64,000 nt of DNA, from positions 28,148,001 to 28,212,000 of the forward strand of contig OZ296651.1 of assembly GCA_965655095.1 (NCBI GenBank), in the 5' to 3' direction. A program made the position numbers and the translations under genes. How positions within the stretch are numbered: position 1 is the first letter of the stretch; each line of letters starts with the position of its first letter. This document shows positions 1 to 64,000 of the stretch, piece after piece. Source of the stretch: Haplodiscus bocki. Lineage: Eukaryota. The notes under the pieces were generated by a model. That model searched no databases and was not told where the DNA came from. It saw only the letters and a list, made by a program, of their open reading frames with translations.

Positions 1-1251
1 GTCTCCCTTCAAGGTCTCAGCCTAATGCTTCCTACTTGAGTTGGAGTTTTTGATTAAGAAATCCTTGGATTTGTACCCCTCTATAGAATCTAGATGGACA
101 AGATTTGCCAGAAAGTGATTTTGAATACACACCTCGGTCTTCAAACTTATACTTCTTCAACTCTGTCTGTTTCCTTATTTTCCATCGAGGTGACAATCTC
201 GATAGCTTAATTCCTGAAGTAGATTGCTCCTTTCTAAGTACCTTAAAAATGATATCTCTTTCGGAACTGGAATCTTGATAGGCCAGGAGTTGCAAAAGTG
301 TCTTTAGGTCAGACGTATCTCGAAATTCCAACTCATCTTTCTCGAAAACTACAGCTTTGATTTCTTGTATCAAGTTCTGAATTGACGCTTTCATACTACT
401 ACAGGACTCTTACATTGAAGAATCTCTTGTTTTATTCCTTTCATTGGCTTGAATTCTTCCACCAACATGTACGTTGACAACTTTTTTTCTCTCAAAAATG
501 GGTTTCTTTTTTAAAATCAATTGTTGTATCCTCAATCTATCATTTCTGTTCCGCTTTGAAGGAAAATGTAGCAGTACGACTGCTCCTTTTGTTCTGAATA
601 AAATCAAACTTCAAGGAGAATTGAAAACTGATTCGTTTTTGCAGTTCGTATGAAAAATTTTCAAATGAAAAATATTGAATGCCTATTTCTTCTTCATTTA
701 CGCTGTAAAGCAGGAAATAGTGTTATAACGATTGAAATATGCATTGGGTTGCGCACGCTCAAATCTCTGCGCTAGATTTAGGGGCGGCAGACGTTCGGAG
801 AACAATGACTTCGAAAAATATCTGATGTTGCTGGACTTTTTTCTGTTGCTGCAACTTCTGCCTGAACGGCAAAAAGTTGTGAACTTGGTTGCCGTTCGAT
901 TATATCTTTTCCGCTTTAATTTCTGAAAAAACATATGAAATTGACGGAGAAAAGTTTTGCGCATTGTTGTGTAATTTCCAAAAATCTTCTCTGAGGTTTT
1001 AATCGAAAATTACTCTGAATCAAAACATGTAGTTTGCATCTAATTAAATTGTCTTTCATTGTTTCAAAATGCAAAAAGAAATCAGAAATGCAAGATAAAA
1101 TTTTTCATAGACTCACAGTCGTTAGTTGCGTGCAAAGTGTTTACACCAAAGAGTTGCACCTGAGAACTAGTAATTGCGAAGCTGAACTTCGCCTCTGTGT
1201 TAGTATGCATAGTTTCTTTTTCAGAATTCGCACCCTAGCCTTCAAATTGCG

Positions 1252-2889
1252 ATGTCTGTTTTCCATGTTGCATTCAACATACACGAAACTTACTTGGACC
1301 CTTTCAAACGTGTCTCGGAAAGTCTTGCTTTACTTGCTCTCAACGGCGATCTTGCTGGAACTGTTTCAATTTGCCCTGAAGATGAAGATATTCAAATACC
1401 ACCCCAAGTCGTCACCCCAAAGAAAGACCCTCAGAAGCGAATGAACAGCAAGGCTAACAATAGTAATGCTAAGGTTTGCTTTCTAATTTTCTACGTATAA
1501 AACGTATAACAAAGAAGGCGAACTTAATCAGACATTAAGTGAAACGATTACGTACCAAATGACATAAGACCACTAAATATATATTGGAAAATAGTCTCAC
1601 AGAACATGAAATCATCAATGACGATTATGAATAATAGGTGCGATTTTGCTAATCACAGCCCCAAAAGAAATTGCAATACTATCAGCATTGAAACCAATAC
1701 TGTCGGCACCGCGACATCGTTCTGACTGCTCGGCGGCCGGCATGGGTGCCCTTACTACGGTCGGAGATATTCACCTGTCGCCATTCGTAACAATTTGTTG
1801 TTGGTAAAAAGATCCGTTGAATATATGATAGGAAAGTTAACGGATAGTACGCATATAAATTGCAGCTAATCAGAACATTTTGTCTGTGCCAGATTTATTT
1901 TTTCATGTGTAGTGAGACTCTTTTTAATTTTATGTTTACTGGCTCATGTCATTTAGGAATTCAGCAGTGAAACTTAATGTCAATTTTTTTCGCAAACGCG
2001 CCGTGATTGACCGATTGAGAGAGGCTGAGCCATAATGAAGCACAGTTCCTATTAAATTTTGTTCGTTTTTGTTTACTCTTGACGTCACTCTTCGCTACTG
2101 GGTTTCAAATACTTGTGCTAATTGATATTCTCATATATCAAATATTCTCGATTTTGTTTATGTAAAATTCCCAGCTTATTTTCCGCTTTTTCAAAATGAT
2201 GACCATTCATCGCGTCGAAAAATTGCAAACTATTCAAAGCGTGGAAAATTTTCAAATTTTAGGAACACTCTGAAATTTTCGACGCTTTGAATATTCGACG
2301 CATTGGGAATTTTCGCAGAATTCGCCCAATTCTTATCTTTTCCACGAATCGGTGTGATAATTTCGCTAGCTCCATTTTTTTCACTACTCTAAATTTTTAG
2401 CGCTTAATGCCACCCAATGACAACCATCTTTTTTTATCCCATCTTTTTTTTATTTTTTTTTTGTTGGCATATATATGACCAAAATTTTGAGGGACTAACC
2501 AATTTGATTTTTTTTCGCTCTGATTTTCATCGTGTTTGAGTATTTTTAACGCCCAAACAATCTTGTTTTTGTTTCAGCGCCCAAAAGTCGCCCCGTCAGT
2601 CGCCAGCTCAAAAGCTCCCTCTGGAACATTTGTTGGCTCAGTGACCCCTAATTTTGGAACCATGCCGGATGGCAGAATAATTTGCCCCGTTTGCACCACG
2701 ATTTTGAAAGACATGCAAACTGCCAAACGTCACTTTGATTCCAGCCACAGTGGAATAGTTTTTGAGTGCGAAATGTGTGGATGTAGACAAAACAGGAAGG
2801 ACAACATGAAAACTCATCTAATGAAAAAGCATCAGTTGTCGGCTGACATTGCTGGCATAGTTGCCGGTCGAAGCCAGAAAAGTGCTTGA
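1252..2889 (+). CDS. C2H2 zinc-finger gene 1 of cluster (two exons 1252-1473 + 2578-2889, ~177 aa)
   Basis: Exon 1 MSVFHVAFNIHETYL...NAK ends at AAG|GTTTGC. Exon 2 follows TTTCAG| in phase 0 (RPKVAP...) and holds CPVC..H..H and CEMC..H..H fingers. The N-terminus aligns with the other five paralogues. Confidence 0.8.
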
Positions 2890-3610
2890 GAATACTCAAC
2901 CATGTAGTCGATCATTTTGAAGTAGATTTTGCTTTAGTATTTTTTCAAAAGTCAATTTTTGATTTTCCATTTTATAATTTTTGCCGTATGTCTGGATTCG
3001 ATGACGAAATTCATTTTGCTTAGCCTCTTTTGAGAAAATAGAAGTCGTTGGCGAGCTGCTTTTTGAAATAAACGCATGACAAGTTCTGTGAATTGTGTCT
3101 ATTTAGTCACCTAAGGGATAAAAGCTACCATTTTGTAAATGTTATCATTATAAATATATTGTGAAAATTTCAATATGTACTGTGAGTGTACTGTACACTA
3201 CGAATGCACAGTAACTTCTGAATGATCCGTGACCGTTGTAAACGAATATTGGTCCTACGGCGGTGGCAGGTCAGTGATGTACATTTAAAAAATCTTTTTA
3301 TTAGTTTGTACATGAATTATTTCATCTATATTCATTTAAATACTTTTGTTTGGCAATATTTCGGATTTTAGGCCTTGAAGTATACCGAATCACTGCCAGA
3401 CACAAATTTTCGATCTGAAAAATCGTTGACATCTTTGAATCAATGTTCTTCAGAAAAAAATGCTTATTTAATGGTTATCTGATCAGATCACCTTTGCAAT
3501 TTTTGGTCATTTTTATGCTTCTGAAAAAAAAATTTGGAAGATTCCTTTAATTTTTTGATTTCCTTTATATTGAAAAAAGCCCTTTAAAAATAAAAGTACA
3601 TCACTGGCAG

Positions 3611-4306
3611 CCCGTGTTGGAAAAACATGGCTACCATGCCATGGTCATACCATGATCATGGCGAAACATGTTTATGATCATGCCATGATGACGGCATGGC
3701 AGCCATATTTTTTGACATGTTTGCAATGATTCATGATATGATTACCATGATTTCTTGAAAATAATAATAATTTTCCCTGTTCAATTAGTTGCTGCCCATA
3801 TACAATTATATGGCAAATTTACTGGTTTCAAAGGATTGTACTCCCCGAAAATATCGATTCAGCAAAGTTAAACGAAGATTACTCCAGCAATACTTTTCTG
3901 TTTTAACTAGACAGTAAGTTCTTATCTAAGAGCAGTTTCAATAGACCACGCATAGTACAGCTTTTTGTTACTTTCAGCTTATTTAGAATTTTAAAGAGAT
4001 CGATTTTGGTAAACGTCTTACGGGTAGTTTCTGATGGCTTCGCTCAACATATTCCGCGTTAAAAAGTAAAGGATTACCAGATGGCTACTAATGAACAAAG
4101 ATGGTTGGATAATTAGCTTCCGGACTACGGTATAATAATGACCATGGTAACCATGGCATGATCATGCTATCTTCCATAACGTTCATACCATGATCATGCT
4201 ATATTACATGATGACCATGCTATGATCTTGGCATGATCATACCATGGCGAGTATGAATCACCATGTCGTAGCATGATTGTCATGTTTAATCATTTGTCAA
4301 CACGGG
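3611..4306. mobile_element. MITE with CCCGTGTTG termini and CATG-rich subterminal repeats
   Basis: CCCGTGTTG at 3611 and CAACACGGG ending at 4306; both ends are dense in ccatg/catgat units; no ORF. Confidence 0.7.
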
Positions 4307-5035
4307 TGGGGAATCAAGTGCGAGGGATAGCATGCGGAACAATTTTAGCAAGCTCACCAATTGTCTCCCCAAAACAGTACCCATTGTACTTGATAAATGC
4401 CAGAAACACACGTGACTTTAGTGACAACCTGCGCGCGTCCCAATTGTGAAAAAGAAGGTGAAACGTTTTGCATATTATACAAGTTTTTATAAATCTCCGT
4501 TCAATTGTATTTTTTTCGTTTCTAGAATTTAATCTCATTTTCTCTGCAGTTATTGTTTACTGTTATAATCATTGAATAAAAGGAGAGTCAATCGACTGGG
4601 CAATTTGGCTGTGGTACGATTCTCGAATTCTCTACAAAGTTTTTGTACCTCCACAAAACATACGGCTGAATGAATGATTGAAATGAGAATGTAAATTATA
4701 TTTGTTGTCCGTAGGAACGTTCAAGTTATTGTTTTTACAGCGCACGTTTGAAAAAGCGGAAACAAAGTGGCATTTTGACCTGTTATTTTCCTATTGTGAA
4801 ATCGTTTCTGAACTCCGATTTCCTTGAAATATTTTACTTTTGAGGTCAGTTTTGAACGCATGAATTGATTTTTCTCTTCTTTGTGAGACCACTTCAGTAA
4901 TAAAAAATTATACAATAGTCTGAAAGTCCAAAAATGGTGATTGATTGGATGTTCCGGTTCTGCCGTTCTGTAAAACTTGAAAGACGATATATGGATACTC
5001 CCGAAAAATGCATAAGTCTCTTCTTACTTTCCGAC

Positions 5036-5644
5036 ATGGAAATGTTTCAACTTGAGCTCAATGTTCTGCCATCCTACTTGGCTGTCAATGACAACCAAAA
5101 GATATTCTTCGACCTTAGCCAAACTTTAACCCCCGAAATGTGTTCCACAGGATTCGTTTCACTCTTCAAATTTCAAGGCACTCCAAACACATGTTTCTCA
5201 AGCGCTTTCAGCTCTTATCCCAAGACTTTGAAACGACCTGCAGACTCTTCGCCTGTTCGGAAACGGCCGGCCAAAAGGATACAAGCAAGCCCATTGACCC
5301 AAGACGTCCCTTGTGAGTCTAGCAGCTTTGTTGACCCTTCAAAGGATGGATCCGTTCCTGGAGTAACATCTGGACTTCAATTACCAAGTCAGAAACTTTC
5401 TGATCTGTTTGGAGAATGCGTGGCCGGAGGGGAGAAGTTCTTAATGTGTCTCAATTGTAGCTATAAATCAAAAGATAGAGGCAACATGACGAGACATGTT
5501 CAAAATCAACACGGAATTGCTCGTTCATATGTCTGTTCAACTTGTGGGAAGTCCTTCAGAGAACGCAACAGGCTCAAAGTTCATTACATCAAAGAGCATA
5601 AACTGGCTGAACCTATTGCGAAAGCAGCAGCCACTATGTCATGA
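5036..5644 (+). CDS. C2H2 zinc-finger gene 2
   Basis: ORF 4934-5644; the Met at 5036 (MEMFQLELNV) aligns with paralogue starts. Fingers CLNC..H..H and CSTC..H..H; C-terminal EPIAKAAA. Confidence 0.85.
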   Translation: MEMFQLELNVLPSYLAVNDNQKIFFDLSQTLTPEMCSTGFVSLFKFQGTPNTCFSSAFSSYPKTLKRPADSSPVRKRPAKRIQASPLTQDVPCESSSFVDPSKDGSVPGVTSGLQLPSQKLSDLFGECVAGGEKFLMCLNCSYKSKDRGNMTRHVQNQHGIARSYVCSTCGKSFRERNRLKVHYIKEHKLAEPIAKAAATMS

Positions 5645-5961
5645 AGTCATGAAAAGTTGTTGACTAGCTCCGAAAAACAAAAGGCCAGATTGGTTCTCTC
5701 ATTTAAGACGAGGCCTTTTAAATTTCCAATGTTTTGAACGATTCTCCGTTTGTACGTTTGTAAATGCAGTAAATGGGCTTAAATTAGTTATAATTAGACC
5801 CTTCAGCTGTCAATTTTTTAACCAATTAACCTGCGAAAACTAACCGGTTAATCGATTAACCGGAACGATCCAGTAAAAGAAAATATTAGTTTTTAGACTA
5901 AATATTCCAATTTCTGGTAATACAGAGATATCGATATCACGATTTGTTCGGATGTGAAAAT

Positions 5962-6660
5962 GAGACGGCCAGCTAGCTCAAGACGGCCAGCTAGCTCAAG
6001 CATATTTTTTACCCGATCGCAATGTCTTATAATCAACTGCAACTTTCAAAAAAAATGGAGGAGAGTGTTTTGAATCTAGTTTTCGAACGTTTTCCACAAA
6101 TATCATTTCCACCATTGCTTTCTGCATTTGTTGGCATTATCAATTTATCGGGGCTCCAAAGAAAACTACAATAAAACGCAAATAAATCTGCAATACGAAG
6201 TCTGCGTGACATTTTTATATTCCGGAAAAGGAAAACTGCACTACTGAACTGAATATTTTCTTTCGAAAAGTTTTTTCGACGGAAATTTGAAAAATCGGCG
6301 GAAAATAATAATTTTCATGAGAGTAAAAAAAACTGCTCAAAATTGAATAATAAATTTAAAAAATTATAGGTAAATGCTACTAGAAGTCAAACCCGTACCA
6401 AGAGCTTCACAACCCTGTTGTCCTATCCACTATGCCAACGGGATTTCTGGTATTTTTCAGATTTTAGCTAAAACATAAAAATATATGGCAAGGCGAAGAT
6501 TCGAACCCGGACCTACTACTTGGGAAATTTTTGTCCTAAACCCACTGTCTCGGTCATTCATAATAACTCATAACTTGGCAAATTACTATGGAAAATAAAG
6601 AAAAATGACCATACTGAGTGAATGATTTTTACGTATTCAAAAATATGTGGCGAAAAAAAA
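5962..6660 (-). mobile_element. Helentron/DINE-1-like non-autonomous repeat with tRNA-like segments
   Basis: AGACGGCCAGCTAGC end (duplicated here) shared with the copies at 30214 and 48531; B-box-like GATTCGAACC near 6498 and a tRNA-like stretch at ~6383-6444 on the minus strand. Confidence 0.5.
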
Positions 6661-7746
6661 AACAAAATAGTTTTTGCAAGGTCCTTAAATGAAGAAATCA
6701 TTTTTGCCGAATATGCAGTTCCAAAACAGTTGATAACGCTTTCGAACTAGCTGAAGCTGCCGCGCAAACCTCGGAAAACAATAAAATAACATTATAGCAG
6801 TAGAATACATGTTTCATTTCATCGGTTACAAGTTTGGTTACCGTTTAAAATCTTTAACCGCTTAACCTTTTAACCGCTAACGGCTCTATTTGTAATCTTC
6901 ATTTCACATAATGATTTGAAGAGATTACCCGGAAAACAGTTTTTTGGTCAGCTGTGATTGAACGCCATAAAATCTTTTTACATGCAAACGAAACTTTTTA
7001 GTCATTGACAAACGAATAAGTGGCACTAGGGGTATCGAACATGTGGATGACAAACGATACCGGTAAAATCGATCAGTATTGAGATTTACAGTGTATCCTG
7101 AAACAGTTGAGAAATGAAAAAATTGCTGTCGCATCCGGAGCTCGGCAGGATTGTCCAAAAGTGATTTGAATTTTAAATAAGAGGCACCGCTGCAATGTGA
7201 TACTTTCCGCCCTTGATGGGGAGAGAAGATGGATGCTGAAATCGAGGACGCTGACAGTCTTCATTTTAGTCTTTTATTTTGATCCTCGGTTATGTTTTTT
7301 TTGTGGGTTCCTCCTAACTACCAATGATTGTACGAAAAGGAGTCGTTATTATTTTCAGCCCATATTTTGATTATATCGAAAGAAAATTATTCATTCAACA
7401 TTCAGGTTTTTTAACACCAAATTTGCCATTTGCACGATAAAGCAAAATGCACGCAAAAATATGTCTCCAATTTCTGCTAAATTTCTGTAGAATACTGCTA
7501 CAGTCGTGGTGTTTCTCGAAAATTAGTTTTTGTCATAATATAGGTGCAAAAAATTGATAAATTTTGCACCTTTTTGAGACACTTTTTAGTTCGATGCGGT
7601 ATTTTAAACTTTCTCCCGTAATTTGGAAGGCGGAAAATGCTGCAGTTAGCTCGGCGTCTTGTTTTATTTCATTTAAATATCATCATCATGTAGACAATGC
7701 CGACTTTGATCTGTGCTCGGCTTGTTTACGCTTTGAATCAATATAT

Positions 7747-9338
7747 TGGCGATTACATGTCATTTCTTTCTATGCCATTTCAAGCGCTGCAATTTTAACC
7801 GTTCACACTTTCAACCGTTCACACTTTCAACCGTTAACTTTTCCAACTGTTCACACTGTCAACCGTTCACACGTTCAGCCGCTTGCCTTTCCGACTGCTT
7901 GCAAATGGAACCGCCGCAAAATCGACCTATTGAAGTAAGTTCAAAGGTATTCAGTTTTTCCAAGACGTTCGAAAACAATTGAAGTAAGTGAGTAAGAAAT
8001 CAATTGAACGCCATCAATCGGAATGTCTTACGTAACTTTCGAAGGTCGAATTGGACAAGCTACCAAATAAACCAAACTTGGAAATGATGTTTCCGAACTT
8101 CACCAGAAAAAAATAGATGAAATTTGTATCTGATGAGGAGAACAAACTTGAAGGAGCTTTAATTTCTTGTCAACGACTTTGAATATTTTTCGAAAGGGTC
8201 AGCCAGTCCGTAGTCCAAATGTACTTACTATCTCACAAGAGGCAGTGCCTCTTGGGTTAATTTGTACAGTCAGCCATGTGAATGTTTTGAGACGCACTCC
8301 GGCTGCAAGGAGCCGTCACAACAAAAAATCAAATATCTCTTCAGTTTAGGTTTTCTTTTTCTGCAAAAACAAAACAGAAGAACTGAATTTCACTCAGGAG
8401 ACAAAAGAAAAGATCAGTGACTACAGCTAATCAAATCAAAAGAAAGAAAACATACAAAAAATGTGTATAAATGTTGTTACCTAAATTTTGCTATTTTTCT
8501 GAGATGCGGCACAGCATTTCCGAGCTCTTAAGTGCTTCCGATATTTTGCATCTGTCTTTTAATTTTTTTGTAACAAGGGCGCTTGGAGCACAATAGTCAG
8601 GTAGTTTCCTGATTATCTTTAAACTTCTGCATTTTTGAATGTTTTTCAAGTTCTGTAAGAGTAACTAAGTTTCGGATACTTCGATGGCAATCGCCACAGT
8701 TGGTGTTGAAAATTGGGCTCTTCTCAAAATTTGGTTCACTTCTTCCGCTCTGCATTCTTTGAAATCGCAGTCGCTATTATGAGCACCTTTTGTTTCGATA
8801 ACAGTTTAGTTTTGAGTTTTGAAGATTGCGGGACATTTTTATTTGTAATATTTTGTGCATTGCCAATGCATACAGTTTTTTTATAGTTGTTTATTTCTGG
8901 TTATAACAGCGGCCGCTGTGCTCCGCTGTTTTTCGGCCTCTTTTTGATTCTATAATTTGAACTTGCGTTTTGGAACGTCTGATAGGTGCTGCTACTGTAA
9001 TACTGAATGGCTTCAGTTTTATTATAAATAATTTCGATTAGGAGTATGTGCAAATTGTGTTAGCTTCCTATTATCGGTGTGTTATTTGCTGTTTCCGGTA
9101 ACTAGGACGCTTTTATAATCAAACCTCAAAGTAAATGTAGCGTTTAAAAAGGAATAATTTTAATTACACTTAGATACTGTAATTAATTGATTACTCGATA
9201 ATTGAGGCGGTTGAAATTGCAAGCGATCGAAATTGCTCGCGGTCGAAATTGCACGCGGTCGAAAAGTCAGCGTTTGAAAGTGTGAACGTTTGAAATTGCA
9301 GCGGTTGAAATGACATAGGACGAAATGTCCTGACGCCA
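7747..9338. mobile_element. ~1.6-kb non-autonomous TIR element, copy A
   Basis: Left end catttc..gccatttcaa(g/c)cgc with ttcaaccg repeats; right end gcggttgaaatgacataggacgaaatgtcctgacgcca; colinear with 23770-25231. Confidence 0.7.
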
Positions 9339-9754
9339 TAATAACATTTTAAGCGCAATAAATAAGCTTAAGCGTCGTGAGCTGAAGCATTATAAAATAA
9401 ACGACCGGCTTTATTGTTTTTCACAAATAATGGTGAAGTCGAAGATGTTGATGCTCTGTTTTTGGCTGGATTCCCAGAGGTCTTTCGAAATGTGACATGG
9501 GACATTCCACATGCTTTCACCAAGTCCTTCGACAGCACCTATGGAGCAGTTGCTTTCTCGGGGTAAAGATGTGAGCAAAAAGCAAAGAAGAGTGTCACAG
9601 TTCGTGAAAATTGATTTTTCATGAAAATTGGTCTTTGATTTTACTGATTCGTCTCTCATTTTCTTTGTCAGCAATAAGCGGAAAAAAGCGCAACTTCTAT
9701 AAGCGAAAGAGGCAATAAATGATGTTTTTGTAAGCCATGAATACAGTGCTTTAG

Positions 9755-10390
9755 ATGGAGTTGTATGACATTCATCTCAATTTTTCTGAAGATTTTCTGA
9801 TCTCTCAGTTCAACGAGTTTGGCTATAGCGCTATGCTGCACATTATCAATCCAATTGGCCTTGAAATTTTTTCTGTGCCGGAAACTGTGGGCTCAATTCT
9901 GATCAATCCTTCTTTTCAAAATGAGCCAATTTTCAAAATCACATCAACGTTTAATGAAGTTACATGTCATGCGAAGAAATCTTCGAACGAGCTGTTACAT
10001 CATACCCAGTCGAGAAGACGAGCCGCGCCTAGCCCTGTAAGTGTTCCAAGCAATCAGAAAAGGTCCTTGTTGAGCACAAAACCCTTTACACCAGCCAGTA
10101 GATATTTGGTTTCTGGAGATAGTCGGTCGGTTTTGGAAGAGATGTTTTCTGAAAGCATTTTTCGGGGCGAAAAGTTGTTCATGTGCATGGTATGCAGCTA
10201 CAAGAGCAAGCAAAAAGGCTCCATGCTGAGACATGTGCAATGTGTTCATTCAGACAACCCGCCTTCGTTTCGATGTACAATGTGTGGCACCTGCTTCAAA
10301 GAACGCGGCAACCTGAAAAGTCACTATAAAGGCAAACACAAAATGGAAGACAGTATCGCAAAAGCCGCCGCCAACTTAGCTACGGGATGA
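9755..10390 (+). CDS. C2H2 zinc-finger gene 3
   Basis: MELYDIHLNFSEDFL start; CMVC..H..H and CTMC..H..H fingers; EDSIAKAAA tail. Confidence 0.88.
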   Translation: MELYDIHLNFSEDFLISQFNEFGYSAMLHIINPIGLEIFSVPETVGSILINPSFQNEPIFKITSTFNEVTCHAKKSSNELLHHTQSRRRAAPSPVSVPSNQKRSLLSTKPFTPASRYLVSGDSRSVLEEMFSESIFRGEKLFMCMVCSYKSKQKGSMLRHVQCVHSDNPPSFRCTMCGTCFKERGNLKSHYKGKHKMEDSIAKAAANLATG

Positions 10391-12449
10391 GCGTTGAAAC
10401 TGCCTCGAAACCGCCCTACATCTTTCCGTTGAAAAATTGGACTCCCTGATTAATTTGCATCAAAATCGGTTCGGTGCAAGATGCAGTATCATGTTGTAGC
10501 ATGACTGATTGTTGATTGTGAGTATTCTGCCTGTAGTTGGATAGTTTGTTCAACAACATTAATGACTTAATTTTAAAAATAACACCAAGTTTTTTGATGT
10601 CGCTCGCTGTTCTGGAGACTATCAACAATCCGAGTGCTGCCCAATTCGGCTCCGCACCCAAGGTAGAAATGTGGCTGGAGAGTCCTTTTGTCTCTTTCGA
10701 AAAAAAAATTTCAAGAAAGGGTGATACATTCTCCGTATATTCGTCTGCAATTTTTTTCTGGTTTCTGGGAAAAAGGATATCCCTTCAAAAACAAAAGGTA
10801 ATGTTCGTGTTTCTGGCTTGTAATCCTGGTCTAGGGCTTGGTATAAATTTCTGGTGTCTGAACAGCTTGTCGCATACGCGATGAGAAAATGCACATAACA
10901 ATCGTGCTTTTTTCATTTAAAAAAACTCCTACGAAACCCATTTGGCTACAGAAGGCAAAAAGTTGTTTCATATATGTTTCTTACATTTGACGTTTTCGTT
11001 TTTCGCCTCCGTATTTTTTCATTGAAAGGAAAATTTTTCAATGGCTGGTGCCGTTTTTCTTTTAATTCTTTCCCAGACACGTTTGCCAATTTGGAAATCT
11101 CACTCCAATGAGAATTTGTTTACTTCTTGTTGATAACTATCGCCCACAATAACCTATTATCAACTGATTAGCATTTGGTATTCGCAAAATTATTTGATAC
11201 TACTGGTTATTTTCGACAATATTTTTTCTACATTCCCGATAACTTACTTTATGGATGTTTTCAAAATTTTTATTTTCCTCCCGTATTTCATCACACTTGC
11301 GGAAGCTTCTGTGGGCTCTTGTCCGATACATTCACAAATTGCATTTGTACCTACTTTCTAATGTTACCTAGAATTTGTTCATGCGCTCTCGCTCAGTTGC
11401 AGAAATTTGTTGACGTGGGCTATTCTCCAGCGTGCGCGCTTATTTTGACTAAATAGAGAGTGAATTAACTGCTATAGTTGTTCATATTTGTTACTCTTCT
11501 AGGCAAGTTCATGAGAATTGAGTGAGTTAATTAGATTTCTGTTTAATTGTTCAATCAGTAGTTTTTGTAGTACCGTGGCACCCTTAAAAACCAGTTATAC
11601 TTGTTCAATTTATTCATTAGGATTCCGTTGGCGTCTCTGTGTATATGGAAGGGAGATCATTTATCCAACATTCGAGTTTTGAAAAAATAAAATATATCGA
11701 CTGCAGTACAAGCAAAATTGCACCCTACAATTTTTTTTTGTTTCACTCACTTGTATGATGCGACTAATATAGCAGTTCTTCACAACAAAGTAATGTTCTT
11801 GCCCGAAATTGGGCTTTTTCCGAAGAGAAATTCGTAATTTTTAGGGCGTTTTTTCCATTTTTCTCATTCGTTCCGAAGTTGCCGTAGAATGCCTTTAATT
11901 TACCTGGTTTTCCGAAGAAATAAGAGTTTTGTTTTCCAAAATTGAGGAAGAAGTATCTTTTTTTCGAATTTTAAAGCAAAGTTCGAATAGTTTTATGACA
12001 CTTTCCGGTTTGAAATACATTTTTTTTAAATGTTTGTTCCCTAATTTGTAAGGCGGAAGATATCCCAGGAGTTTGCCGTTCTTTTTTTAATTTTTCCACA
12101 AATTTTGGCATTTCGAAAAATTTAACAACTACAATGGGAGCTCTGTATCTGTTTCGTAGACAGCAGATATGATTCAAGTTTCAAGAAATTTTTTCTTGAG
12201 TCGGCGCTTTCGTTGAAACAGCCGACCCTTGCAATAAGTTTTTTTGCTTTTTAAGATCACGATGAATTGTCCACCTTTTCCCCTATTTTTTTCTCTGCCA
12301 CCCTATTTTAAGGCATGCCATTACAGTCAAAAACAAGGGCGGGCAAGTTCTCAAAACACCAAAGGGTCCCCCTGCGAAGTTTTCAGTACTGTGAGACGAA
12401 AATTTTTGGAAGCGATTTTTTGTAATACTTCCCTCTTTGGTCAACCCAA

Positions 12450-13800
12450 ATTTTCGCCGACCGGTAGTGTCGACTTTAAGTTGTTCTAAGCTCGTTTTTC
12501 GCTTCAAATTCTGAAATCTCATGCAACGTAACAAGTGAATGAAGAAGAAAGCGAGTGAAGAGCTTCTTTGATGTTCAGGTGCTAGAGGTTTAGCTGTGAT
12601 GTCTTCTTGGAATTTTGGCTGAGTGCCAAGATTGCTCTGGGCTTCCGAAAACTCAATTGAAAACATAGCGATTTTCTCATGAAATGAATTTTAACAAAAT
12701 TGCGGCTGATGAATTAGTTTCCAATCACTTGAGTTGCCACGAGCTGTTCTTTACTTGCCTCTTTGTTGCAAAATATATAGATTCCTTCGCCCTGCTTGGG
12801 AAACCGTTTCTTCAAAAGGTAGTGATAGAAGACACGACGGAGTATGGCAAAGCCTTAACTTTTTTCAAAGCTTGGTAGGGTCTCGACGAAAACTTTGATC
12901 TTTACCAGCATGTCAAATCTGAAATATTCTCGGCTTGCTTCTGATAACCGTCTGTTTCTACTTTACAAGGTTTCAATGTTACAGTCTCGAAGCTGTGAAG
13001 ATATTTTAGAAACTGTTGAGATTGATTGTTTTTCACGATGTTTTGTATTCCATGGCTTCAATAAATTGAAATGCGCAATATTGTTATCGAACAGTATTGC
13101 CCAATACAGCTTTTTACCCTAACTTCGAGATACAGAAATTCAGTGTCAGTTTGGGCTCTAGTAGAAGTTCAATTCAATGTGAAGGTGCTTTAATTTCAAC
13201 GTTTAAGACTTCGGATTTTTCGTTCGATGAGAAATTTTCGGCATGTTTCCATTATTTAAAGTCATCTGAAGTCATCGCCCAAACAATCGTTCTTTTTCGG
13301 ATCAGCTTTCCAGAAGCATACATTCAGTATCCTACCTTTCTTGAACATTCATCGAAATTTTTTGCAATTTGTTAACGAAATTTAAAACTTCTCTGGCGAT
13401 ATTGTTATCAAAGAATATCGATGATTACTCCATTTTTCCGCAGACAATTTTTTTGGAGAAAACTTTGAATTTTTCCACTAGCCTGAAGCATACTGATTGT
13501 GAGCCACATGAGTCTAATTTTCACTAATTACTCAAAATTCTCATTTTTTGCAGTTTTCTCTACAAAATGAAAACTATTGGTTAACTAACTTTTTTTCCGA
13601 GAATTTCTACTTTTCAAGAAGACTAATGGTACTAAATGTATGTATGCCGACAATAGTCCAAAGAAGCTCAGTATTTGTTCGGGCGATGCTTAAGGTGAAT
13701 TGCAATCAACGAATGCCGCAAAATTTTGGCAGTGAAGTAATTGAAAAAAAAGTTCTTTGAAATTGAGTTTGGTCATAATAAACTGAACACTGATCTTCCG
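12450..13800 (-). pseudogene. Possible highly decayed non-LTR retrotransposon RT relic
   Basis: Faint echoes of the 'KAFD.V' and 'GV.QG..LS' RT motifs on the minus strand; many stops. Confidence 0.25.
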
Positions 13801-13998
13801 CGAGAGCGAAGCTGAAATTGAGTTCCGTTTGACTTATTTTTGTAGGTCAAAAAGGTGTATTTTCAGAAAGTTGAAGAAAAGCGCAGCAAGCCAAAGAGCA
13901 GTACTTGCATTGTAAACTTTGTTTCCACCCCAGAAGCAATTCAATCATCGATTCACGAACAGCGATAACTTTTCAAAACAACCAACAAGATGCACATA

Positions 13999-14795
13999 CA
14001 GTAGTGTCAGAAAAGAAAGGAACCTTTATTTGTGAATTAATACTGGAACGATACATATACTTGCGTAATACTCAAAAACAACAGAAAATCACAAATTATG
14101 TTCAAAACAAAAGTTTCTTAGAATTTCATCTAGTTTACAATGGTGTTTGTTTGAAACTTCTAGGATCAATATTTTAGAAGTTAGAGATTTTGCATCTCTA
14201 TGTATTAAGATAGGAGGTTGATTTTGCGTCACAACTTTCGATGTTTTAAGTACCTTCTACTCCGTTTTTGTTTACATTTCATATACTTTCAAGATGCCCG
14301 TCATCCACTGATTACACTCAGAAGCTGGTAGCTCCCCAGTGTTTACACTATCAAAATGGCGAGACATTTCTTAAGAAAAAGTAGTCATCCCAATGTTAAT
14401 ACGTTGTAAAGGGTGTCATCTCTTAAAGAATGTCTGCCATTTTGATAGTGTAAACACTGTGGAGCTACCAGCTTCTGAGTGTAATCAGTGGATGACGGGC
14501 ATCTTACAGTATATGAAATGTAAACAAAAACGGACTAGAAGGTACTTAAAACATCGAAAGTTGTGACGCAAAATCAACCTCCTATCTTAATACATAGAGG
14601 TGCAAAATTACTAACTTCTATAATGTTGATCCTAGAAGTTTCAAACAAACACCATTGTAAACTAGATAAAATTCTAAGAAACTTTTGTTTCGAACATAGT
14701 TTGTGATTTTCTGTTGTTTTTGAGTATTACGCAAGTATATGTATCGTTCCAGATCAATTCACAAATAAAGGTTCCTTTCTTTTCTGACACTACTG
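13999..14795. mobile_element. 797-bp near-perfect palindromic (foldback) MITE, Tc1/mariner-type ends
   Basis: TA|CAGTAGTGTCAGAAAAGAAAGG ... CCTTTCTTTTCTGACACTACTG|TA; arms of ~375 bp pair up to a short spacer at ~14378-14418; TA target-site duplication. Confidence 0.92.
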
Positions 14796-15202
14796 TACTA
14801 GTCCATGTGAGAATATTAGTTTTAAACTGGACTTTTACAAAACTAAAGTAGTAAAATTAATAAATTCTTCCAAGATGGACAAATCATTGCAGAATGATTT
14901 GAGTACAAGCTATTGATTTTTCTGTTCAATTTTCAAATTTATCTGTTGGTTTTTTGTATCGCTTTGATGGGTTCTCTTTTAATCAATTTGGTTTTTTGAA
15001 GACTCGATCGAAAGCTTCATATACATTGGTTTTTCTGAAGCAAATCAATTCGCATTATAAAAGAGTTTTTTTAACTGAGCAGAAACATTTATCGATAATC
15101 TTGAACGACAAATGCTTTGCTGTCAGGTTTCGGTGCGCCAGAGGTGCCTGTTTTTCAAAATATTGCACTTCTACAGTAATTCCAGATTGATGCTTCCGTA
15201 CA

Positions 15203-15907
15203 ATGACTGATTCCAACTCTACAGATTCTTCTCGTGGATTTTTTGAAGTCGATGTTAGCATTTTAGAATGTTTCTTCTACTATTACAACTCCGATATTGG
15301 CAACTCCATGTTTTTTCCCATAACAAGCCCATTCGAAATCGGTTCAGAATCGATATCGGCCTATCCGGAGAAAGTTGGTTTTTTCACTCTAACAAAGTTG
15401 AACTCTGACGACCGATGTTCCACTCCAAACATTTCAGGCCCTAGCCAATCATCTATTGATTCCAAAAAGAGATCTCTCTATGAGGAACGCAGCAGCGATA
15501 CCCTTAAAAGTAAAGATAAGAAGATAAAGGTTTCTGCAAGAAATTCAAGAAATGTTGTTTCTAAGCGGCTTGTTGGTGAGCCTCAGAAAGAATATAATCC
15601 TCCTCAGTTGAATTTCAGTCCTGAGAGGGTCAGAAGTGGTCGCAAACCAAAAGAGACTGTAAAAGAATTGAAAATAGAAGGCAAACAGTATTTCAAATGC
15701 ATGAAGTGTCGTTACAAAGGGAGACGGAAGTCCTGTATATCAAGACACGTGACCTGTAAACATCCTGTTCCCCCACTTTCTTACAAATGCGTGACTTGTT
15801 ACAAGTCTTGCTCTTCCCGTAAAAATCTCATGATGCACTATGTCAATGTACATCATGTGAAAGAGGCTGTTGCTAAAGCCAGTGCTAATTTGGCTAAAAG
15901 TCGATGA
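15203..15907 (+). CDS. C2H2 zinc-finger gene 4
   Basis: FFEVDVSILECFF motif; CMKC..H..H and CVTC..H..H fingers; EAVAKASA tail. Confidence 0.85.
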   Translation: MTDSNSTDSSRGFFEVDVSILECFFYYYNSDIGNSMFFPITSPFEIGSESISAYPEKVGFFTLTKLNSDDRCSTPNISGPSQSSIDSKKRSLYEERSSDTLKSKDKKIKVSARNSRNVVSKRLVGEPQKEYNPPQLNFSPERVRSGRKPKETVKELKIEGKQYFKCMKCRYKGRRKSCISRHVTCKHPVPPLSYKCVTCYKSCSSRKNLMMHYVNVHHVKEAVAKASANLAKSR

Positions 15908-17999
15908 AGGAACTCTTTGAACAGATAAAAAAATTGAATATCAAGAAACCATTTGCAAAGCAAGCAGATTCAATTACGAAGATATTAGAGCCTTTAGCTT
16001 ATTATCATAGCTTACGGTTGCTTGAATTGTTTCAAGGAAGATATAAAGCCTTTATATAATCTTTAAAGGTGTAGTTTTGTTTTCAACTCACGGGTTCTTG
16101 TATGTTTTCTGCAAAAATGAGTTTAAAGAATTACCGTAATCAGCTTTTTGCAGAGAATGTGCCGTCGCATCACTCATTTTTTTGTGCACCCTCGTTCAGA
16201 TTTTTTGGGCTTTTTAATGATGGTACGTTTATGTACAAGATACTGTTTCTACATATTCTGACTGAAAGGAAGAATGAATATTGGAAACCATCTTGGGGGT
16301 AGTGTTATCCTGTCTGAAACTTCCATTTTTTTACGTCATCAGAGAGTATAGTTATTTAGTGTAAACGGACAAAAACGGGCTCTTTTTGGTGAGTACTTGC
16401 TAATTTCCGTGTTGTTTGCTGTGAAAACTTTTAAACACTGGGCAGCAAAATGGCGTACCTGAAAAACATGAATAAGATCATTTTTTTATTGATACTGTGT
16501 GGCAAGTACTTGCTCACATTCGCCTTTTTATCTGTGCAAATTTCTTAAACATTGATCGGCAAAATGGCATAATCTGAAAAGACGCGAATGACACCAACTT
16601 ATTGGGTATGAGAACTTGTGAGAGTTATTTGTCTTTTTCGGACAAACTCTTGATTGACAGCTCGTGTAGTATTTCTAAAAGTCAAGTCACTGTGTTGCGG
16701 CGTTCCGCTTTTGAAGGTCACTTCAATCGGTTTTGCATTACTGTTAAAAGAACAAGTCTAGAAGTTTATTTTCTTCCCCCGACCGTGGTGTGCATTAATA
16801 CAATCGAAAAGTTTCGAGGAAATATATGATATCGGACAGTTTTTTTTCAGAATCGGAGCGAGCAAATCGAGTGAAAGCCTCTGTTATTACGTTTTCACGT
16901 TTTTTTTTCTGTCAATTTGCGAGTTTTCGCAGGCAGCGCGACAATTTTCGACTTTCAATCCCAACAGCGTAAGCAACGTGTTTCAAACCGTACAAAATAT
17001 CGTTTTTGCTCATTTTCAACTTTCGCCATATTCGCTAGTCCAAAAACCCAAAATCGCTAGAACTGCTGATTACGGCCGAGTTTTCGTTTTTGTCCCTAGA
17101 AAAGCAACGTTTCAGGGCGGAATTAGACTAATTTGATACCAACCGATACGTTTTTTTTTCGGGAAAATCTGATTTTTGTTTTTTCTTGATTTTAGTACAC
17201 GCAAATGGTGAATTTCTGCTATTTTTCCGGACTATTCATTTCTTTGCTTTGTGGACCATCTTTTTGACTAATCATTCATGATAAATCAATGGGAAAAGTT
17301 GTATTTTCCATTTTTTCATTTTTTTGAAACTACAATCAAATAAAGGGTTTTTAGAGTTTCAAGGCCAGCCTAAAATAACTAACCTCGTGAATTTTGCAGA
17401 ATTTCCGCTTTTTAGTTTGAGTAGCAACTTTCTACCCTCTAGCTTCAACTATTGCGATACTGCAGGAAAAAATAAACCGAGTACAGCGCAGTTTGTGAGA
17501 ATTGTTCTGTTTATAATCTTCTTCGGTGTTTTAAATAGCGTTTTTGATGCGTGAAGCCAGCGAAACATAGCTAATTTTGCAATTTTCCCGGAAATTTTCA
17601 AATACTGCCGGCGTTGTCATTTTTAGATACTAGGGCAAACTGATATGGTTCACGGGAGAAAGCAACTTTACTACAGCGGATAATGTTTTTTTTTTCAAAT
17701 TTTTATGTTTTACAGTGGTATAAGTTAAACTAGAAAACGCTGCTATTTGGACCTTTGAGAAATTTTTGCTCTTTTGCCTTCTGAATATGTTTTTTTGTTA
17801 CAAAGCCCATGAAAACTCTTACGAAGCGACACGGTTAGCGAATTCCCACAAAAAATTGAACAACAACAGTTTTTGCTAGAAAAATGTCATTTTCGTTGTT
17901 TAACAGTTGGTGAAATTAGCAATTTTTGCACTATTTCCAAAACTTTGTATTTGCCTTTCAAATAACTTTTATGGGTATGCCTCCAGCTGTAATAAGTTT

Positions 18000-20900
18000 A
18001 GAGAATATACCCGAAGTTTTTTAGTTTCGTCTAGATTGGTGCTTTGAAGTCAGCCAGAAATCAGTGATTTTTTAATGAATTTTTTGGTTTTTGGCCCCCG
18101 AAATCAACTTTTTAGCTTTGACTGCATCAAGTGCGAGAAAAATACATGGGCTATGGCTGAGAACGGGTTCTTCAAGTTTCATTCTTGACAATGAATTTAC
18201 TTTGTTTGATAGGTAGTCCTCGTCCCAACTGGTGTGCCTATTGCCTATATTTTTTCTTCCTAACACCACAATCCACAGTTTAGGAAACTTTTTTCTCGTT
18301 TTCAACCAAGGTTTCTTGAAAGCTAAGAATATCTAGAAGCGTTTCAGTGGATCCTTATTTCGCGTTTGGTTTTTTGTTCAGCTATGATTGCCGGAAAATA
18401 CCAAAAAAGCGCCTAAAAGGTTGATTTTGATCCTATTTAACGATGAGTTTTTCTAAACTCCCCACACAATTGCTTTCCTTTCAAGCATAATCGAAAGCCT
18501 AATGTTTTTGGATTCACTTAACTGGAGCACATTTCCTAATTTTTGTTATTTTTTTCGAAATGACGGTCCTAACATTGCAATAAATGAATGTGATAATTTT
18601 TAGAAATGTTTTTTTTTCTCTACCAGTTCATTTTTGCTGGCCTCGGGTTTAGTCGGAAGTGTTGTTACTTTTACATTGTTATGATATTTGGTTGAACTAC
18701 TTAGAATTGATGGATCGACTACTGTTAAAGAGACATGTTGTCGATTTTAATCATATTTCGTTGTGGCTTTTCTTTAACTGTTACTTCAGTTTCTTACATC
18801 CAGGGCTCAATCGAAAACCTTTTATGTTTAGGTTAATTTAATTGTTGCTGAGGGTCAATTCACTTCTTCTTTCGACCGGTATTGTTCGTCGAAAATGGGT
18901 TCGTAGGTTCGAAAAGTTTTTGTTTCGATTGTTCAACGAAGTCAAACATTGGTTAAATGTTTTTAGCAAGCTGTCAATTGGGTGGTGGAGAGCTCCTGTG
19001 CTCTTTTTCTGAAAATTCGGAACTTTCAGCCCTTGTCCTACTCTGAACGCGCTCTTTCGCTCTACTGAAAATCAGAAAAATCGGTTCATTTTTTGTCCGG
19101 AAGCATAAACTTCGATGAAAACTTCAGAATTGATTTTTTCAGGTGACTATTTAATAAGCTTCTTCCAAAATTTCTGCGGTAGTTTTTAATCACTTTGCAA
19201 AGGATAGCTTAGATTGCAAAGTGCTTATTTGGTACTCATTTGAATTATAGTAAGGCCTAAAATCCGAAATTTCGAACTTTTTCAAATCTGAACAGAAACT
19301 TCGGAACGAAAATGAAATTTTCGAGTCAGAAGTAACTAAAAAATTCAACGGATATTTCATACTTTCTCTTCCTGTCGTAATTTAAGACGACAGGAAGGTC
19401 GTCAATCCAGTGTCTAGAAATTTCGTTCTCATGTTTGCCAGAGAAAGATTTTTTTTCAAAAGTATCTGTCGGTCACTGTCATTGTCCTCATTGCCTGCCT
19501 CAATGACTTGATGGTCAATTACAATAAGTCAGTCAGTAACGTTCGATGACTACAAAAACTTGGGTTCGATCTCCGCTAGGACCAGATTTCTTGAAACGAA
19601 TTTCGCCTTTTTGTCAACTTTGCAAAAAAATTAGTTTGGAAAAACCAAGTATTTTCTCTTTCGAGTTTTTTCATTACAAGCAAGTTCCAAATCTGTAGAC
19701 TTTGGAAGCTAGGCATTGTATTGACTCTAGTGTAAACAACCCAAAAACTTCTCGTCCAGCTGAATTTTTATACTTCTATCATTTGGTATATGTTTACAGT
19801 TGTAACAAATCAGAAATTTATTCGAAAAAAAAATTAAATATTAAATTTCGAAACAACTAACAACTGTAAGTAAACTAGTCTCCTCCGGGTCTCAGAATAA
19901 CCAGAATATCTCGGCCCGAACCTTTCTCTATAAAATCTTCTCAGTCCAAATATGCCGAAGAAGTAATTGTTTTTGTCGTATATTTGACAAAAAATTATAG
20001 CTTCTGTTTGTTTGGTTTTTTTTTGTGCAAAAATTTCTCAAACTTCAAAAGTATGTGCGTTATTGCATAGGCTCACATGACTTTTAAGAAATCAAAGTTT
20101 TCCGGGTAGCCCAGTTTTTTTTGTTCCAAGTATGATAGAAAGGCTGTCATGTTCCGAATTAGTATTGATTTCTCTCGTTCGAACTCCTTCTCCTGCATAG
20201 CCACCAGCTGTACTTCTGTCATAATGTAAGTCGTTAGTTTTCAAATTGAAGAAGGGTTTTTCAACGCGTTAAGTTTGGATTTTTTTGATCGGAGTCCAGA
20301 TAGGCCGAAAGTGCCGTTGTTTATGACTAATCTCTATTCTCACACAAATCCCCAAAACTACTAGCTTGATTTCTTCCTGCGATGACTCGATTTACAGTTC
20401 TTCACACACTGAAGTGCACTCAACACAGAAATGCCTGCTTCGATTATTGCACTAGAATTCTGATAGGCCGAACAAGGCGAAGATTGCCATTAGTTTTGAC
20501 TTTTCTCAATTCTCGAACTCAAAGTTCTCTGAAACTACTGGCTTGATGTCCCCAGTCAGTGTCTTAGTTGAGAGTTTTTGGTTTCTAAAAGGGCATTTAG
20601 CGCTTAACTCTCAGATTTTGTTGATGGCATCCGAATTGTCAGAAACCAAATATGTGAAAAAATTTCATCAGTATCTACTTTTCAAGACCTTCGAACATAC
20701 TTTCCTCCGAAACTACCGACTGGAATTCTTTCTTCAGGGCATCAGCGAGGAGTTTTCCTTTCGCAGGAAAGCACTCAACTCGAAAATGTCCTTCCAATAG
20801 AATCCTGATATGCCGGAAAAGCGAATAGTTCGCCATCAGCTTTGTTTTTTCTGATTTTTTTGATGGATGATTTTATGGAAGTCTTCGAAGTGCAACCAGT

Positions 20901-21050
20901 TTCGATATTTCCTCGATACTTCATCAATTTTGAAATATCATTTCATGGAACGCGGGCCTGCACTTCACCTAAGTTTTCGAAATAGATAGAGAAGACGGAT
21001 GTTGACGAAGTAAAAAAAATGGTTCCCTTCCGAAATGTTTTGCGCCGGTT
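18000..21050 (-). pseudogene. Decayed Pao/BEL LTR retrotransposon pol (RNaseH/integrase) relic
   Basis: Minus-strand echoes in Pao order: 'KFLDTGL' (F.xTG.D), 'SLNNR' (LNxRP), 'SWDEDYL' (W..EYL). Confidence 0.4.
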
Positions 21051-21436
21051 TTTCGATGGCAGAGTTGTAAAAATTTAGCTGTTTTGGCTGTTTTAACTCT
21101 ATTTAACCATTTTCAATGTACTATACATTTACAGGTAGGCCTTCAATATCCCGTCTTGTTATATGTCCAATCAGCTACAGCTAAAAATTTTTCGATCTAA
21201 AAAGTAGTTGACACCGCCATTAAAACTATTTTCGAAAATCCTAATGAAAGTTGCTCGTATTATGGTGATCTGTTCTGGTCAAGTTTGCAAGTTTTGGTGA
21301 CTTTTTTGCTTCAGGAAAAAATGAGAATTTCAAGGATTCCGTTAAATTTTTTGAATTCTTTTGAATCGGAGAAAGGCCTTTAAATAAAACGCTCATCACT
21401 GAGTAGCTTGAATATTTTTTCCGTGAACTATTTGCC

Positions 21437-22778
21437 GGTGTCAGGACATTTCACCCCGCAGACATTTCACCCCGCAGACATTTCACCCCAGGACATTCCA
21501 CCCCACAGACAGTTGCAGCCCAAAATACCCGAATCCAACATAGGCAAGCCCAAAATACCTAAAGTCCCAAAGTACCTAAGCTAAAATTACCCAAAGTGCA
21601 AAATATCCAATATACCCAAAAGCAACGTACCCAATATTTGAACAGCCATACCAATTAAATAATTGAAAGCGCTTTAACATTAACTTTTCCCAAAAACTTG
21701 AATGTTGCATAGTAACTAAATTGATATTGCAATTATGATGTTAATTGTTATTTCTCTTACAATAAAATTCTATCCACCATTATAAATTCACTGAACAAAA
21801 TTAGTACCACATCTAGTATCTACTTTGCAAAAATTCACTATTTTGGACTTTAAAGTTTTTGAAAACCCGAAATTATACCTAAAATTTATGACAAAAACGA
21901 AAAAATCAGATATATGTAAAAAGCAGATGAAGTCTGTTGCAAAGAAATGCGGGCGTTACATTTCTGTCTCACAGTGCGGGAAATTTTGTGGGTTGCCCTT
22001 TACTGTTCTCAAAAAATTGCTGAAATTAATTTTTGTCTTTATAATGGGCAAAGTTTGAAAATTTGGGGTGGCCACTTACAAAAAATGACTCTAATGAAAA
22101 TTAATAATTGCAAAGTCTCAAAAACTACACTTCCAGAAAATTATTTTGTGTGTTTAGACGGAATTTTGGAAATGCAAGTTTCCGTTTATTTTTTCAAGCA
22201 AAAACTGATTTCGAATTTTTCCAAAAATGTTTTTCTGTTCAAGGTTATTTTCTGTAGATATTTTGACGTGTGGTATTTTAATCTGACACCAATATTTTTG
22301 AAACATCATTTAACTTCTAGCGTTAAGACGCTGTTAATTATTTACTTAGTATAGTTTTTTCAATCTTGGTATTTTGGGACTTTAGGTATTTTGGGCTTGG
22401 GTAATTTGGGACGTATGGAATTTTGGGCTTCGGTAGTTTGTTCTGCCACCCCCAGGGACATTTCACCCCGAATTGAAAAGTAGTTTTGATTACCGCTGAT
22501 ATTAATATGCATGGTGAACAAATAGATAAGATTATTAGTATAATAAAAACACGAGGTGTTAATAACAATAATTCTATGCGAAGGCCCTAAAATAAGGTTT
22601 TAATAGAAACAATCTCTTGCTAATTCGTCAAATTGAGTAGTAAATGTAAGGTGCAGTAGAAAGCAAAAAGAAAATAGTTCTCTAATTATACTTCCAAATT
22701 AACATTATCAGATGCTTTCAAAAATGAGGAGAAAATGTCCGTCGGGTGAACGAACTGTCTTGGGGTGAAAGGTCCTGA
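21437..22778. mobile_element. TIR element with GACATTTCACCCC repeats, containing a nested inverted-repeat element (~21510-22448)
   Basis: TCAGGACATTTCACCCC at left and GGGGTGAAAGGTCCTGA at right. Internal cccaaaatacc / ggtattttggg inverted arrays interrupt the left repeat run, which resumes at 22449. Confidence 0.7.
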
Positions 22779-22823
22779 AATTTTATTTCCCATGTTAATG
22801 GTTATAAATTCAGGTCAGTTCAC

Positions 22824-23426
22824 ATGGAATTCTTTGACGTAACAATAATGTTATCTGAGAACTTTCTTGGAAAAGTCAACTGCTGGAAACCAACTCATTT
22901 CCCTCTCAAAAATCACAGCTGGACTTCTATTGGATCAGGTGAAGAGGTCGGCTCCATGATGTTGAAATCATCGACTGAGTCCCACCCATTGCATTTGGAC
23001 TTGCCGATAATTCCCCCCTCAAAAAGGTCCAGTAATTTTTCTTTTGATCCCATTGAGCATAAGAAAAAACGAGCTTCATCAAACCGGCCGAATCTTCATA
23101 ATCTTACACCTGTTTCAAGACCGGGGAATTCATTTTCTGGTACTGCGAAACCTAGCCTGGATACTTCGGACATGTTTGCAGAATGTATCCTCGCTGGTGA
23201 AAAAATTTTCGTGTGTGGTGTTTGCAATTATAAGACTAAAATCAGACCGAACATGCGGAAGCATGTGGAGTGCATGCATTCAGATAACCCGCCATGTTTT
23301 CGATGCTCGACATGTGGAAGTTCTTTCAAAGAAAAAAGTAAACTGAAAGGTCATTATATGAAGACACATAATTTGGAAGAACCCGTAGCGAAAGCTGCTG
23401 CAGCAATAGCCGTGAGCAATAGATGA
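22824..23426 (+). CDS. C2H2 zinc-finger gene 5
   Basis: MEFFDVTIMLSENFL start; CGVC and CSTC fingers; EPVAKAAA tail. Confidence 0.88.
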   Translation: MEFFDVTIMLSENFLGKVNCWKPTHFPLKNHSWTSIGSGEEVGSMMLKSSTESHPLHLDLPIIPPSKRSSNFSFDPIEHKKKRASSNRPNLHNLTPVSRPGNSFSGTAKPSLDTSDMFAECILAGEKIFVCGVCNYKTKIRPNMRKHVECMHSDNPPCFRCSTCGSSFKEKSKLKGHYMKTHNLEEPVAKAAAAIAVSNR

Positions 23427-23769
23427 TTTTGGAAACTTCATTTGATGAATTAATTTTTGCTAGTTTTTATTCATTGGCCTGTTATGTTAATTTTGCTCAT
23501 GTGCAATTGAAACTTGATGCAATAAGGTCCCCTTGGTATGGCATAACCATAAAAATGAATTATCCAACTTTTACTTACAGCAGCTGAATTCCTCTCAATG
23601 TGAAGTAGACAATATGGATCGCTTGTTGAGGTGACTTATGCCGAGGTTGAATTGTAACTGATTTTAGTATTTTGTTAGATAACGACTTTCAGGGACCATT
23701 AAATTTAATTTAGTCTGCTCATGAATAAACGTTTTCCTGATAAAAATTGTTATAGGTACTTATCATTTT

Positions 23770-25231
23770 TCGTTACATGTCATTTCGTCATACGCCATTT
23801 CAACCGCTGCAATTTTAACCGTTCACACTGCTTGGCTTTTCGACCGCTTGCAAATTCAACCGCCGCAAATTCGACCTATTTTTTTAAGTTCAAGGTTATT
23901 CAATTTTTCAAGATGTTCGAAAACAAATTGGAAAAAGTACCAAATGTACCAAACTTTGAAACGATGTTTCCGAAATTCACCCGAAAATTAAATGAATTTT
24001 GCATCTCAATAGGACAATAAACTTGAAGGGAATTTGATTTTTTTGTCACCGGCTTTGAACGTTTTTCTGAAGGGTTAGCCAGCCCGTAGTCCAATTGTAC
24101 TTCCGATCTCGGGGAGCAGTGTCTCTTGGATCGAACTGTACAACCAGCCATGTTATTGTTCTGAGACGCACTCCGGGAGGCTGCAAGGAATTATCAGGAC
24201 AAAAAATCAAATATCCCTTCACTTTAAAATTTGTGTTTCTGCAAAAAAACTGAATTTTATTCACAAAAAAGAATTACAGCAAAATAAAGGAAACGAAACA
24301 TACCAAAAATAAACCGACCGATAAACAATTTTTGCCTGAATCTTGCTATTGCTATAAAATATGGCACTGCATTTCCGAACTCTGAAGTGCTTCGGATTTT
24401 TTGCATCTGTTTTAATTTTTTCGCAACGGTGGCGCTTGGAGCACAATGAACCAAGTTCCGTCCAAAAACAATGTTTTTTTTTCAAGTTCCGTAAAAGCAA
24501 CCAAATATGCGGTGTGGAACCACTTCAAAACACCCGCATTCCGTAATGCCAGCCTTCTACGCTATTGGGCATTGCAAACTGAAATGCATATTCATCGGAA
24601 GTTTCGGACATTTCATTGGCAATCGCCACAGTTGGTGTTGAATATTGGTCTCTTCTTTTATTTTGATTGACTACTCTCGCTCGACATTTGCTGGGGTCGC
24701 ATTTGCAATTATGGTTACCTTTTCTTTCGGTGACAGTTTCCTTTTCAGTTTGCTAGATTGCGGGACATTTTAGCTTGTAATGTTTTGTGCAACGCCAATG
24801 GATACAGTTTATACTTGTTTGTTTCTGTTTATATGAGTGGCCGTCGTGCTCTGCTATTTTTCTGCCTCTGTTTGATTCTGTACTTTGAGCTTGCATTTTG
24901 GAACGTCTGATATGTGCTGCTACTGTAATACTGAATAGCTTCAGTTTCTATACACAATTTTGATTAGAGTGTGTGCGAATTGTGTTACCTTCATATTATA
25001 GGTGTGTTAATTGCTGTTTCCGGTAACTACGACGGTTTTATTATGAAACTTTGTTTTAATTATTACATTTTAGAGGGATTGGTTTTAATAACTTTTAGTT
25101 ACTGTAACTAATTGATTCCTCGATAATTGAAGCGGTCAAATTTGCGGCCGTTGAATATGCAAGCGATTGAAATATGACGCGGTCGAAAAGGCAAGCGGTT
25201 GAAATGCTATAGGAAGAAATCTCCTGATATC
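23770..25231. mobile_element. ~1.5-kb non-autonomous TIR element, copy B (same family as 7747-9338)
   Basis: Colinear high similarity, e.g. ggcaatcgccacagttggtgttgaa and tgctgctactgtaatactgaat occur in both copies. Confidence 0.75.
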
Positions 25232-25321
25232 ATCATTCTTCGCCTCCATTTTTATAATGGAAAGGAATATTATTCAATGGTTCGTTTCGTTTTTCTTTGT
25301 TTTTCAGACAAGTTTTCCAAT

Positions 25322-25380
25322 TGAGAATCTGTTCACTTCTAATGAGAATTTGTTCACTTCTAATGAGAATTTGTTCACTC
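25322..25380. repeat. 21-bp tandem repeat x~3 (TGAGAATTTGTTCACTTCTAA)
   Basis: Read directly from the sequence. Confidence 0.85.
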
Positions 25381-26107
25381 CTTGTTGCGATATTGAATAA
25401 TACTTCATTTTACCAGCGTCATGTTAATTTCCGCGTAATATTTCCAACATTTCTTATTTGGAAGGAACTTCATTCGTTCATAATTCAGGTTTTTTCTCAC
25501 ATCAGATTTCCCAATTGCACGAGGAATTTAAAGTGCACACAAAAAGTTTTTATGTCACCATTTTTTTCCAAATTTCGCATGGAATGCATCTAGCGTAGTG
25601 GTTTTTCTCAAAAATAGTTTTTGTTGCGAAAATTTATGTTTTTTTTTTTGCGAAAGAGATTTAAAAAAAACGATTTTCGATGCAATTTGGCACATTTTTG
25701 GACACTTTTTAGTTCGAATTACGGCATTTTAATGTTTCTTCCGTAATGTGGAAGACGGAAAGTATCCTGGAGTTAACCGGGCGTCTTGTTCAATTTTCAA
25801 ACAATGACGGAATCAAATCCTAAAAGTGACGTTAAAATTCCGCTGTTTGAAAATGAACTTGAAGTTAAGCAACCTGTTGTAGAAAGTGACAATTGAAAGC
25901 GGTTTCTGAGCAAACAAGGTAACAGCTTTTCACAGTGAACGTTGGCAGATTTACAGATTTCGTAATAATGGTTGCAAAATTCTCTTTGGGTCGGGCTGAG
26001 CCCGAAAAAAATAGCGACTGTGTTGCAAAGTCGACTAGTTGGGCTAAATTTTTCCTGTGAAATGAACTATTTGTCTTTCTTCCTGTCAAGTCTTCAGAAC
26101 AGTGTGT

Positions 26108-26710
26108 ATGGACTTTTGTGACGTAACAATCAACTTGACTGAGTTTTTTTTGCGAAGTGTGTTCTACTTGAAAGACATGTATTTCCCTCTAAAAATCGAC
26201 AATTGGACCTCTGATTATCGCAGCTTCTCCGAACAAGTGGGTACCGTGGTGATAAAATCGTCTGTCGACTACCCAACCCAGTTCACTTTTCCCAAAAGTG
26301 CTCCATCAAAGAGGACACATAGCGCCACCCATCCATCGATTGAACCAAAAAGGGGCCGAATTTCATCCAATCGGGTAGTTCCTCATAATCCTGTAACTGC
26401 TGCAAGACCTGGGAGTTCATCTGGTATTAAGAAACCTATCCTAGATGTTTCCGACATGTTTGCAGAATGTATCCTCGCTGGTGAGAAGGTTTTTGTGTGT
26501 GGGGTTTGTAACTATAAAAGTAACGTCAAGCATAACATGCGGAAGCATGTGGAGTGCATGCATTCAGATAACCCGCCATGTTTTCGATGCTCGACATGTG
26601 GAACTTCTTTCAGGGAAAAAAATAAACTGAAAGGTCATTATATGAAGACGCATAATTTGGAAGAACCCGTAGCGAAAGCAGCTGCAGCAATGGCCGTGAG
26701 CAATAGATGA
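26108..26710 (+). CDS. C2H2 zinc-finger gene 6 (closest paralogue of gene 5)
   Basis: ATG at 26108 (MDFCDVTINLTEFFL); 3' half nearly identical to gene 5. Confidence 0.88.
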   Translation: MDFCDVTINLTEFFLRSVFYLKDMYFPLKIDNWTSDYRSFSEQVGTVVIKSSVDYPTQFTFPKSAPSKRTHSATHPSIEPKRGRISSNRVVPHNPVTAARPGSSSGIKKPILDVSDMFAECILAGEKVFVCGVCNYKSNVKHNMRKHVECMHSDNPPCFRCSTCGTSFREKNKLKGHYMKTHNLEEPVAKAAAAMAVSNR

Positions 26711-29700
26711 TCTGGATACTTTTGATGTACAAAATTTTTTATCATGAGAGTTAAATTTTCTTTGCTGGTGTAGAGTTGCCTACATTTGTTATAATGATGA
26801 ACATTTAAATGTTATGTTTAGGTTTCTAGAGCGTGTACCCGTCATTTCAAATCCTTTTTTTCTGTGAAAATAATCACTCATATTTCTGCAAAACTATGAA
26901 CAAGATCAGCATAAGCATACAACAAGCCAGGAACAGCCCAGTACCGTGTAACCAATAGGGTTAAAAATATATCAAGGTCACATTATTGGTTTCACCGGGT
27001 CTAAAATTTTAGGACAGTCTTTGGGCACTTAACATACTGCTTGGAGACAGAATAATTCAATTTTTTTTTGGTATATCTCTGATAATTTGATTGATGTTAA
27101 AGGGGGTATCACCACAAAAAGATTTCTATTGTGGTCAAACCCTGTAGTCCTGAAAGTTAGATATAAAATTTGGAAAAATGGTGTTACAACACCTTGAACA
27201 CTTCGATGTCCAGCCCCCTTAAAAATAAATGTTTTGAGTTTCCTGATGCCACAGGACGAATGCCAGATAACCAGATCTGATTTTCACTCAAAATTGCCAA
27301 CAATCCTTCTAAAATCTATTTCCCCTCAGCGCGAAATGTAAAACCATATTTGCAATCAATTATCTAGCGATGGTCGATTTGTGGCAGAAGCATCGATGAC
27401 CTACCGAAGGTCACAATTTTCTAATCTCACTTTTTTTTGCTTTTTTTTCTCCCTCTACGCATTCAAGTGATAAAACCCTTTGTAGTATATTTGGGCTCGT
27501 TTCTTCGAAAAACGCTAACTGAAAATGATGTTAATCAGAAATAAAAAAAACAGTTTAAATGAGAAATGTTAATGTAGGCAAATCTTTGAAAACTATGCAA
27601 AATCGAGTCCAATAAATTTAATTAGAAACGAAACCTTTTTCGAAAATTGATTTGAACTTTGCTGTGAAAACAGTGAAGTATTATTCGATATTTAAAAAAA
27701 TACATCTTGACCTTTTTTGTTGAAAACATCTTTCCGCCAATTATAAAAACGTCAAATTTGTAACTTTGCTTCGTCAGCTCTATTGCTGATCGTGTACATG
27801 TAAATAGTACACGTGGAAGCTTTGCACTGTTGAAAGCAGAATTAAAAGTTTACTTTTGATTTTTCACGATTTTGTGACTTTTGTGTTTATTTGTTTGTTA
27901 CCAACGGAATCTTTATCAATCATTTTGGTAGTTTAAAGTTTCAAAAGCTCTACAAAAATGCCGTAGTAGTAATGGGGGTGTTAGAGCCACTAATGACTCT
28001 TTCGATATAGGGTAGTAGAGTTAGAGCCACTTATTGCTCCTCAATCAAAATATGTTAGCAACTAGTTTAACTTCATGAAAACTTTGAAACCTCATCTACT
28101 TGACTAGTGTGACAAATTTGACAGCTGTTTCATCACACAAATAGGCGTACAAAGGGCATTTTTCGCTCGAATTTGAAGAATGTTTGCAAAAATCAGAAAT
28201 GCAGAACTAACCAGCAGCCTATCCATAACCCAATTGGTGTTCATAATCTCCGGGTATCGTAAACAAACGAAGCACAAAACGCAAAGCAAATAATTAGTAT
28301 TCATTTTTTCTGAAGAGTCAAAAAACCTTCGATGCCCACAGAAAGGACGAACTTGAGGATTAATCAGATCGCAGCTAGCACAGTTCAACAACCAGAACTC
28401 ACAGCTTGCGGATGACAAGCGGTCCCGCCACCCCGGCATTGGCATTGAAAATGTGCTAGCAACCATCAACCGTTCTGGGATAAAACAGCTCCAATGGAAA
28501 GTTCCAAATTCACAAAACCTGTTAATGCAAACTGATGAAATGATGAAATTGCTTTCGTCGGCCATTTTACAGCAAAGTTCCGCAATGACGTGAGTTGAGA
28601 GGAGATCCCTCGCAATTCCATGACCTTGTTTATTCATCTACTGAAGAAGGCGATCTTGAAGAGGGTGAAGAGACACCTCTCAAGATTGTGAAGTATGCCA
28701 ATCAGTTTCAACAACCAAAACTGCCGAAAAGCTTTTGTATTTTCCTAAAAAACCTGCTTGGTAACACGCAATAAGAATACGGCATACGACACTACAACCC
28801 AGGAAATTATGTTGAAACGGTAGATATTTGATCATAAAATAACAGAGTTCACAACCACATTTCCCTTAAACTGGAATCTTTCGTCAGACCGGAGAAGATT
28901 ATCAAGAAAGCATTGCTAAGAATTTGACGCGAGCAAAATTCCTTCCCAAAATACGAAGCAGCTACGTCAAATTGTTCAAAATATCGTCCGTAGAAAACTG
29001 TATACGGTGAGAGGCCAACTGTGGTAGCAACCGACTTTCCATACACGGCGAGAAACTGCGGTCGATGTTGCAAGCAAAATCAGCCAAAGAAATAGAAAGC
29101 ACCTTCGAAAATGTGGGAACTCCAGCGCACTTGCCAGACAGTTTGACGGGAACGAAGCAGCTGAAAAGCTGTCTTAATCGTGCAAAAGACTGGCAGAGCT
29201 ACTGAAATCAAAGGCCGTTTTCAAAGATTGTGTGATTGATTCCAATAATTTCCTTGATTGCGGTTTTGGAAACATCAACGTTTCACATCATAACGATGAT
29301 CCTGCTGTAGACCTCGGCTATTCTATTGCTCAATTCCAGTGTTTCGCTTGCACTGATTGTTTGGATACTGTATTTTACAAAAGCGATAAAAATGTTAAAT
29401 TTGACCCTAACGTATACTATTTCACAGATGAGAACGCTCAATTTGTGTGGAAGATTCATTATTAATTAATGCGTTCATCAAAACAGTCGCTTTTTAAAAA
29501 ATTTAAATTATGCGGGACTTCGTTGAAGCACTGCAATAAAAAAAGGTTTTCTATGTGGTGAGTTATCTTTTCGCCAGAAATGCGAAGAGAAAAGAAAACG
29601 CCTTTCTCTCAGTGTGCTGCTGTCTAGAACATAACATAAACCTCCAACATATAGATGAACTCCTTCTGTATGGTCAAATAATCGCTAGCGGAAAGAGTTG

Positions 29701-30213
29701 CATTTACAAATCAATTGTTTCAAACTTTTCTGTTTGGATGCAATCTTCCATGGCGCATTTAGTTTCATGAGAAGTAACTATAGAATAGTTCCAGGTTACG
29801 TTTACGCTCTTACGGAAAAACCACTTGTTCTGGACAATATGCTCCTCGTACCTTTATCTGGTTTAAACTATTGGCTTTATCCGAAGTTGTTCCACAGGAA
29901 GTTGCATGAGCGATTTGGGTTTTGATCATTTTATGATTTACCAAGCTCGATGCAGTTGCGTTAGAGTAACCTGCGTTGACCATTTCAAACCTATTTCCGA
30001 AAAAAAATTCTAAAGGTTTGGCTTTCGACCCAGTGTCCAAAACTTTTGATCCGAGCACAATAATTCTTTTTAACATTCAACTAACAATGAAAGAGCTAGC
30101 AAGAGTGGACCAGTCAATTCGAATGATTTTCATTTTATACATTTTCGAGAGTCATTTGTCGCAATGAAGGAGGAGGACACCACGAGCCTATCAATTGCCC
30201 TGACAAATGAATC

Positions 30214-30941
30214 AACCAGACGGCCAGCTAGCACCGGCATATGTTTCGCCCGAACACAAATTTTTTGATCAACATTTGCAAACAGTTAAAAGCGAGACTA
30301 CTGTTTAAAGTCTAGTTTTCGAAGGTTTTCTACAAACATCAATTCCACCAATGAATTCTATATTTTATGAGAAAGAGCTTTCATGTATCAAGTGGGATAT
30401 CACTTTGCGTCTCATAGGGTTTGTCTCGCAGGATCGAAAACCTAGCTAACGGGTCCCTTCTGTTTCACAAAATTTCTGGTATCGAAAAATTATATGGATA
30501 AGTGGGGGGAGGGGGGACGGAGGGAAGGAGTATCACGACTCTCCGTCGAATTTTTTTTGTCTCACAGTGCCGAATAATTTCGTGGAGGAACCCCTCTGTG
30601 CTATGTTTCATTAATTTCGGGTATCGAAAAAGTTGATGGATAAGAGGGAGGGGAGAGTCAATATTTACCGTCGAAAAGTTTTTTTCTCACAGTGCCGAAA
30701 ATTTTCGTAGGGGAACACTTTAGTGTTTCACTATTTTCGGTTATCGAAAATTGTTAGGGATAAATCGTGCAAATGTTTGGCATGGCAGTGACTCGAACCC
30801 TGAACCTACTGCTTGAAAACCATGTTTTCCTAACTCTACTGACATTTTTTTGTTTAAAAATTCGGCAATTTCGCTCTGAAAAAAAACGACCCTACTGAAT
30901 GAATAAGCTTTCTTGCATAATACATGTGCGCTGAAAAATAA
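30214..30941 (-). mobile_element. Helentron/DINE-1-like repeat inserted in the old Polinton
   Basis: Same end (AGACGGCCAGCTAGCACCGGCATAT), internal tctcacagtgccgaa repeats and tRNA-like GACTCGAACC segment as the other copies. Confidence 0.6.
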
Positions 30942-31214
30942 CGATCGAACCTGTTTTCGCGGACAAGGTTGATCATATTAATGTAAACGGTTTCATTTTG
31001 CACAGAGACGAAGGAAAGAACAGAAAACGGTTGCTGTTCTGAAACAATTCATTGTGACCGCTCTTTTTCAGTTCTCCTTTCTCAATTTTTCTTTTTTTGC
31101 GCGATTGTCTTCTTTTCCGGTGGTTACCTGGCTTTTGCCGAGAGTATTTCATTGCTAGCAGGGATAACAGCAATCTTGTCAACCTGCATCAGTTATTGGG
31201 TACCAAAACCCAAT

Positions 31215-31910
31215 ACATGAACGAACGCCTTCGGACCAACCCACAATGCTTCATCTCCATTGTGGGGCCTGTGGAAGTGGTAAAACCCAAACAGTAACAA
31301 ATATGTTAAGGAATCAAAGCATAGTCTTCAGTCCATCATTTGAAAAGTTTGTCTGCCTTCACAGTTATTAGCAAAAAACTTTGAAACCCTTCTATTTAGC
31401 TCTATAGGTGAAAAACAAGCCATCGAATTCCATTTTGGCCTCAATTTTTCAGCAGTAGACAAGAAGGCAGCTAGAAACTTGCGACCGTTAGTGGTAATTG
31501 ACGAGTTGCATCACCAAACTTGGAAAACCGACGATTTCTCAACTTATTCATTGCCGAAAGACATCACAATAATCATTTGGTGGCGTTGAAGCACAATCTC
31601 TGCCAAAATTGAAAACATTCAAAGACAATTGAACTGAACGTTATTGGAATGATATTCTTCAAAAGCCCACGCGAGTTGGAGCAGATTGGCATTCTCGGCC
31701 AAGATGGGAGATCGGCAACTACTTCACAGTGCAAAAAAAGCAAACCAGGAGCTGTTTGGCCATTTGATGATTGATTTTGATTCTCAGACGTATGCCAAAT
31801 TGATCTTTTGCTCTAATTGCCCCAGATCTGGATCGGCAGTAGTCTTTGTGGTTTTGTGCAATACTAAAGAATGCTTGAGAGATGCGTCAACAGAAGCTGT
31901 TTATGTATAA
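31215..31910 (+). pseudogene. Polinton packaging ATPase relic
   Basis: FISIVGP + frameshifted G-S-G-K-T Walker A, VVIDE Walker B, RHHN, FGHLMIDFD. Confidence 0.7.
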
Positions 31911-32954
31911 ATCTTTTGTCGAAACGAAACCGATTCTGATAAGTTTTTGCATTTTACTACGTCAAGAGGGAAATCTGAAGTTTTTCTGCAACTGTCTTTT
32001 CAACATTGTCCATGGCCGAAAAGCAATGATTGGGAGTGCGTCAAGAAAAAAAAGTTGGAAAGGCAGAAAAAATTGATTGAGAACTTATGCATTAGAAACG
32101 TTGGAATTAAGCAAAAAAAAACAGATCTTGTCGGCAACCAGTCGATTGAAACTGCTTAACTTGATAGAACTTTCAGTCTCCAATCATATCAAGAAGCGCC
32201 ACGGTATCTAACAGCAGGACAAAAGGATTCATACTTATCACACTCGATGAGTAGTCGTCACTCGTCATCAAATTTTCGATTGAAAAACATACTTCCAAAA
32301 GTCCAAACCTTCAAGAAACCACCGTGTATGAAACAGGTGGGCAAACCACTGCAATTACTGCGGAAGATATTCCAACGGTGACAGAATGTGAACAAAGGAA
32401 CTTACATAACAAGTTCTGCAACAAAACTACCGTCAGCACCAGTGGGACAGTTGTCAAGCACGCTGACGACGCAGCAAAGGCAGTGAAATCGGAAAATGTT
32501 CCTCTAGACCTATTATTTTGCGGGTTGAGTGGATGCAAAAAAGATCGAGCTCGGCAAATTTTGCGGAAAGTGAACACAAGTGAACATTTCCAATCAACAA
32601 TAAATCCGGACAAATATACCTACTTGATCGCGATACGGGAATAGCGGTTGTCGATTTTTTGTGCGATATACGAACGCCTACTAAAAAAATCAACGAGAAT
32701 GATCTGGATTTCGTTAGACGTTTGCGTCTACCAGTTCACCTGCTTGATAACACATTTGATAAATTTAGCATCGGTAATGATCGATAATGCAAATGGAGAC
32801 AAGATAAACCCGTTTGAACCAGCCCAGGAAAGCCATGAGTGCAGCAAATGGCTGCGTCTGTACTGAACAAAGCATCTTTCACTCGTCTCAAAAACGCTAC
32901 GCGAGTCGTCAACTGTGAGGGATATGGCTGAACTACGGAAGGCACCAGCAAAAA

Positions 32955-33135
32955 TGTTGAATACGCCTGTGGTGACTGCCAAAAAGCAAATGGCAAAAAC
33001 TCACAGAAGCATTCCTCCATTTGGCCATTTGGTGCAACGTCTGCGGTTGGGTTCATTACGAATGTAGTGGCCTGGCAACTGTTTCCGAAAACGAAAAAAA
33101 TTGTGACCATTTTTTGTGCTCGAAGAGTACGAGAA
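32955..33135 (+). pseudogene. PHD-finger relic inside the old Polinton
   Basis: CGDC ...(frameshift)... WCNVCGWVHYEC ... FLCSK fits the C4-H-C3 spacing. Confidence 0.55.
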
Positions 33136-33199
33136 CGCCTCGTTCGGAACCAGCGAATCAAAAATTAGTCAGTTACAGTGAGCTCTTAAACTTGTCAAC

Positions 33200-34070
33200 G
33201 TCTTCTTAAAATCCTGCATCTTTCGGAGGCTGAAAATCACAAAAACTACACTCATAAAGTACCTGCAACGAAGTCGATAATTTTCTAAGAAAAGGTGAGA
33301 TCTACACAAATTTCCAACGAATCAAAGTTCAAAGTTACAGACTCATGAAATCTAGTCGACTGACTTAGCTTTGGTTGACATGCAGCAACTACTTTCTGAT
33401 TACAGCCGAAATATAACGTTACTTTTTGTTGCTGTCGAAACACTTAGTCGCTCCTGGTTTACTCCACTCCAACGAAATGAAGCAGCTGCATTTCATCAAT
33501 CAAGCCTTAAAAGACGTTTTTGAGGGCGTTAGAAGTCCCGAGAAAGATTATCAACCTAAGTATTGACGGGCCATTAAAGCTGTATCGCTCTAACTGCAAA
33601 AGATTCGCGTTGAAAAGAGACGCGAATTTGCAAGAGAGTTGTAGCTTTTTCCAACAGTTGGGTATTCATCTTCATTCGACTTGCAGCGATGCAACTTCGG
33701 CGTTTGCCGAAGGAAACCATCGATCGATCGCAGCTTTATTTTTCGATTATATCGGCAAAAATAGCTTTGAAGTGTACTTTGGCAAAATTCAGGCAGTCAT
33801 TAGTGTTGAAATTCCAGAGTTAACCACGTGGCAAAACTGCCGCCGATCTGGGTCAAAAAATCCCACGAAGTTTTCCCAATTTTTCCATAAAAACTCTATT
33901 CCCATCAGCAAAGCAAAACTCAAAATTGGACGACATGTTCGAATTTGCCGCAAAACAGATCTTTTTCATCGTGGATATCGCAAAAAAGTCACTGATGAGG
34001 TGTACGGAATTGAAGCAGTTGAAACATTGAATCGAACTCCACTTTTTCATTGAGAGACTCCAACGACCCA
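33200..34070 (+). pseudogene. Polinton rve integrase relic
   Basis: DLALVDMQ..LFVAVETLSR, SAFAE, LKIGRHVRI..K..LFHRGY....TDEVY.I motifs. Confidence 0.75.
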
Positions 34071-34149
34071 CTTATGTTCTATGGAAGCGTTCTGTTGCGT
34101 TTTGAAAAAGAGGAAGACGATCAGAATAGTGAAAGATTATGAAATAGTT

Positions 34150-34440
34150 ACAATAATTCATCAAAATGACAGCTTCATCATCAACATAGACTCAAACGCG
34201 TCGATGTCAAATTCGGATTATTCTTTAGCCATGTTTATAACTCTTCCATCAAAACGGCTTTTCTTCCACAGTACTTCGAAGTGTGCCATAGTAGAACTAT
34301 CATGGTCAAACTTGATTGAAAACGCGACAGAAGTTCCATTCAATAATCAACTACCTGCACTTCATAACTTGATAACCTCTTGTGACTTGGTTTCAAAACG
34401 AGTTAATAGGAGACACAAACGGGACTGTGTCTCGCAGTAG
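34150..34440 (+). pseudogene. Polinton minor capsid (penton) N-terminal relic
   Basis: DSFIINIDSNASM...F.TLP......CAIVELSW..LIEN matches the Maverick penton N-terminus pattern. Confidence 0.55.
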
Positions 34441-35199
34441 CAACACGAGTCGTCAAACATTCAACAAAATTCAGTGGCGTCGTAGAAGAAAGCCTCCAGT
34501 TGTTCACTTAATGTTGATGACAATCTAATAGCAATCTAAATAAAGCTTGGCTGCTGACGTGGAGAATGTGAAGTTGTTGGCGGAGCTGCTCGTTGAAGTA
34601 TCGTCCTCTCTTGTGTCAGTGAAATCATTGGTCGAGTCACAGGCTTTCTCACTTTCATCCTCACAATGACTGATTATCGAGGAAGCGCAAGAACCTAAGA
34701 AGCACAAAGAACAGTAATTTTGTTCTCGGAAAAAAGCATTATCCACTGGAACAAATATCAGTAACCTTGTTCGTCTGATTTTTTGCCAATTTTGCAGTTT
34801 TCATAGGCGAGCGTTTTGACACCCTCGTTGAGTTATTCTCGTTTTTCATCATAACTGCTCATTGCAACTTTATGCAAACGATCGATGACAGTATGATGAT
34901 TTTCTGATGTCAATTGGGTCACAGGCCGTTTGACTCCTTCTTTCTCAAACAAACACTCCTTGTAGAAGTCGAGCATTATCTTGAGAGTTTTTTGCACTCT
35001 CTTTTCACTCTGTTTGACGCCCCTTTCGAATTGAATACTATGTATGTTAGACCTCAAACAAAAAAATTCACTCTGAAGCTGTCCCTGTATTTCATTAGTC
35101 ACGGTAACTGGTAATTTTTTGTTGGTTTTGTCGTTCAAAAAATGCTCTTCCGTGTATCTTGACAAGACTAGAAGATGTTTGAAGGTCGCCAATTTCGAT

Positions 35200-38100
35200 T
35201 AAAGCTCTTCAGTTTCGATTCTTTGAAAAACTGAGTCGCTGAGCGTGTAGCAAACTTTTATCTTCTCGCCAAAGCGCCGTCTGATTTTGTCATAAGGAAA
35301 ATTATGTTACTAAGTTTGCAAAAAATTGAGTCTCGAAGCTCCTACGGCGGTGGGTTTTACCCAAACAATCTTACTTGGAGGAAAGAAAACAGAGACTAAG
35401 CCATCATGAAAAATTTGGCGAGTTCTGAATTTGGGCTTTATCAAACACTCGTGGTCCTGCTACTCGGTATTAACAAAATTGATTGGTCATCGATTGCGCA
35501 TAATCTCCATATTTGTTCCAAAACAAGCGTTGCTCATCAATTTATACAAAAACTATCGCAAGGTCATTTGATGCTGGTTTTCTCATCCCTGTGTTTTTCG
35601 AACAGTAATCGCCCAACCATACGCTTTGTCAAAACTGTAAAACTCGATGAAGCTTCTCAACGTTGACCGTATGTAGCACATAAAAATTAATCATACGGTA
35701 GTGACTGACGTAGCGACTTTCATCCCAAAACGTTTCAACTAAATTGTCTCCTCCATCATTCGGTAAATTAACAATGAAAAGTTTGGCGTTGGGAGACAAC
35801 CATGATTCCCCAATCACTAGTTTTGCGAGCGCCAAAGTTGAGTCACCGTGAGAATTATGTAAAAAAGAGGAATGTATGATATCGACATCGAAAATTTATC
35901 CAATCACTGCATCATCGCCAGTAGAGAGGACATCATCCTAAGCAACTGTGTCATTCCATTCATTGTTGTCCATGGGCAGAGGCTGCTGCATAGTGCCAGC
36001 AAACAAAAATGTTACATCGAAAAATGCACTATAAACACTTGTTCTTGAACCATCAAAGTTGTCCAACTACCTTTTGTTCCCCCGAAAGTGGCGCAGCTCA
36101 CCAATTCCGTTAATAACTCCCCAAATAACTTTTTCGAAAAACGGAATCATTGATATGTCAGTAAATCCAAACAAATCAACGCCAATTTTAATCAACTTTG
36201 CTTCCTAGCTCCGTTTTTGGGCTGGGAAGAAGTGAGCAGGGTCTAGTTGATACACTTTCCCGCATACTCGCGGAAAGTTTTTGAAAACATACGCTAGTAT
36301 CAAAACATCTGATCGTAAGTACATATCTCGATAGTCACCCAGACTGCGACAGCCGATAAATTTGTAAAATTCTAAGGCTTGACGGAGTTCAGCATCAGAC
36401 ATATCGATTGTGCCTGTTAACGTTCTTTTTCAATCCTTGCCATAATTGATATGAGATGATTGAACTTTTGAAAAGAGTCCAGGAATGAAAATTGGAGGAA
36501 TGTTTTGCGAGTAAGCAGCTTCCTGTCCACATTCTGGTGTTTTGTGAAGAAAAAATTGTCAAATGGATTAAGTCATACGATTTTAGGGCTTTTGCCGAAG
36601 ATTCTAAACCTTGCGACATGAACTGGAAGCTATCGAAAATTTTAAGCTTGTTTCTAACTTGTACATATTTAATTTTTCTGTGACTTAAGATCCAACAGGA
36701 ACAGACATCTTAAAAAAATTGTAGACCTCCGCTGTTTGCGATATTGCAGCCACATTATCACAAGGAGAGAAGTTTCAAAGTTTTGATTACTTGATGTGGA
36801 TCGTAATGTGAAAGTTTGTGATAAAAAAATTGAAAGTTGCTGGATTAAGGCTTCAAAATGCAGAAAGAGTGGGCCACACCCTAAGTTTCACCAGCTGAAA
36901 GACAGTGATGGATAACCCGCTGTGAAAGACATATTTCAGCCCACAAATGCAACAGATGACTGTAAGCGTGGATAATTACTTTGGACGTTCTGCCTGAGAC
37001 ATTTGAAGCCTGCTGAAGGTCTGTTTTTGTCCATGAACCCAACCTAACCAAGAGCGAAGAATTTCTTAAGTTGCGGAATGAAGTAAGTACTCGATAAAAC
37101 TCCCACTGTTCAATCAAATTTGCTGAAACAGAAAAAATTGCTAGTTTCTTTTGGAAAAAAGATGAAAAACATGAAATTTGTAGGCAGAAACAGTTCAAAG
37201 CGGAATTGAAAACGTAGGAATCAGTAAGATCTCAGTAAAACTAACAATTTGAGTGAACCAGGATAGCTCCGAAGCTGGCGGCGCTTTGGCGTTCATTGTC
37301 AATGGTGGTTGAATTGTTGTTTCCACCCTCATCATCAAACACCACATCGGTAGCTTCTAAATCTGCATATGCAACAAACGGATTAGGTTGCGTTTTTTTG
37401 CCGATTTTCGAATACGAATCTCTTCTTACTCTCCGGCTTTTTTATCTTAGGAGGTTTGTGGTGTTCACAAAATTGGATGTGCTGGTGAAAGTTTTGTTTC
37501 ACAATTAGTAGCACGCAGTAACCGCAAAAATCTACCTTTTGGACCATTCAGTCTTTTTCGCGGAGAGCCAAATGATGCGCGAGAAGTTCTTCATTAAGCA
37601 ATATTGAATCTTTTGCTTAACGACCAGCAGCAGAAGTTCCTGTTCTCGTCGAGACTTTCGACTTTTTGTATGAAAAACGTTCAAAAACCTACCTTGCTCG
37701 TAGCGATAAAGAAACTTAGGAACAGGATATAGTTTTTCATAAGTTGGTGTTTTGGTCAAACTAATTGGAAAATCAGATATCTGATATGCAAGCTGAACCA
37801 TGGAAGGAAAGTGGGAAGACGGTCTCTCAGCATGCTTTTTTTTGCGGGAACAAACCAGCAAATACAGCGTAGAGGAAGCCAATATCATCTTTGTCTTTGA
37901 TGTTAAGCAAACTTCAGTAGACTTTTTTTTTCAATTGGGATCTCAGTAAAAGATGATGCAGTTCCTTTGAAGGAACCGGCCATCCTGATCTCGAAAATTT
38001 TCAGAATTTCGATAAGCCAACGGGATCCCCCAAACATGAATCATTCACTTGAGAGGCCAAGCTACCAATCTTGTAGGTATACTCGTCTGCTGATGGGATA

Positions 38101-38200
38101 CACACTCTAATGATAAACGAAAAAATTGTAACAAAATGGTCCTACAATGGTTTGCAAAGTTTTACATGTAAAGTTATCCCCATTCTCTCTGATCCGTATG
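35200..38200 (-). pseudogene. Protein-primed DNA polymerase B (with EndoVII-like insert) relic
   Basis: In order on the minus strand: PFVAYADLEA; VIHHC..GE..GVAH.FC; HYD; DSFQFM; CRSLGDYRDMYLRSDVLILA.VF.NF..V....YQLDPAHFF; KLMSNACFG; KPTAVG. Confidence 0.85.
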
Positions 38201-39799
38201 GGGGTAAATTTTCTTTAACAAAAGATATGATACTCTAATCATTGGAAGTCAAAAACTGGCGAAACTCCACGTTTTCGAATCCAGGGTTCACACAGAAAAC
38301 TTTGAAATTATCGTTTGTTGAAGTTTGAACACAAGAAGCTTCTAATTGATGGTCAGAGGGGGAGAACTGAAACAGAGCCGAGCGCGGAGCTGGAAGTTGG
38401 TTCTGTGTCTCGTGGCTCTCGAGCAAGTCTGCGCATCCGAATGCAAGTAAACTTGATAGACACTTGAGAATCCCAGTCAAGTTTTGAATATTTCGAATGT
38501 GGCGAGAAACGTTGAAGGAGGATGACAGTCTTTGATGACAGTGACCACACATGAAATTTCGAAAATGCGAAATTTGCTTTTTGTTGGGCTTTGAACGAAT
38601 GTGCTGATATAAAGTCCGCCTGGATGAGAAAAGCTTTTAGACAGTCTTCCCATCGAAGCACTTTGCTGAGGAACATTGAGAAAGACCAGTACTCAAAGTT
38701 CACACCCATTGAAAGGCTAAATTTCAGGAAATTTTTCACTATTTACTTTTCGAACAGTGTTTTCCAAACACGACTTATTGAACGTTGCTAGTTTTTCCAC
38801 GTTCCTGTATTTCCCGAGAGGGCTGAGGTGAAAGTTTCTTACAGCGAATTTCTTCGATTTTAAGCTGCCTTCGAAAATAAGCCGTTCATATTTCTCTTCA
38901 GATTCAATGCCAACCACCTTCATATAAAAGCCGAAATCAATGAGTTTTGCGCCAATTTTTCTAACCCTCAAATTCCATAAGACGGATTTATCAGGTATTC
39001 TGGCATGGACATCATCGTCAACATCAATATATTTGGTCTCCTAATTGTAGTTAGCTTCGCCAATTTTCTCAGGTTTGGGACAATTTCCGTCCATCATGTG
39101 GAAAAACTTTTCTGCAGGCCCCGTCGGAACCCTAATTTTACACGCGACGTAGAAACGAGATAAGCAAAGATATATAACAGACGCCCTCGATTAGAAGCCG
39201 ATTTTAAACACTAAAATTTGAAATAGAAGCCGCGGCTGATAATCAAAGCAATAGGGTATTTTTTTAAAATTCGAAAGGCGGTCTGGTTTTTTTGTCAATT
39301 TAGTCGTTTGCTATAAGCTTTCAAATTCGTGGGTTCAAGCAAGACTTTGAGTAAAGCACGAAGAGTTTGTATTTCTTCATCAGCATTTCAATATTTCCAA
39401 AGTTGAATCCTGATATTTATGTTTGATAACTTTCAGAAAACTAAACTAGATAAGGTGTCAAAGTTGTCATGAAGTTAAACTAAGAGTTGTTAACGTTCTG
39501 AGGTTGAGGAGCAATAAGTGGTTCTAACTCGACTACACTATAAGAAAGGGTCATATGTGGCTCTAAACCCCGTCCGAATCTGTTACTACTTGCTTTTTTT
39601 CTGTTTTGAAGGAATTGAAAGTGGCCGATTCTATAAATTTTTTGGTTTTCGCTTCGAGCCTTCCAAAAACACTTTTAGCTGCGAATTTAGTATGAATCAA
39701 TACGGAAGAAGTTAGTGCACATCGTTACCATTTTTTCAGTTTTTGCAGAGACTCATCAGAATTTTCAGGCAGGCAAAGGTGACTGAAATTTTTCTCTAG

Positions 39800-42700
39800 C
39801 TTTGCACTTTAACTTTTCAACTACTAGCATGAATTCAAGAGCTTTTCTGCATTAAAGCGCTGATTGGCTTTCTTAAAATGTGAATTTGGTAAAAGTACTG
39901 AGTTTCTCGATTTTTTGTGATTTATGATCTTTCTCTTTTTATAGATCTTACATCTAGAAAATAACTTTTTATCTCTTCTCCCATGAAGCCCGCCATATAA
40001 AGGTTGGTTTAAAGCCAAGCGATCCTCATGTTTCAGTTTTTCTCGAGCAAATGTTCAAAACGTCCTGACAAATCAGCTTTGAGCAATTCTGAAATTGATT
40101 TAGCTTGTAATTGATTCAAGTATCGTCTCACCTTTCTTGCATGTTGTTTCATATGGGGTGCCCCACCCAGACAATGAATTTTCCGGCTAAAATCCATGAA
40201 GCCAGTCCCAGCATTTTTGATTTGATGTTGAACACTTCTTGATATAAAATATAGAAACAATAGTAGATCGCTTTTTCACATTCTGACGAAAGGAAGATTC
40301 GGTATTGAAACAGACTTGTGAGCAGTTTTTTATCCTGTTCAAAACTAGCATTTCTTCACGTTTTACGTCTCCGACAAGCCTGGTCATCTAGTGTGAACTG
40401 TCAAAATTGCTTCGCTTTGGCTGGTGCTGGTCCATAGCAATTTTGTGCAAACTTCCTAAACATTGTGAAGCAAAAGAGAGGAACCTGAGAAAACATGATT
40501 GACAATTTTTTGACTGTGAGACCTTGTGACAAGTTATTATCGCAATTTTTTTTCGAAGGAATTACAGCTGGTGTAATTCTTCTAAACTTGTCAATCATCT
40601 CTCCGATCTTTGTTTCAAATCATCGGTTGTGGCATCTGATCTATCGGGATGCTGATCTCAACTGACACACCAGAATGTGCTGCGAAGTTGCGCTTTGCTT
40701 TTCAAATATTATTTTAGTTATAGAATATGCTTTAATTTCTCGCCAAGACAGTTCATTGGAGTGGCCTTTATTGAGCTGGCAAAGCCAGCTTATCACGACC
40801 TACATTTTTTTGTTGTCTGGTTGTTTACGGTTTGCATTTATGGCATGTTTGCGCAATTGTTTTTGAGCTGATTTTACTCGTTTCTAGCCCCATTTTTTAA
40901 TCACAATTTTCTGGCACAATTTTGTCTCTTTCAACATGTAGAAGTTTAGACAAAACGACATATCCAAAATTGACCTTTGAGGTGAATTTTAGCTAAAAAG
41001 CCCGATGAAACCTTTTTTTGATAGGTTACACGATTTCCGTACGACATGAAATCTCTGTTCGGCTGTTGAACTACCATAATCAATTTCATAGAATTTTTTC
41101 GAAGTTAAACAATGTTTCGTGAAAAAGTTGGGTCCTCAGTGTCAAAAAGATCCTTCCTTTATAGTAACTTGAATTTCGAAAAAAATTCAATGACTTTCAT
41201 TTAATCCAATTTTCTCATAGTGCAATTTTTGCCTTCAAGTCATCCACTACATTTTCATCATCCCTTGCAAAAAAATGTTGAAACAACAGATGGCCAGCTT
41301 AATAGTTCGTTGAGTTAAAACTGGGTTGCAATTGCTTTCTGTTGAATAACTTACATAAAAGTTTTGTTCCATTTCAAACGCTCAATTTTTTGTTCATGCA
41401 CTGAGTTTCAGTTGAATTGTTGGCATAAGTTTTCACACTTCTGAGTGACAGAGGCTCAGTACTGCAATGTCTTTAGACCTAGAACTCGACTTGTACTTCA
41501 AAATGTAGAAAAATAACACTTGAACCTTTCGAGAGTGTTTATCTTAATGACTTGAGGTTGGATTGGGGGCTACAGGTTCGAATTGCCAATCACTGGCAGA
41601 GCGGATTTCTGGTAGGCAGCCAGATTGGCATCTATTGGCTGAGACTTCTCTGCTACTACTTTGATTACCCGACAAGTAACTAATTTAGGTTGTTCATTGT
41701 TGACAACTGATTTTTTCGTGTTCTTGCGAAATATCTGATTGCTTTTTTTGAAACGGACAAGAACTTCAACCTTGTTTTTCTCAAAATAGTACTTTAGGTC
41801 GATTCCTGGTTTTCTTTTCAGGAAAAGTCCCCAATATTTGAAGTTCCGGTGAGTTTGAAATCTTCCACCAGTTTTTTTAGGCTAAAGATGCATAGTTTTA
41901 TTCCGATTGAGAGTTCAGGAAAGTGTCCAAGATTGTTTCTGTCATACTTTTGGGAATTCTCAGTTTTTGACATTTTCTTGTGTTCGCAGTCATTCCTGAT
42001 GTGTCCAGTTGTCAAAGAGCTAGATTCTTTTGCATTGCCAGATTTCAGTAGAACCCTTTGGCTTTTGTGGTACACGTGAGATCAGGGGAAAAGGAGTCTA
42101 ATACGGACGGTTCTCGTTTTTTCCCTTCCGTCTCCAAATCGCAAGAAAAGAGTTCTTGCTCTTAAATAGGGTGTTCCTGTCGTATTGAAAATTTATTCCA
42201 GCCGCGCCACTTTTCTCAAAAAGCTCGGTCACCTAACTTAACTAATGCCGGTCCTCTTTTCTCACTTTGAATGAACTGAAAAACAGCGGTACGTGCTTCA
42301 AGTAGTATCTGATGAACCTAATGACATAAACTGTCCAGGAATTTCAATAGAAAAAGACTCTTTGGAAAGCCACTGGCAGGTTTGCATCCAACCAGTGATT
42401 TTCGAACCTATTTTACTCAATTGTAGTGAGGACACACGGACTAATTTCTATAATTTTCCAGCGAAAATTTGAAAATAGTCCTCGGAAAACAAACGGTGTT
42501 ATCAGGACAGGTGTTCATTAAAAGCGTTTCTACCAAAGTTTTCAATGGGATTAGCTTCATCTGGCGTTGATTCAACTACCCGTTACCAGGAGCAACTGAT
42601 AAGTTGTAGCGATTGTCTATTTTTAACAATCACTGCAAAAAAATCGGTATATGTGTGAAAAGTCGAATATCTAATTTTTTATGTGCTTCAATAGAAGCTT

Positions 42701-44400
42701 TTCCTCAACGACTACTAGTTTGATTCAGCTACTAGACGAATCAGCTCATCATTGCTAAGTGTTTCTGATGGCCACACGGGTTGGTGTTGTTGGAGGATGC
42801 CTTTATTTGTGTTGGTTGTTAGCTTTCCTTGGAGACTGCTGGTCGGAAATGGTCAATCTAGTCCTCATTGCCTCATTGAGCTTTTTGTTGACCACATTTT
42901 CTGACTGGCTGCCGGGTTGACCGATTTTACTTCTCCTTGCGAATTGTTGTGGTTTCTCTTTGAAAAACCGAGATCGTTTGTTCTGCGTCGTCTGTCAAAA
43001 GTCTTTATCTTGATGAGTGCTGTTCGGATTGGACTTTTCGAGAATTGACTCAACCATTCGTTGATATGAAAGTACCAGAAGCAGCCAGGACACTTTATTT
43101 TCAATTCTTGATGCGAAAAGTTTTGATTTGTCTAGAGAAATCAATGTTTTTGACAGTTGCGCCGTTCTCTACGAAAAATTGCCTAGACTCAACTCATCTA
43201 GACTCAAATCGACTAATCACAACCCAAAGCCTTTGTAGAAAGACAGGGATTATTTGTTATGTAATTTTTATGAAAAATTTAATTTTTCGAAGGAAATCAG
43301 AGTTGTTTTCACTTGTTTCGTTCCTCAAAAATTTTTTCCTGATTGAATCATGTCAGATGTGTTGCAGTTTTGACTAATCCAACTAATCCTTGCCTGGATG
43401 AAGCCAAAAGTAGCCACCATAGACTGTTTCAAGTTTTCTGTCCAAAACTCGTTTTGAACAGGCAACTGCAACAATTTTTCACAGTGATCGTTCGTTCAAA
43501 GAGATTTTTGCAATAACTTATCATCTTATGCCATGTATCTGCCGTTTTTTCTCAAAATTTAGAAATATCCAAGGTTGCAGAAATTGCTTGTTTCCCACAA
43601 ATAGTCTATTACTGCAATCGAACTTTTCAACAAAGTTTCACTTGCGTCTCAAGAGTTTCTTGGGAATTAAGCTTTGTTTTGCGTCAAAACTGTTCTCGGC
43701 GAGAACCCATGGGACGTGAGATGTTGTGCCCGAAACAATCTTACAAATTTTTCCATTTTAAAAAAACGATTCGGAAACTAACCTATACACCTCTTAATAA
43801 AAAGAACGAATTTCTCCGGGAGTGTTCAGTTCCTTCCCTCTGATTCAGTTCTCGGGTTCTCAATTTTTTGCAAACCTCCTTGGAAATCTGGCCAATAATT
43901 TTTTTTTCTCTCCCCGACGTTGATTTGTTTGCCCTCCTTGGACTACTGAAGATTGTGAACTTTCTAATCACACTTCACTAATGTCTGACCGAGATGAGGT
44001 GAGTCGCTTCTAAGCGTTGCGATACTCAGGTTAGTCTAAAGCTTTTATTTACTTTTTGTAATTGCACAGTCACGGAAAAAACATAATTTTACTTTTAAGA
44101 TGCCAACATCACCTTCATTTATCATGATGACTGAACAATCAACTGATAGAGACGTTTCAGGAGAGTTTTGATAAGAACTTTTTCCGTCAACTTTTGGGTT
44201 TCTGTGAGTCTTAGTATCTACCGTTGGATTTTTTTGCCTTTCTGGGAAGACAAAATTCTTGATTTTAAGACAGTGATGCCATGTACCAATAGTATGCGAT
44301 TAGCAATTTATGAAGGATTCTCTTTTTTGTGTATCATTCCATACAATTAAAATTTTGAATAACTTTTATTGTCTCTTTAAAAAAGAAACTCTTAGTCGTC
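39800..44400 (-). pseudogene. Decayed Pao/BEL LTR retrotransposon
   Basis: Minus-strand 'RVLGL', 'CF...RKF', 'FNT', 'GTGF..GAPHM..RKVRR' echoes of Pao RT/integrase; boundaries approximate. Confidence 0.45.
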
Positions 44401-45775
44401 GGCTGTAAGCTTATCAGTTCAATACCTAAAAAATTGATCAAAATGTGTACATTTTTTTCTGCAACCGAAACAACCGAAGCCATCCTTTTCTAAATGTACT
44501 CCAACTCAGACTAATTGCACTTGAACAAAACATGGAGTCATTTTGGATCAGCATTTCAAGTACATGTTTTTTATGAGTGAAATTTTGCAAAATTGCGTGC
44601 GTCTCAGGTCTCACTCGAGTACTTGCAAGCCAGCTTATTTGCAAACTTACAGAACGGTGTATATAATACTGTGATTGCTAGGGATTCTGCTTTTTAAAAC
44701 TAAGTTTCCAAGTTGATTACTCTGTCAACTAATCAAATATGAGGTTCTTGAAGTTTGGACGTTCAGTTGAGTCAACTTAGCGTTTATTCAAATATTCTCT
44801 CCCAAAAGCAACCACATAGTGGCTGCGATGGTTCAATTTTTAATTCTGACACGACAGATAAAAACCTGAAATTGAAAAATCCAGGTTGTTTCCATTTGAG
44901 GTATTCGTCACACTCCTTTTGGTGTTGACTGGTGGTCAGATTGCGCTTATCCCGCAAAACTTCAACTACCCAATAACTGATGTTACTGTTAAACGGGCGA
45001 AAGTTAATCGGTCTTCATTCTGAAAAATCTCAAACTGAAATTGAAAAAAGATGAACGTTTGATTGGCACCGTTATCCGAATTGTCCCTTCTGTAGAAACT
45101 ATCGGTCAGTTTGCGTCTAGACTGTGCTTGTTTGATCACGTCTCAATCAAGCACGAAATAGAAGTTCTCCAGTGCGGCAAGATTGGAGTAGTTTGTACTT
45201 TTGTCCGGAAAATGATTAATTGGGTTTGAAATTCAATGAACTTTCCGAATGCGTCGTTCATCAATAGTCATAAAAGGTCATCACTGGAGGCATTTTCAGA
45301 GATGATCTCAAGATTTCTTAAACGTTCAGTAATCTTTAGACAATTTCAGCAACGATCATAAATTTTCAGTTCTGATCGCAGATGATCACGCTCTGAGAAG
45401 CGCTGAATACTTACTGTAAAAATACTAATCATTACATCAACCATCTATGTGTTGAACAACTGCTTCTGCTTGCATAGAACCCTTAAATCACCTATCTGTA
45501 ATCGAGCGCACAAGCGTAGGACTCAGGGCAATGATGAGATGCAAGGAAAAGTAGTTACTAATTAAAGTTGAAACAACTGCTGTTGCAAGGTCATGAAAAA
45601 AAACCAAAATTTCAACTTTAGGCAAACGGCGGCAGGCAGAAAAACAGGCACTTCGATTTTAAGACTCATTGGCTCAATTGAGTAGTTTGATCTGGGGGTT
45701 CAAAATATCTAAGGTTCAATTTATGTCGACTTTTCGCTGACCAATGTTAGCCAACTCTGATTTTTTAATCTGCTG

Positions 45776-46445
45776 CCCCAGTGCTTGAAGTCTTGGTTTT
45801 CTTGGCAAGAAGATTCTTGGATCTTCGTGAATTTTTACCAAAATCTTGGCAAGTATCTTTAGAAAAAATCCAAGATTATCCAAGATCCTGACAAGAAAAC
45901 CAAAGAAAGTTGTCAAATTTTTAAGAATTTTTTTGGATTCACTGAAAATGCGAACTACCACGGCTTAAAGTTACGCCAATAGCCGCTTATGATCTCTATC
46001 ACGAGCATAACATTACAACAGCAAATCTGCGACTCGAGTTTGAGGAGGTTTGAATTATTGATGAAGATTGTTATGGCAATCGAAGATTGGGTAGTGTTTT
46101 TGCATAACGATAATTTTGGTCAACCATTGTTTGCCCAACTACTATTTTTCAGGATCAATTGTGTGAAAAAACAATCATGTCTTTCTAGTTTACAATAATG
46201 TTACAAAATTGTTTTGTTTGGAATGTATCATCTATTATTTCAAAAACCAATGAAATGATTAAATTTTAACTGAAATTGCAAAGTTTCTACAAATGATTTC
46301 TTGTTCCTCTTGCCAAGAAAACCAAAATTTTTTGCTAGAGTTGTTGAGCAGTTCAAGAAAACATTTAGATTTCTTGGCAAGAAGTTTACCATTATCCAAG
46401 AAATCCAACGTCTTGGAAAAAAACTTAAGATGCCAATCACTGGGG
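45776..46445. mobile_element. MITE with CCCCAGTG termini and tcttggcaaga repeats
   Basis: CCCCAGTG at 45776; CACTGGGG ends at 46445. Confidence 0.7.
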
Positions 46446-46869
46446 CAGATATATTCTTCAAACTCTGATAACCTACCAGTGCAAACATTCTTGAATTTTT
46501 TGGATTATTTCACTAATATCCATGTTAATGCACTGGCATATCTTGCACAATCGTGCTGTAACAGTAGTGGCACATTCTGGAACATCAATTTGAATCGCTG
46601 AGACAATTTCGAGTTTCTATGATTATCTCTGAAGGTAGTTATGACCGCAACCCGGTTGACTTCTCATGATTGAAAACAACATTTGGGGGAGGGGAATGAT
46701 TCGTTCATTAAAAAATTTAACGAAATATTTTCTTCAAATATTTGTCATGCATCAAGTAAGTAAATTTTGGGTAATCTACGAACAAATTAGCTAGATGAAT
46801 CTCCCAACCCGATTCAAGACGTTTAGCTGACACACAGTTTTAATTAGTGAAACTTTTGAAAATTTTAAA

Positions 46870-48312
46870 TTAAATTAGATCGTTGTTACCGTCATATGCT
46901 GGAGGATCCGGAGAGATTGAATCCGACTGTGACGGGGTTTCTGAAGACGGAGTTTGCTTGGGTTGAAGCACATTGCCAGCTGCTGAAATAGATCTCCTTC
47001 CCCAACGGTTTTCCACAAAAATTTCTGACCCAATGTATGAAGCGAAGGGATACGCCACTTCTCCATGTTCCTGCTTGTCCAAACCAAGTTCTTCAACTCT
47101 AGCCGGTACTCTCAAGAGTCCAGCAAAATGAAGTCCAAAAAACATGGGGCCTGTGGTTATAATAACCCACCCTGTGATAACCAGTGCTCCGAAGATGTTC
47201 CAAAACAGTTGTTTGAACGAGTGGGCATCCCATTCATAAAGAACGCCTGCATCTTTTGCAAACAAACAAACGGCAATTACACCCCAAAGGCCACCCCCAT
47301 AATGAACAGCAAAAGCGTCCAGAGGATCATCGATGCCCAGCTTGAAAATACCTTCGCTGTACCCCCAGAAAACAATGCCGCCAACAACACCCACAAATGC
47401 AGCAGCCCATGGATCCACAGCATCGCAACCGGCGCATATGGAAACCATACCAGTAAGGAACCCGTTTATACACCCCAAGAGGGTAAATTTTTTGGTGGGA
47501 ACATAATAAATTAAAACCACCGTAAGACCTCCACAGGATCCCGAAATCATTGTGTTGACCAGAATTTTTCCAATAACAGCCCCGTCACCTGGCTGAGTAA
47601 TGGACGCTTGGGAGCCTCCGTTGAAAGCAAAGAATCCAAAAATGAGAATGAAGGCCCCGAGGCACATGAGGGGAACTGTATGTCCAAAAACCCGCACATG
47701 CTTTCCATCAACTACTTGATCCAAACGGGGTTTCAGAGCCAGGGTTCCAAGAAGTCCAGCCACACCGCCCACCATGTGAACAACTCCACTGCCAGCAAAA
47801 TCTTTGTAGGAAATTTCCTCCCACCAGCAATCGTTCGCAAGCCATCCTTTTTCATTCCACGTCCAATGAACTACTATCGGGTAAACAAACCCAGTTAAAA
47901 CAAAACTGTAGACGAAATAAGCAGTGAACCGAGTTCGCTCAGCCATGGCTCCCGAGACGATAGTTGCAGCTGTTGCCGCGAAAACAAAGTGGAAAAAGTA
48001 GTGAGGATACAAATTGGACGGAAGGTTAATAAGGAAGAAATTTTTGTATCCCAGGAAGAAGTTTGAGTCCTCTCCAAAAGCCCAAGCGTACCCACAAACC
48101 CAGAAAATGATAGCTGCGATAGCTGAATCCATCAAATTTTTCATCAAGATGTTGGTCGTATTTTTAGCTCTCACCGCTCCAGCCTCCAAAAATGCGAACC
48201 CAGCTTGCATGAAGAAAACAATCATGGAAATTACTATCAGAAAAAAGTTGTCGATATTTTCTCTCAAATAGTCCCATTCCTCTCTCGATACGCTGGATTG
48301 AATGGCAGCCAT
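46870..48312 (-). CDS. amt: Ammonium transporter (Amt family), intronless coding region, ~480 aa
   Basis: FFMQAGFAFLEAGAVRAKN, DFAGSGVVHMVGG, FNGGS, IDDPLDAFAVH motifs; both pore His residues present; first ATG at 48312. Confidence 0.95.
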   Translation of the reverse strand: MAAIQSSVSREEWDYLRENIDNFFLIVISMIVFFMQAGFAFLEAGAVRAKNTTNILMKNLMDSAIAAIIFWVCGYAWAFGEDSNFFLGYKNFFLINLPSNLYPHYFFHFVFAATAATIVSGAMAERTRFTAYFVYSFVLTGFVYPIVVHWTWNEKGWLANDCWWEEISYKDFAGSGVVHMVGGVAGLLGTLALKPRLDQVVDGKHVRVFGHTVPLMCLGAFILIFGFFAFNGGSQASITQPGDGAVIGKILVNTMISGSCGGLTVVLIYYVPTKKFTLLGCINGFLTGMVSICAGCDAVDPWAAAFVGVVGGIVFWGYSEGIFKLGIDDPLDAFAVHYGGGLWGVIAVCLFAKDAGVLYEWDAHSFKQLFWNIFGALVITGWVIITTGPMFFGLHFAGLLRVPARVEELGLDKQEHGEVAYPFASYIGSEIFVENRWGRRSISAAGNVLQPKQTPSSETPSQSDSISPDPPAYDGNNDLI

Positions 48313-48530
48313 GATTGCAGTAAGCCCTGAACAATCAAAGTTATATTTGTTCAAGTGTCTTGAATAATCGCAGCTCCAATTCTTTTTTTATTGTGCTGGA
48401 GCTTTGCTTCATTTTAGGACTGACCAATTTTCCTGTTCTAGTCCAAGTTGTGAACACTTATTGTAAAACTGAATGAATCAATATTAAATACTAGACTGAT
48501 GTTAGACTAGTATAAATCAAACTAAAGTTC

Positions 48531-49440
48531 AACAAGACGGCCAGCTAGCACCGGCATATTTTTCGCCCAACTACAAATATTTTGATCAACTTTGCAAACG
48601 GTCAAAAACAAAACAAAACAAAACTGTTTTGATTTTAGTTTTCAAAGAGTTCTTACAAACATCAATTCGACCACTGATTTCTGTACTTTCTGCAAAAGGG
48701 TATCACGATTTTCCGTTGAAAAATTTTTGTCTCACAGTGCCGAAAAATTTCGTCGAGGGACCCTTCTGTGTTTCAGAAAATTTCTGGTACCGAAAAATGT
48801 TAGGGATAAGAGAGGGGGCGAGTATCACGATTTTCTGTCAAAATTGTTTTGTCTGACAGTGCCGAAAAACTTCGTAGGGGAACCCTTCTGTGCTTCACAA
48901 AAGTTCCAGTATCGAAAAAATTTATGGATATGAGGGGGGGAGGAGGAAGGGAGTATCACAATTTTCTGTCGAAAATTTTTTGTCTCACAGTGCCGAAAAA
49001 TTTGTAGGTGAACCCTTTAGTGTGTCATTAATTTCGGGTATCGAAAAATGTTATGCTTCAGAGGGTTATGTCACGATTGTTCGTCGAATTTTTTTGTCTC
49101 GCAGTACCGAAAAACTTTGCAGGGGAACCCTTCTGTGCTGTGTTTCGGAAAGTTTCCGGTAGCGAAAAGGTTTATGGATGAGAAGGGGGGAGTATCAAAA
49201 TTTTGCGGCGAAAAATTTTTATCTCACAGTGCCGGAAAATTTGCAGGGGAACCCTTTAGGGTGTCACTGATTTCGGGTATCGAAAAATTTTATGCTTCAG
49301 AGGGTTATGTCACGATTTTCCATCGAAATTTTTTTGTCCCACAGTACCGAAACATTTCATAGAGGAACTCTTCTATGCTGTATTTCAGAAAATTTCTGAT
49401 AGCGAAAAAGTTTATAGATAAGAGGGAGGGGGAAGTATCA
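48531..49440 (-). mobile_element. Helentron/DINE-1-like repeat with internal tandem array, interrupted by the viral insertion
   Basis: Minus-strand 3' end GCCGGTGCTAGCTGGC hairpin + CGTCTTGTT; ~120-bp units (tctcacagtgccgaaaaa..ggaaccc..gtatcgaaaaa..gggagtatca) break abruptly at 49440. Confidence 0.65.
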
Positions 49441-49448
49441 ATAATATA

Positions 49449-49820
49449 GGGTATTCCCTTTAATACCAGTAGCTCCTCATCGACCTCATTCGCTTCGCTC
49501 ATTTGATCGATTCGTCACACTGGTATTAAACGGAATACCCACGCTCGCTCGTCACTTCGTTCCTCACCGGCTCATTCGCTTCGCTCATTCACCTCTCGCT
49601 TATATTATTGCTCGGCTATGCCTCGCCTTTCTCGCTTCGCTCGTGTACTTATACGATCATGATAATTATAAGTGTTTATATGATTACAATCTGGCCAAGC
49701 AAAGATATACGTTATTATCATCGCTCGTCACTTCGTTCCTCACCGGCTCTGTTCGCTTCGCTCACTATCGCCTATCGCTTATATTATTGCTCGCCTATGG
49801 CTCGCCTTGCTTCGCTCGTG
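49449..49820. repeat. Terminal hairpin (49449-49540) and two ~100-bp direct repeats rich in GCTTCGC
   Basis: Arms GGGTATTCCCTTTAATACCAGT / ACTGGTATTAAACGGAATACCC (21/22 complementary); repeats at ~49545-49645 and ~49721-49820. Confidence 0.9.
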
Positions 49821-50162
49821 GGAATTCGTGAAAGTATACAATTATGTTGAATTAGAAATAAAATTGAAATTATTCGATTTCTTTTTATTCGATAGAATTC
49901 TTTCATGATATCTTGCGTTTCTCTCTCCTCGTAATACAAACTTTTTAGATTTGTCGTTATTTTTTAAAATATAGATACTTACAATTATATTTGTAATTAT
50001 ACTAGAGATATTTACAATTATATGAGTACTTATACGATCACGATAATTAGGTGATGTACAATTATACGAGTATAGATACTAGAGTATACATACAATTATA
50101 AGTGTTTATATTTTGTCTAGTTTTTTTCGAAGTGTTCTTTTGATTTTACAACCATTTATAAG

Positions 50163-50745
50163 TTAACAATTAGGTTCTAAATTCATCCAATTTATTGGTA
50201 CATAATCACGTATTTTTCCTAATGGTCCTCTATGTTTAAAACCCCAATGTTTAATAATAATATGTCTTTTATAAGGTTTAGACATATTATCTAATGTTTT
50301 TATTAAATTAGGATTGTGATCAATTATTTGACATATTTTAAGCTCAAGCATAGTTTTTGGTAATTGAAAATAATGACTATATGTAGCAGATTCTAAATCA
50401 GTAATAAAGATGATCTCGATGTTTACTAAATCATTTTGTCTACAACTATATTTCTTTATTATTTTTTCCTTAATGTTAATAGCATTAGGAACACTATCCC
50501 ATATTACTTTATTCTTTTCACAAAAATAATCATTTTGTATTTTACACCAACAACTGAAGGCATGAAATTTTATATTGTAATCATAAATATGTTTATTTAT
50601 AACATTATCTATTTCAACTACAGATACGTTGGGTATATATCATTTATTAACAACACTTAAAGATAATTGTTTATGTAACTTTGTTTTATTATGACTACTT
50701 TTATTTAAAATATATTTATCGCTGATATCACAATAATATTTTTTA
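50163..50745 (-). pseudogene. Disrupted viral ORF, paralogue of 52013-52716
   Basis: CDI..H.KTKLH, then I..H...YN.KF, then MLELKICQII.HNPNLI; broken by stops/frameshift. Confidence 0.55.
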
Positions 50746-50753
50746 TTTATCAT

Positions 50754-51137
50754 TTACTCAGAAGAAATCTGTCTGAAGATTGGGAGTTTATATTTGTATA
50801 TGTCTTCGTCTTTATTTTCTGATTTTGTTCTATAAGGAAAATAGAGATTTTCATAATCTAATTCCTCATCTTTTCCTATAAGAGCTGGGACGATTAAGCT
50901 CCTCATCTTGATCCAATCATCTCTTAACTCACCATTTTCATTATCAATTAATTTTATTAGCATTAGTTTCGCTTGTTTAAGTATATTATATTGTATTCCA
51001 AAATCGATTCCTTCTAGGTCCAAAAAATAATTATGAATCATTGATATATATAATATGTAATGAGTTTTATTATTATTATCAGTTATACCAATATCGATAT
51101 AATCCAAAACATCTTTCAAATTGTTTACTCCATTCAT
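50754..51137 (-). CDS. Viral hypothetical protein
   Basis: 127-aa ORF with TAAATG start. Confidence 0.65.
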   Translation of the reverse strand: MNGVNNLKDVLDYIDIGITDNNNKTHYILYISMIHNYFLDLEGIDFGIQYNILKQAKLMLIKLIDNENGELRDDWIKMRSLIVPALIGKDEELDYENLYFPYRTKSENKDEDIYKYKLPIFRQISSE

Positions 51138-51179
51138 TTATATAGTAAAAACTATTATTATATACTAGGAAGCATAAGT

Positions 51180-51620
51180 CTAATCATAATTTGAGTGAAT
51201 TTTATTTATTTCTATTTTTTCGTGTTTCATAATATTATCATAATCAATATCAAACAACTTATCAATATCATTTATATCAATATTTTTTCTCTGTACAAAT
51301 CTAAAATATGGTGTTAAATAATGAATATTTTCCCAACCTAATGCAATACTATATGGTGTTAAATTATTACCCATATTTGAGATATATTTATATATTCTAT
51401 CATTAGTTAAAAAACTACATACTTGGTCACCTCCAATATAGATGTATTTATGTTTATTATTTTCTATACCTATTCTAAGTAAAATTGTATTTCCATTAAA
51501 CAGTTCTTTATCCTCGGATCCTGATAATTTTGTCATGTTACATAGCTGAGATCTACCGATAAATGTTTCCATAGGATTAACTTCATATATGATATTTTTA
51601 TCTTCAGAAACATCTTCCAA
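51180..51620 (-). CDS. Viral hypothetical protein (5' end uncertain)
   Basis: 146-aa ORF with GNTILL...YIYIG...Y.S.MGNN..PY..A motif; non-ATG start in the track. Confidence 0.6.
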   Translation of the reverse strand: MEDVSEDKNIIYEVNPMETFIGRSQLCNMTKLSGSEDKELFNGNTILLRIGIENNKHKYIYIGGDQVCSFLTNDRIYKYISNMGNNLTPYSIALGWENIHYLTPYFRFVQRKNIDINDIDKLFDIDYDNIMKHEKIEINKIHSNYD

Positions 51621-51704
51621 TCTCTGTACTCTAATCCATCCTTTATTGCGAGCAGTAATAGCTTAGCGTTCACAAATATTTTCAGCTACATATATAATTG
51701 TCAT

Positions 51705-51911
51705 TTATATAGAATAAAAAATACTTTCAAGATACTTTATTCTACTAATTTTCATTTTTAATTCCATATCTAAATCTGAAATCATTATTGACATTATATG
51801 TATTAATTCTTTAAGAATATTATTTTGAATCAAATTATCATATACTATCTCAATTTTACGATCATAAGTTAATCTATTATATCTATCTAACATATTATTT
51901 TTTTCATACAT
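51705..51911 (-). CDS. Viral small coiled-coil hypothetical protein
   Basis: 68-aa ORF in the packed gene array. Confidence 0.45.
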   Translation of the reverse strand: MYEKNNMLDRYNRLTYDRKIEIVYDNLIQNNILKELIHIMSIMISDLDMELKMKISRIKYLESIFYSI

Positions 51912-52012
51912 ATGAAAGGATCTTTTTTAATTACATTTATAAAAGCTTCCATTTTAAATATGGAGAAAATCAAGATCTTTTATAATTTATTTCAAATAAT
52001 CTTATCTAAAAA

Positions 52013-52198
52013 ATGGATTGTGAAAATCAACTAGTTATTTATTGTGAAGATGGTGAATATCGAGTATATTGCGATGTCTGTGATTATTTATGTATTCAAA
52101 GATATTATAAAAACCATTTAAAGTCACAATCTCATATAAATAATGTTCGCAAAACAGAAGAAATAAGCAAAGCATTTGAAGCAATCTCACTTAATTAA
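52013..52198 (+). CDS. Viral small zinc-finger protein (matrin/U1-like C2H2)
   Basis: CDVC-x-HLKSQSH. Confidence 0.65.
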   Translation: MDCENQLVIYCEDGEYRVYCDVCDYLCIQRYYKNHLKSQSHINNVRKTEEISKAFEAISLN

Positions 52199-52200
52199 AT

Positions 52201-52716
52201 ATGACTCATCTCTGTTACCATTGCAATAAAAATGATAAATGTTTTTATACAAAATATATCATTAATAATGTCAAAATCAACGAATTTGATAAAATATTTA
52301 ACTATTATATCACTACTCATAATCGAAAATTTGATTTTTACTATATTGACTGCGAATTTGAATTACTATTCGAAAACAATTACATGGCAAATATAGAAAT
52401 AAGTTTTCATTATAATACAGATTTTATTAATATAAAGAGTTATTTATTATTTTATATTGATAGTTGTAAATCTGGAGGATATATATTTAATAATATCAAT
52501 CATATGATTATCAACACTATTAGTTGTATGTGTAATATGAATTATAGATATTATATAAATCAACCAATGTCAATGCTTGAACGACGAATTAATTTTATTA
52601 TTGCTAGAAATCCACAATTAATAAATTGTCTTAATCGAAATAAAAACCATTCTCTTATCAAAAAAATATTCTCATATTCCATTATTATAAATGTATGTGA
52701 CAAATATTACCGATGA
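52201..52716 (+). CDS. Viral hypothetical protein
   Basis: 171 aa; PMSMLERRIN.IIARNPQLIN motif. Confidence 0.65.
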   Translation: MTHLCYHCNKNDKCFYTKYIINNVKINEFDKIFNYYITTHNRKFDFYYIDCEFELLFENNYMANIEISFHYNTDFINIKSYLLFYIDSCKSGGYIFNNINHMIINTISCMCNMNYRYYINQPMSMLERRINFIIARNPQLINCLNRNKNHSLIKKIFSYSIIINVCDKYYR

Positions 52717-52876
52717 TTATGATAATATGACGACATCTAATTGTACAGATAGTGAAAATGATATTGATATAATTATACCAGTTTTATTATTCACAATTCC
52801 ATGTGGGCTATCATTTATCTGTTTAATGAGTTTGATTGTATACACAATAATTAAACCTTTATTCAATAGGAAATAA
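52691..52876 (+). CDS. Small single-pass membrane protein
   Basis: Acidic N-terminus with NxT sequons, long hydrophobic segment, basic C-terminus. Confidence 0.55.
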   Translation: MYVTNITDDYDNMTTSNCTDSENDIDIIIPVLLFTIPCGLSFICLMSLIVYTIIKPLFNRK

Positions 52877-52906
52877 AATATTCGTATACTTATTTGTCAA
52901 ATATAA

Positions 52907-53584
52907 ATGGAGAAGTTTCTTTATCCAACTCATCCCGTTAGGTGTATTATAACGGGACCAAGCAACGTGGGTAAATCAGTATTTTTAACAAATTTAATTT
53001 TAAATATTATAAACGAATATGATAAAATATACATCTATTCACCAAGTCTTCATCAAGAGTTATATCAAAAATTAAATAAATGTTTTAGTAATCATATACC
53101 AATTCATATAATACCAAATATTTTAAACGAAGAAGATATTGATATAGTTATTGAAGAAGTAATTAATAATAAAGACTTTCAAAAATCAGATGTCGAATTA
53201 GAAACATTTGATAATATAGAAAATTTAAAATTTCCTCAAGAATATGAAAATAATAGTATCATTATCCTAGATGATTTAAATCAAAAAGAGATGGATGATC
53301 CTAGAGTTCAAGCTATGTTTAAAAGATCTAGACATAATAATTTATCTATTTTTATAATAAGTCAAGATTACTATGAATTAAGTAAAAAAACAATACGATG
53401 TAATGGTAATATCTATCATATATTTAAACCAAACAATTTCAGAGATGTGATTAATCTTTATCAAGATAAAGCATCTATGGATATGAATCTTAATGAATTT
53501 AAATTATTAACTAGTATTTGTTGGAATGAAAAATATAAACCTCTTACAATTGATATGGCAAAAGATAAATATACAGGTCGTTAA
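52907..53584 (+). CDS. A32-like DNA packaging ATPase (stop likely slightly premature)
   Basis: Walker A GPSNVGKS, Walker B IIILDD, RSRHNNLS; the frame reads on to ~53632 after the TAA. Confidence 0.92.
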   Translation: MEKFLYPTHPVRCIITGPSNVGKSVFLTNLILNIINEYDKIYIYSPSLHQELYQKLNKCFSNHIPIHIIPNILNEEDIDIVIEEVINNKDFQKSDVELETFDNIENLKFPQEYENNSIIILDDLNQKEMDDPRVQAMFKRSRHNNLSIFIISQDYYELSKKTIRCNGNIYHIFKPNNFRDVINLYQDKASMDMNLNEFKLLTSICWNEKYKPLTIDMAKDKYTGR

Positions 53585-53674
53585 AGGCTTGGATTAAGTT
53601 CAATATTTGTTCCTGATACGACCCCTTTTTAAAATATATTTACACATATACAAGTGTTTATTTGAGTATTATAA

Positions 53675-54564
53675 ATGAGTATTTATTCAAATGTTACTGA
53701 AAAAGTTTTAGATAATCTTCGTAAACTAGCACAACAACAGAAAGAGGAAAGAGCTGTCAAAATTAAAAATAGAATTTTGAAACAAACACATGACGTTTAA
53801 TTAGCAGAAAGCTTATCACCTATTACTAAAGAATTAAAAAAGTCTACCAAAAAAATAAGCGAAGTTATCAAAGAATCAAATTCTGAAAATGAAAATAATC
53901 AAGAGATAGTTCCTGTTGATATTGAATCAGAAGATGAAAATGTTCAAACTAATTTAAGAGCCCTTCCAAACAGTTCTATGTTCAGTGATCAAATGACAAA
54001 AACATTAGGTAGATTAATGTCTAGCGCTAATTCTCTAAAAATAAAATCTACTCCTTTTGGCGCAACAATTCTTGGAGTTCCAATTTACACATTAGGTGGA
54101 GATACAATACAAATAAAAGATAATGTTTATGATTTAACTCCTGAAATATATAAAGCCGTATCTTATACAGGATATGATGGTAAAACTATGAAAAACGAAA
54201 ACGATATCTTAATGCTTAATAATATTATCAGAGATTTAGGATACACAGGTCGTGGAGATTATCAATCAAAAGGAAAAACATTTCTCACAGAAAAACTTCC
54301 AAATTAGTTGAAGAAATTCAAAACAGAACTTTCGAAGAAATTACAGACGACTCTAATGATTTACAAGGAGAAGGAGTTAAAATAACTATTCCCAACAATA
54401 TAATCGACATCTATACCAGACTTGAAATTTTACTAGGATTAAAACTATCAGGACATACTGATACTCTCACAGAAGCAAGCAATTTAATAGATGAATTATA
54501 CAAACTAGGTGAAATACGAAATAAACAGCATTATCGAAATGCTCTTAACAAATTTTCTAACTAA
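53675..54564 (+). pseudogene. Conserved Polinton virion-core-type ORF, disrupted
   Basis: MSIYSNVT... stop at 53798, frameshift ~54300; C-terminus LQGEG..IYTRLEILLGLKLSGH....EA..LIDEL...GEI. Confidence 0.65.
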
Positions 54565-54832
54565 TATTATTACAATAATAAAATTTTTATAATAATATAA
54601 TTTTCATACATGTATAAGAATAATTATATTCGAATACGTGTTATTATACCTTATTGAATAATTATAATTGGAAATACAAGTGTAATAATTTCATTTGAAC
54701 AAATGTAGTTATACAATATTATTTATTATAAATACCTAAGTATATTTACAATTATTCAAGTAGTTTTACGAGTATTTATATGAGTACGTATACTAGAGTA
54801 TACTTACAAATATAAGTATTTATTACTCATAA

Positions 54833-55618
54833 ATGGAACTTCCTAGTAAATTATTAGAACAGATTGTTTATAATGCTAGACCTAACATAGAAGAGCATAT
54901 TCTAATCATTATGGATAAAAGTAATCATAAAGAGCATTTATCTCAACCACTTCAAACAAATAATAAACAATTTAAAATTGCAGTCACTTTTCTAACCGCA
55001 TATAATGGAATTTTCAATATTACAAGTAAAAATAATAATTTTTATTTCTCAAAATCAATCATCGATGATAATCATTTTCAGTCCATTACTATTCCACAAG
55101 GTAGTTATGAAATAGAAAGTTTAAATGACGAGATTAAAAGGATTATTATTGATGAAGGTTATTTTACTCTCGAAGAATATCCGTTTTCAATCAAGCCTAA
55201 TTTTTCGACTCTTGGATCTATTATAGAAATCTCCAATGAAGAGTCTGCTATATCATTCAAACCAGATGACAGTATAAGAGATCTCTTAGGATTTAATAAG
55301 ACTACAATATATGAAAAATATAATTTATCACCTAATCCCGTTGATATAATTTCGTTTGATAATATTTTCATTGAAACTAATATTGCTCAAGGAATGATCT
55401 TTAAACAACAGAGGACTGGTATAATACACAATTTCACTATGACCGTTAACCCAGGATACAAATATGTGGAACGCTTTGAAGGGGGAATTAGTTGGTATAT
55501 GCTTCAGACTAATGATTTTATTTCAAGTATTAATTTTAAATTTAAAAATGAAAACAATGAATTAGTATCATTTAATGGACAATCAGTGACTTTTAAATTA
55601 TCTATCAAGGAAGTTTAG
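54833..55618 (+). CDS. Minor capsid protein (penton, single jelly-roll)
   Basis: YN.IFNIT..NN.F, IPQGSYEIESLN, PGYK..E, I..I......N...V.FNG. Confidence 0.85.
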   Translation: MELPSKLLEQIVYNARPNIEEHILIIMDKSNHKEHLSQPLQTNNKQFKIAVTFLTAYNGIFNITSKNNNFYFSKSIIDDNHFQSITIPQGSYEIESLNDEIKRIIIDEGYFTLEEYPFSIKPNFSTLGSIIEISNEESAISFKPDDSIRDLLGFNKTTIYEKYNLSPNPVDIISFDNIFIETNIAQGMIFKQQRTGIIHNFTMTVNPGYKYVERFEGGISWYMLQTNDFISSINFKFKNENNELVSFNGQSVTFKLSIKEV

Positions 55619-55781
55619 GACATGGATACTTACAATTATATGAGTATTTATACCAGCGTATACTTACAATTATATGGGTATTTATACATACTTCTAAAAA
55701 TATTTCTGTGTTTGTACACTTATGTTTGTATTTATACTAGAGGTATACTTACAATTATTTGAGTATTTTACTTCTTTTCAA

Positions 55782-55928
55782 ATGACGAAATCAAGGTATA
55801 ATCCTAAATATAAAATTAAATTACAAAACCAAATACCAAAAGATATTAAATCTAGTAATTTACCTCAAAATTTACAAAGTTTCAAAGACAAATTATTTTC
55901 CGGAAATGGATTTATTGTTTATAAGTGA
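55782..55928 (+). CDS. Small basic putative core protein
   Basis: MTKSRYNPKYK...FSGNGF; lies between penton and MCP. Confidence 0.4.
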   Translation: MTKSRYNPKYKIKLQNQIPKDIKSSNLPQNLQSFKDKLFSGNGFIVYK

Positions 55929-56003
55929 ATACTCGTATACTTGTAAGTGTAATTGTATAATTACATGTATTCGTGCATGAATATCAAATTTTATATCTAA
56001 TAG

Positions 56004-57313
56004 ATGAGTGCTAACGACTTTCAATTGATAGATGACGAAAAAATTGATGATTCAATCATAAAACGAGATTTCATAAAAATTTACCATCAATCTGGAGCTA
56101 ACGTAGATGCTGAAAATTCACAAATTAAATTCTATTTCGGTGAAAATCATAATTTTATTCAAGTAGGTAATGGCTATCTGGAATTTGATATAAGAATTAG
56201 AAGAGATGATGGTAATGCTTTCAGAGTCCCTGTCAATGTTGGAGATCCGAATGATATAATTAGATTAGTTAATAACGCATTTGCTTATACAATTCATGGT
56301 GCTAGAATATCAACATCAGCAGGAGTAGAAATTGAACAAAACAAATATGTTGGCCCTATTTCAACCATTATGAGATTAGTAACAGAAAAAGATGGGGATT
56401 TATCTACATATTTTGATATAATTAATGAAAAAGAGAATGGTATCAAAGATTCAACATTAAAACAAATACTCATCAACAATCACACTGAAGCTAATAGGGG
56501 TCTTATAAGAGGTCATCTACATTTGGAATATATATTTGGATTTGCAAGATCGTTTAAGAAAACAACAAAAGGACTCGGCTTCGAATTAGATTTACGAACA
56601 TCAAATAGAAAACGAGATATTCTGTACACGACATTAGACGATGATGATGTTAATGTTACTATTAACTGCATAAGTTTGTTTATTCCTCAATTAATACCAT
56701 CACCTGAAACACAAGTAATCTCCCACGAAGCAATTTCACATACTTTCACTTTATCATATGAATCTTGGACTACAGATAGAAAACCTGTTGATACAGCAAG
56801 AGAATTTCAACTAGATATATCATCAGCATCAAATATAAATAGTCCGTTATATCTTATAGCAGCACATCAGAAAACACAACGAGCCGATCCTGCTAACCCG
56901 GCTAAAAATCTATTCAACAACAGATTCAATAATGCTATTTTCGATCATGTTAACGTACGAAAATATTATTCAGAAATAGATGGTATTCGATACCCAAAAA
57001 ATCCTGTCATGGTTAATTATGAGGAAAACAATTATCTTGAACAATACCAAGCTTTAAAACTATTTTACAAAGAATATGTAGGTGATCAATTATTACCTCC
57101 TATTATAACATATGATAAGATGAAAGACTTTTATCCCATTCAAATAATCGACCTACGGTTCCAAGTAGACCACATATCACCAAAAAGATAAGATTGTTTG
57201 AAGAATACGATCCCAATCCAACTAATACTAATTTATATGTAATATTAATAAAACATAGAGAGATTAAAATGATTTCCGATGGTAATAAAATTATTAGTGT
57301 TGAAGTAGTGTAA
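56004..57313 (+). CDS. Major capsid protein (double jelly-roll), one frameshift at ~57187
   Basis: DDSI, YLEF, LVNNAFAY..EIE, FDH.NV....IDG.RYP, PI..IDL..Q; the C-terminus continues in another frame (IRLFEEY...ISVEVV). Confidence 0.88.
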
Positions 57314-57340
57314 AAAAAATATAAATTAAAAAATGATACT

Positions 57341-57682
57341 ATGAACGAATCTCAATTACAAAAAATTTATAATTATACTATATACCCCAGAGATTCAAAA
57401 ATATATTCAGATAAAGGATTTGTTAAAATAGACAACGGATCTCAAGGAGGATCTCATTGGACTTGTTTTATAGTGAAAGATAAAAAATCATACTATTTTG
57501 ATAGTTTCGGAGTTCAACCAGATAGATTTTTAATAAATCAATTACCTAAACCAATAATGTCTCATAATTATAAAATACAAGATAGAAATTCAAAATTATG
57601 TGGCTCATGTTGTTTATATTTTTTCTATTTAATTGAACGAATGAATTTTTATGATGCAATATTAAAAATGCATTTTGGTTAA
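57341..57682 (+). CDS. Adenain-like cysteine maturation protease
   Basis: GSHW, YFDSFG, IQ....LCG..C catalytic His/Asp/Gln/Cys pattern. Confidence 0.9.
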   Translation: MNESQLQKIYNYTIYPRDSKIYSDKGFVKIDNGSQGGSHWTCFIVKDKKSYYFDSFGVQPDRFLINQLPKPIMSHNYKIQDRNSKLCGSCCLYFFYLIERMNFYDAILKMHFG

Positions 57683-57688
57683 TTAAAT

Positions 57689-59017
57689 ATGCCGATAAAT
57701 GTATTTGGAAACTCTTCAAATAATTCTGAACAAAAAATTGATACTTCAATATTTGTACAAAAACCCTACTTAAGAACTAATTATATAGAAGCTAATATAG
57801 AAGAAGATATTGACTTAAAAAATCAATTTAGAATTAAAAATTTACCTGATCCCATAAGCATTAGAGAGCCAGCTCCAAAACATTACGTTAATATTTTATT
57901 CAACGATCCTAGTATAGTAAAAAACACTGAACATATAGATCTAAATGATAGAAATAATACTAATGCTAGATTTATACAAGTCAATCAATGGCCGCAGATC
58001 GATTCGCATCTAACACCTAGGTTGTATGTTGATAATGCCGTAGATGAATCATCATTAGTTAGAAATAATCAAGATAATGATTTTAATAATAATAACTTAA
58101 CGAATATAAATAGTATTACTTTAAATAAACAAGCAGAAAATGATAATGAAGTAATAACAAAAGCTTATGTAGATCAATTTCATCAAGAGAATGAACGATC
58201 TCGACGAGATTTAGGTATTAATTTTTATAATGAATCAAATGATTTGGTCAGGAATAATCAAGACAATGATCTCAATGATAAAAAAATAACAAATTTAGAT
58301 TCTATCACAGTTAATAGAAATGCTAGTTTAGATAATGAATTAGCAAACAAAAAAATATATCGATGACTCAATAGCGGAAGGTACATTGCTTAGATTTAAT
58401 CAAACATTAACAAATTATCTCAAAGTATCTGTTGGAAATGATACGTATAATTTAACTAAATATGATGAAATTCAATTGACTGATACAACAGTTATGAAAG
58501 CTAGAAACAATGGAGGTTATCTCCTACCATACTGGAGGATTGTATGTAATGATAAAAAGAACAATGGAAAAAAAACAAATTTTATAAAATCAACAAAAAC
58601 GAATTCTCCAACCGGATCATCAGGAGCAACGACTTTACCACCTGTAGGTACTGCATTCAAGTATATAGAAACAAGCTCAAATAATAATGGAAATAATGTT
58701 TTTGTTAGCTTGGCAAGAACTGATATCATTCAAATTACCAAAATAACATTCTAGTATAATAGATTTTCAATATCTGAAAATAATTTACGAGCTATGGGTC
58801 GGTTTAGAATTTAACTATTATTAGAAGATAACACCTGGTCAACGAGGTATAATATACCTATAATGATCAATATAGTGATTCATCAACTGATTGGACTCTT
58901 ATAAATTTAAATTTCACTGTAGAAAATTATGGTATTAAATTAATTTATGATGAGATAGACACAGCTCATGCTGATATGTGTTTTAGTAATATTACGATCA
59001 CACATTCTGTATATTGA
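57689..59017 (+). pseudogene. Fibre/spike-like protein with shaft repeats and a C-terminal MAM-like domain, disrupted
   Basis: Repeats I.NL..P....A.K.YV(D); frameshifts at ~58350 and ~58860, stops at 58752 and ~58812. Confidence 0.65.
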
Positions 59018-59058
59018 ATATTAACTCATATCCGAATATGAAAAATTTTATATTTTAA

Positions 59059-59301
59059 ATGAATAATGTAAATTATTTTAAAGATTTATTTGAATCAATA
59101 CCTGATTATAAAAAGATTGTCTTATTAATGTTCTTAATTAAAAACGATGATAATTTATTATACGAATGTGGATTTTTAAAAGGTGATATTAATTTTTTAT
59201 ATAAAGAATTTAAAAATATATTACTTGAACTGAATGAAGAATACTTAGATCATATTAAAAACGAAGAAGAAGCAATAATTGAAAAGATTTTAAATAAATA
59301 A
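59059..59301 (+). CDS. Viral hypothetical protein
   Basis: 80-aa ORF, TAAATG start; resembles the next ORF (LL.L....D..L....F...[DE]IN). Confidence 0.65.
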   Translation: MNNVNYFKDLFESIPDYKKIVLLMFLIKNDDNLLYECGFLKGDINFLYKEFKNILLELNEEYLDHIKNEEEAIIEKILNK

Positions 59302-59520
59302 ATGGAAGCCTATTTTGCTACAATGTTTGAAGATCTTCGCCATGAGAGATCGTTGATATTATTACTATCACTAACAGATCCAGATATATTAAAACAATCC
59401 AAATTCACAGATGATGAAATAAATATAATAAAAAATCTTGCTCTTGAAAAATTACACAGACAACGAATACTAAAAGAGCATATTGCAATGGATTTGTTAG
59501 AAAAACAATTTTCTGATTAG
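59302..59520 (+). CDS. Viral hypothetical protein
   Basis: 72-aa ORF, stop-start coupled to the previous ORF. Confidence 0.65.
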   Translation: MEAYFATMFEDLRHERSLILLLSLTDPDILKQSKFTDDEINIIKNLALEKLHRQRILKEHIAMDLLEKQFSD

Positions 59521-59523
59521 TAA

Positions 59524-60234
59524 ATGAGTGGATATCCGAATTTAAAACCTGATGATGTTGAATTATTAAAAATAAAAACGAAAGATGATCAGCTAAAAGA
59601 ACTTCAATACAAAACAGAAAAATATGATCACGAAAGTATGTTAAAACCATTGAAAATAGATAATGAATATTATAAAAAGAAATATAAAAATTTAAATAAA
59701 AAGAAAGTATTATTAATCATTACAGAAATTTTGATTGGATCGGGATCTGCTGTTTCAACGTCCGCTATGTCGATAGTAAACCCAAGCATTGGTATTGTAT
59801 TGACTTCTTCAACAGCTTTAATAACATCTCTTGCTATATTAATCACGAATGAATATATAAGTAAACTAAAATTACGTTATACTAAACTAAGAGACTGGAT
59901 TAATTTTATTACAATTCTGTATGAGAAAACATTAAATCAATCTATGGTTGATAAGAAAATTGATGAAAAAGAAGCCTTAGAATTGAAGAAAATATATAAT
60001 CATTATATTGATAAACGAAAAGAAATTATGAACTCGACTAAATTCAAAGTTGAAGATATTTTTGGTGATGTAATAAGTAAAGATTCTCTTTCACCAGAAC
60101 AGATAACTAAATTAAATAATTTTTTTATCAAAAATGATGTGAATATAAATATAAAAATCAAAATTAACTTTTTTAAACCTGGAAAAGGGAAATATAAAAA
60201 TTATGAGCCCTCAGCTCCTCCAGCTTATGAATAA
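59524..60234 (+). CDS. Coiled-coil + two-TM hairpin membrane protein with late-domain motifs
   Basis: YPNL at residues 4-7, hydrophobic hairpin VLLII...LAILIT, C-terminal PSAPPAYE. Confidence 0.8.
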   Translation: MSGYPNLKPDDVELLKIKTKDDQLKELQYKTEKYDHESMLKPLKIDNEYYKKKYKNLNKKKVLLIITEILIGSGSAVSTSAMSIVNPSIGIVLTSSTALITSLAILITNEYISKLKLRYTKLRDWINFITILYEKTLNQSMVDKKIDEKEALELKKIYNHYIDKRKEIMNSTKFKVEDIFGDVISKDSLSPEQITKLNNFFIKNDVNINIKIKINFFKPGKGKYKNYEPSAPPAYE

Positions 60235-60249
60235 ATTATATTAATATAA

Positions 60250-60408
60250 ATGACAAAGAGTTATTGCTTGGGAGGTCGTCATTATAGTGATACTAATATT
60301 ATCACTCAATATGAAAAAGTAAATCCGAGAAATAAAAAACTAGTTAAAATTATCAAAGGTACTTGTTCTATTTGTGGTCGTAATAAATCACAAATTTTTG
60401 CTAAGTAA
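60250..60408 (+). CDS. 52-aa zinc-ribbon-like protein (below ORF-track cutoff)
   Basis: MTKSYCLGGRH...KGTCSICGRNKSQIFAK; TAAATG start. Confidence 0.7.
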   Translation: MTKSYCLGGRHYSDTNIITQYEKVNPRNKKLVKIIKGTCSICGRNKSQIFAK

Positions 60409-60837
60409 ATGACACGAGGAGAAGATTTTGTTAAAAAAGGATAATGTAGTAAAAATCACTGCTCATCTATGTCAAATTCAGCGTGGACTGATTTAAATAG
60501 TAAAGGTAATATATTAAAACTCCATGACAAATGTCCTAATCCTAAATGTGGTTGTCAGAAGATAATAACTTTTACTCCACATCAAAATATGCTTGAGGTT
60601 AGATCGATAAAATCTAAATTACAAAAAATTTTCAGAGGAACAAAAACAGCGTGGGAAAAATTTATTAAACCCGGCTTAAAAATGGCAACACCACTGATAT
60701 CAGCTGCTGTGGCTGTAAAAACAAAAAATCCTCAATCAGCTGAAGTTACGAATAGTATTTTAAAATCATTAACAGGTGGTAAGATATTGAGTCTCACAGA
60801 TATGCACGATAACGGATTAAGATTAAAAGTAATGTGA
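60409..60837 (+). pseudogene. Putative membrane-active/core protein, one internal stop at ~60442
   Basis: MTRGEDFVKKG*; Cys/His cluster then basic amphipathic helices IKSKLQKIFRG..AWEKFIKPGLK; LTGG site. Confidence 0.6.
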
Positions 60838-60866
60838 TTTCATTTCAAATATAGTCTAAAGATAAA

Positions 60867-61427
60867 ATGGAAGGCATGAAGAGATGTTCGAATTGTGATA
60901 ATGAAAAAGAATTATCTCAATTCAAATTTAGAAAAGATACACAGAGATATAGAAGTGAATGTATACAGTGTTCTAATATTAAACATAAAGAATGGAGAAT
61001 TATTAATCCTGACAAAGTAAAACAAATTCAGAAAAAATATAATGAACAAAACAGAGAAAAAAGAAATATATATCTTAAAAACAAACGAGAAACAGATGTT
61101 AATTTTCGTTTAATCAACAATACTAGAAACAGAATTTATAAATCTTTAAAAAGTATGACAAAACAATCATCAACGAAAGAAATTTTAGGAATTGATATTG
61201 AGACATATAAAAAGTGGCTTGAATTTCAGTTCACACCTGAGATGAATTGGTCAAATATTGAGATCGATCACGTCAAACCTATATGTATGTTTGATGTATC
61301 CAAAGATGAAGATTTAAAAGAAGCATTCAATTGGAAAAATACCCAGCCTTTATTAAAAGAAGTACATTCTCATAAAGGTATTAAATTTAATTTCTTAGAT
61401 TATCAGATTATCAACTTCAATTTATAA
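60867..61427 (+). CDS. HNH (EndoVII-like) endonuclease with N-terminal zinc knuckle
   Basis: CSNC..C..C; M.W.N..IDHVKP...FD......AFNWKNTQPL; C-terminus altered by an 8-bp duplication. Confidence 0.8.
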   Translation: MEGMKRCSNCDNEKELSQFKFRKDTQRYRSECIQCSNIKHKEWRIINPDKVKQIQKKYNEQNREKRNIYLKNKRETDVNFRLINNTRNRIYKSLKSMTKQSSTKEILGIDIETYKKWLEFQFTPEMNWSNIEIDHVKPICMFDVSKDEDLKEAFNWKNTQPLLKEVHSHKGIKFNFLDYQIINFNL

Positions 61428-61451
61428 AAGCATATCAATTCATTAAGCTAA

Positions 61452-62306
61452 ATGAGGAGAGATTTAACGAAAATATTCATTGATGAAATATATTCCAAAC
61501 CACCTCGAAAAAATTATCCAACCAATAAAATAGTATATAATCACATTGATGAAATCTGTTCAATTGATTTAGCTGATATGATAGACTACAAAATTTCAAA
61601 TAATAAAGGATTTAGATATATATTCATCGTGATTGATAATTTCAGTAAATATTTATGGGGTATACCACTTAAAAATAAATATAGTCAAACTATCACAAAC
61701 GAATTTTCGAACATTCTGACTAAGTCAAAACGAAAGCCTATCAAATTAGAATCGGACCGAGGATCTGAATTTTATAATAGTATTTTTCAGAACTTCTTAA
61801 AATTAAAAAATATACATCACTATTCACGTTTTACTGATAAAGGACCTAGTATAGCAGAACGTGTTATTAGAACCATACGTACTTTTTTAAAGAAGCCAGT
61901 GTTTGAGAAAGGAAATGCTGATTGGGTAAGTGAACTAACATCTGTTATTAAAAAGTACAATAATACCATTCATCATTCAACTAAAATGACTCCCATTCAA
62001 GCTTCAAAAAAATCCAACGAAAAAATAGTATATAACAATCTCGAAGACAATAGAGAAGTTCGAAAACCAAAATTTAAGTTAGGACAACTAGTCCGTACTG
62101 CAGATAATAAAAGAGTATTCTCGAAAGGAGACAGTACAAATTACAGTTATAAATTATATACAATAACTGAAATCATACACAATACTATACCTCCATATAG
62201 AATCAACTATTTACCCGAGAGATATAATGAAAATTTATTATTACCTACCAAATTAACCCTTGTAGAAAACAACCAAGTTATGAAAGAATTGAATTTAATT
62301 CAATAA
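61452..62306 (+). CDS. Retroviral-type (rve, DDE) integrase
   Basis: IDLADM, IDNFSKY, SDRGSEF, AERVIRT, YNNT.H..TKMTP, KFKLGQLVR. Confidence 0.93.
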   Translation: MRRDLTKIFIDEIYSKPPRKNYPTNKIVYNHIDEICSIDLADMIDYKISNNKGFRYIFIVIDNFSKYLWGIPLKNKYSQTITNEFSNILTKSKRKPIKLESDRGSEFYNSIFQNFLKLKNIHHYSRFTDKGPSIAERVIRTIRTFLKKPVFEKGNADWVSELTSVIKKYNNTIHHSTKMTPIQASKKSNEKIVYNNLEDNREVRKPKFKLGQLVRTADNKRVFSKGDSTNYSYKLYTITEIIHNTIPPYRINYLPERYNENLLLPTKLTLVENNQVMKELNLIQ

Positions 62307-62321
62307 TATAATAAATAAAAA

Positions 62322-62840
62322 ATGGAATTAACTCAAGACCAAATAATTGAAAAATATGGTAAACGATGTAGGCATTGTAATCGAATCACTTTACTACCAT
62401 ACGAATATGAATTTACTTGCATAGCATGCGGATATAATGTGAATAAACGCAAACATGAATTATCAAAAATACAACGTAAGAAAATAAATTTCATAAACCG
62501 ATTAAAATACGCTGCAATCAAAATATTTTCCATATGCGTAGATTTATATAAAATTTATGAAGGTGATGATTATGATGAAATATACAATGTTTTATCAATA
62601 TTAAAAAATAAAAAATTAAAAATAAATAATACTTTAATCGATATATATAAAGATATGTTGAAAAATCCTAATTTTGAACAGAATAAATATTCATTAACTT
62701 CAACAGGTATTTATAAAATTGGTCATGATAGTATACGGTTAATGAAATGGATTTGTTTTTATGTTAGGTCATATTATGAAAATATAAATTATTATGATTT
62801 GATGGGTTCTCTTTGTAGATATATTATTGATATCACATAA
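62322..62840 (+). CDS. Zinc-ribbon protein, paralogue A
   Basis: CRHC...CIACGY.VNK.KH...RLKYA. Confidence 0.75.
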   Translation: MELTQDQIIEKYGKRCRHCNRITLLPYEYEFTCIACGYNVNKRKHELSKIQRKKINFINRLKYAAIKIFSICVDLYKIYEGDDYDEIYNVLSILKNKKLKINNTLIDIYKDMLKNPNFEQNKYSLTSTGIYKIGHDSIRLMKWICFYVRSYYENINYYDLMGSLCRYIIDIT

Positions 62841-62996
62841 TTTCTTGTATACGAATATTGATTATTATTTTATTTGTATGAATAAGTTAACTTATATACT
62901 GATTACTATTGATTGGTATAGTATAATAACATGTATTCATATACGAATAATAAATATATATATTCTTATAATTGTAAGTATTTAAATTTCATTTAA

Positions 62997-63809
62997 ATGA
63001 AATATCTAAACGGTGAATATTACGTTGAAGTAAAGGATCATCGATATAAAATTCATCCAACTGAAAATATTATTTTACGCAAACGAGATGAACCAAAATC
63101 TCTTAGAACTCAGTATCAAGTTCAGAATGAGGCTCAGATAAGAAAGAATCAGAAAGTCATCAAAAATGATAATAATGAACTAGTAGTAAAAAATTATCCC
63201 AAAAATAAACAACCAATTATTCAACAACAAAAATTTAAACCACCCAATTGTCCATCCTGCAAACAAAATACTTGGTTAGAATTTGATAAAGGTTATTATT
63301 GCACAAATTGTGATTATATTATTAACAAACAAAAACATCAGATAGATAAAAAGGTTCTTAGACAAGATCATGATTTTTCAACTAGACTAAATTATGCTAA
63401 TAAAAAAGTAAGAGAAATATATATAAATATGGCTAATACTACTTATAATTCATCAGAAGATATGATTAATAAATTACAAAGTTTAAAAGGAAAAACAAAA
63501 TTAAAATTTTATAAAAATATAAGTAATTATTATATTGAAATGAAAAATAAAAATTTTCAAACTAATAATCAAGATCCTTTTGCTAAAAATGCTCAAGGTA
63601 TTGGTAAAATTTATCATGAAGTTTTATTGTTAATGAAACTTCTACAGACTAAACCAAAAGTTAAGGATTTGAATAATAATTATCATGATTTATATTATAC
63701 TGTTATTAAAACTAGAGATGAAAATAAGAATATAGATAATCAATATGAGAATGATGAAAACGATTATATTGATGTTAATGATTATATAACTCCTAATCAT
63801 TATATCTGA
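62997..63809 (+). CDS. Zinc-ribbon protein, paralogue B
   Basis: CPSC...CTNCDY.INK.KH...RLNYA. Confidence 0.75.
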   Translation: MKYLNGEYYVEVKDHRYKIHPTENIILRKRDEPKSLRTQYQVQNEAQIRKNQKVIKNDNNELVVKNYPKNKQPIIQQQKFKPPNCPSCKQNTWLEFDKGYYCTNCDYIINKQKHQIDKKVLRQDHDFSTRLNYANKKVREIYINMANTTYNSSEDMINKLQSLKGKTKLKFYKNISNYYIEMKNKNFQTNNQDPFAKNAQGIGKIYHEVLLLMKLLQTKPKVKDLNNNYHDLYYTVIKTRDENKNIDNQYENDENDYIDVNDYITPNHYI

Positions 63810-63897
63810 ATTAAACCTCGTGAAACAATATTGAGTTGAGATAGTGGAGAAAAATGAGATCTTGGATAAATCATTTCAAGTAATTCCTCCTATATAA

Positions 63898-64000
63898 ATG
63901 GAGATGATAATTAATAACGAGACTAAAAAATTATCACGAAATAGAAAAAGAAGAATGGATCGTAAAAATAAAATTAATAATGATATGAAATTATTATTAA
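63898..64000 (+). CDS. Viral ORF, truncated by the window end
   Basis: TATAAATG start, MEMIINNETKKLSRNRKRR... open to the end. Confidence 0.5.
   Translation, partial: MEMIINNETKKLSRNRKRRMDRKNKINNDMKLLL

What the first reader, a model, noticed from the sequence alone, without database searches (positions are those of the whole stretch)
1252..26710. Six-gene zinc-finger cluster with an apparently unnamed N-terminal domain
Seen: all six co-oriented proteins begin M-x-[VMLF]-[FY]-x-[VIL]-x-[FLIV]-x-[ILFV]-x-E-x-[FY]-L (MSVFHVAFNIHETYL, MEMFQLELNVLPSYL, MELYDIHLNFSEDFL, FFEVDVSILECFF, MEFFDVTIMLSENFL, MDFCDVTINLTEFFL). A second strand follows (AGTVSI, TGFVSL, VGSILI, VGFFTL, VGSMML, VGTVVI), then a basic S/P-rich linker, two C2H2 fingers and a conserved terminal helix (H-x-L-x-E-x-[VI]-AKAAA). 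I do not recognise the N-terminal module as KRAB, SCAN, ZAD or BTB. Inference: a lineage-specific effector/dimerisation domain paired with variable fingers, analogous to KRAB- or ZAD-ZNF expansions and possibly targeting the transposons among which it sits.
Basis: partly seen in the sequence, partly recalled or inferred. Interest (0 to 1): 0.75.

Follow-up and report, generated by a model that had tools for sequence, protein, structure and literature searches.

The report
Acoel two-finger gene family, new head
The six genes are real members of a family of about 100 or more small two-zinc-finger proteins, so far seen only in acoel worms, that share a short N-terminal module matching no known domain. 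It is a new example of a lineage-specific zinc-finger expansion, but expression, partners and targets are untested.

Summary
The window holds six co-oriented genes of about 180-235 aa, five intronless and one with an intron in the linker. Each has four parts:
- an acidic N-terminal module of about 50 aa;
- a basic S/P/K-rich linker;
- two C2H2 fingers preceded by an extra beta-hairpin;
- a conserved Ala-rich C-terminal helix.

The same genome, an acoel worm of 1.5 Gb, gives at least 98 matches in about ten tandem co-oriented arrays. Relatives appear only on a few other contigs that look like acoel DNA.

The N-terminal module matches nothing in Pfam, PDB sequences or three structure libraries. 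Its hydrophobic pattern and one glycine are invariant, and profile-profile comparison links the distant arrays (E 6e-7).

The finger pair is most like Tramtrack and Kaiso. The N-terminal module and the linker diverge fastest.

A lola-like model of alternative exons is rejected. No BTB exon lies near any array, the start Met is invariant, and the acceptor sites about 10 nt upstream fall in mixed phases. Those acceptors fit the spliced-leader trans-splicing known in acoels.

Expression, oligomerisation, DNA binding and any link to transposons are untested. The scan had not noted this family before.

The parts
1252..1473 (+). Gene 1, exon 1: N-terminal module plus the start of the linker (74 codons). 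The donor GT is at 1474.
   Evidence: hhalign to family profile positions 3-71, E 3e-5.
2578..2889 (+). Gene 1, exon 2 (after acceptor AG at 2576-2577): rest of the linker, two C2H2 fingers and a diverged tail. It is the most divergent member in the window.
   Evidence: hhalign to family profile positions 129-198, probability 97.5%, E 7.5e-12.
5036..5644 (+). Gene 2, a single ORF of 202 aa counted from the conserved Met. The ORF is open from 4934.
9755..10390 (+). Gene 3, a single ORF of 211 aa. An acceptor-like CTTTAG directly abuts the ATG (9749-9754).
15203..15907 (+). Gene 4, a single ORF of 234 aa, with 12 extra residues before strand 1. An acceptor-like TTCCAG lies at 15180-15185.
22824..23426 (+). 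Gene 5, a single ORF of 200 aa. This is the protein that was modelled. N-terminal module is 22824-22979; hairpin, fingers and tail are about 23163-23423.
26108..26710 (+). Gene 6, a single ORF of 200 aa from the conserved Met, 63% identical to gene 5. An acceptor-like TCTTCAG lies at 26091-26097, 10 nt before the ATG.
23075..23458 (+). The 3' half of gene 5, and the only stretch with DNA-level similarity (84.6%) to gene 6 (26362-26738). The mosaic suggests gene conversion of the finger half.
   Evidence: dS is 0.29 in the fingers against 1.4 in the N-terminal module.
23670..25800 (.). Interspersed high-copy repeats between genes 5 and 6. They are related to 7371-9327, between genes 2 and 3.
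   Evidence: Contig word depths of 10^3-10^4 against about 40 in unique parts. Self-blastn at 70-80% identity.

Best explanation
These are six independent protein-coding genes of a large family that has so far been seen only in acoel-like sequence. The family grew by tandem duplication into co-oriented arrays.

Each gene encodes a nuclear factor of about 200 aa with four parts:
1. An acidic N-terminal module of about 50 aa with an amphipathic strand, a short helix and one or two further strands. It resembles no known domain.
2. A basic disordered linker with a K-R motif that looks like a nuclear localisation signal.
3. A two-finger C2H2 unit of the Tramtrack/Kaiso type, in which an extra beta-hairpin packs on finger 1.
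4. A conserved Ala-rich helix at the C-terminus.

Most likely mechanism (inferred): the finger pair reads a short DNA site. Part of that site would be shared across the family, because finger 1 keeps Asn at +3 and Arg/Lys at +6. The rest would vary with the variable positions. The N-terminal module would supply self-association or partner binding. This would give the avidity and partner specificity that two fingers alone lack, as BTB does for Tramtrack and ZAD does for insect ZNFs.

Translation starts at the conserved Met. The mRNA 5' end is probably made by splicing at an acceptor about 10 nt upstream. In an acoel this most likely means spliced-leader trans-splicing.

Shown: the genes, the family, its arrays, purifying selection, and the absence of any known domain match.

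Inferred: nuclear localisation, DNA binding, oligomerisation and trans-splicing.
For: - Family and arrays: at least 98 matches in the genome, nearly all open frames of 180-240 aa, in co-oriented clusters on C1, C3, C4, C5, C6 and C9. Similar arrays occur on other contigs.
- Constraint: dN/dS is 0.08-0.19 in the fingers and 0.18-0.53 over whole genes. Most frames are intact.
- N-terminal module: the pattern is conserved. AF2 pLDDT is about 80-87. Nothing matches in Pfam, PDB sequences, the PDB-wide structure search, Foldseek or the Atlas. It is found only in proteins of about 200 aa with this architecture.
- Fingers: invariant C-x2-C-x12-H-x4-H twice. pLDDT is above 90, with a hairpin at residues 118-131. 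The best structural matches are Tramtrack 2drp (Z 6.8, 64 of 65 residues) and Kaiso (Z 6.0-6.5). The closest PDB sequences are CTCF fingers.
- Start and splicing: Met is invariant in 34/34. TT[CT]AG lies within 45 nt upstream in 25/34 against 15% for background ATGs (p 5e-14). Its distances fall in all three phases, and in 5 cases an in-frame stop lies between it and the ATG.
- Acoel spliced-leader trans-splicing is published: 30% of genes in Symsagittifera roscoffensis (PMC9911081).
Against: - There is no RNA evidence. No RNA run holds the region, and no transcript contig carries these proteins.
- Poly(A) signals are not enriched downstream: 12 of 31 genes have one within 500 nt, where I estimate about 63% by chance from base composition (the estimate was not computed by a tool).
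- The two AF2 runs disagree on which strands of the N-terminal module pair, so its fold is not settled. A module of about 50 aa may not fold alone.
- Against the most distant arrays the N-terminal similarity is not significant sequence by sequence (strict profile). It is significant only profile to profile.
- The Pfam C2H2 scores fall just below the curated cut-off (24.1-24.6 against 25.2).
- Nothing shows DNA binding or self-association.
Confidence: 0.6

Rival explanations
1. The ORFs are alternative 3' exons of one long lola-, fruitless- or mod(mdg4)-like gene, each spliced to shared upstream exons that encode a BTB domain.
For: The units are co-oriented tandem two-finger units with an acceptor site just upstream of each. 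The nearest ESM Atlas clusters include arthropod 'fruitless' finger fragments. The finger pair is Tramtrack-like.
Against: - None of the 64 BTB matches in the genome lies near any array.
- The first residue is Met in 34/34.
- The distances from acceptor to ATG fall in all three phases, and 5 contain in-frame stops. In several genes a stop lies 1-4 codons before the ATG.
Confidence: 0.04
2. The N-terminal module is not an oligomerisation or effector domain. It could be an acidic-hydrophobic activation motif, a degron, or an intramolecular lid that masks the basic finger region until a signal releases it.
For: The module is acidic (median pI 4.4, net charge -3), while the linker and fingers are strongly basic (pI 10.1 and 9.2). 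It is short. AF2 gives two different strand pairings. The low pTM of the full model (0.36) shows no fixed inter-domain packing.
Against: Strictly alternating hydrophobic positions and an invariant Gly across about 30 very divergent paralogues point to a defined beta structure, not a loose acidic motif. pLDDT is above 80 in both models.
Confidence: 0.25
3. The fingers bind RNA or protein rather than DNA. The family would then not be transcription factors.
For: The inter-finger linker is one residue longer than the canonical one and is not TGEKP-like (the comparison with the canonical linker is my own knowledge). Two fingers alone bind DNA weakly (my own knowledge). Some structural rows are RNA-linked proteins (Serrate/ARS2, Z 5.1-5.8).
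Against: The best structural and sequence matches are DNA-bound finger pairs: Tramtrack, Kaiso, CTCF, ZBTB10. Base-contact positions carry typical DNA-reading residues (Asn +3 and Arg/Lys +6 in finger 1). The flanks are basic.
Confidence: 0.1
4. The ORFs belong to a mobile element or virus, or are decaying, unexpressed copies.
For: They sit among repeats, and a Polinton lies 23 kb downstream. No RNA evidence was found.
Against: - Arrays are co-oriented, and DNA similarity is confined to the coding sequence, with no shared flanks or terminal repeats.
- Paralogues are only 25-60% identical yet keep intact frames of about 200 aa.
- dN/dS is well below 1.
- The family is conserved on contigs from other samples, with dS saturated.
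Confidence: 0.03

Closest known systems
TTK-type BTB-zinc-finger proteins (Tramtrack; also vertebrate Kaiso/ZBTB33)
   Same: The layout is an N-terminal protein-interaction module, a long linker and a C-terminal pair of C2H2 fingers. Finger 1 carries an extra N-terminal beta element. These are the best structural matches: 2drp Z 6.8, Kaiso Z 6.0-6.5.
   Different: The N-terminal module is about 50 aa and is not BTB. Kaiso has a third finger. The genes are small and mostly intronless, and they sit in arrays of paralogues. No BTB exon lies nearby.
ZAD-C2H2 family of insects
   Same: This is a lineage-specific tandem expansion of about 100 genes. Each gene has a small N-terminal module that, in ZAD, homodimerises with paralogue-level specificity (PMC7913770, listed).
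   Different: ZAD binds zinc through four Cys (own knowledge). This module has no conserved Cys. ZAD proteins carry longer finger arrays (own knowledge). Here there are exactly two fingers.
KRAB-ZNF (tetrapods) and FiNZ-ZNF (cyprinid fish)
   Same: These are clade-restricted ZNF families defined by a short N-terminal sequence, held in large tandem clusters among repeats. FiNZ, like this module, matches no known domain (PMC10547256).
   Different: KRAB and FiNZ sit on a separate exon ahead of long, fast-evolving finger arrays and act on transposons. Here there are two strongly conserved fingers in a single exon, and the N-terminal part diverges fastest. The FiNZ survey kept only proteins with five or more fingers, so it would have missed a family like this.
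CTCF fingers 7-8 (closest PDB sequences)
   Same: Both have the C-x2-C-x-aromatic first-finger pattern, H-x4-H spacing and an 8-residue non-TGEKP linker.
   Different: The similarity is generic, at finger level only (about 20-25 bits per pair). There is no other shared architecture.

Membership tests
C2H2 zinc finger (PF00096 and clan) | Two Cys and two His with C-x2-C-x12-H-x3-5-H spacing and a beta-beta-alpha fold | tested here: met
   All eight ligands are invariant in 31/31 members. AF2 pLDDT is above 90 with a beta-beta-alpha fold. Pfam scores are 24.1-24.6 bits against a cut-off of 25.2, so slightly below it. PDB finger pairs match at E down to 5e-15.
KRAB-ZNF | KRAB domain (PF01352) N-terminal to the fingers | tested here: not met
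   No Pfam hit on any N-terminal module at E up to 10.
KRAB-ZNF | Long array of tandem fingers with TGEKP-type linkers and hypervariable contact residues | tested here: not met
   There are exactly two fingers with an 8-residue non-TGEKP linker. The finger region is the most conserved part.
ZAD-ZNF | ZAD (PF07776): about 75 aa with four conserved zinc-binding Cys | tested here: not met
   No Pfam hit. There is no conserved Cys column in 34 N-terminal modules.
BTB-ZF / lola-like alternative exons | BTB domain (PF00651) in the protein or encoded upstream of the finger exons | tested here: not met
   No BTB hit in the proteins. None of the 64 genomic BTB matches lies near any array.
BTB-ZF / lola-like alternative exons | Finger exons joined in one reading phase to shared coding exons | tested here: not met
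   Met is invariant. Acceptor-to-ATG distances fall in all three phases, and five contain in-frame stops. No cDNA was available for a direct test.
SCAN-ZNF | SCAN domain (PF02023), helical | tested here: not met
   No Pfam hit. The predicted module is mostly beta.
FiNZ-ZNF | 28-aa Glu-rich FiNZ sequence on its own exon, five or more fingers, cyprinid fish only (PMC10547256) | not tested
   No FiNZ sequence was on hand for comparison. The architecture (one exon, two fingers) and the host clade differ.
Spliced-leader trans-spliced genes of acoels | Acceptor site shortly upstream of the start codon | tested here: met
   TT[CT]AG lies within 45 nt upstream in 25/34 against 15% background, p 5e-14, mostly 0-11 nt away. 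The unrelated Amt gene in the window has one 14 nt upstream.
Spliced-leader trans-spliced genes of acoels | Leader sequence present on the mature mRNA | not testable with these tools
   No RNA run holds the region. The runs that were laid look like DNA contigs.

The most novel reading that the evidence does not exclude
The N-terminal module is a new self-recognising oligomerisation fold. Its fast divergence, next to conserved and partly gene-converted fingers, would keep 100 or more paralogous two-finger factors from cross-pairing. Acoels would then have built, independently of BTB and ZAD, their own large set of dimeric architectural or repressor proteins, possibly expressed from trans-spliced polycistronic arrays.
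Probability: 0.25. Interest if true: 0.65.

Novelty: new variant of a known kind. Interest (0 to 1): 0.5.

Why it matters
Clade-specific zinc-finger families with their own N-terminal module (KRAB, SCAN, ZAD, FiNZ) are major drivers of regulatory change. No such family has turned up for Xenacoelomorpha in the papers I could search.

This family inverts the usual pattern. The fingers are conserved and there are only two of them, while the N-terminal module diversifies. The family therefore offers a test of whether partner specificity, rather than DNA specificity, can drive such an expansion.

It would also be missed by standard surveys. Its Pfam finger scores fall just below the cut-off, and surveys that filter on five or more fingers exclude it. 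Acoel transcription-factor counts such as the 73 C2H2 genes reported for Praesagittifera (PMC6451197) may therefore be too low.

Tried and rejected
- Lola-like alternative exons were rejected.
- A transposon or virus origin was rejected, because arrays are co-oriented and flanks are not shared.
The family set is therefore 31 full-length members from 30 loci, the window and two foreign contigs.
- The RNA test failed. No RNA run was found, and the four runs laid have even unique-sequence depth across intergenic DNA, so they are DNA. The eight differences between individuals inside genes 5 and 6 are too few to use.
- A single-sequence test of the window N-termini against a profile of only the distant arrays was not significant. 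The profile-profile test was.
- The word-index protein searches found only acoel-like contigs and no named protein.
- The ESM Atlas gave only generic arthropod finger fragments for the whole protein and nothing for the N-terminus.
- The search for related loci would not take the 31-row alignment. With the 10-row alignment it found two further clear environmental relatives and two weak finger-only matches.
- One profile hit, P0014 (633 aa), has three internally repeated stretches and lacks the family architecture. I took it as spurious.
- A dimer model could not be run with the tools on hand.
- The published leader sequence was not searched for in the genome.
Full report
**What is there.** The region holds six + strand genes. 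Five are single ORFs: 5036-5644, 9755-10390, 15203-15907, 22824-23426 and 26108-26710. The sixth is split by a GT..AG phase-0 intron: exon 1 is 1252-1473 and exon 2 is 2578-2889. I searched its exons separately and did not build the joined protein. Both exons match the family profile collinearly (E 3e-5 and 7.5e-12).

- a Met followed at once by an amphipathic strand;
- a short helix;
- a further strand that begins after an invariant Gly;
- a basic linker;
- two C2H2 fingers;
- an Ala-rich tail.

**It is a large family.** A profile of ten members finds at least 98 matches in the 1.5-Gb genome. Nearly all are open frames of 180-240 aa without stops. They lie in co-oriented tandem arrays on six chromosome-scale pieces, and the window array extends about 100 kb further upstream. 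This is a lower bound, because only 150 of 598 candidates were scored.

Outside this genome, relatives turn up only on a handful of contigs: three ENA assemblies or metagenomes and one JGI-listed metagenome. One of these contigs carries seven units, with gaps of only about 300-390 nt between some of them. No named protein from NCBI or UniRef appeared.

Earlier notes of this scan identify the genome as an acoel worm with spliced-leader trans-splicing. The G+C content of about 37% agrees with the published acoel genome (PMC9911081).

**The N-terminal module.** Pfam gives nothing for any of 34 modules, even at E 10. A profile finds no PDB sequence. In 1.84 billion proteins the profile finds only family members of about 200 aa, plus one repetitive protein that I take as spurious.

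AlphaFold2 models the module with pLDDT of about 80-87. The two runs differ, however. In the full-length run strand 4-10 pairs with 43-49. In the isolated run the strands are 24-30 and 40-47. Neither model matches any solved or predicted fold:
- the PDB-wide structure search gives no Z of 2 or more;
- Foldseek gives no E below 5;
- the Atlas gives TM of 0.5 or less, and only to fragments of larger beta proteins.

Pairwise identity is low (17%), but the pattern is strict. Four alternating positions are hydrophobic in 31/31 members, two later positions in 94-100%, and one Gly is invariant. Profile-profile comparison links the window subfamily to the distant arrays (probability 92%, E 6e-7). A sequence-to-profile test against only the distant arrays was not significant. 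The module is acidic (pI 4.4), while the linker (pI 10.1) and the fingers (pI 9.2) are basic.

**The fingers.** All eight zinc ligands are invariant, and both fingers have H-x4-H spacing. The model places a confident hairpin (residues 118-131) before finger 1 and a helix (186-195) after finger 2. The best structural matches are the Tramtrack two-finger peptide (Z 6.8, rmsd 3.0, 64 of 65 residues) and Kaiso (Z 6.0-6.5). From my own knowledge, Tramtrack finger 1 also carries an extra N-terminal strand. The closest PDB sequences are CTCF fingers.

In finger 1, position +3 is mostly Asn and +6 is always Arg or Lys. Position -1 of finger 1 and positions +2, +3 and +6 of finger 2 vary. By the usual recognition rules (my own knowledge) this predicts a shared core with variable flanks.

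**Selection.** Between close paralogues, dN/dS is 0.08-0.19 for the finger region, about 0.26-0.5 for the N-terminal module and 0.26-0.7 for the linker. Some of the more diverged pairs give values near 1 or are saturated. The fingers are therefore the conserved part, which is the opposite of the KRAB-ZNF pattern.

dS is mosaic. Genes 5 and 6 have dS 0.29 in the fingers but 1.4 in the module. Their only DNA-level similarity (84.6%) covers the 3' half. This points to gene conversion of the finger half.

**Gene structure.** The start Met is invariant in 34/34. A TT[CT]AG acceptor lies within 45 nt upstream in 25/34 genes, against 15% of background ATGs (p 5e-14), usually 0-11 nt away. The distances fall in all three phases, and in five genes a stop lies between the acceptor and the ATG. 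No BTB exon lies near any array. These results reject a lola-like gene with shared coding exons.

The acceptors fit spliced-leader trans-splicing, which is reported for 30% of genes in an acoel (PMC9911081). A 5'-UTR intron is the alternative. The unrelated Amt gene in the window has the same feature. Poly(A) signals are not enriched downstream. Together with the tight spacing on the foreign contig, this leaves polycistronic transcription open.

**What could not be shown.** No RNA run holds the region. The four runs that were laid behave as DNA. No transcript contig carries these proteins. Expression, oligomerisation, DNA binding and any link to the repeats between the genes are therefore inferences or remain open.

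**Comparison and verdict.** In layout the proteins work most like Tramtrack-type BTB-ZF factors. In genomic behaviour they resemble the ZAD, KRAB and FiNZ expansions. They fail the defining domain test for each of these families. I rate it a new variant of a known kind, of moderate interest.

Noticed in passing
window 49441-64000: An AT-rich stretch (23-29% G+C against about 37% for the rest of the window). Its ORFs look like a Polinton/Maverick: an integrase-like ORF at 61452-62306, a P-loop ATPase-like ORF at 52907-53584, and a possible cysteine protease at 57341-57682. Earlier notes of the scan cover it.
   Followed up: no
window 46870-48354 (- strand): An uninterrupted ORF of about 480 aa that reads as an Amt-type ammonium transporter (by eye only, not searched). 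An acceptor-like site lies 14 nt before its likely ATG. This fits trans-splicing being common in this genome.
   Followed up: partly
L002 1356-10618: On a contig from another sample, seven family units lie head to tail. The gaps are only about 300-390 nt between some units (1982 to 2339, 2944 to 3242, 9614 to 10001), which is operon-like spacing. Two of the units have an intron after finger 1 or before the fingers.
   Followed up: partly
window 23075-23458 and 26362-26738: Neighbouring paralogues share a recently homogenised 3' half but have old 5' halves. A similar mosaic, with a young linker and an old N-terminus, is seen in the L031/L032 pair.
   Followed up: partly
window 7371-9327 and 23773-25796: Two copies of a repeat of about 2 kb (70-80% identical) lie between family genes. 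Parts of it reach contig word depths of 10^3-10^4, so it is a high-copy interspersed element of unknown type.
   Followed up: no
L001 1-5879: Next to the orthologue on a foreign contig lies a Ty3/gypsy-like polyprotein gene, followed by an ORF with a Monjiviricetes-type fusion glycoprotein domain. It may be an env-bearing retroelement.
   Followed up: no
G000:C12:53673000-53702000: The BTB search shows about 20 tandem BTB matches at a spacing of about 1.4 kb, most with one TGA inside. This is a separate tandem array, with an intron, recoding or decay in each unit.
   Followed up: no

What the first reader, a model, noticed from the sequence alone, without database searches (positions are those of the whole stretch)
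49441..49820. Viral terminus is a hairpin plus arrays of GCGAAGC mini-hairpins rather than a canonical AG- Polinton end
Seen: the element starts ATAATATAGGG. A 22-bp stem (49449-49470 / 49519-49540) encloses a 48-nt loop, followed by two ~100-bp direct repeats. GCTTCGC occurs five times (~49492, 49578, 49634, 49755, 49809), always in the same orientation, so the minus strand reads GAGCGAAGC(GA), plus GAGGAACGAAGTGAC twice. Established: d(GCGAAGC) is an exceptionally stable ssDNA mini-hairpin closed by a sheared G-A pair; such folds occur in ssDNA phage origins and parvovirus termini. Inference: a strand-specific ssDNA origin/telomere structure, implying self-primed or strand-displacement replication in an integrase-bearing capsid element.
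Basis: partly seen in the sequence, partly recalled or inferred. Interest (0 to 1): 0.8.

Follow-up and report, generated by a model that had tools for sequence, protein, structure and literature searches.

The report
Hairpin-bearing terminal repeat of a Maverick
The flagged 380 bases are the outer part of the left terminal inverted repeat of an 18.3-kb, partly decayed Maverick/Polinton virus-like element integrated in an invertebrate (acoel-like) genome. Its near-terminal hairpin is real and kept by compensatory changes, but the element is otherwise an ordinary integrase-inserted, polymerase-encoding Maverick and the "mini-hairpin array" idea is not established.

Summary
The 22-bp inverted repeat (49449-49470 / 49519-49540), the two ~100-bp direct repeats and five same-strand GCTTCGC are all present and non-random.

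The region is the outer ~386 bp of a 524-bp terminal inverted repeat (TIR). The inverted copy lies 18.3 kb downstream on the same contig, and both ends are flanked by a 6-bp target-site duplication (AGTATC). The element (window 49440 to the equivalent of 67744) encodes an A32-type ATPase, a double-jelly-roll capsid protein, an rve integrase and a protein-primed polymerase (pPolB). Several of these genes are broken. It is a Maverick/Polinton.

The tip is an A/T-only 9-mer with a trinucleotide reiteration, as protein-primed origins require.

The hairpin is the best local inverted repeat in the element (z about -6.7). In one sister copy it keeps pairing through 4-5 two-sided changes. Three other sister copies carry a different pPolB and a non-homologous ~300-nt terminal foldback. 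Outer TIR and polymerase therefore swap together as an end module.

GCTTCGC is part of TCGC-rich iterated repeats. It is degenerate in relatives and absent from the other end type.

Self-primed replication is not supported for this copy, because a 9-nt tail stays unpaired and no flip/flop is seen. It is not excluded for the family.

Verdict: new variant of a known kind, moderately interesting.

The parts
48700..49439 (.). Host 122/239-bp tandem repeat into which the element inserted. It resumes on the far side of the element.
   Evidence: Tandem repeat finder. Both flanks align to an uninterrupted unit.
49434..49439 (.). Left copy of the 6-bp target-site duplication AGTATC. The right copy is L002 14749-14754, equivalent to window 67745-67750 and outside the window.
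   Evidence: Read directly. The uninterrupted host unit carries the hexamer once.
49440..49963 (+). Left terminal inverted repeat. The inverted copy is L002 14225-14748 (524 bp, 94.7% identical).
   Evidence: There are 8 mismatches in the outer 387 nt and 20 in the inner 137 nt.
49440..49825 (+). Outer TIR, the 'end module' that co-varies with the pPolB type.
   Evidence: Shared with L004 (type A). Replaced by non-homologous sequence in L003, L005 and L006 (type B).
49440..49448 (+). Tip: an A/T-only 9-mer with the trinucleotide reiteration AAT-AAT. The type-B tip has AGT-AGT.
   Evidence: Terminal reiteration is what sliding-back or jumping-back in protein-primed initiation requires (PMC5175343).
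49449..49470 (+). Hairpin arm 1.
49471..49518 (+). 48-nt spacer or loop of the hairpin. It contains one GCTTCGC, which is mutated in the right-end copy.
49519..49540 (+). Hairpin arm 2.
49545..49645 (+). Direct repeat unit 1. It is pyrimidine-rich (73% C+T on this strand), TCGC-rich, and holds two GCTTCGC.
49646..49720 (+). AT-rich spacer between the units. It contains a shortened copy of the internal AT-rich repeat found at 50026-50111.
   Evidence: Families D7 and D8.
49721..49820 (+). Direct repeat unit 2, with two GCTTCGC. The sister copy L004 has only one such unit.
49600..49609 (-). Inverted tip-like 10-mer (one mismatch to the tip) inside unit 1. A second copy is at 49779-49788. This is weak evidence, because such AT-rich 10-mers are common in the element.
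49826..49873 (+). Inner block conserved in both end types. It marks the inner border of the swapped end module.
   Evidence: Alignment of six termini.
49963..50111 (+). AT-rich ~33-nt repeats that recur in intergenic regions 54701-54823 and 55614-55768. They look like promoter elements; this was not tested.
52907..53629 (+). A32-type packaging ATPase gene, broken by one in-frame stop.
   Evidence: Pfam Pox_A32 E = 5.6e-11. Break count.
53675..54558 (+). Homologue of a 285-aa ORF of the relatives, broken by one frameshift and one stop.
54833..55618 (+). Conserved 261-aa ORF upstream of the capsid gene. It is intact and is a minor-capsid candidate by position only.
   Evidence: 75-81% identical in four relatives. 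No family hit.
56004..57310 (+). Double-jelly-roll major capsid protein gene, broken by one frameshift.
   Evidence: Pfam DJR-like_dom E = 5.1e-13. 623 relatives. Break count.
57287..57682 (+). Homologue of a 133-135-aa ORF of the relatives, broken by one stop. It is a protease candidate by position only.
   Evidence: No family hit.
57689..58508 (+). Homologue of a 275-aa ORF of the relatives, broken by one frameshift.
60867..61427 (+). His-Me / endonuclease VII-like nuclease ORF, only 31-35% identical to its positional counterpart in the relatives.
   Evidence: PHROG endonuclease VII E = 2.5e-11.
61452..62306 (+). rve (retroviral-type) integrase, intact.
   Evidence: Pfam rve E = 8.8e-12.
63904..64000 (+). 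Start of the pPolB gene region. It continues beyond the window to about the equivalent of window 67100 and lies in at least three ORF pieces.
   Evidence: Gene calls of the same contig. Pfam DNA_pol_B_2 E = 1.4e-10 on the last piece. 88-93% identical to L004.

Best explanation
The region is the outer, homogenised part of the left TIR of an 18.3-kb Maverick/Polinton integrated by its rve integrase into a host satellite repeat. It is most likely the cis-acting end module of a protein-primed linear replicon. Shown: TIR, 6-bp target-site duplication, gene content, and a tip with a trinucleotide reiteration. Shown: a near-terminal palindrome whose complementarity is kept by two-sided changes. Shown: co-variation of the outer TIR with the pPolB type while the capsid and integrase genes stay 69-91% identical. 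Inferred: the pPolB (with a terminal-protein function) starts at the A/T-only reiterated tip and recovers the end by jumping back. Inferred: synthesis displaces the 5'-ended strand. Inferred: the palindrome 9 nt from the end forms a hairpin or cruciform that serves the cognate polymerase as an origin-auxiliary element, for example by easing opening of the tip or marking the end on single strands. Inferred: the TCGC-rich ~100-bp repeats act as iterated protein-binding sites. On this reading the GCTTCGC heptamers are a by-product of adjacent TCGC(T) units and not a required mini-hairpin.
For: Right-end inverted copy, 524 bp at 94.7%. Target-site duplication AGTATC and a matching uninterrupted host unit. 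ATPase, capsid and integrase; pPolB. Hairpin z = -6.6 and -6.8, while the remaining TIR has z about 0. It is the best local inverted repeat of the element. Of 22 pairs, 4 changed on both sides (a fifth through a one-base bulge shift), none changed on one side only while staying paired, 93.9% of cells paired against 31-45% when partners are slid. Type-B relatives have non-homologous terminal foldbacks with z = -5.9 and -22.7. Type A (window, L004) has a Pfam-detectable pPolB, 88-93% identical between the two. Type B (L003, L005, L006) has a 1217-aa pPolB with B-family motifs, 78% identical among them. Across types the polymerases align over only about 70 residues at 32%. The other genes are shared across types. 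Terminal reiteration is required for sliding-back or jumping-back (PMC5175343). TCGC occurs 17:0 on the two strands.
Against: No functional datum exists for any Maverick origin. Only two independent lineages carry the homologous hairpin, so covariation rests on one comparison. Arm co-evolution could come from copying and not from selection. Right ends of the relatives were not read, so their TIRs and duplications are unverified. In nematode Polintons a pPolB displacement left the TIRs conserved (PMC10748475), so polymerase-TIR coupling is not universal. The general mini-hairpin class GCGN(N)AGC is modestly enriched on the 3'-ended strand in both type-A termini: 3 against 0.42 expected (p about 0.004) and 3 against 0.68 (p about 0.02). 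Nearest-neighbour models cannot score this motif (PMC13037366).
Confidence: 0.6

Rival explanations
1. Hairpin telomere: the terminal palindrome folds on single-stranded or nicked DNA and primes synthesis from its own 3' end (rolling-hairpin type), or the linear form has covalently closed ends that are resolved from palindromic junctions.
For: In relative L006 the ~320-nt foldback pairs from the very first nucleotide (z = -22.7); in L005 it pairs from nucleotide 4. Terminal palindromes next to target-site duplications have been reported in endogenous virophages and Polinton-like viruses, with a hairpin-priming model (bioRxiv 10.64898/2026.07.28.741278). The stand-alone 18.9-kb contig L003 begins inside the second arm of such a foldback. 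Endonuclease VII-like domains occur in the element and in the type-B polymerase.
Against: In the window's element the hairpin leaves a 9-nt unpaired tail, which is not an extendable primer. The loop orientation is identical in all three homologous termini. No Rep/HUH nickase or other replicase was found among 20 ORFs. Both end types come with a protein-primed polymerase and a reiterated tip. In the preprint the palindromes go mainly with non-pPolB replication genes. A contig ending in a palindrome is also an expected assembly artefact.
Confidence: 0.1
2. The palindromes are tolerated by-products of replication, such as snap-back or template switching by a strand-displacing polymerase. They have no function of their own, and the arms stay complementary because they are re-copied from each other.
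For: The palindromes differ completely in sequence, arm length (22 to about 100 nt) and spacer (23 to 114 nt) between lineages. The window TIR also shows a recent internal duplication that L004 lacks. The Halocafeteria preprint itself names accidental annealing as an alternative.
Against: A palindrome is present at the same place in all termini read, in both end types. Two-sided changes occur within a 22-bp stem too short for ordinary gene conversion. Re-copying between arms would itself require the hairpin to form in vivo.
Confidence: 0.17
3. The GCGAAGC-class mini-hairpins on the 3'-ended strand are themselves the functional units of the type-A origin, for example as sites that exclude single-strand-binding protein or resist nucleases.
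For: Five exact copies, all on the 3'-ended strand of each end. The class GCGN(N)AGC is enriched over dinucleotide shuffles in the window and in L004, always on that strand. The motif's exceptional stability and its occurrence at ssDNA origins are documented (PMC13037366).
Against: The copies lie in direct repeats and are not independent. The underlying TCGC(T) iteration, which dinucleotide shuffles do not preserve, produces the heptamer automatically. One of five copies is mutated in the right TIR. In L004 two aligned sites read GCTTTGC, which fails the motif's third-base G. There are none in type-B ends. The motif was chosen after seeing the data.
Confidence: 0.1
4. The hairpin region is an unrelated small foldback transposon (MITE) nested in the element's end.
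For: It has two 22-bp inverted arms around a short spacer, about 92 bp in all, which is a MITE-like shape.
Against: It is present in both TIRs at the same distance from the tip. It is colinear with the flanking tip and inner sequence in L004. It has no flanking duplication of its own. No other copy exists in the 64-kb window or in about 40 kb of host flanks of the fetched loci.
Confidence: 0.03

Closest known systems
Polinton/Maverick elements (definition as summarised in PMC10748475: 13-25 kb, TIRs 100-1500 bp, target-site duplications 5-8 bp, pPolB + rve integrase + capsid module)
   Same: 18.3 kb, 524-bp TIR, 6-bp duplication, pPolB, rve integrase, A32-type ATPase, double-jelly-roll capsid protein.
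   Different: The tip is AA...TT and not the often-reported AG...CT (that recollection is from memory). A conserved palindrome lies 9 nt from the end, followed by TCGC-rich 100-bp repeats.
Terminal palindromes in TIRs of endogenous virophages and Polinton-like viruses of Halocafeteria seosinensis (bioRxiv 10.64898/2026.07.28.741278)
   Same: A palindrome inside the TIR, next to the target-site duplication, in rve-integrase-bearing elements.
   Different: There the palindromes go preferentially with non-pPolB replication genes and the host is a protist. Here both end types have a pPolB and the host is an animal. In the window's copy the palindrome does not include the terminal 9 nt.
Protein-primed linear replicons (adenovirus, phi29, PRD1, Bam35; PMC5175343)
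   Same: Inverted terminal repeats, a family-B protein-primed polymerase, and a short reiteration at the 3' end of the template that allows sliding-back or jumping-back.
   Different: No terminal protein has been identified and no biochemistry exists. A near-terminal hairpin is not part of those origins as described in that paper.
pPolB1/pPolB2 displacement in nematode Polintons (PMC10748475)
   Same: Closely related elements carry two very distant pPolB types.
   Different: In nematodes the TIRs stayed conserved across the two polymerase groups. Here the outer TIR changes together with the polymerase.
'End module' hypothesis for Polinton-like viruses (PMC11296320)
   Same: Terminal repeats and the adjacent replication gene behave as one exchangeable unit.
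   Different: That work concerns primase-helicase and tyrosine-recombinase modules. Here the module is pPolB plus outer TIR, and the integrase stays with the core.
Mini-hairpin DNA, GCGNAGC / GCGNNAGC (PMC13037366)
   Same: The exact heptamer GCGAAGC occurs five times on one strand of each end.
   Different: It is not conserved at aligned sites and not present in the sister end type. Formation in this context is untested.
Parvovirus and poxvirus hairpin telomeres (established knowledge; cited as analogy in the Halocafeteria preprint)
   Same: A palindrome at a linear genome end.
   Different: No nickase, no flip/flop, and the 3' tip is unpaired in this copy. The element encodes its own protein-primed polymerase.

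Membership tests
Polinton/Maverick | Protein-primed family-B DNA polymerase gene | tested here: met
   Pfam DNA_pol_B_2 E = 1.4e-10 on the last piece, just beyond the window on the same contig. The gene lies in at least three ORF pieces.
Polinton/Maverick | Retroviral-type (rve) integrase | tested here: met
   Pfam rve E = 8.8e-12. The gene is intact relative to relatives.
Polinton/Maverick | Capsid module: double-jelly-roll major capsid protein and A32/FtsK-type ATPase | tested here: met
   DJR-like_dom E = 5.1e-13; Pox_A32 E = 5.6e-11.
Polinton/Maverick | Adenovirus-type maturation protease | tested here: inconclusive
   A conserved small ORF follows the capsid gene, but it has no Pfam or PHROG hit.
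Polinton/Maverick | Terminal inverted repeats of 100-1500 bp | tested here: met
   524 bp at 94.7%; the outer 387 nt have 8 mismatches.
Polinton/Maverick | Target-site duplication of 5-8 bp (typically 6) | tested here: met
   AGTATC on both sides, once in the uninterrupted host unit.
Polinton/Maverick | 5'-AG...CT-3' termini (frequent feature recalled from memory; not part of the definition in PMC10748475) | tested here: not met
   This element starts AATAAT. Sister type-B copies start AGTAGT.
Protein-primed replication origin | Short reiteration at the genome tip that allows sliding-back or jumping-back | tested here: met
   AAT-AAT at 49440-49445; AGT-AGT in type B (PMC5175343).
Protein-primed replication origin | Terminal protein covalently bound to the 5' ends | not testable with these tools
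   Needs physical analysis of extrachromosomal DNA.
Rolling-hairpin (parvovirus-type) telomere | Terminal palindrome that pairs the 3'-terminal nucleotide | tested here: not met
   A 9-nt tail is unpaired in the window and in L004. The feature is met in relative L006 and nearly met in L005.
Rolling-hairpin (parvovirus-type) telomere | Flip/flop inversion of the palindrome among ends or copies | tested here: inconclusive
   Three homologous termini all have the same orientation. The sample is too small.
Rolling-hairpin (parvovirus-type) telomere | HUH/Rep site-specific nickase | tested here: not met
   No such family among 20 ORFs scanned.
Mini-hairpin DNA | Sequence GCGNAGC or GCGNNAGC | tested here: met
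   Five GCGAAGC on the 3'-ended strand.
Mini-hairpin DNA | Motif kept at aligned positions in relatives | tested here: inconclusive
   One aligned site is kept in L004 and two aligned sites there read GCTTTGC. One of five is lost in the right TIR. Other class members appear at non-aligned sites. None occur in type B.
Mini-hairpin DNA | Structure actually forms in this context | not testable with these tools
   Nearest-neighbour models do not capture it (PMC13037366).
TIR-internal terminal palindromes of virophages and Polinton-like viruses (Halocafeteria preprint) | Palindrome within the TIR adjacent to the target-site duplication | tested here: met
   It starts 9 nt from the duplication here, and 0-3 nt from the end in L005 and L006.

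The most novel reading that the evidence does not exclude
In this animal Maverick family the terminal palindromes are working telomeres. On displaced or nicked strands they fold back (in type-B ends right from the first nucleotide) and give hairpin-ended or self-primed intermediates alongside, or instead of, protein priming. The outer TIR and its polymerase would then co-evolve as a telomere-enzyme pair, and mini-hairpin-class motifs would stabilise the type-A fold.
Probability: 0.12. Interest if true: 0.8.

Novelty: new variant of a known kind. Interest (0 to 1): 0.45.

Why it matters
How Mavericks/Polintons replicate has never been shown, and their origins are unknown. This family offers a natural comparison. 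Near-identical capsid and integrase cores carry two unrelated end types, each with its own polymerase and its own terminal palindrome. That points to the outer TIR as the polymerase's cis-partner and to intrastrand pairing as a conserved property of the ends. It also extends a very recent observation of palindromes in TIRs of protist virophages and Polinton-like viruses to pPolB-encoding elements of an animal. If a census of copies confirmed this, it would make the question 'what is a Maverick origin?' addressable by comparative sequence analysis alone.

Tried and rejected
- Rfam scan of the whole window: no family.
- tRNA scan of the right flank: nothing.
- Host identification:
  - Pfam scans of host ORFs gave only C2H2 fingers and the Amt transporter.
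  - The cluster look-up gave no names.
  - The assembly accession is in no paper.
  - The word search with the transporter finally pointed to an acoel-like animal.
- My first folding script timed out.
- Folding the whole 381-nt region gave no structure signal beyond the hairpin (z = 0.2 and -0.7). 'Arrays' of ordinary hairpins are therefore rejected. Mini-hairpins cannot be judged this way.
- I tested whether the tip pairs with the inverted tip-like 10-mers in the repeat units. It does not in the minimum-energy fold, and the 10-mer is common in the AT-rich element. I gave this little weight.
- I tested whether the nuclease ORF co-varies with end type. It does not.
- The type-B polymerase found no relative of solved structure. 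It was assigned to family B from motifs visible and a weak match to the window's polymerase.
- A nested MITE was considered and rejected (see rivals).

Full report
**1. What is there**

The sequence at 49440-49826 reads as the finding says.
- A 22-nt inverted repeat lies at 49449-49470 / 49519-49540, 95% complementary, around a 48-nt spacer.
- Two ~100-bp direct repeats lie at 49545-49645 and 49721-49820. They are 87.5% identical and share a 29-nt identical core.
- Five GCTTCGC occur, all on the + strand. The whole window has 10 copies against 2.9 expected.
- G+C falls from about 39% to about 24% just inside the region and stays low to the window's end.

**2. It is the left terminal inverted repeat of an integrated Maverick/Polinton**

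The AT-rich block carries densely packed ORFs.
- A32-type packaging ATPase (Pfam E = 5.6e-11).
- Double-jelly-roll capsid protein (E = 5.1e-13).
- rve integrase (E = 8.8e-12).
- A His-Me / endonuclease VII-like nuclease.

An exact look-up of two of the window's own proteins returned the window's own contig, a 307-kb ENA contig. This extended the view 9.8 kb to the right.
- L002 14225-14748 is the inverted copy of window 49440-49963: 524 bp, 94.7% identical.
- The hexamer AGTATC flanks both ends, at window 49434-49439 and L002 14749-14754.
- Both flanks align to one uninterrupted unit of a host 122/239-bp satellite that holds the hexamer once.
- The element therefore runs from 49440 to the equivalent of window 67744, 18,305 bp.
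- A protein-primed family-B polymerase gene lies just inside the right repeat (Pfam DNA_pol_B_2).
- Size, repeats, duplication and gene set match the published definition of Polintons/Mavericks (PMC10748475).

**3. State of this copy (counts only)**

Compared with uninterrupted relatives:

| Gene | State |
|---|---|
| ATPase | one stop |
| 285-aa ORF homologue | one frameshift and one stop |
| Capsid gene | one frameshift |
| 133-aa ORF homologue | one stop |
| 275-aa ORF homologue | one frameshift |
| Integrase | uninterrupted |
| 261-aa ORF | uninterrupted |
| Polymerase | at least three ORF pieces |

The two repeats differ at 8 of the outer 387 positions and at 20 of the inner 137. It is an old, decaying insertion.

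**4. Host**

The neighbouring intronless ammonium-transporter gene has as its best named relative the acoel Convolutriloba macropyga (64% identity). Hemichordate, echinoderm and cnidarian proteins follow at about 50-55%. The host is therefore an invertebrate animal, probably an acoel or a close relative. From that point I treated the element as a virus-like element of an animal.

**5. The hairpin is real and maintained**

- The 106-nt tip folds at -19.1 (+ strand) and -24.0 (- strand) kcal/mol against -6.5 and -7.6 for shuffles, z = -6.6 and -6.8. The full 381 nt give z = 0.2 and -0.7, so nothing else there folds unusually.
- It is the best local inverted repeat of the element.
- One relative, L004, has the same tip and flanks but a hairpin with different arms and a 23-nt spacer.
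- On the alignment, 15 of the 22 pairs never vary. Four changed on both sides, and a fifth did so through a one-base bulge shift. None varied on one side only while staying paired. Three show unpaired cells.
- 93.9% of cells pair, against 31-45% when the partners are slid.
- This rests on two independent lineages only.

**6. Two end modules**

Five termini from four other copies in the same assembly fall into two types.

| Feature | Type A (window, L004) | Type B (L003, L005, L006) |
|---|---|---|
| Tip | AATAATATAG | AGTAGTATAT |
| Palindrome | small hairpin starting 9 nt from the end | non-homologous ~300-nt foldback pairing from nucleotide 1 (L006, z = -22.7) or 4 (L005, z = -5.9) |
| Other repeats | TCGC-rich units | none of that kind |

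- The stand-alone contig L003 starts inside the second arm of the type-B foldback.
- Both types join the same conserved inner block, window 49826-49873.
- The polymerase follows the end type. Type-A polymerases are 88-93% identical to each other. Type-B polymerases are 1217 aa, show B-family motifs and an endonuclease VII-like insert, and are about 78% identical to each other.
- Between types only about 70 residues align, at 32%.
- The capsid, ATPase and integrase genes are 69-91% identical across types, and most other shared ORFs fall in a similar range.
- Outer repeat and polymerase therefore exchange as a unit. This fits the 'end module' idea (PMC11296320). It differs from nematode Polintons, where the repeats stayed the same across two polymerase groups.

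**7. The tip**

Both tips are trinucleotide reiterations (AAT-AAT, AGT-AGT) and match at 7 of 9 positions. A short terminal reiteration is what protein-primed systems use to recover the end after internal initiation (PMC5175343). This is sequence-level support for protein priming. It is not proof.

**8. The GCTTCGC motif**

GCGAAGC melts at 76.5 C, the class is GCGNAGC / GCGNNAGC, and standard models cannot predict it (PMC13037366).
- The five copies lie in longer direct repeats. The strand carries TCGC 17 times against 0 on the other strand, so adjacent TCGC(T) units generate the heptamer.
- One copy is mutated in the right repeat.
- In L004 one aligned site is kept and two aligned sites read GCTTTGC. 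Two other class members appear elsewhere in L004. Type B has none.
- The class is modestly enriched over dinucleotide shuffles on the 3'-ended strand, p about 0.004 in the window and p about 0.02 in L004. That null does not preserve the tetramer bias, and the motif was chosen after seeing the data.
- Verdict on this point: not established, not excluded.

**9. Mechanism**

My best reading is a protein-primed origin with a structured auxiliary element, specific to its polymerase (confidence 0.6).

Self-priming is unlikely for this copy.
- The 9-nt tip stays unpaired.
- All three homologous loops have the same orientation.
- No nickase was found.

It stays open for type-B ends, whose palindromes include the last nucleotide. 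A 2026 preprint proposes hairpin priming for similar palindromes in protist virophages and Polinton-like viruses, mostly ones without pPolB.

**10. Limits and slips**

- I fetched four other copies by look-up before I knew the host was an animal. After I made no further look-up, pattern scan or accession fetch of relatives. The right ends of the relatives and a wider census are therefore missing; see the referred steps.
That joins segments of the region and should not have been done. Its result is used nowhere.
- In my reasoning I briefly recalled from memory short terminal motifs of known viruses.
- Comparisons across frameshifts printed counts and outer bounds only.

Noticed in passing
window 48700-49439 (also 30463-30663; resumes at L002 14755): A host satellite of 122/239-bp units is the insertion site. 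The element sits inside one unit.
   Followed up: partly
window 49963-50111, 54701-54823, 55614-55768; shortened copy at 49645-49681: AT-rich ~33-nt repeats recur in intergenic regions upstream of the 261-aa ORF and the capsid gene, and once inside the TIR spacer. They look like shared promoter elements.
   Followed up: partly
window 4934-5644, 9755-10390, 15203-15907, 22824-23426, 26102-26710: Five paralogous small ORFs (200-236 aa) on the + strand of the host part. Four have C-terminal C2H2 zinc-finger hits; 15203-15907 has no family hit.
   Followed up: no
window 46870-48312 (-): An intronless ammonium-transporter gene lies in a 47% G+C island. Its nearest named relative is from an acoel (64% identity), which identifies the host as an invertebrate animal.
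   Followed up: yes
L003 1-160 (contig of 18,948 bp): A stand-alone contig of about element length, at about 20x coverage (host contigs are at 36-75x), begins inside the second arm of the type-B terminal foldback. This is either an assembly break at a palindrome or a hint of a free form.
   Followed up: no
L003 13044-16697; L006 18948-21314: The type-B polymerase carries an Endonuclease_7-like (His-Me finger) insert and escapes the Pfam DNA_pol_B_2 model, although B-family motifs are visible.
   Followed up: partly
window 60867-61427: The nuclease ORF is only 31-35% identical to its positional counterpart in all four relatives, while the neighbouring genes are 69-90% identical. This looks like a lineage-specific replacement.
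   Followed up: partly
window 49827-49963 versus L002 14225-14361: The inner part of the TIR is much more diverged between the two ends (20 of 137) than the outer part (8 of 387). Only the outer part seems to have been kept uniform.
   Followed up: partly
L003 832-1266: A 144-aa ORF of a relative has a precomputed Pfam hit to a poxvirus RNA-polymerase subunit family (PF03293). I did not check it, and I did not look for it in the window's copy.
   Followed up: no
L005 3794-3832: A type-B end carries three perfect tandem copies of a 13-nt unit inside the first arm of its foldback. This is an iteron-like array analogous in position to the window's TCGC-rich repeats.
   Followed up: no

Follow-up and report, generated by a model that had tools for sequence, protein, structure and literature searches.

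The window analysed in this study, a stretch of 64,000 nt from contig OZ296651.1 of Haplodiscus bocki, raises the question of how one small membrane protein comes to carry all three classes of late-domain motif, and what these might be for. The preliminary description had reported YPNL near the N-terminus and PSAPPAY at the C-terminus of a single ORF, which is correct for the window copy (236 aa). Its wider claim that one protein holds all three classes stands in so far as the motifs are conserved and selected, but PSAPPxY is reached in the family solely via a frame change at the heptamer U_UUU_UUA. We propose, with a probability of roughly 0.6, that a −1 frameshift produces an isoform that recruits TSG101 and NEDD4, probably for particle release.

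The element that holds this gene is a Polinton/Maverick of about 18.3 kb, as had been thought, extending from window position 49440 to 3744 bases beyond the window end (Table 1). Its terminal inverted repeats (TIRs) are 94.7% identical to each other, and a 6-bp target-site duplication (AGTATC) flanks it on both sides. Besides capsid, packaging ATPase and integrase genes it has a protein-primed type PolB, which lies in pieces beyond the window end (PF03175 in two of the three pieces), the gene being broken here; the copy in the window is decayed. Two further ORFs, 54833–55618 and 57341–57682, which from their position and motifs we take to be candidates for the minor capsid protein and the adenoviral-type protease, gave no Pfam match. 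Downstream of the candidate protease, ORFs with repeats at 57689–58754 (+) are possibly fragments of a fibre-like gene, also with no Pfam match. Many Polintons typically have AG-repeat termini, unlike the ends of this one (49440–49460), which begin AATAATATAGG. About 1.1 kb from the insertion lies an intron-free host ammonium transporter gene (46870–48312, −; PF00909). The host genome is 1.5 Gb in size.

Table 1. Coordinates of the Polinton and of the features of its two-helix protein gene (window positions unless stated otherwise)
Feature	Position	Strand	Remarks
Left TIR	49440..49963		524 bp
A32-like packaging ATPase	52907..53584	+	Pfam PF04665, E 5.6e-11
Double-jelly-roll major capsid protein	56004..57191	+	Pfam PF21738, E 5.1e-13
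SLATT-like two-hydrophobic-helix protein gene	59524..60234	+	236 aa, read through into the tail frame here
N-terminal YPxL (YPNL, residues 4–7)	59533..59544	+	candidate ALIX ligand, on both isoforms
Hydrophobic hairpin, residues 63–109	59710..59850	+	between basic coiled-coil helices
T-run at slippery site	60120..60127	+	7 T (60120–60126) here; U_UUU_UUA (6 T) in most copies
Transframe tail	60121..60234	+	alternating polar/hydrophobic stretch, basic linker, late-domain motif
Usual zero-frame stop of the family	60140..60142	+	out of frame in window copy
PSAP and PPxY overlap (PSAPPAY, residues 229–235)	60208..60228	+	candidate TSG101 and NEDD4-family ligands
Retroviral-type integrase	61452..62306	+	Pfam PF00665, E 8.8e-12
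Right TIR	L122:3221-3744, beyond window end		524 bp; pairs with left TIR

The single 236-aa ORF is a quirk of the decayed window copy, caused by a rare slip in the T-run, and is not typical of the family. With one set of flanks, a run of 6 T was found in 852 exact genomic matches, one of 7 T in 29 and one of 5 T in 17; a narrower pattern gave 446 (6 T) and 16 (7 T), and 6 T was present in all three of the metagenome contigs found. Among the best 120 of 2187 homologues, the protein was 204–205 aa long in 90 and longer than 220 aa in 20. The check across copies that the preliminary description had proposed has a divided outcome: the motifs are kept, but the one-ORF frame is not that of the family (852 copies with 6 T vs 29 with 7 T). 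The layout of the frames was read from 121 copies. Thirty of these, the window copy among them, came from one set of loci; a search with the flanks only gave 682 places, and of the first 100 of these 91 were added, the other nine being either in the set already (5) or near-duplicates (4). In typical copies the zero frame reads AAT TTT TTA, that is, U_UUU_UUA, and the protein ends at 204–205 aa right after it, with the stop at the same codon in 102 of the 121. The exact heptamer is present in 82 copies; among the 39 without it, 7 have TTTTTCA in common. The late-domain motif lies in the −1 frame in 79 copies, in the 0 frame in 15 and in the +1 frame in 9, and was not found in 18.

The PSAPPxY-bearing tail in the −1 frame of typical copies is about 37 aa long and has no ATG. 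From the heptamer on, 75 of the 79 copies have this frame open, and 77 of the 79 have no Met before the motif. A −1-frame stop stands immediately 5′ of the heptamer in 91 of the 121 copies of the window type (allele A) and in 24 of 30 copies of a second allele, B, and within four codons 5′ of it in 120/121 copies of allele A and 150/151 over both alleles. Entry into the −1 frame is therefore confined to the interval from the heptamer to the zero-frame stop, a stretch of 6–9 codons. The features of a frameshift cassette found here are an XXXYYYZ heptamer that is in phase and conserved beyond the need of the protein, followed by a selected open −1 frame without a start of its own. A hairpin or pseudoknot 3′ of the slip site is usual, not universal, in cassettes for −1 programmed ribosomal frameshifting. 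We detected no 3′ stimulatory structure when 60 of the 82 heptamer copies were folded and their minimum free energies compared with those of shuffled sequences, a method that covers structures other than pseudoknots (mean z −0.40 to +0.39; at most 5 of the 60 below −2), and frameshift efficiency may therefore be low.

The tail is under purifying selection, and in the −1 frame only. In the 76 gap-free copies with modal spacing (45 of the 121 being non-modal and left out), pN/pS over the proximal tail was 0.35 in the −1 frame vs 1.48 and 1.33 in the other frames, and stops occurred there in 3 copies vs 76 and 76. Variants shared by three or more copies had a synonymous/non-synonymous ratio of 29/57 in the −1 frame, singletons one of 6/50 (Fisher p=0.0013), with p=0.74 and 0.77 in the other two frames; the copies share ancestry, so these counts are of non-independent events, and 4 of the shared alleles score as stops relative to the commonest codon of their column. 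Taken alone, neither the motif nor the basic linker reached significance (p=0.14 each), with pN/pS 0.60 for the motif. An exchange between AGY and TCN serine codons takes two base changes. Among the 120 copies used for codon counts (one without a locatable motif being left out), AGY encodes the motif Ser in 59 and TCN in 53, the motif Tyr is kept in 107, and the wobble positions of the motif's Pro codons vary freely. Selection is visible in synonymous variation; the GC-richness of the motif codons, which had been put forward as an argument against chance, is no evidence, because Pro and Ala codons are always GC-rich. The slip site itself shows codon bias, with Phe as TTT in 82/82 copies (31/88 and 62/88 in other Phe columns) and Leu as TTA in 76/79, the highest of 21 Leu columns; this bias is explained in part by the −1 protein. 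The corresponding test in allele B does not discriminate. We also noticed that in both alleles polar and hydrophobic residues alternate along the proximal tail (60143–60180, +), a beta-strand-like pattern that could serve self-association or the binding of a partner.

Allele B (P0223-like) is 36% identical to allele A and occupies the same locus in the same element family, the neighbouring genes of the two kinds of element being mostly 65–80% identical. Of its 30 loci, 26 retain the heptamer and 21 have the motif in the −1 frame. Its zero-frame ending differs, its linker is longer, and the sequence on either side of its heptamer is divergent; recombination may account for a distal tail shared with allele A. 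One allele-B database protein, P0286, is fused like the window copy. Searches for other relatives gave little: a search for a third allele returned allele B alone, no distant relatives were found among viral contigs, and metagenomes yielded none for allele B and three close relatives for the joint alignment. A profile search of 1.84 billion sequences gave 1116 matches, mostly close-copy fragments among the 150 listed, and a DNA pattern combining slip site and motif hit 15 viral loci, none homologous. The exchange of alleles A and B at a single locus (L123–L152) of otherwise 65–80% identical elements suggests module exchange or diversifying selection.

The protein has two hydrophobic segments, with Kyte-Doolittle 19-mer peaks of 1.62 and 2.14, and both flanks of the pair are basic (7 and 5 K/R in 15 residues), so both ends are predicted to be cytosolic. 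The two-transmembrane hairpin drawn earlier, with both ends on the same side, agrees with these features, but its first helix is marginal. In an AlphaFold model from 70 sequences (pLDDT 63.5) the helices are long, the hairpin is of low confidence and the tail is disordered. Foldseek-type searches with this model gave no match at E≤0.001 in BFVD or PDB, the best being uncharacterised iridovirus proteins (E 1.8e-3), and there was no PDB sequence match. Similarity to SLATT proteins lies below threshold: the profile PF18181 gave E 0.088 and 13.3 bits, under the curated cut-off of 26.3, with 7 of 70 family members at E≤0.05 (best 0.009), and Foldseek to one viral SLATT protein gave E 0.041. The predicted protein can thus be called SLATT-like only. 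Atlas matches to unnamed viral and mollusc clusters (0.88–0.93), of low recognition, are leads only.

The P[S/T]AP, PPxY and YPxL motifs are conserved in the family. PSAP occurs in the −1 tails of 65/121 copies of allele A and 16/30 of allele B, and PPxY in 69/121 and 21/30. In a six-frame count over 50001–64000, PSAP and PPxY each occurred once; YPxL occurred five times and is therefore weak evidence by itself. YPxL was found in 83 of 113 located starts of allele A (YPx[LI] in 97; 8 of the 121 copies not located) and in all 30 starts of allele B. Many ALIX ligands have L or M before YPxL, a stricter consensus that none of 143 copies matches. YPDL is frequent across the YPxL starts, as in EIAV p9 (PMC8402826). 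Binding of the motifs to ESCRT and NEDD4 proteins is likely. A UEV (TSG101-like) gene is present in the host genome. Complex prediction of the tail with part of this UEV scored 0.56 vs 0.00 for the best control, with contacts agreeing at least 56% between runs and a partner pLDDT of at least 47. Passes with scores of this size (0.60 or below) were seen for only 5 of 78 solved complexes and for every one of the 4 mismatches, out of 180, that passed. The model thus gives a weak prediction of TSG101-UEV binding, and likeness to solved PTAP-UEV structures may explain the pass. A second host UEV-domain match (L185, G000:C1:62186947-62187237) contains an internal TAG and is possibly a pseudogene or an exon boundary.

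In the mechanism that we propose, zero-frame translation would stop shortly past U_UUU_UUA and yield a predicted membrane protein of 204–205 aa with two helices. At the heptamer a minority of ribosomes would likely shift −1 and make a longer, minor isoform with the PSAPPxY tail. The long isoform would bring in TSG101 and NEDD4-type ligases of the host, probably so that particles can leave without lysis, the shift fixing the ratio of abundant short subunits, with YPxL only, to rarer ESCRT-recruiting ones, both ends being cytosolic. The window copy would be a fossil in which the T-run slip fixed the long frame. The chances that egress is the purpose of the motifs seem to us evenly balanced. More tentatively, Polinton-class viruses may carry a dedicated, SLATT-like ESCRT egress protein, which this lineage would meter by a stimulator-free −1 frameshift that gives the TSG101/NEDD4 tail to a constant share of the subunits, with capsids budding quasi-enveloped and without lysis. 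The same frameshifted, ESCRT- and NEDD4-binding isoform might instead sort a pore-forming protein of SLATT type into vesicles or endosomes, leading to its turnover or export, or it might act in entry or trafficking. Such a role has precedents in adenovirus protein VI, which uses PPxY with Nedd4 at entry (PMC2841620), in PLV SLATT proteins, proposed as endosomal-escape pores (PMC12220804), and in LITAF, where overlapping P(S/T)AP and PPxY serve endosomal sorting (PMC5142333). We consider it a real but less likely alternative: a two-helix protein that is encoded in the virion gene block and combines motifs of all three classes resembles egress adaptors, e.g. bluetongue NS3. An iridovirus is known to use all three late-domain classes (PMC4880917).

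As to how the tail is made, we are confident that it is translated as an extension of the zero-frame protein, and a −1 shift by the ribosome is the probable source. Slippage of RNA polymerase, adding an extra U to the 6-T run, would yield an identical protein, and the lack of a detected 3′ RNA stimulator is in keeping with it; it is nonetheless improbable, since the run is merely 6 T, the A after it is kept (TTA 76/79) as the XXXYYYZ rule expects, and no RNA polymerase gene was seen among the ORFs of the element. Removal of a 44-nt intron (GTRART...CCTAG) could also join the zero frame to the motif frame: a donor-like GTRART lies over the zero-frame stop, an acceptor-like AG lies 44 nt downstream, and the spacing is 3n+2 in 112/120 copies. 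Yet the interior of this putative intron is selected as −1-frame protein (pN/pS 0.35; p=0.020), the AG is absent in 13 of 76 copies, 8 of which have an intact motif (vs 40 of the 63 with AG), and in 29 of 30 allele-B copies the stretch from heptamer to stop contains no GT, all of which makes such splicing very improbable. In contigs from four sequence runs of unstated kind, no indel relative to a 6-T copy was listed, and no 44-nt joint was among the 15 of 500 joints listed, which speaks neither for nor against these routes. The reading in which the long ORF is the functional gene, the short form a founder frameshift or assembly artefact and the tail a dead remnant is largely refuted: 20 of the 120 listed homologues are long (a ranking that a long query favours) and most genomic copies are decayed, but 6 T is found in 852 of 898 matches, with 5 T and 7 T rare and scattered over different flank variants, separate metagenome contigs carry 6 T, and the tail went on diverging under selection in 6-T lineages and in allele B.

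Separate initiation was also considered and, like splicing, fits poorly as a source of the tail. The preliminary description had warned that with one T fewer the protein would end early and leave the motif on a separate peptide of about 30 aa; the early end is indeed that of most copies, but the separate peptide is rejected, Met being absent before the motif in 77/79 copies and a nearby GTG being GTA in 26 of 76. Termination–reinitiation was rejected too, the ATG next to the stop being in the zero frame.

The closest working analogues of the proposed ribosomal frameshift and its product are alphavirus 6K/TF for recoding and bluetongue virus NS3 for function. The alphavirus gene has U_UUU_UUA in a small membrane-protein gene, where the −1 shift lengthens the C-terminus, that of TF being tied to budding, and it was likewise detected through codon conservation (PMC2569925, PMC12197650). 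It belongs to an RNA virus, however, and most alphaviruses have 3′ stimulatory structures, of which none was found in the Polinton gene; we found no mention of late domains of TF in these two sources, and the likeness is one of features rather than computed homology. Bluetongue virus NS3/NS3A has two transmembrane segments, a coiled coil and two isoforms, its PSAP and PPxY, the motifs also present in the Polinton tail, bind TSG101 and NEDD4, and it serves the non-lytic exit of a non-enveloped virus; unlike the Polinton, this is a dsRNA virus, and its isoforms come from alternative start codons (PMC7409164). In the Polinton protein, PSAP/PPxY is C-terminal and would be frameshift-gated, and there is an additional YPxL. 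HIV late domains lie on the zero-frame product, whereas in the Polinton gene the shift would add them, and no stem-loop was found there. HIV-1 gag-pol has the same heptamer (PMC2569925), HIV-1 p6 has the same motif classes, and Ebola VP40 has the same PTAP/PPxY overlap as the Polinton tail (PMC8402826). Phage lambda gpG/gpGT resembles the proposed system as a low-level −1 shift near a gene end in a dsDNA virus, by which a constant proportion of the product gains a binding domain, although it is bacterial and serves a tail-assembly chaperone, not a membrane adaptor (PMC5009743). Low-level, functionally relevant −1 shifts without a stimulator are described for tailed phages and influenza (PMC5009743).

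Among Polinton-class viruses themselves, the adintovirus/meldvirus ‘Slatt’ proteins are likewise two-helix proteins (PMC8502044, PMC11071296), SLATT being named in a figure legend of PMC8502044. Supplement file 2 of PMC11071296 holds at least 18 entries labelled Slatt. Inspection by eye shows YPx[LI] close to the N-terminus in 4 of these and PSAP in 3; one published entry, again by eye, has YPDL at the N-terminus and PSAPP at the C-terminus, as in the Polinton protein. In contrast to the Polinton gene, these motifs are in frame, and the relation is judged by eye and from sub-threshold SLATT matches. Late-domain motifs recurring at different positions would argue for a function of the Slatt class. 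The main texts searched on these proteins make no mention of late domains, and that of PMC11071296 has neither ‘late domain’ nor ‘Slatt’.

Frameshifting is known from relatively few DNA viruses of eukaryotes (PMC8310308), and for adintoviruses a −1 shift has been predicted, speculatively, for the Penton and Hexon genes only (PMC11071296). Maverick particles are reported as not observed (PMC8097293), and we found no account in the literature of how Mavericks/Polintons exit from cells. Recoding and the late-domain classes are both known; we found no report of Polinton late domains or of a frameshifted late-domain tail, so a frameshift-gated late-domain tail in a Polinton is apparently unreported, although subscription papers or supplements could hold an earlier mention. 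The hundreds of copies supply direct evolutionary evidence for one frameshift site. That a conserved two-helix protein carries late domains under selection points to an ESCRT route for Polinton exit. It also offers a testable role for the viral Slatt proteins, a class as yet uncharacterised, and is an argument for selection of these elements as viruses. The locus is also a warning for annotation, the functional C-terminus being invisible to ORF calling.

Directly after the tail, a conserved 52-aa ORF with Cys motifs (60250–60408, +) is present at 29/30 and 28/30 loci. It is followed by an ORF (60409–60837, +) that is interrupted by a single TGA in the window copy and in which a Cys-rich start is followed by a basic segment; this ends near LTGG-K, reminiscent of an adenoviral-protease site in a core-protein precursor.
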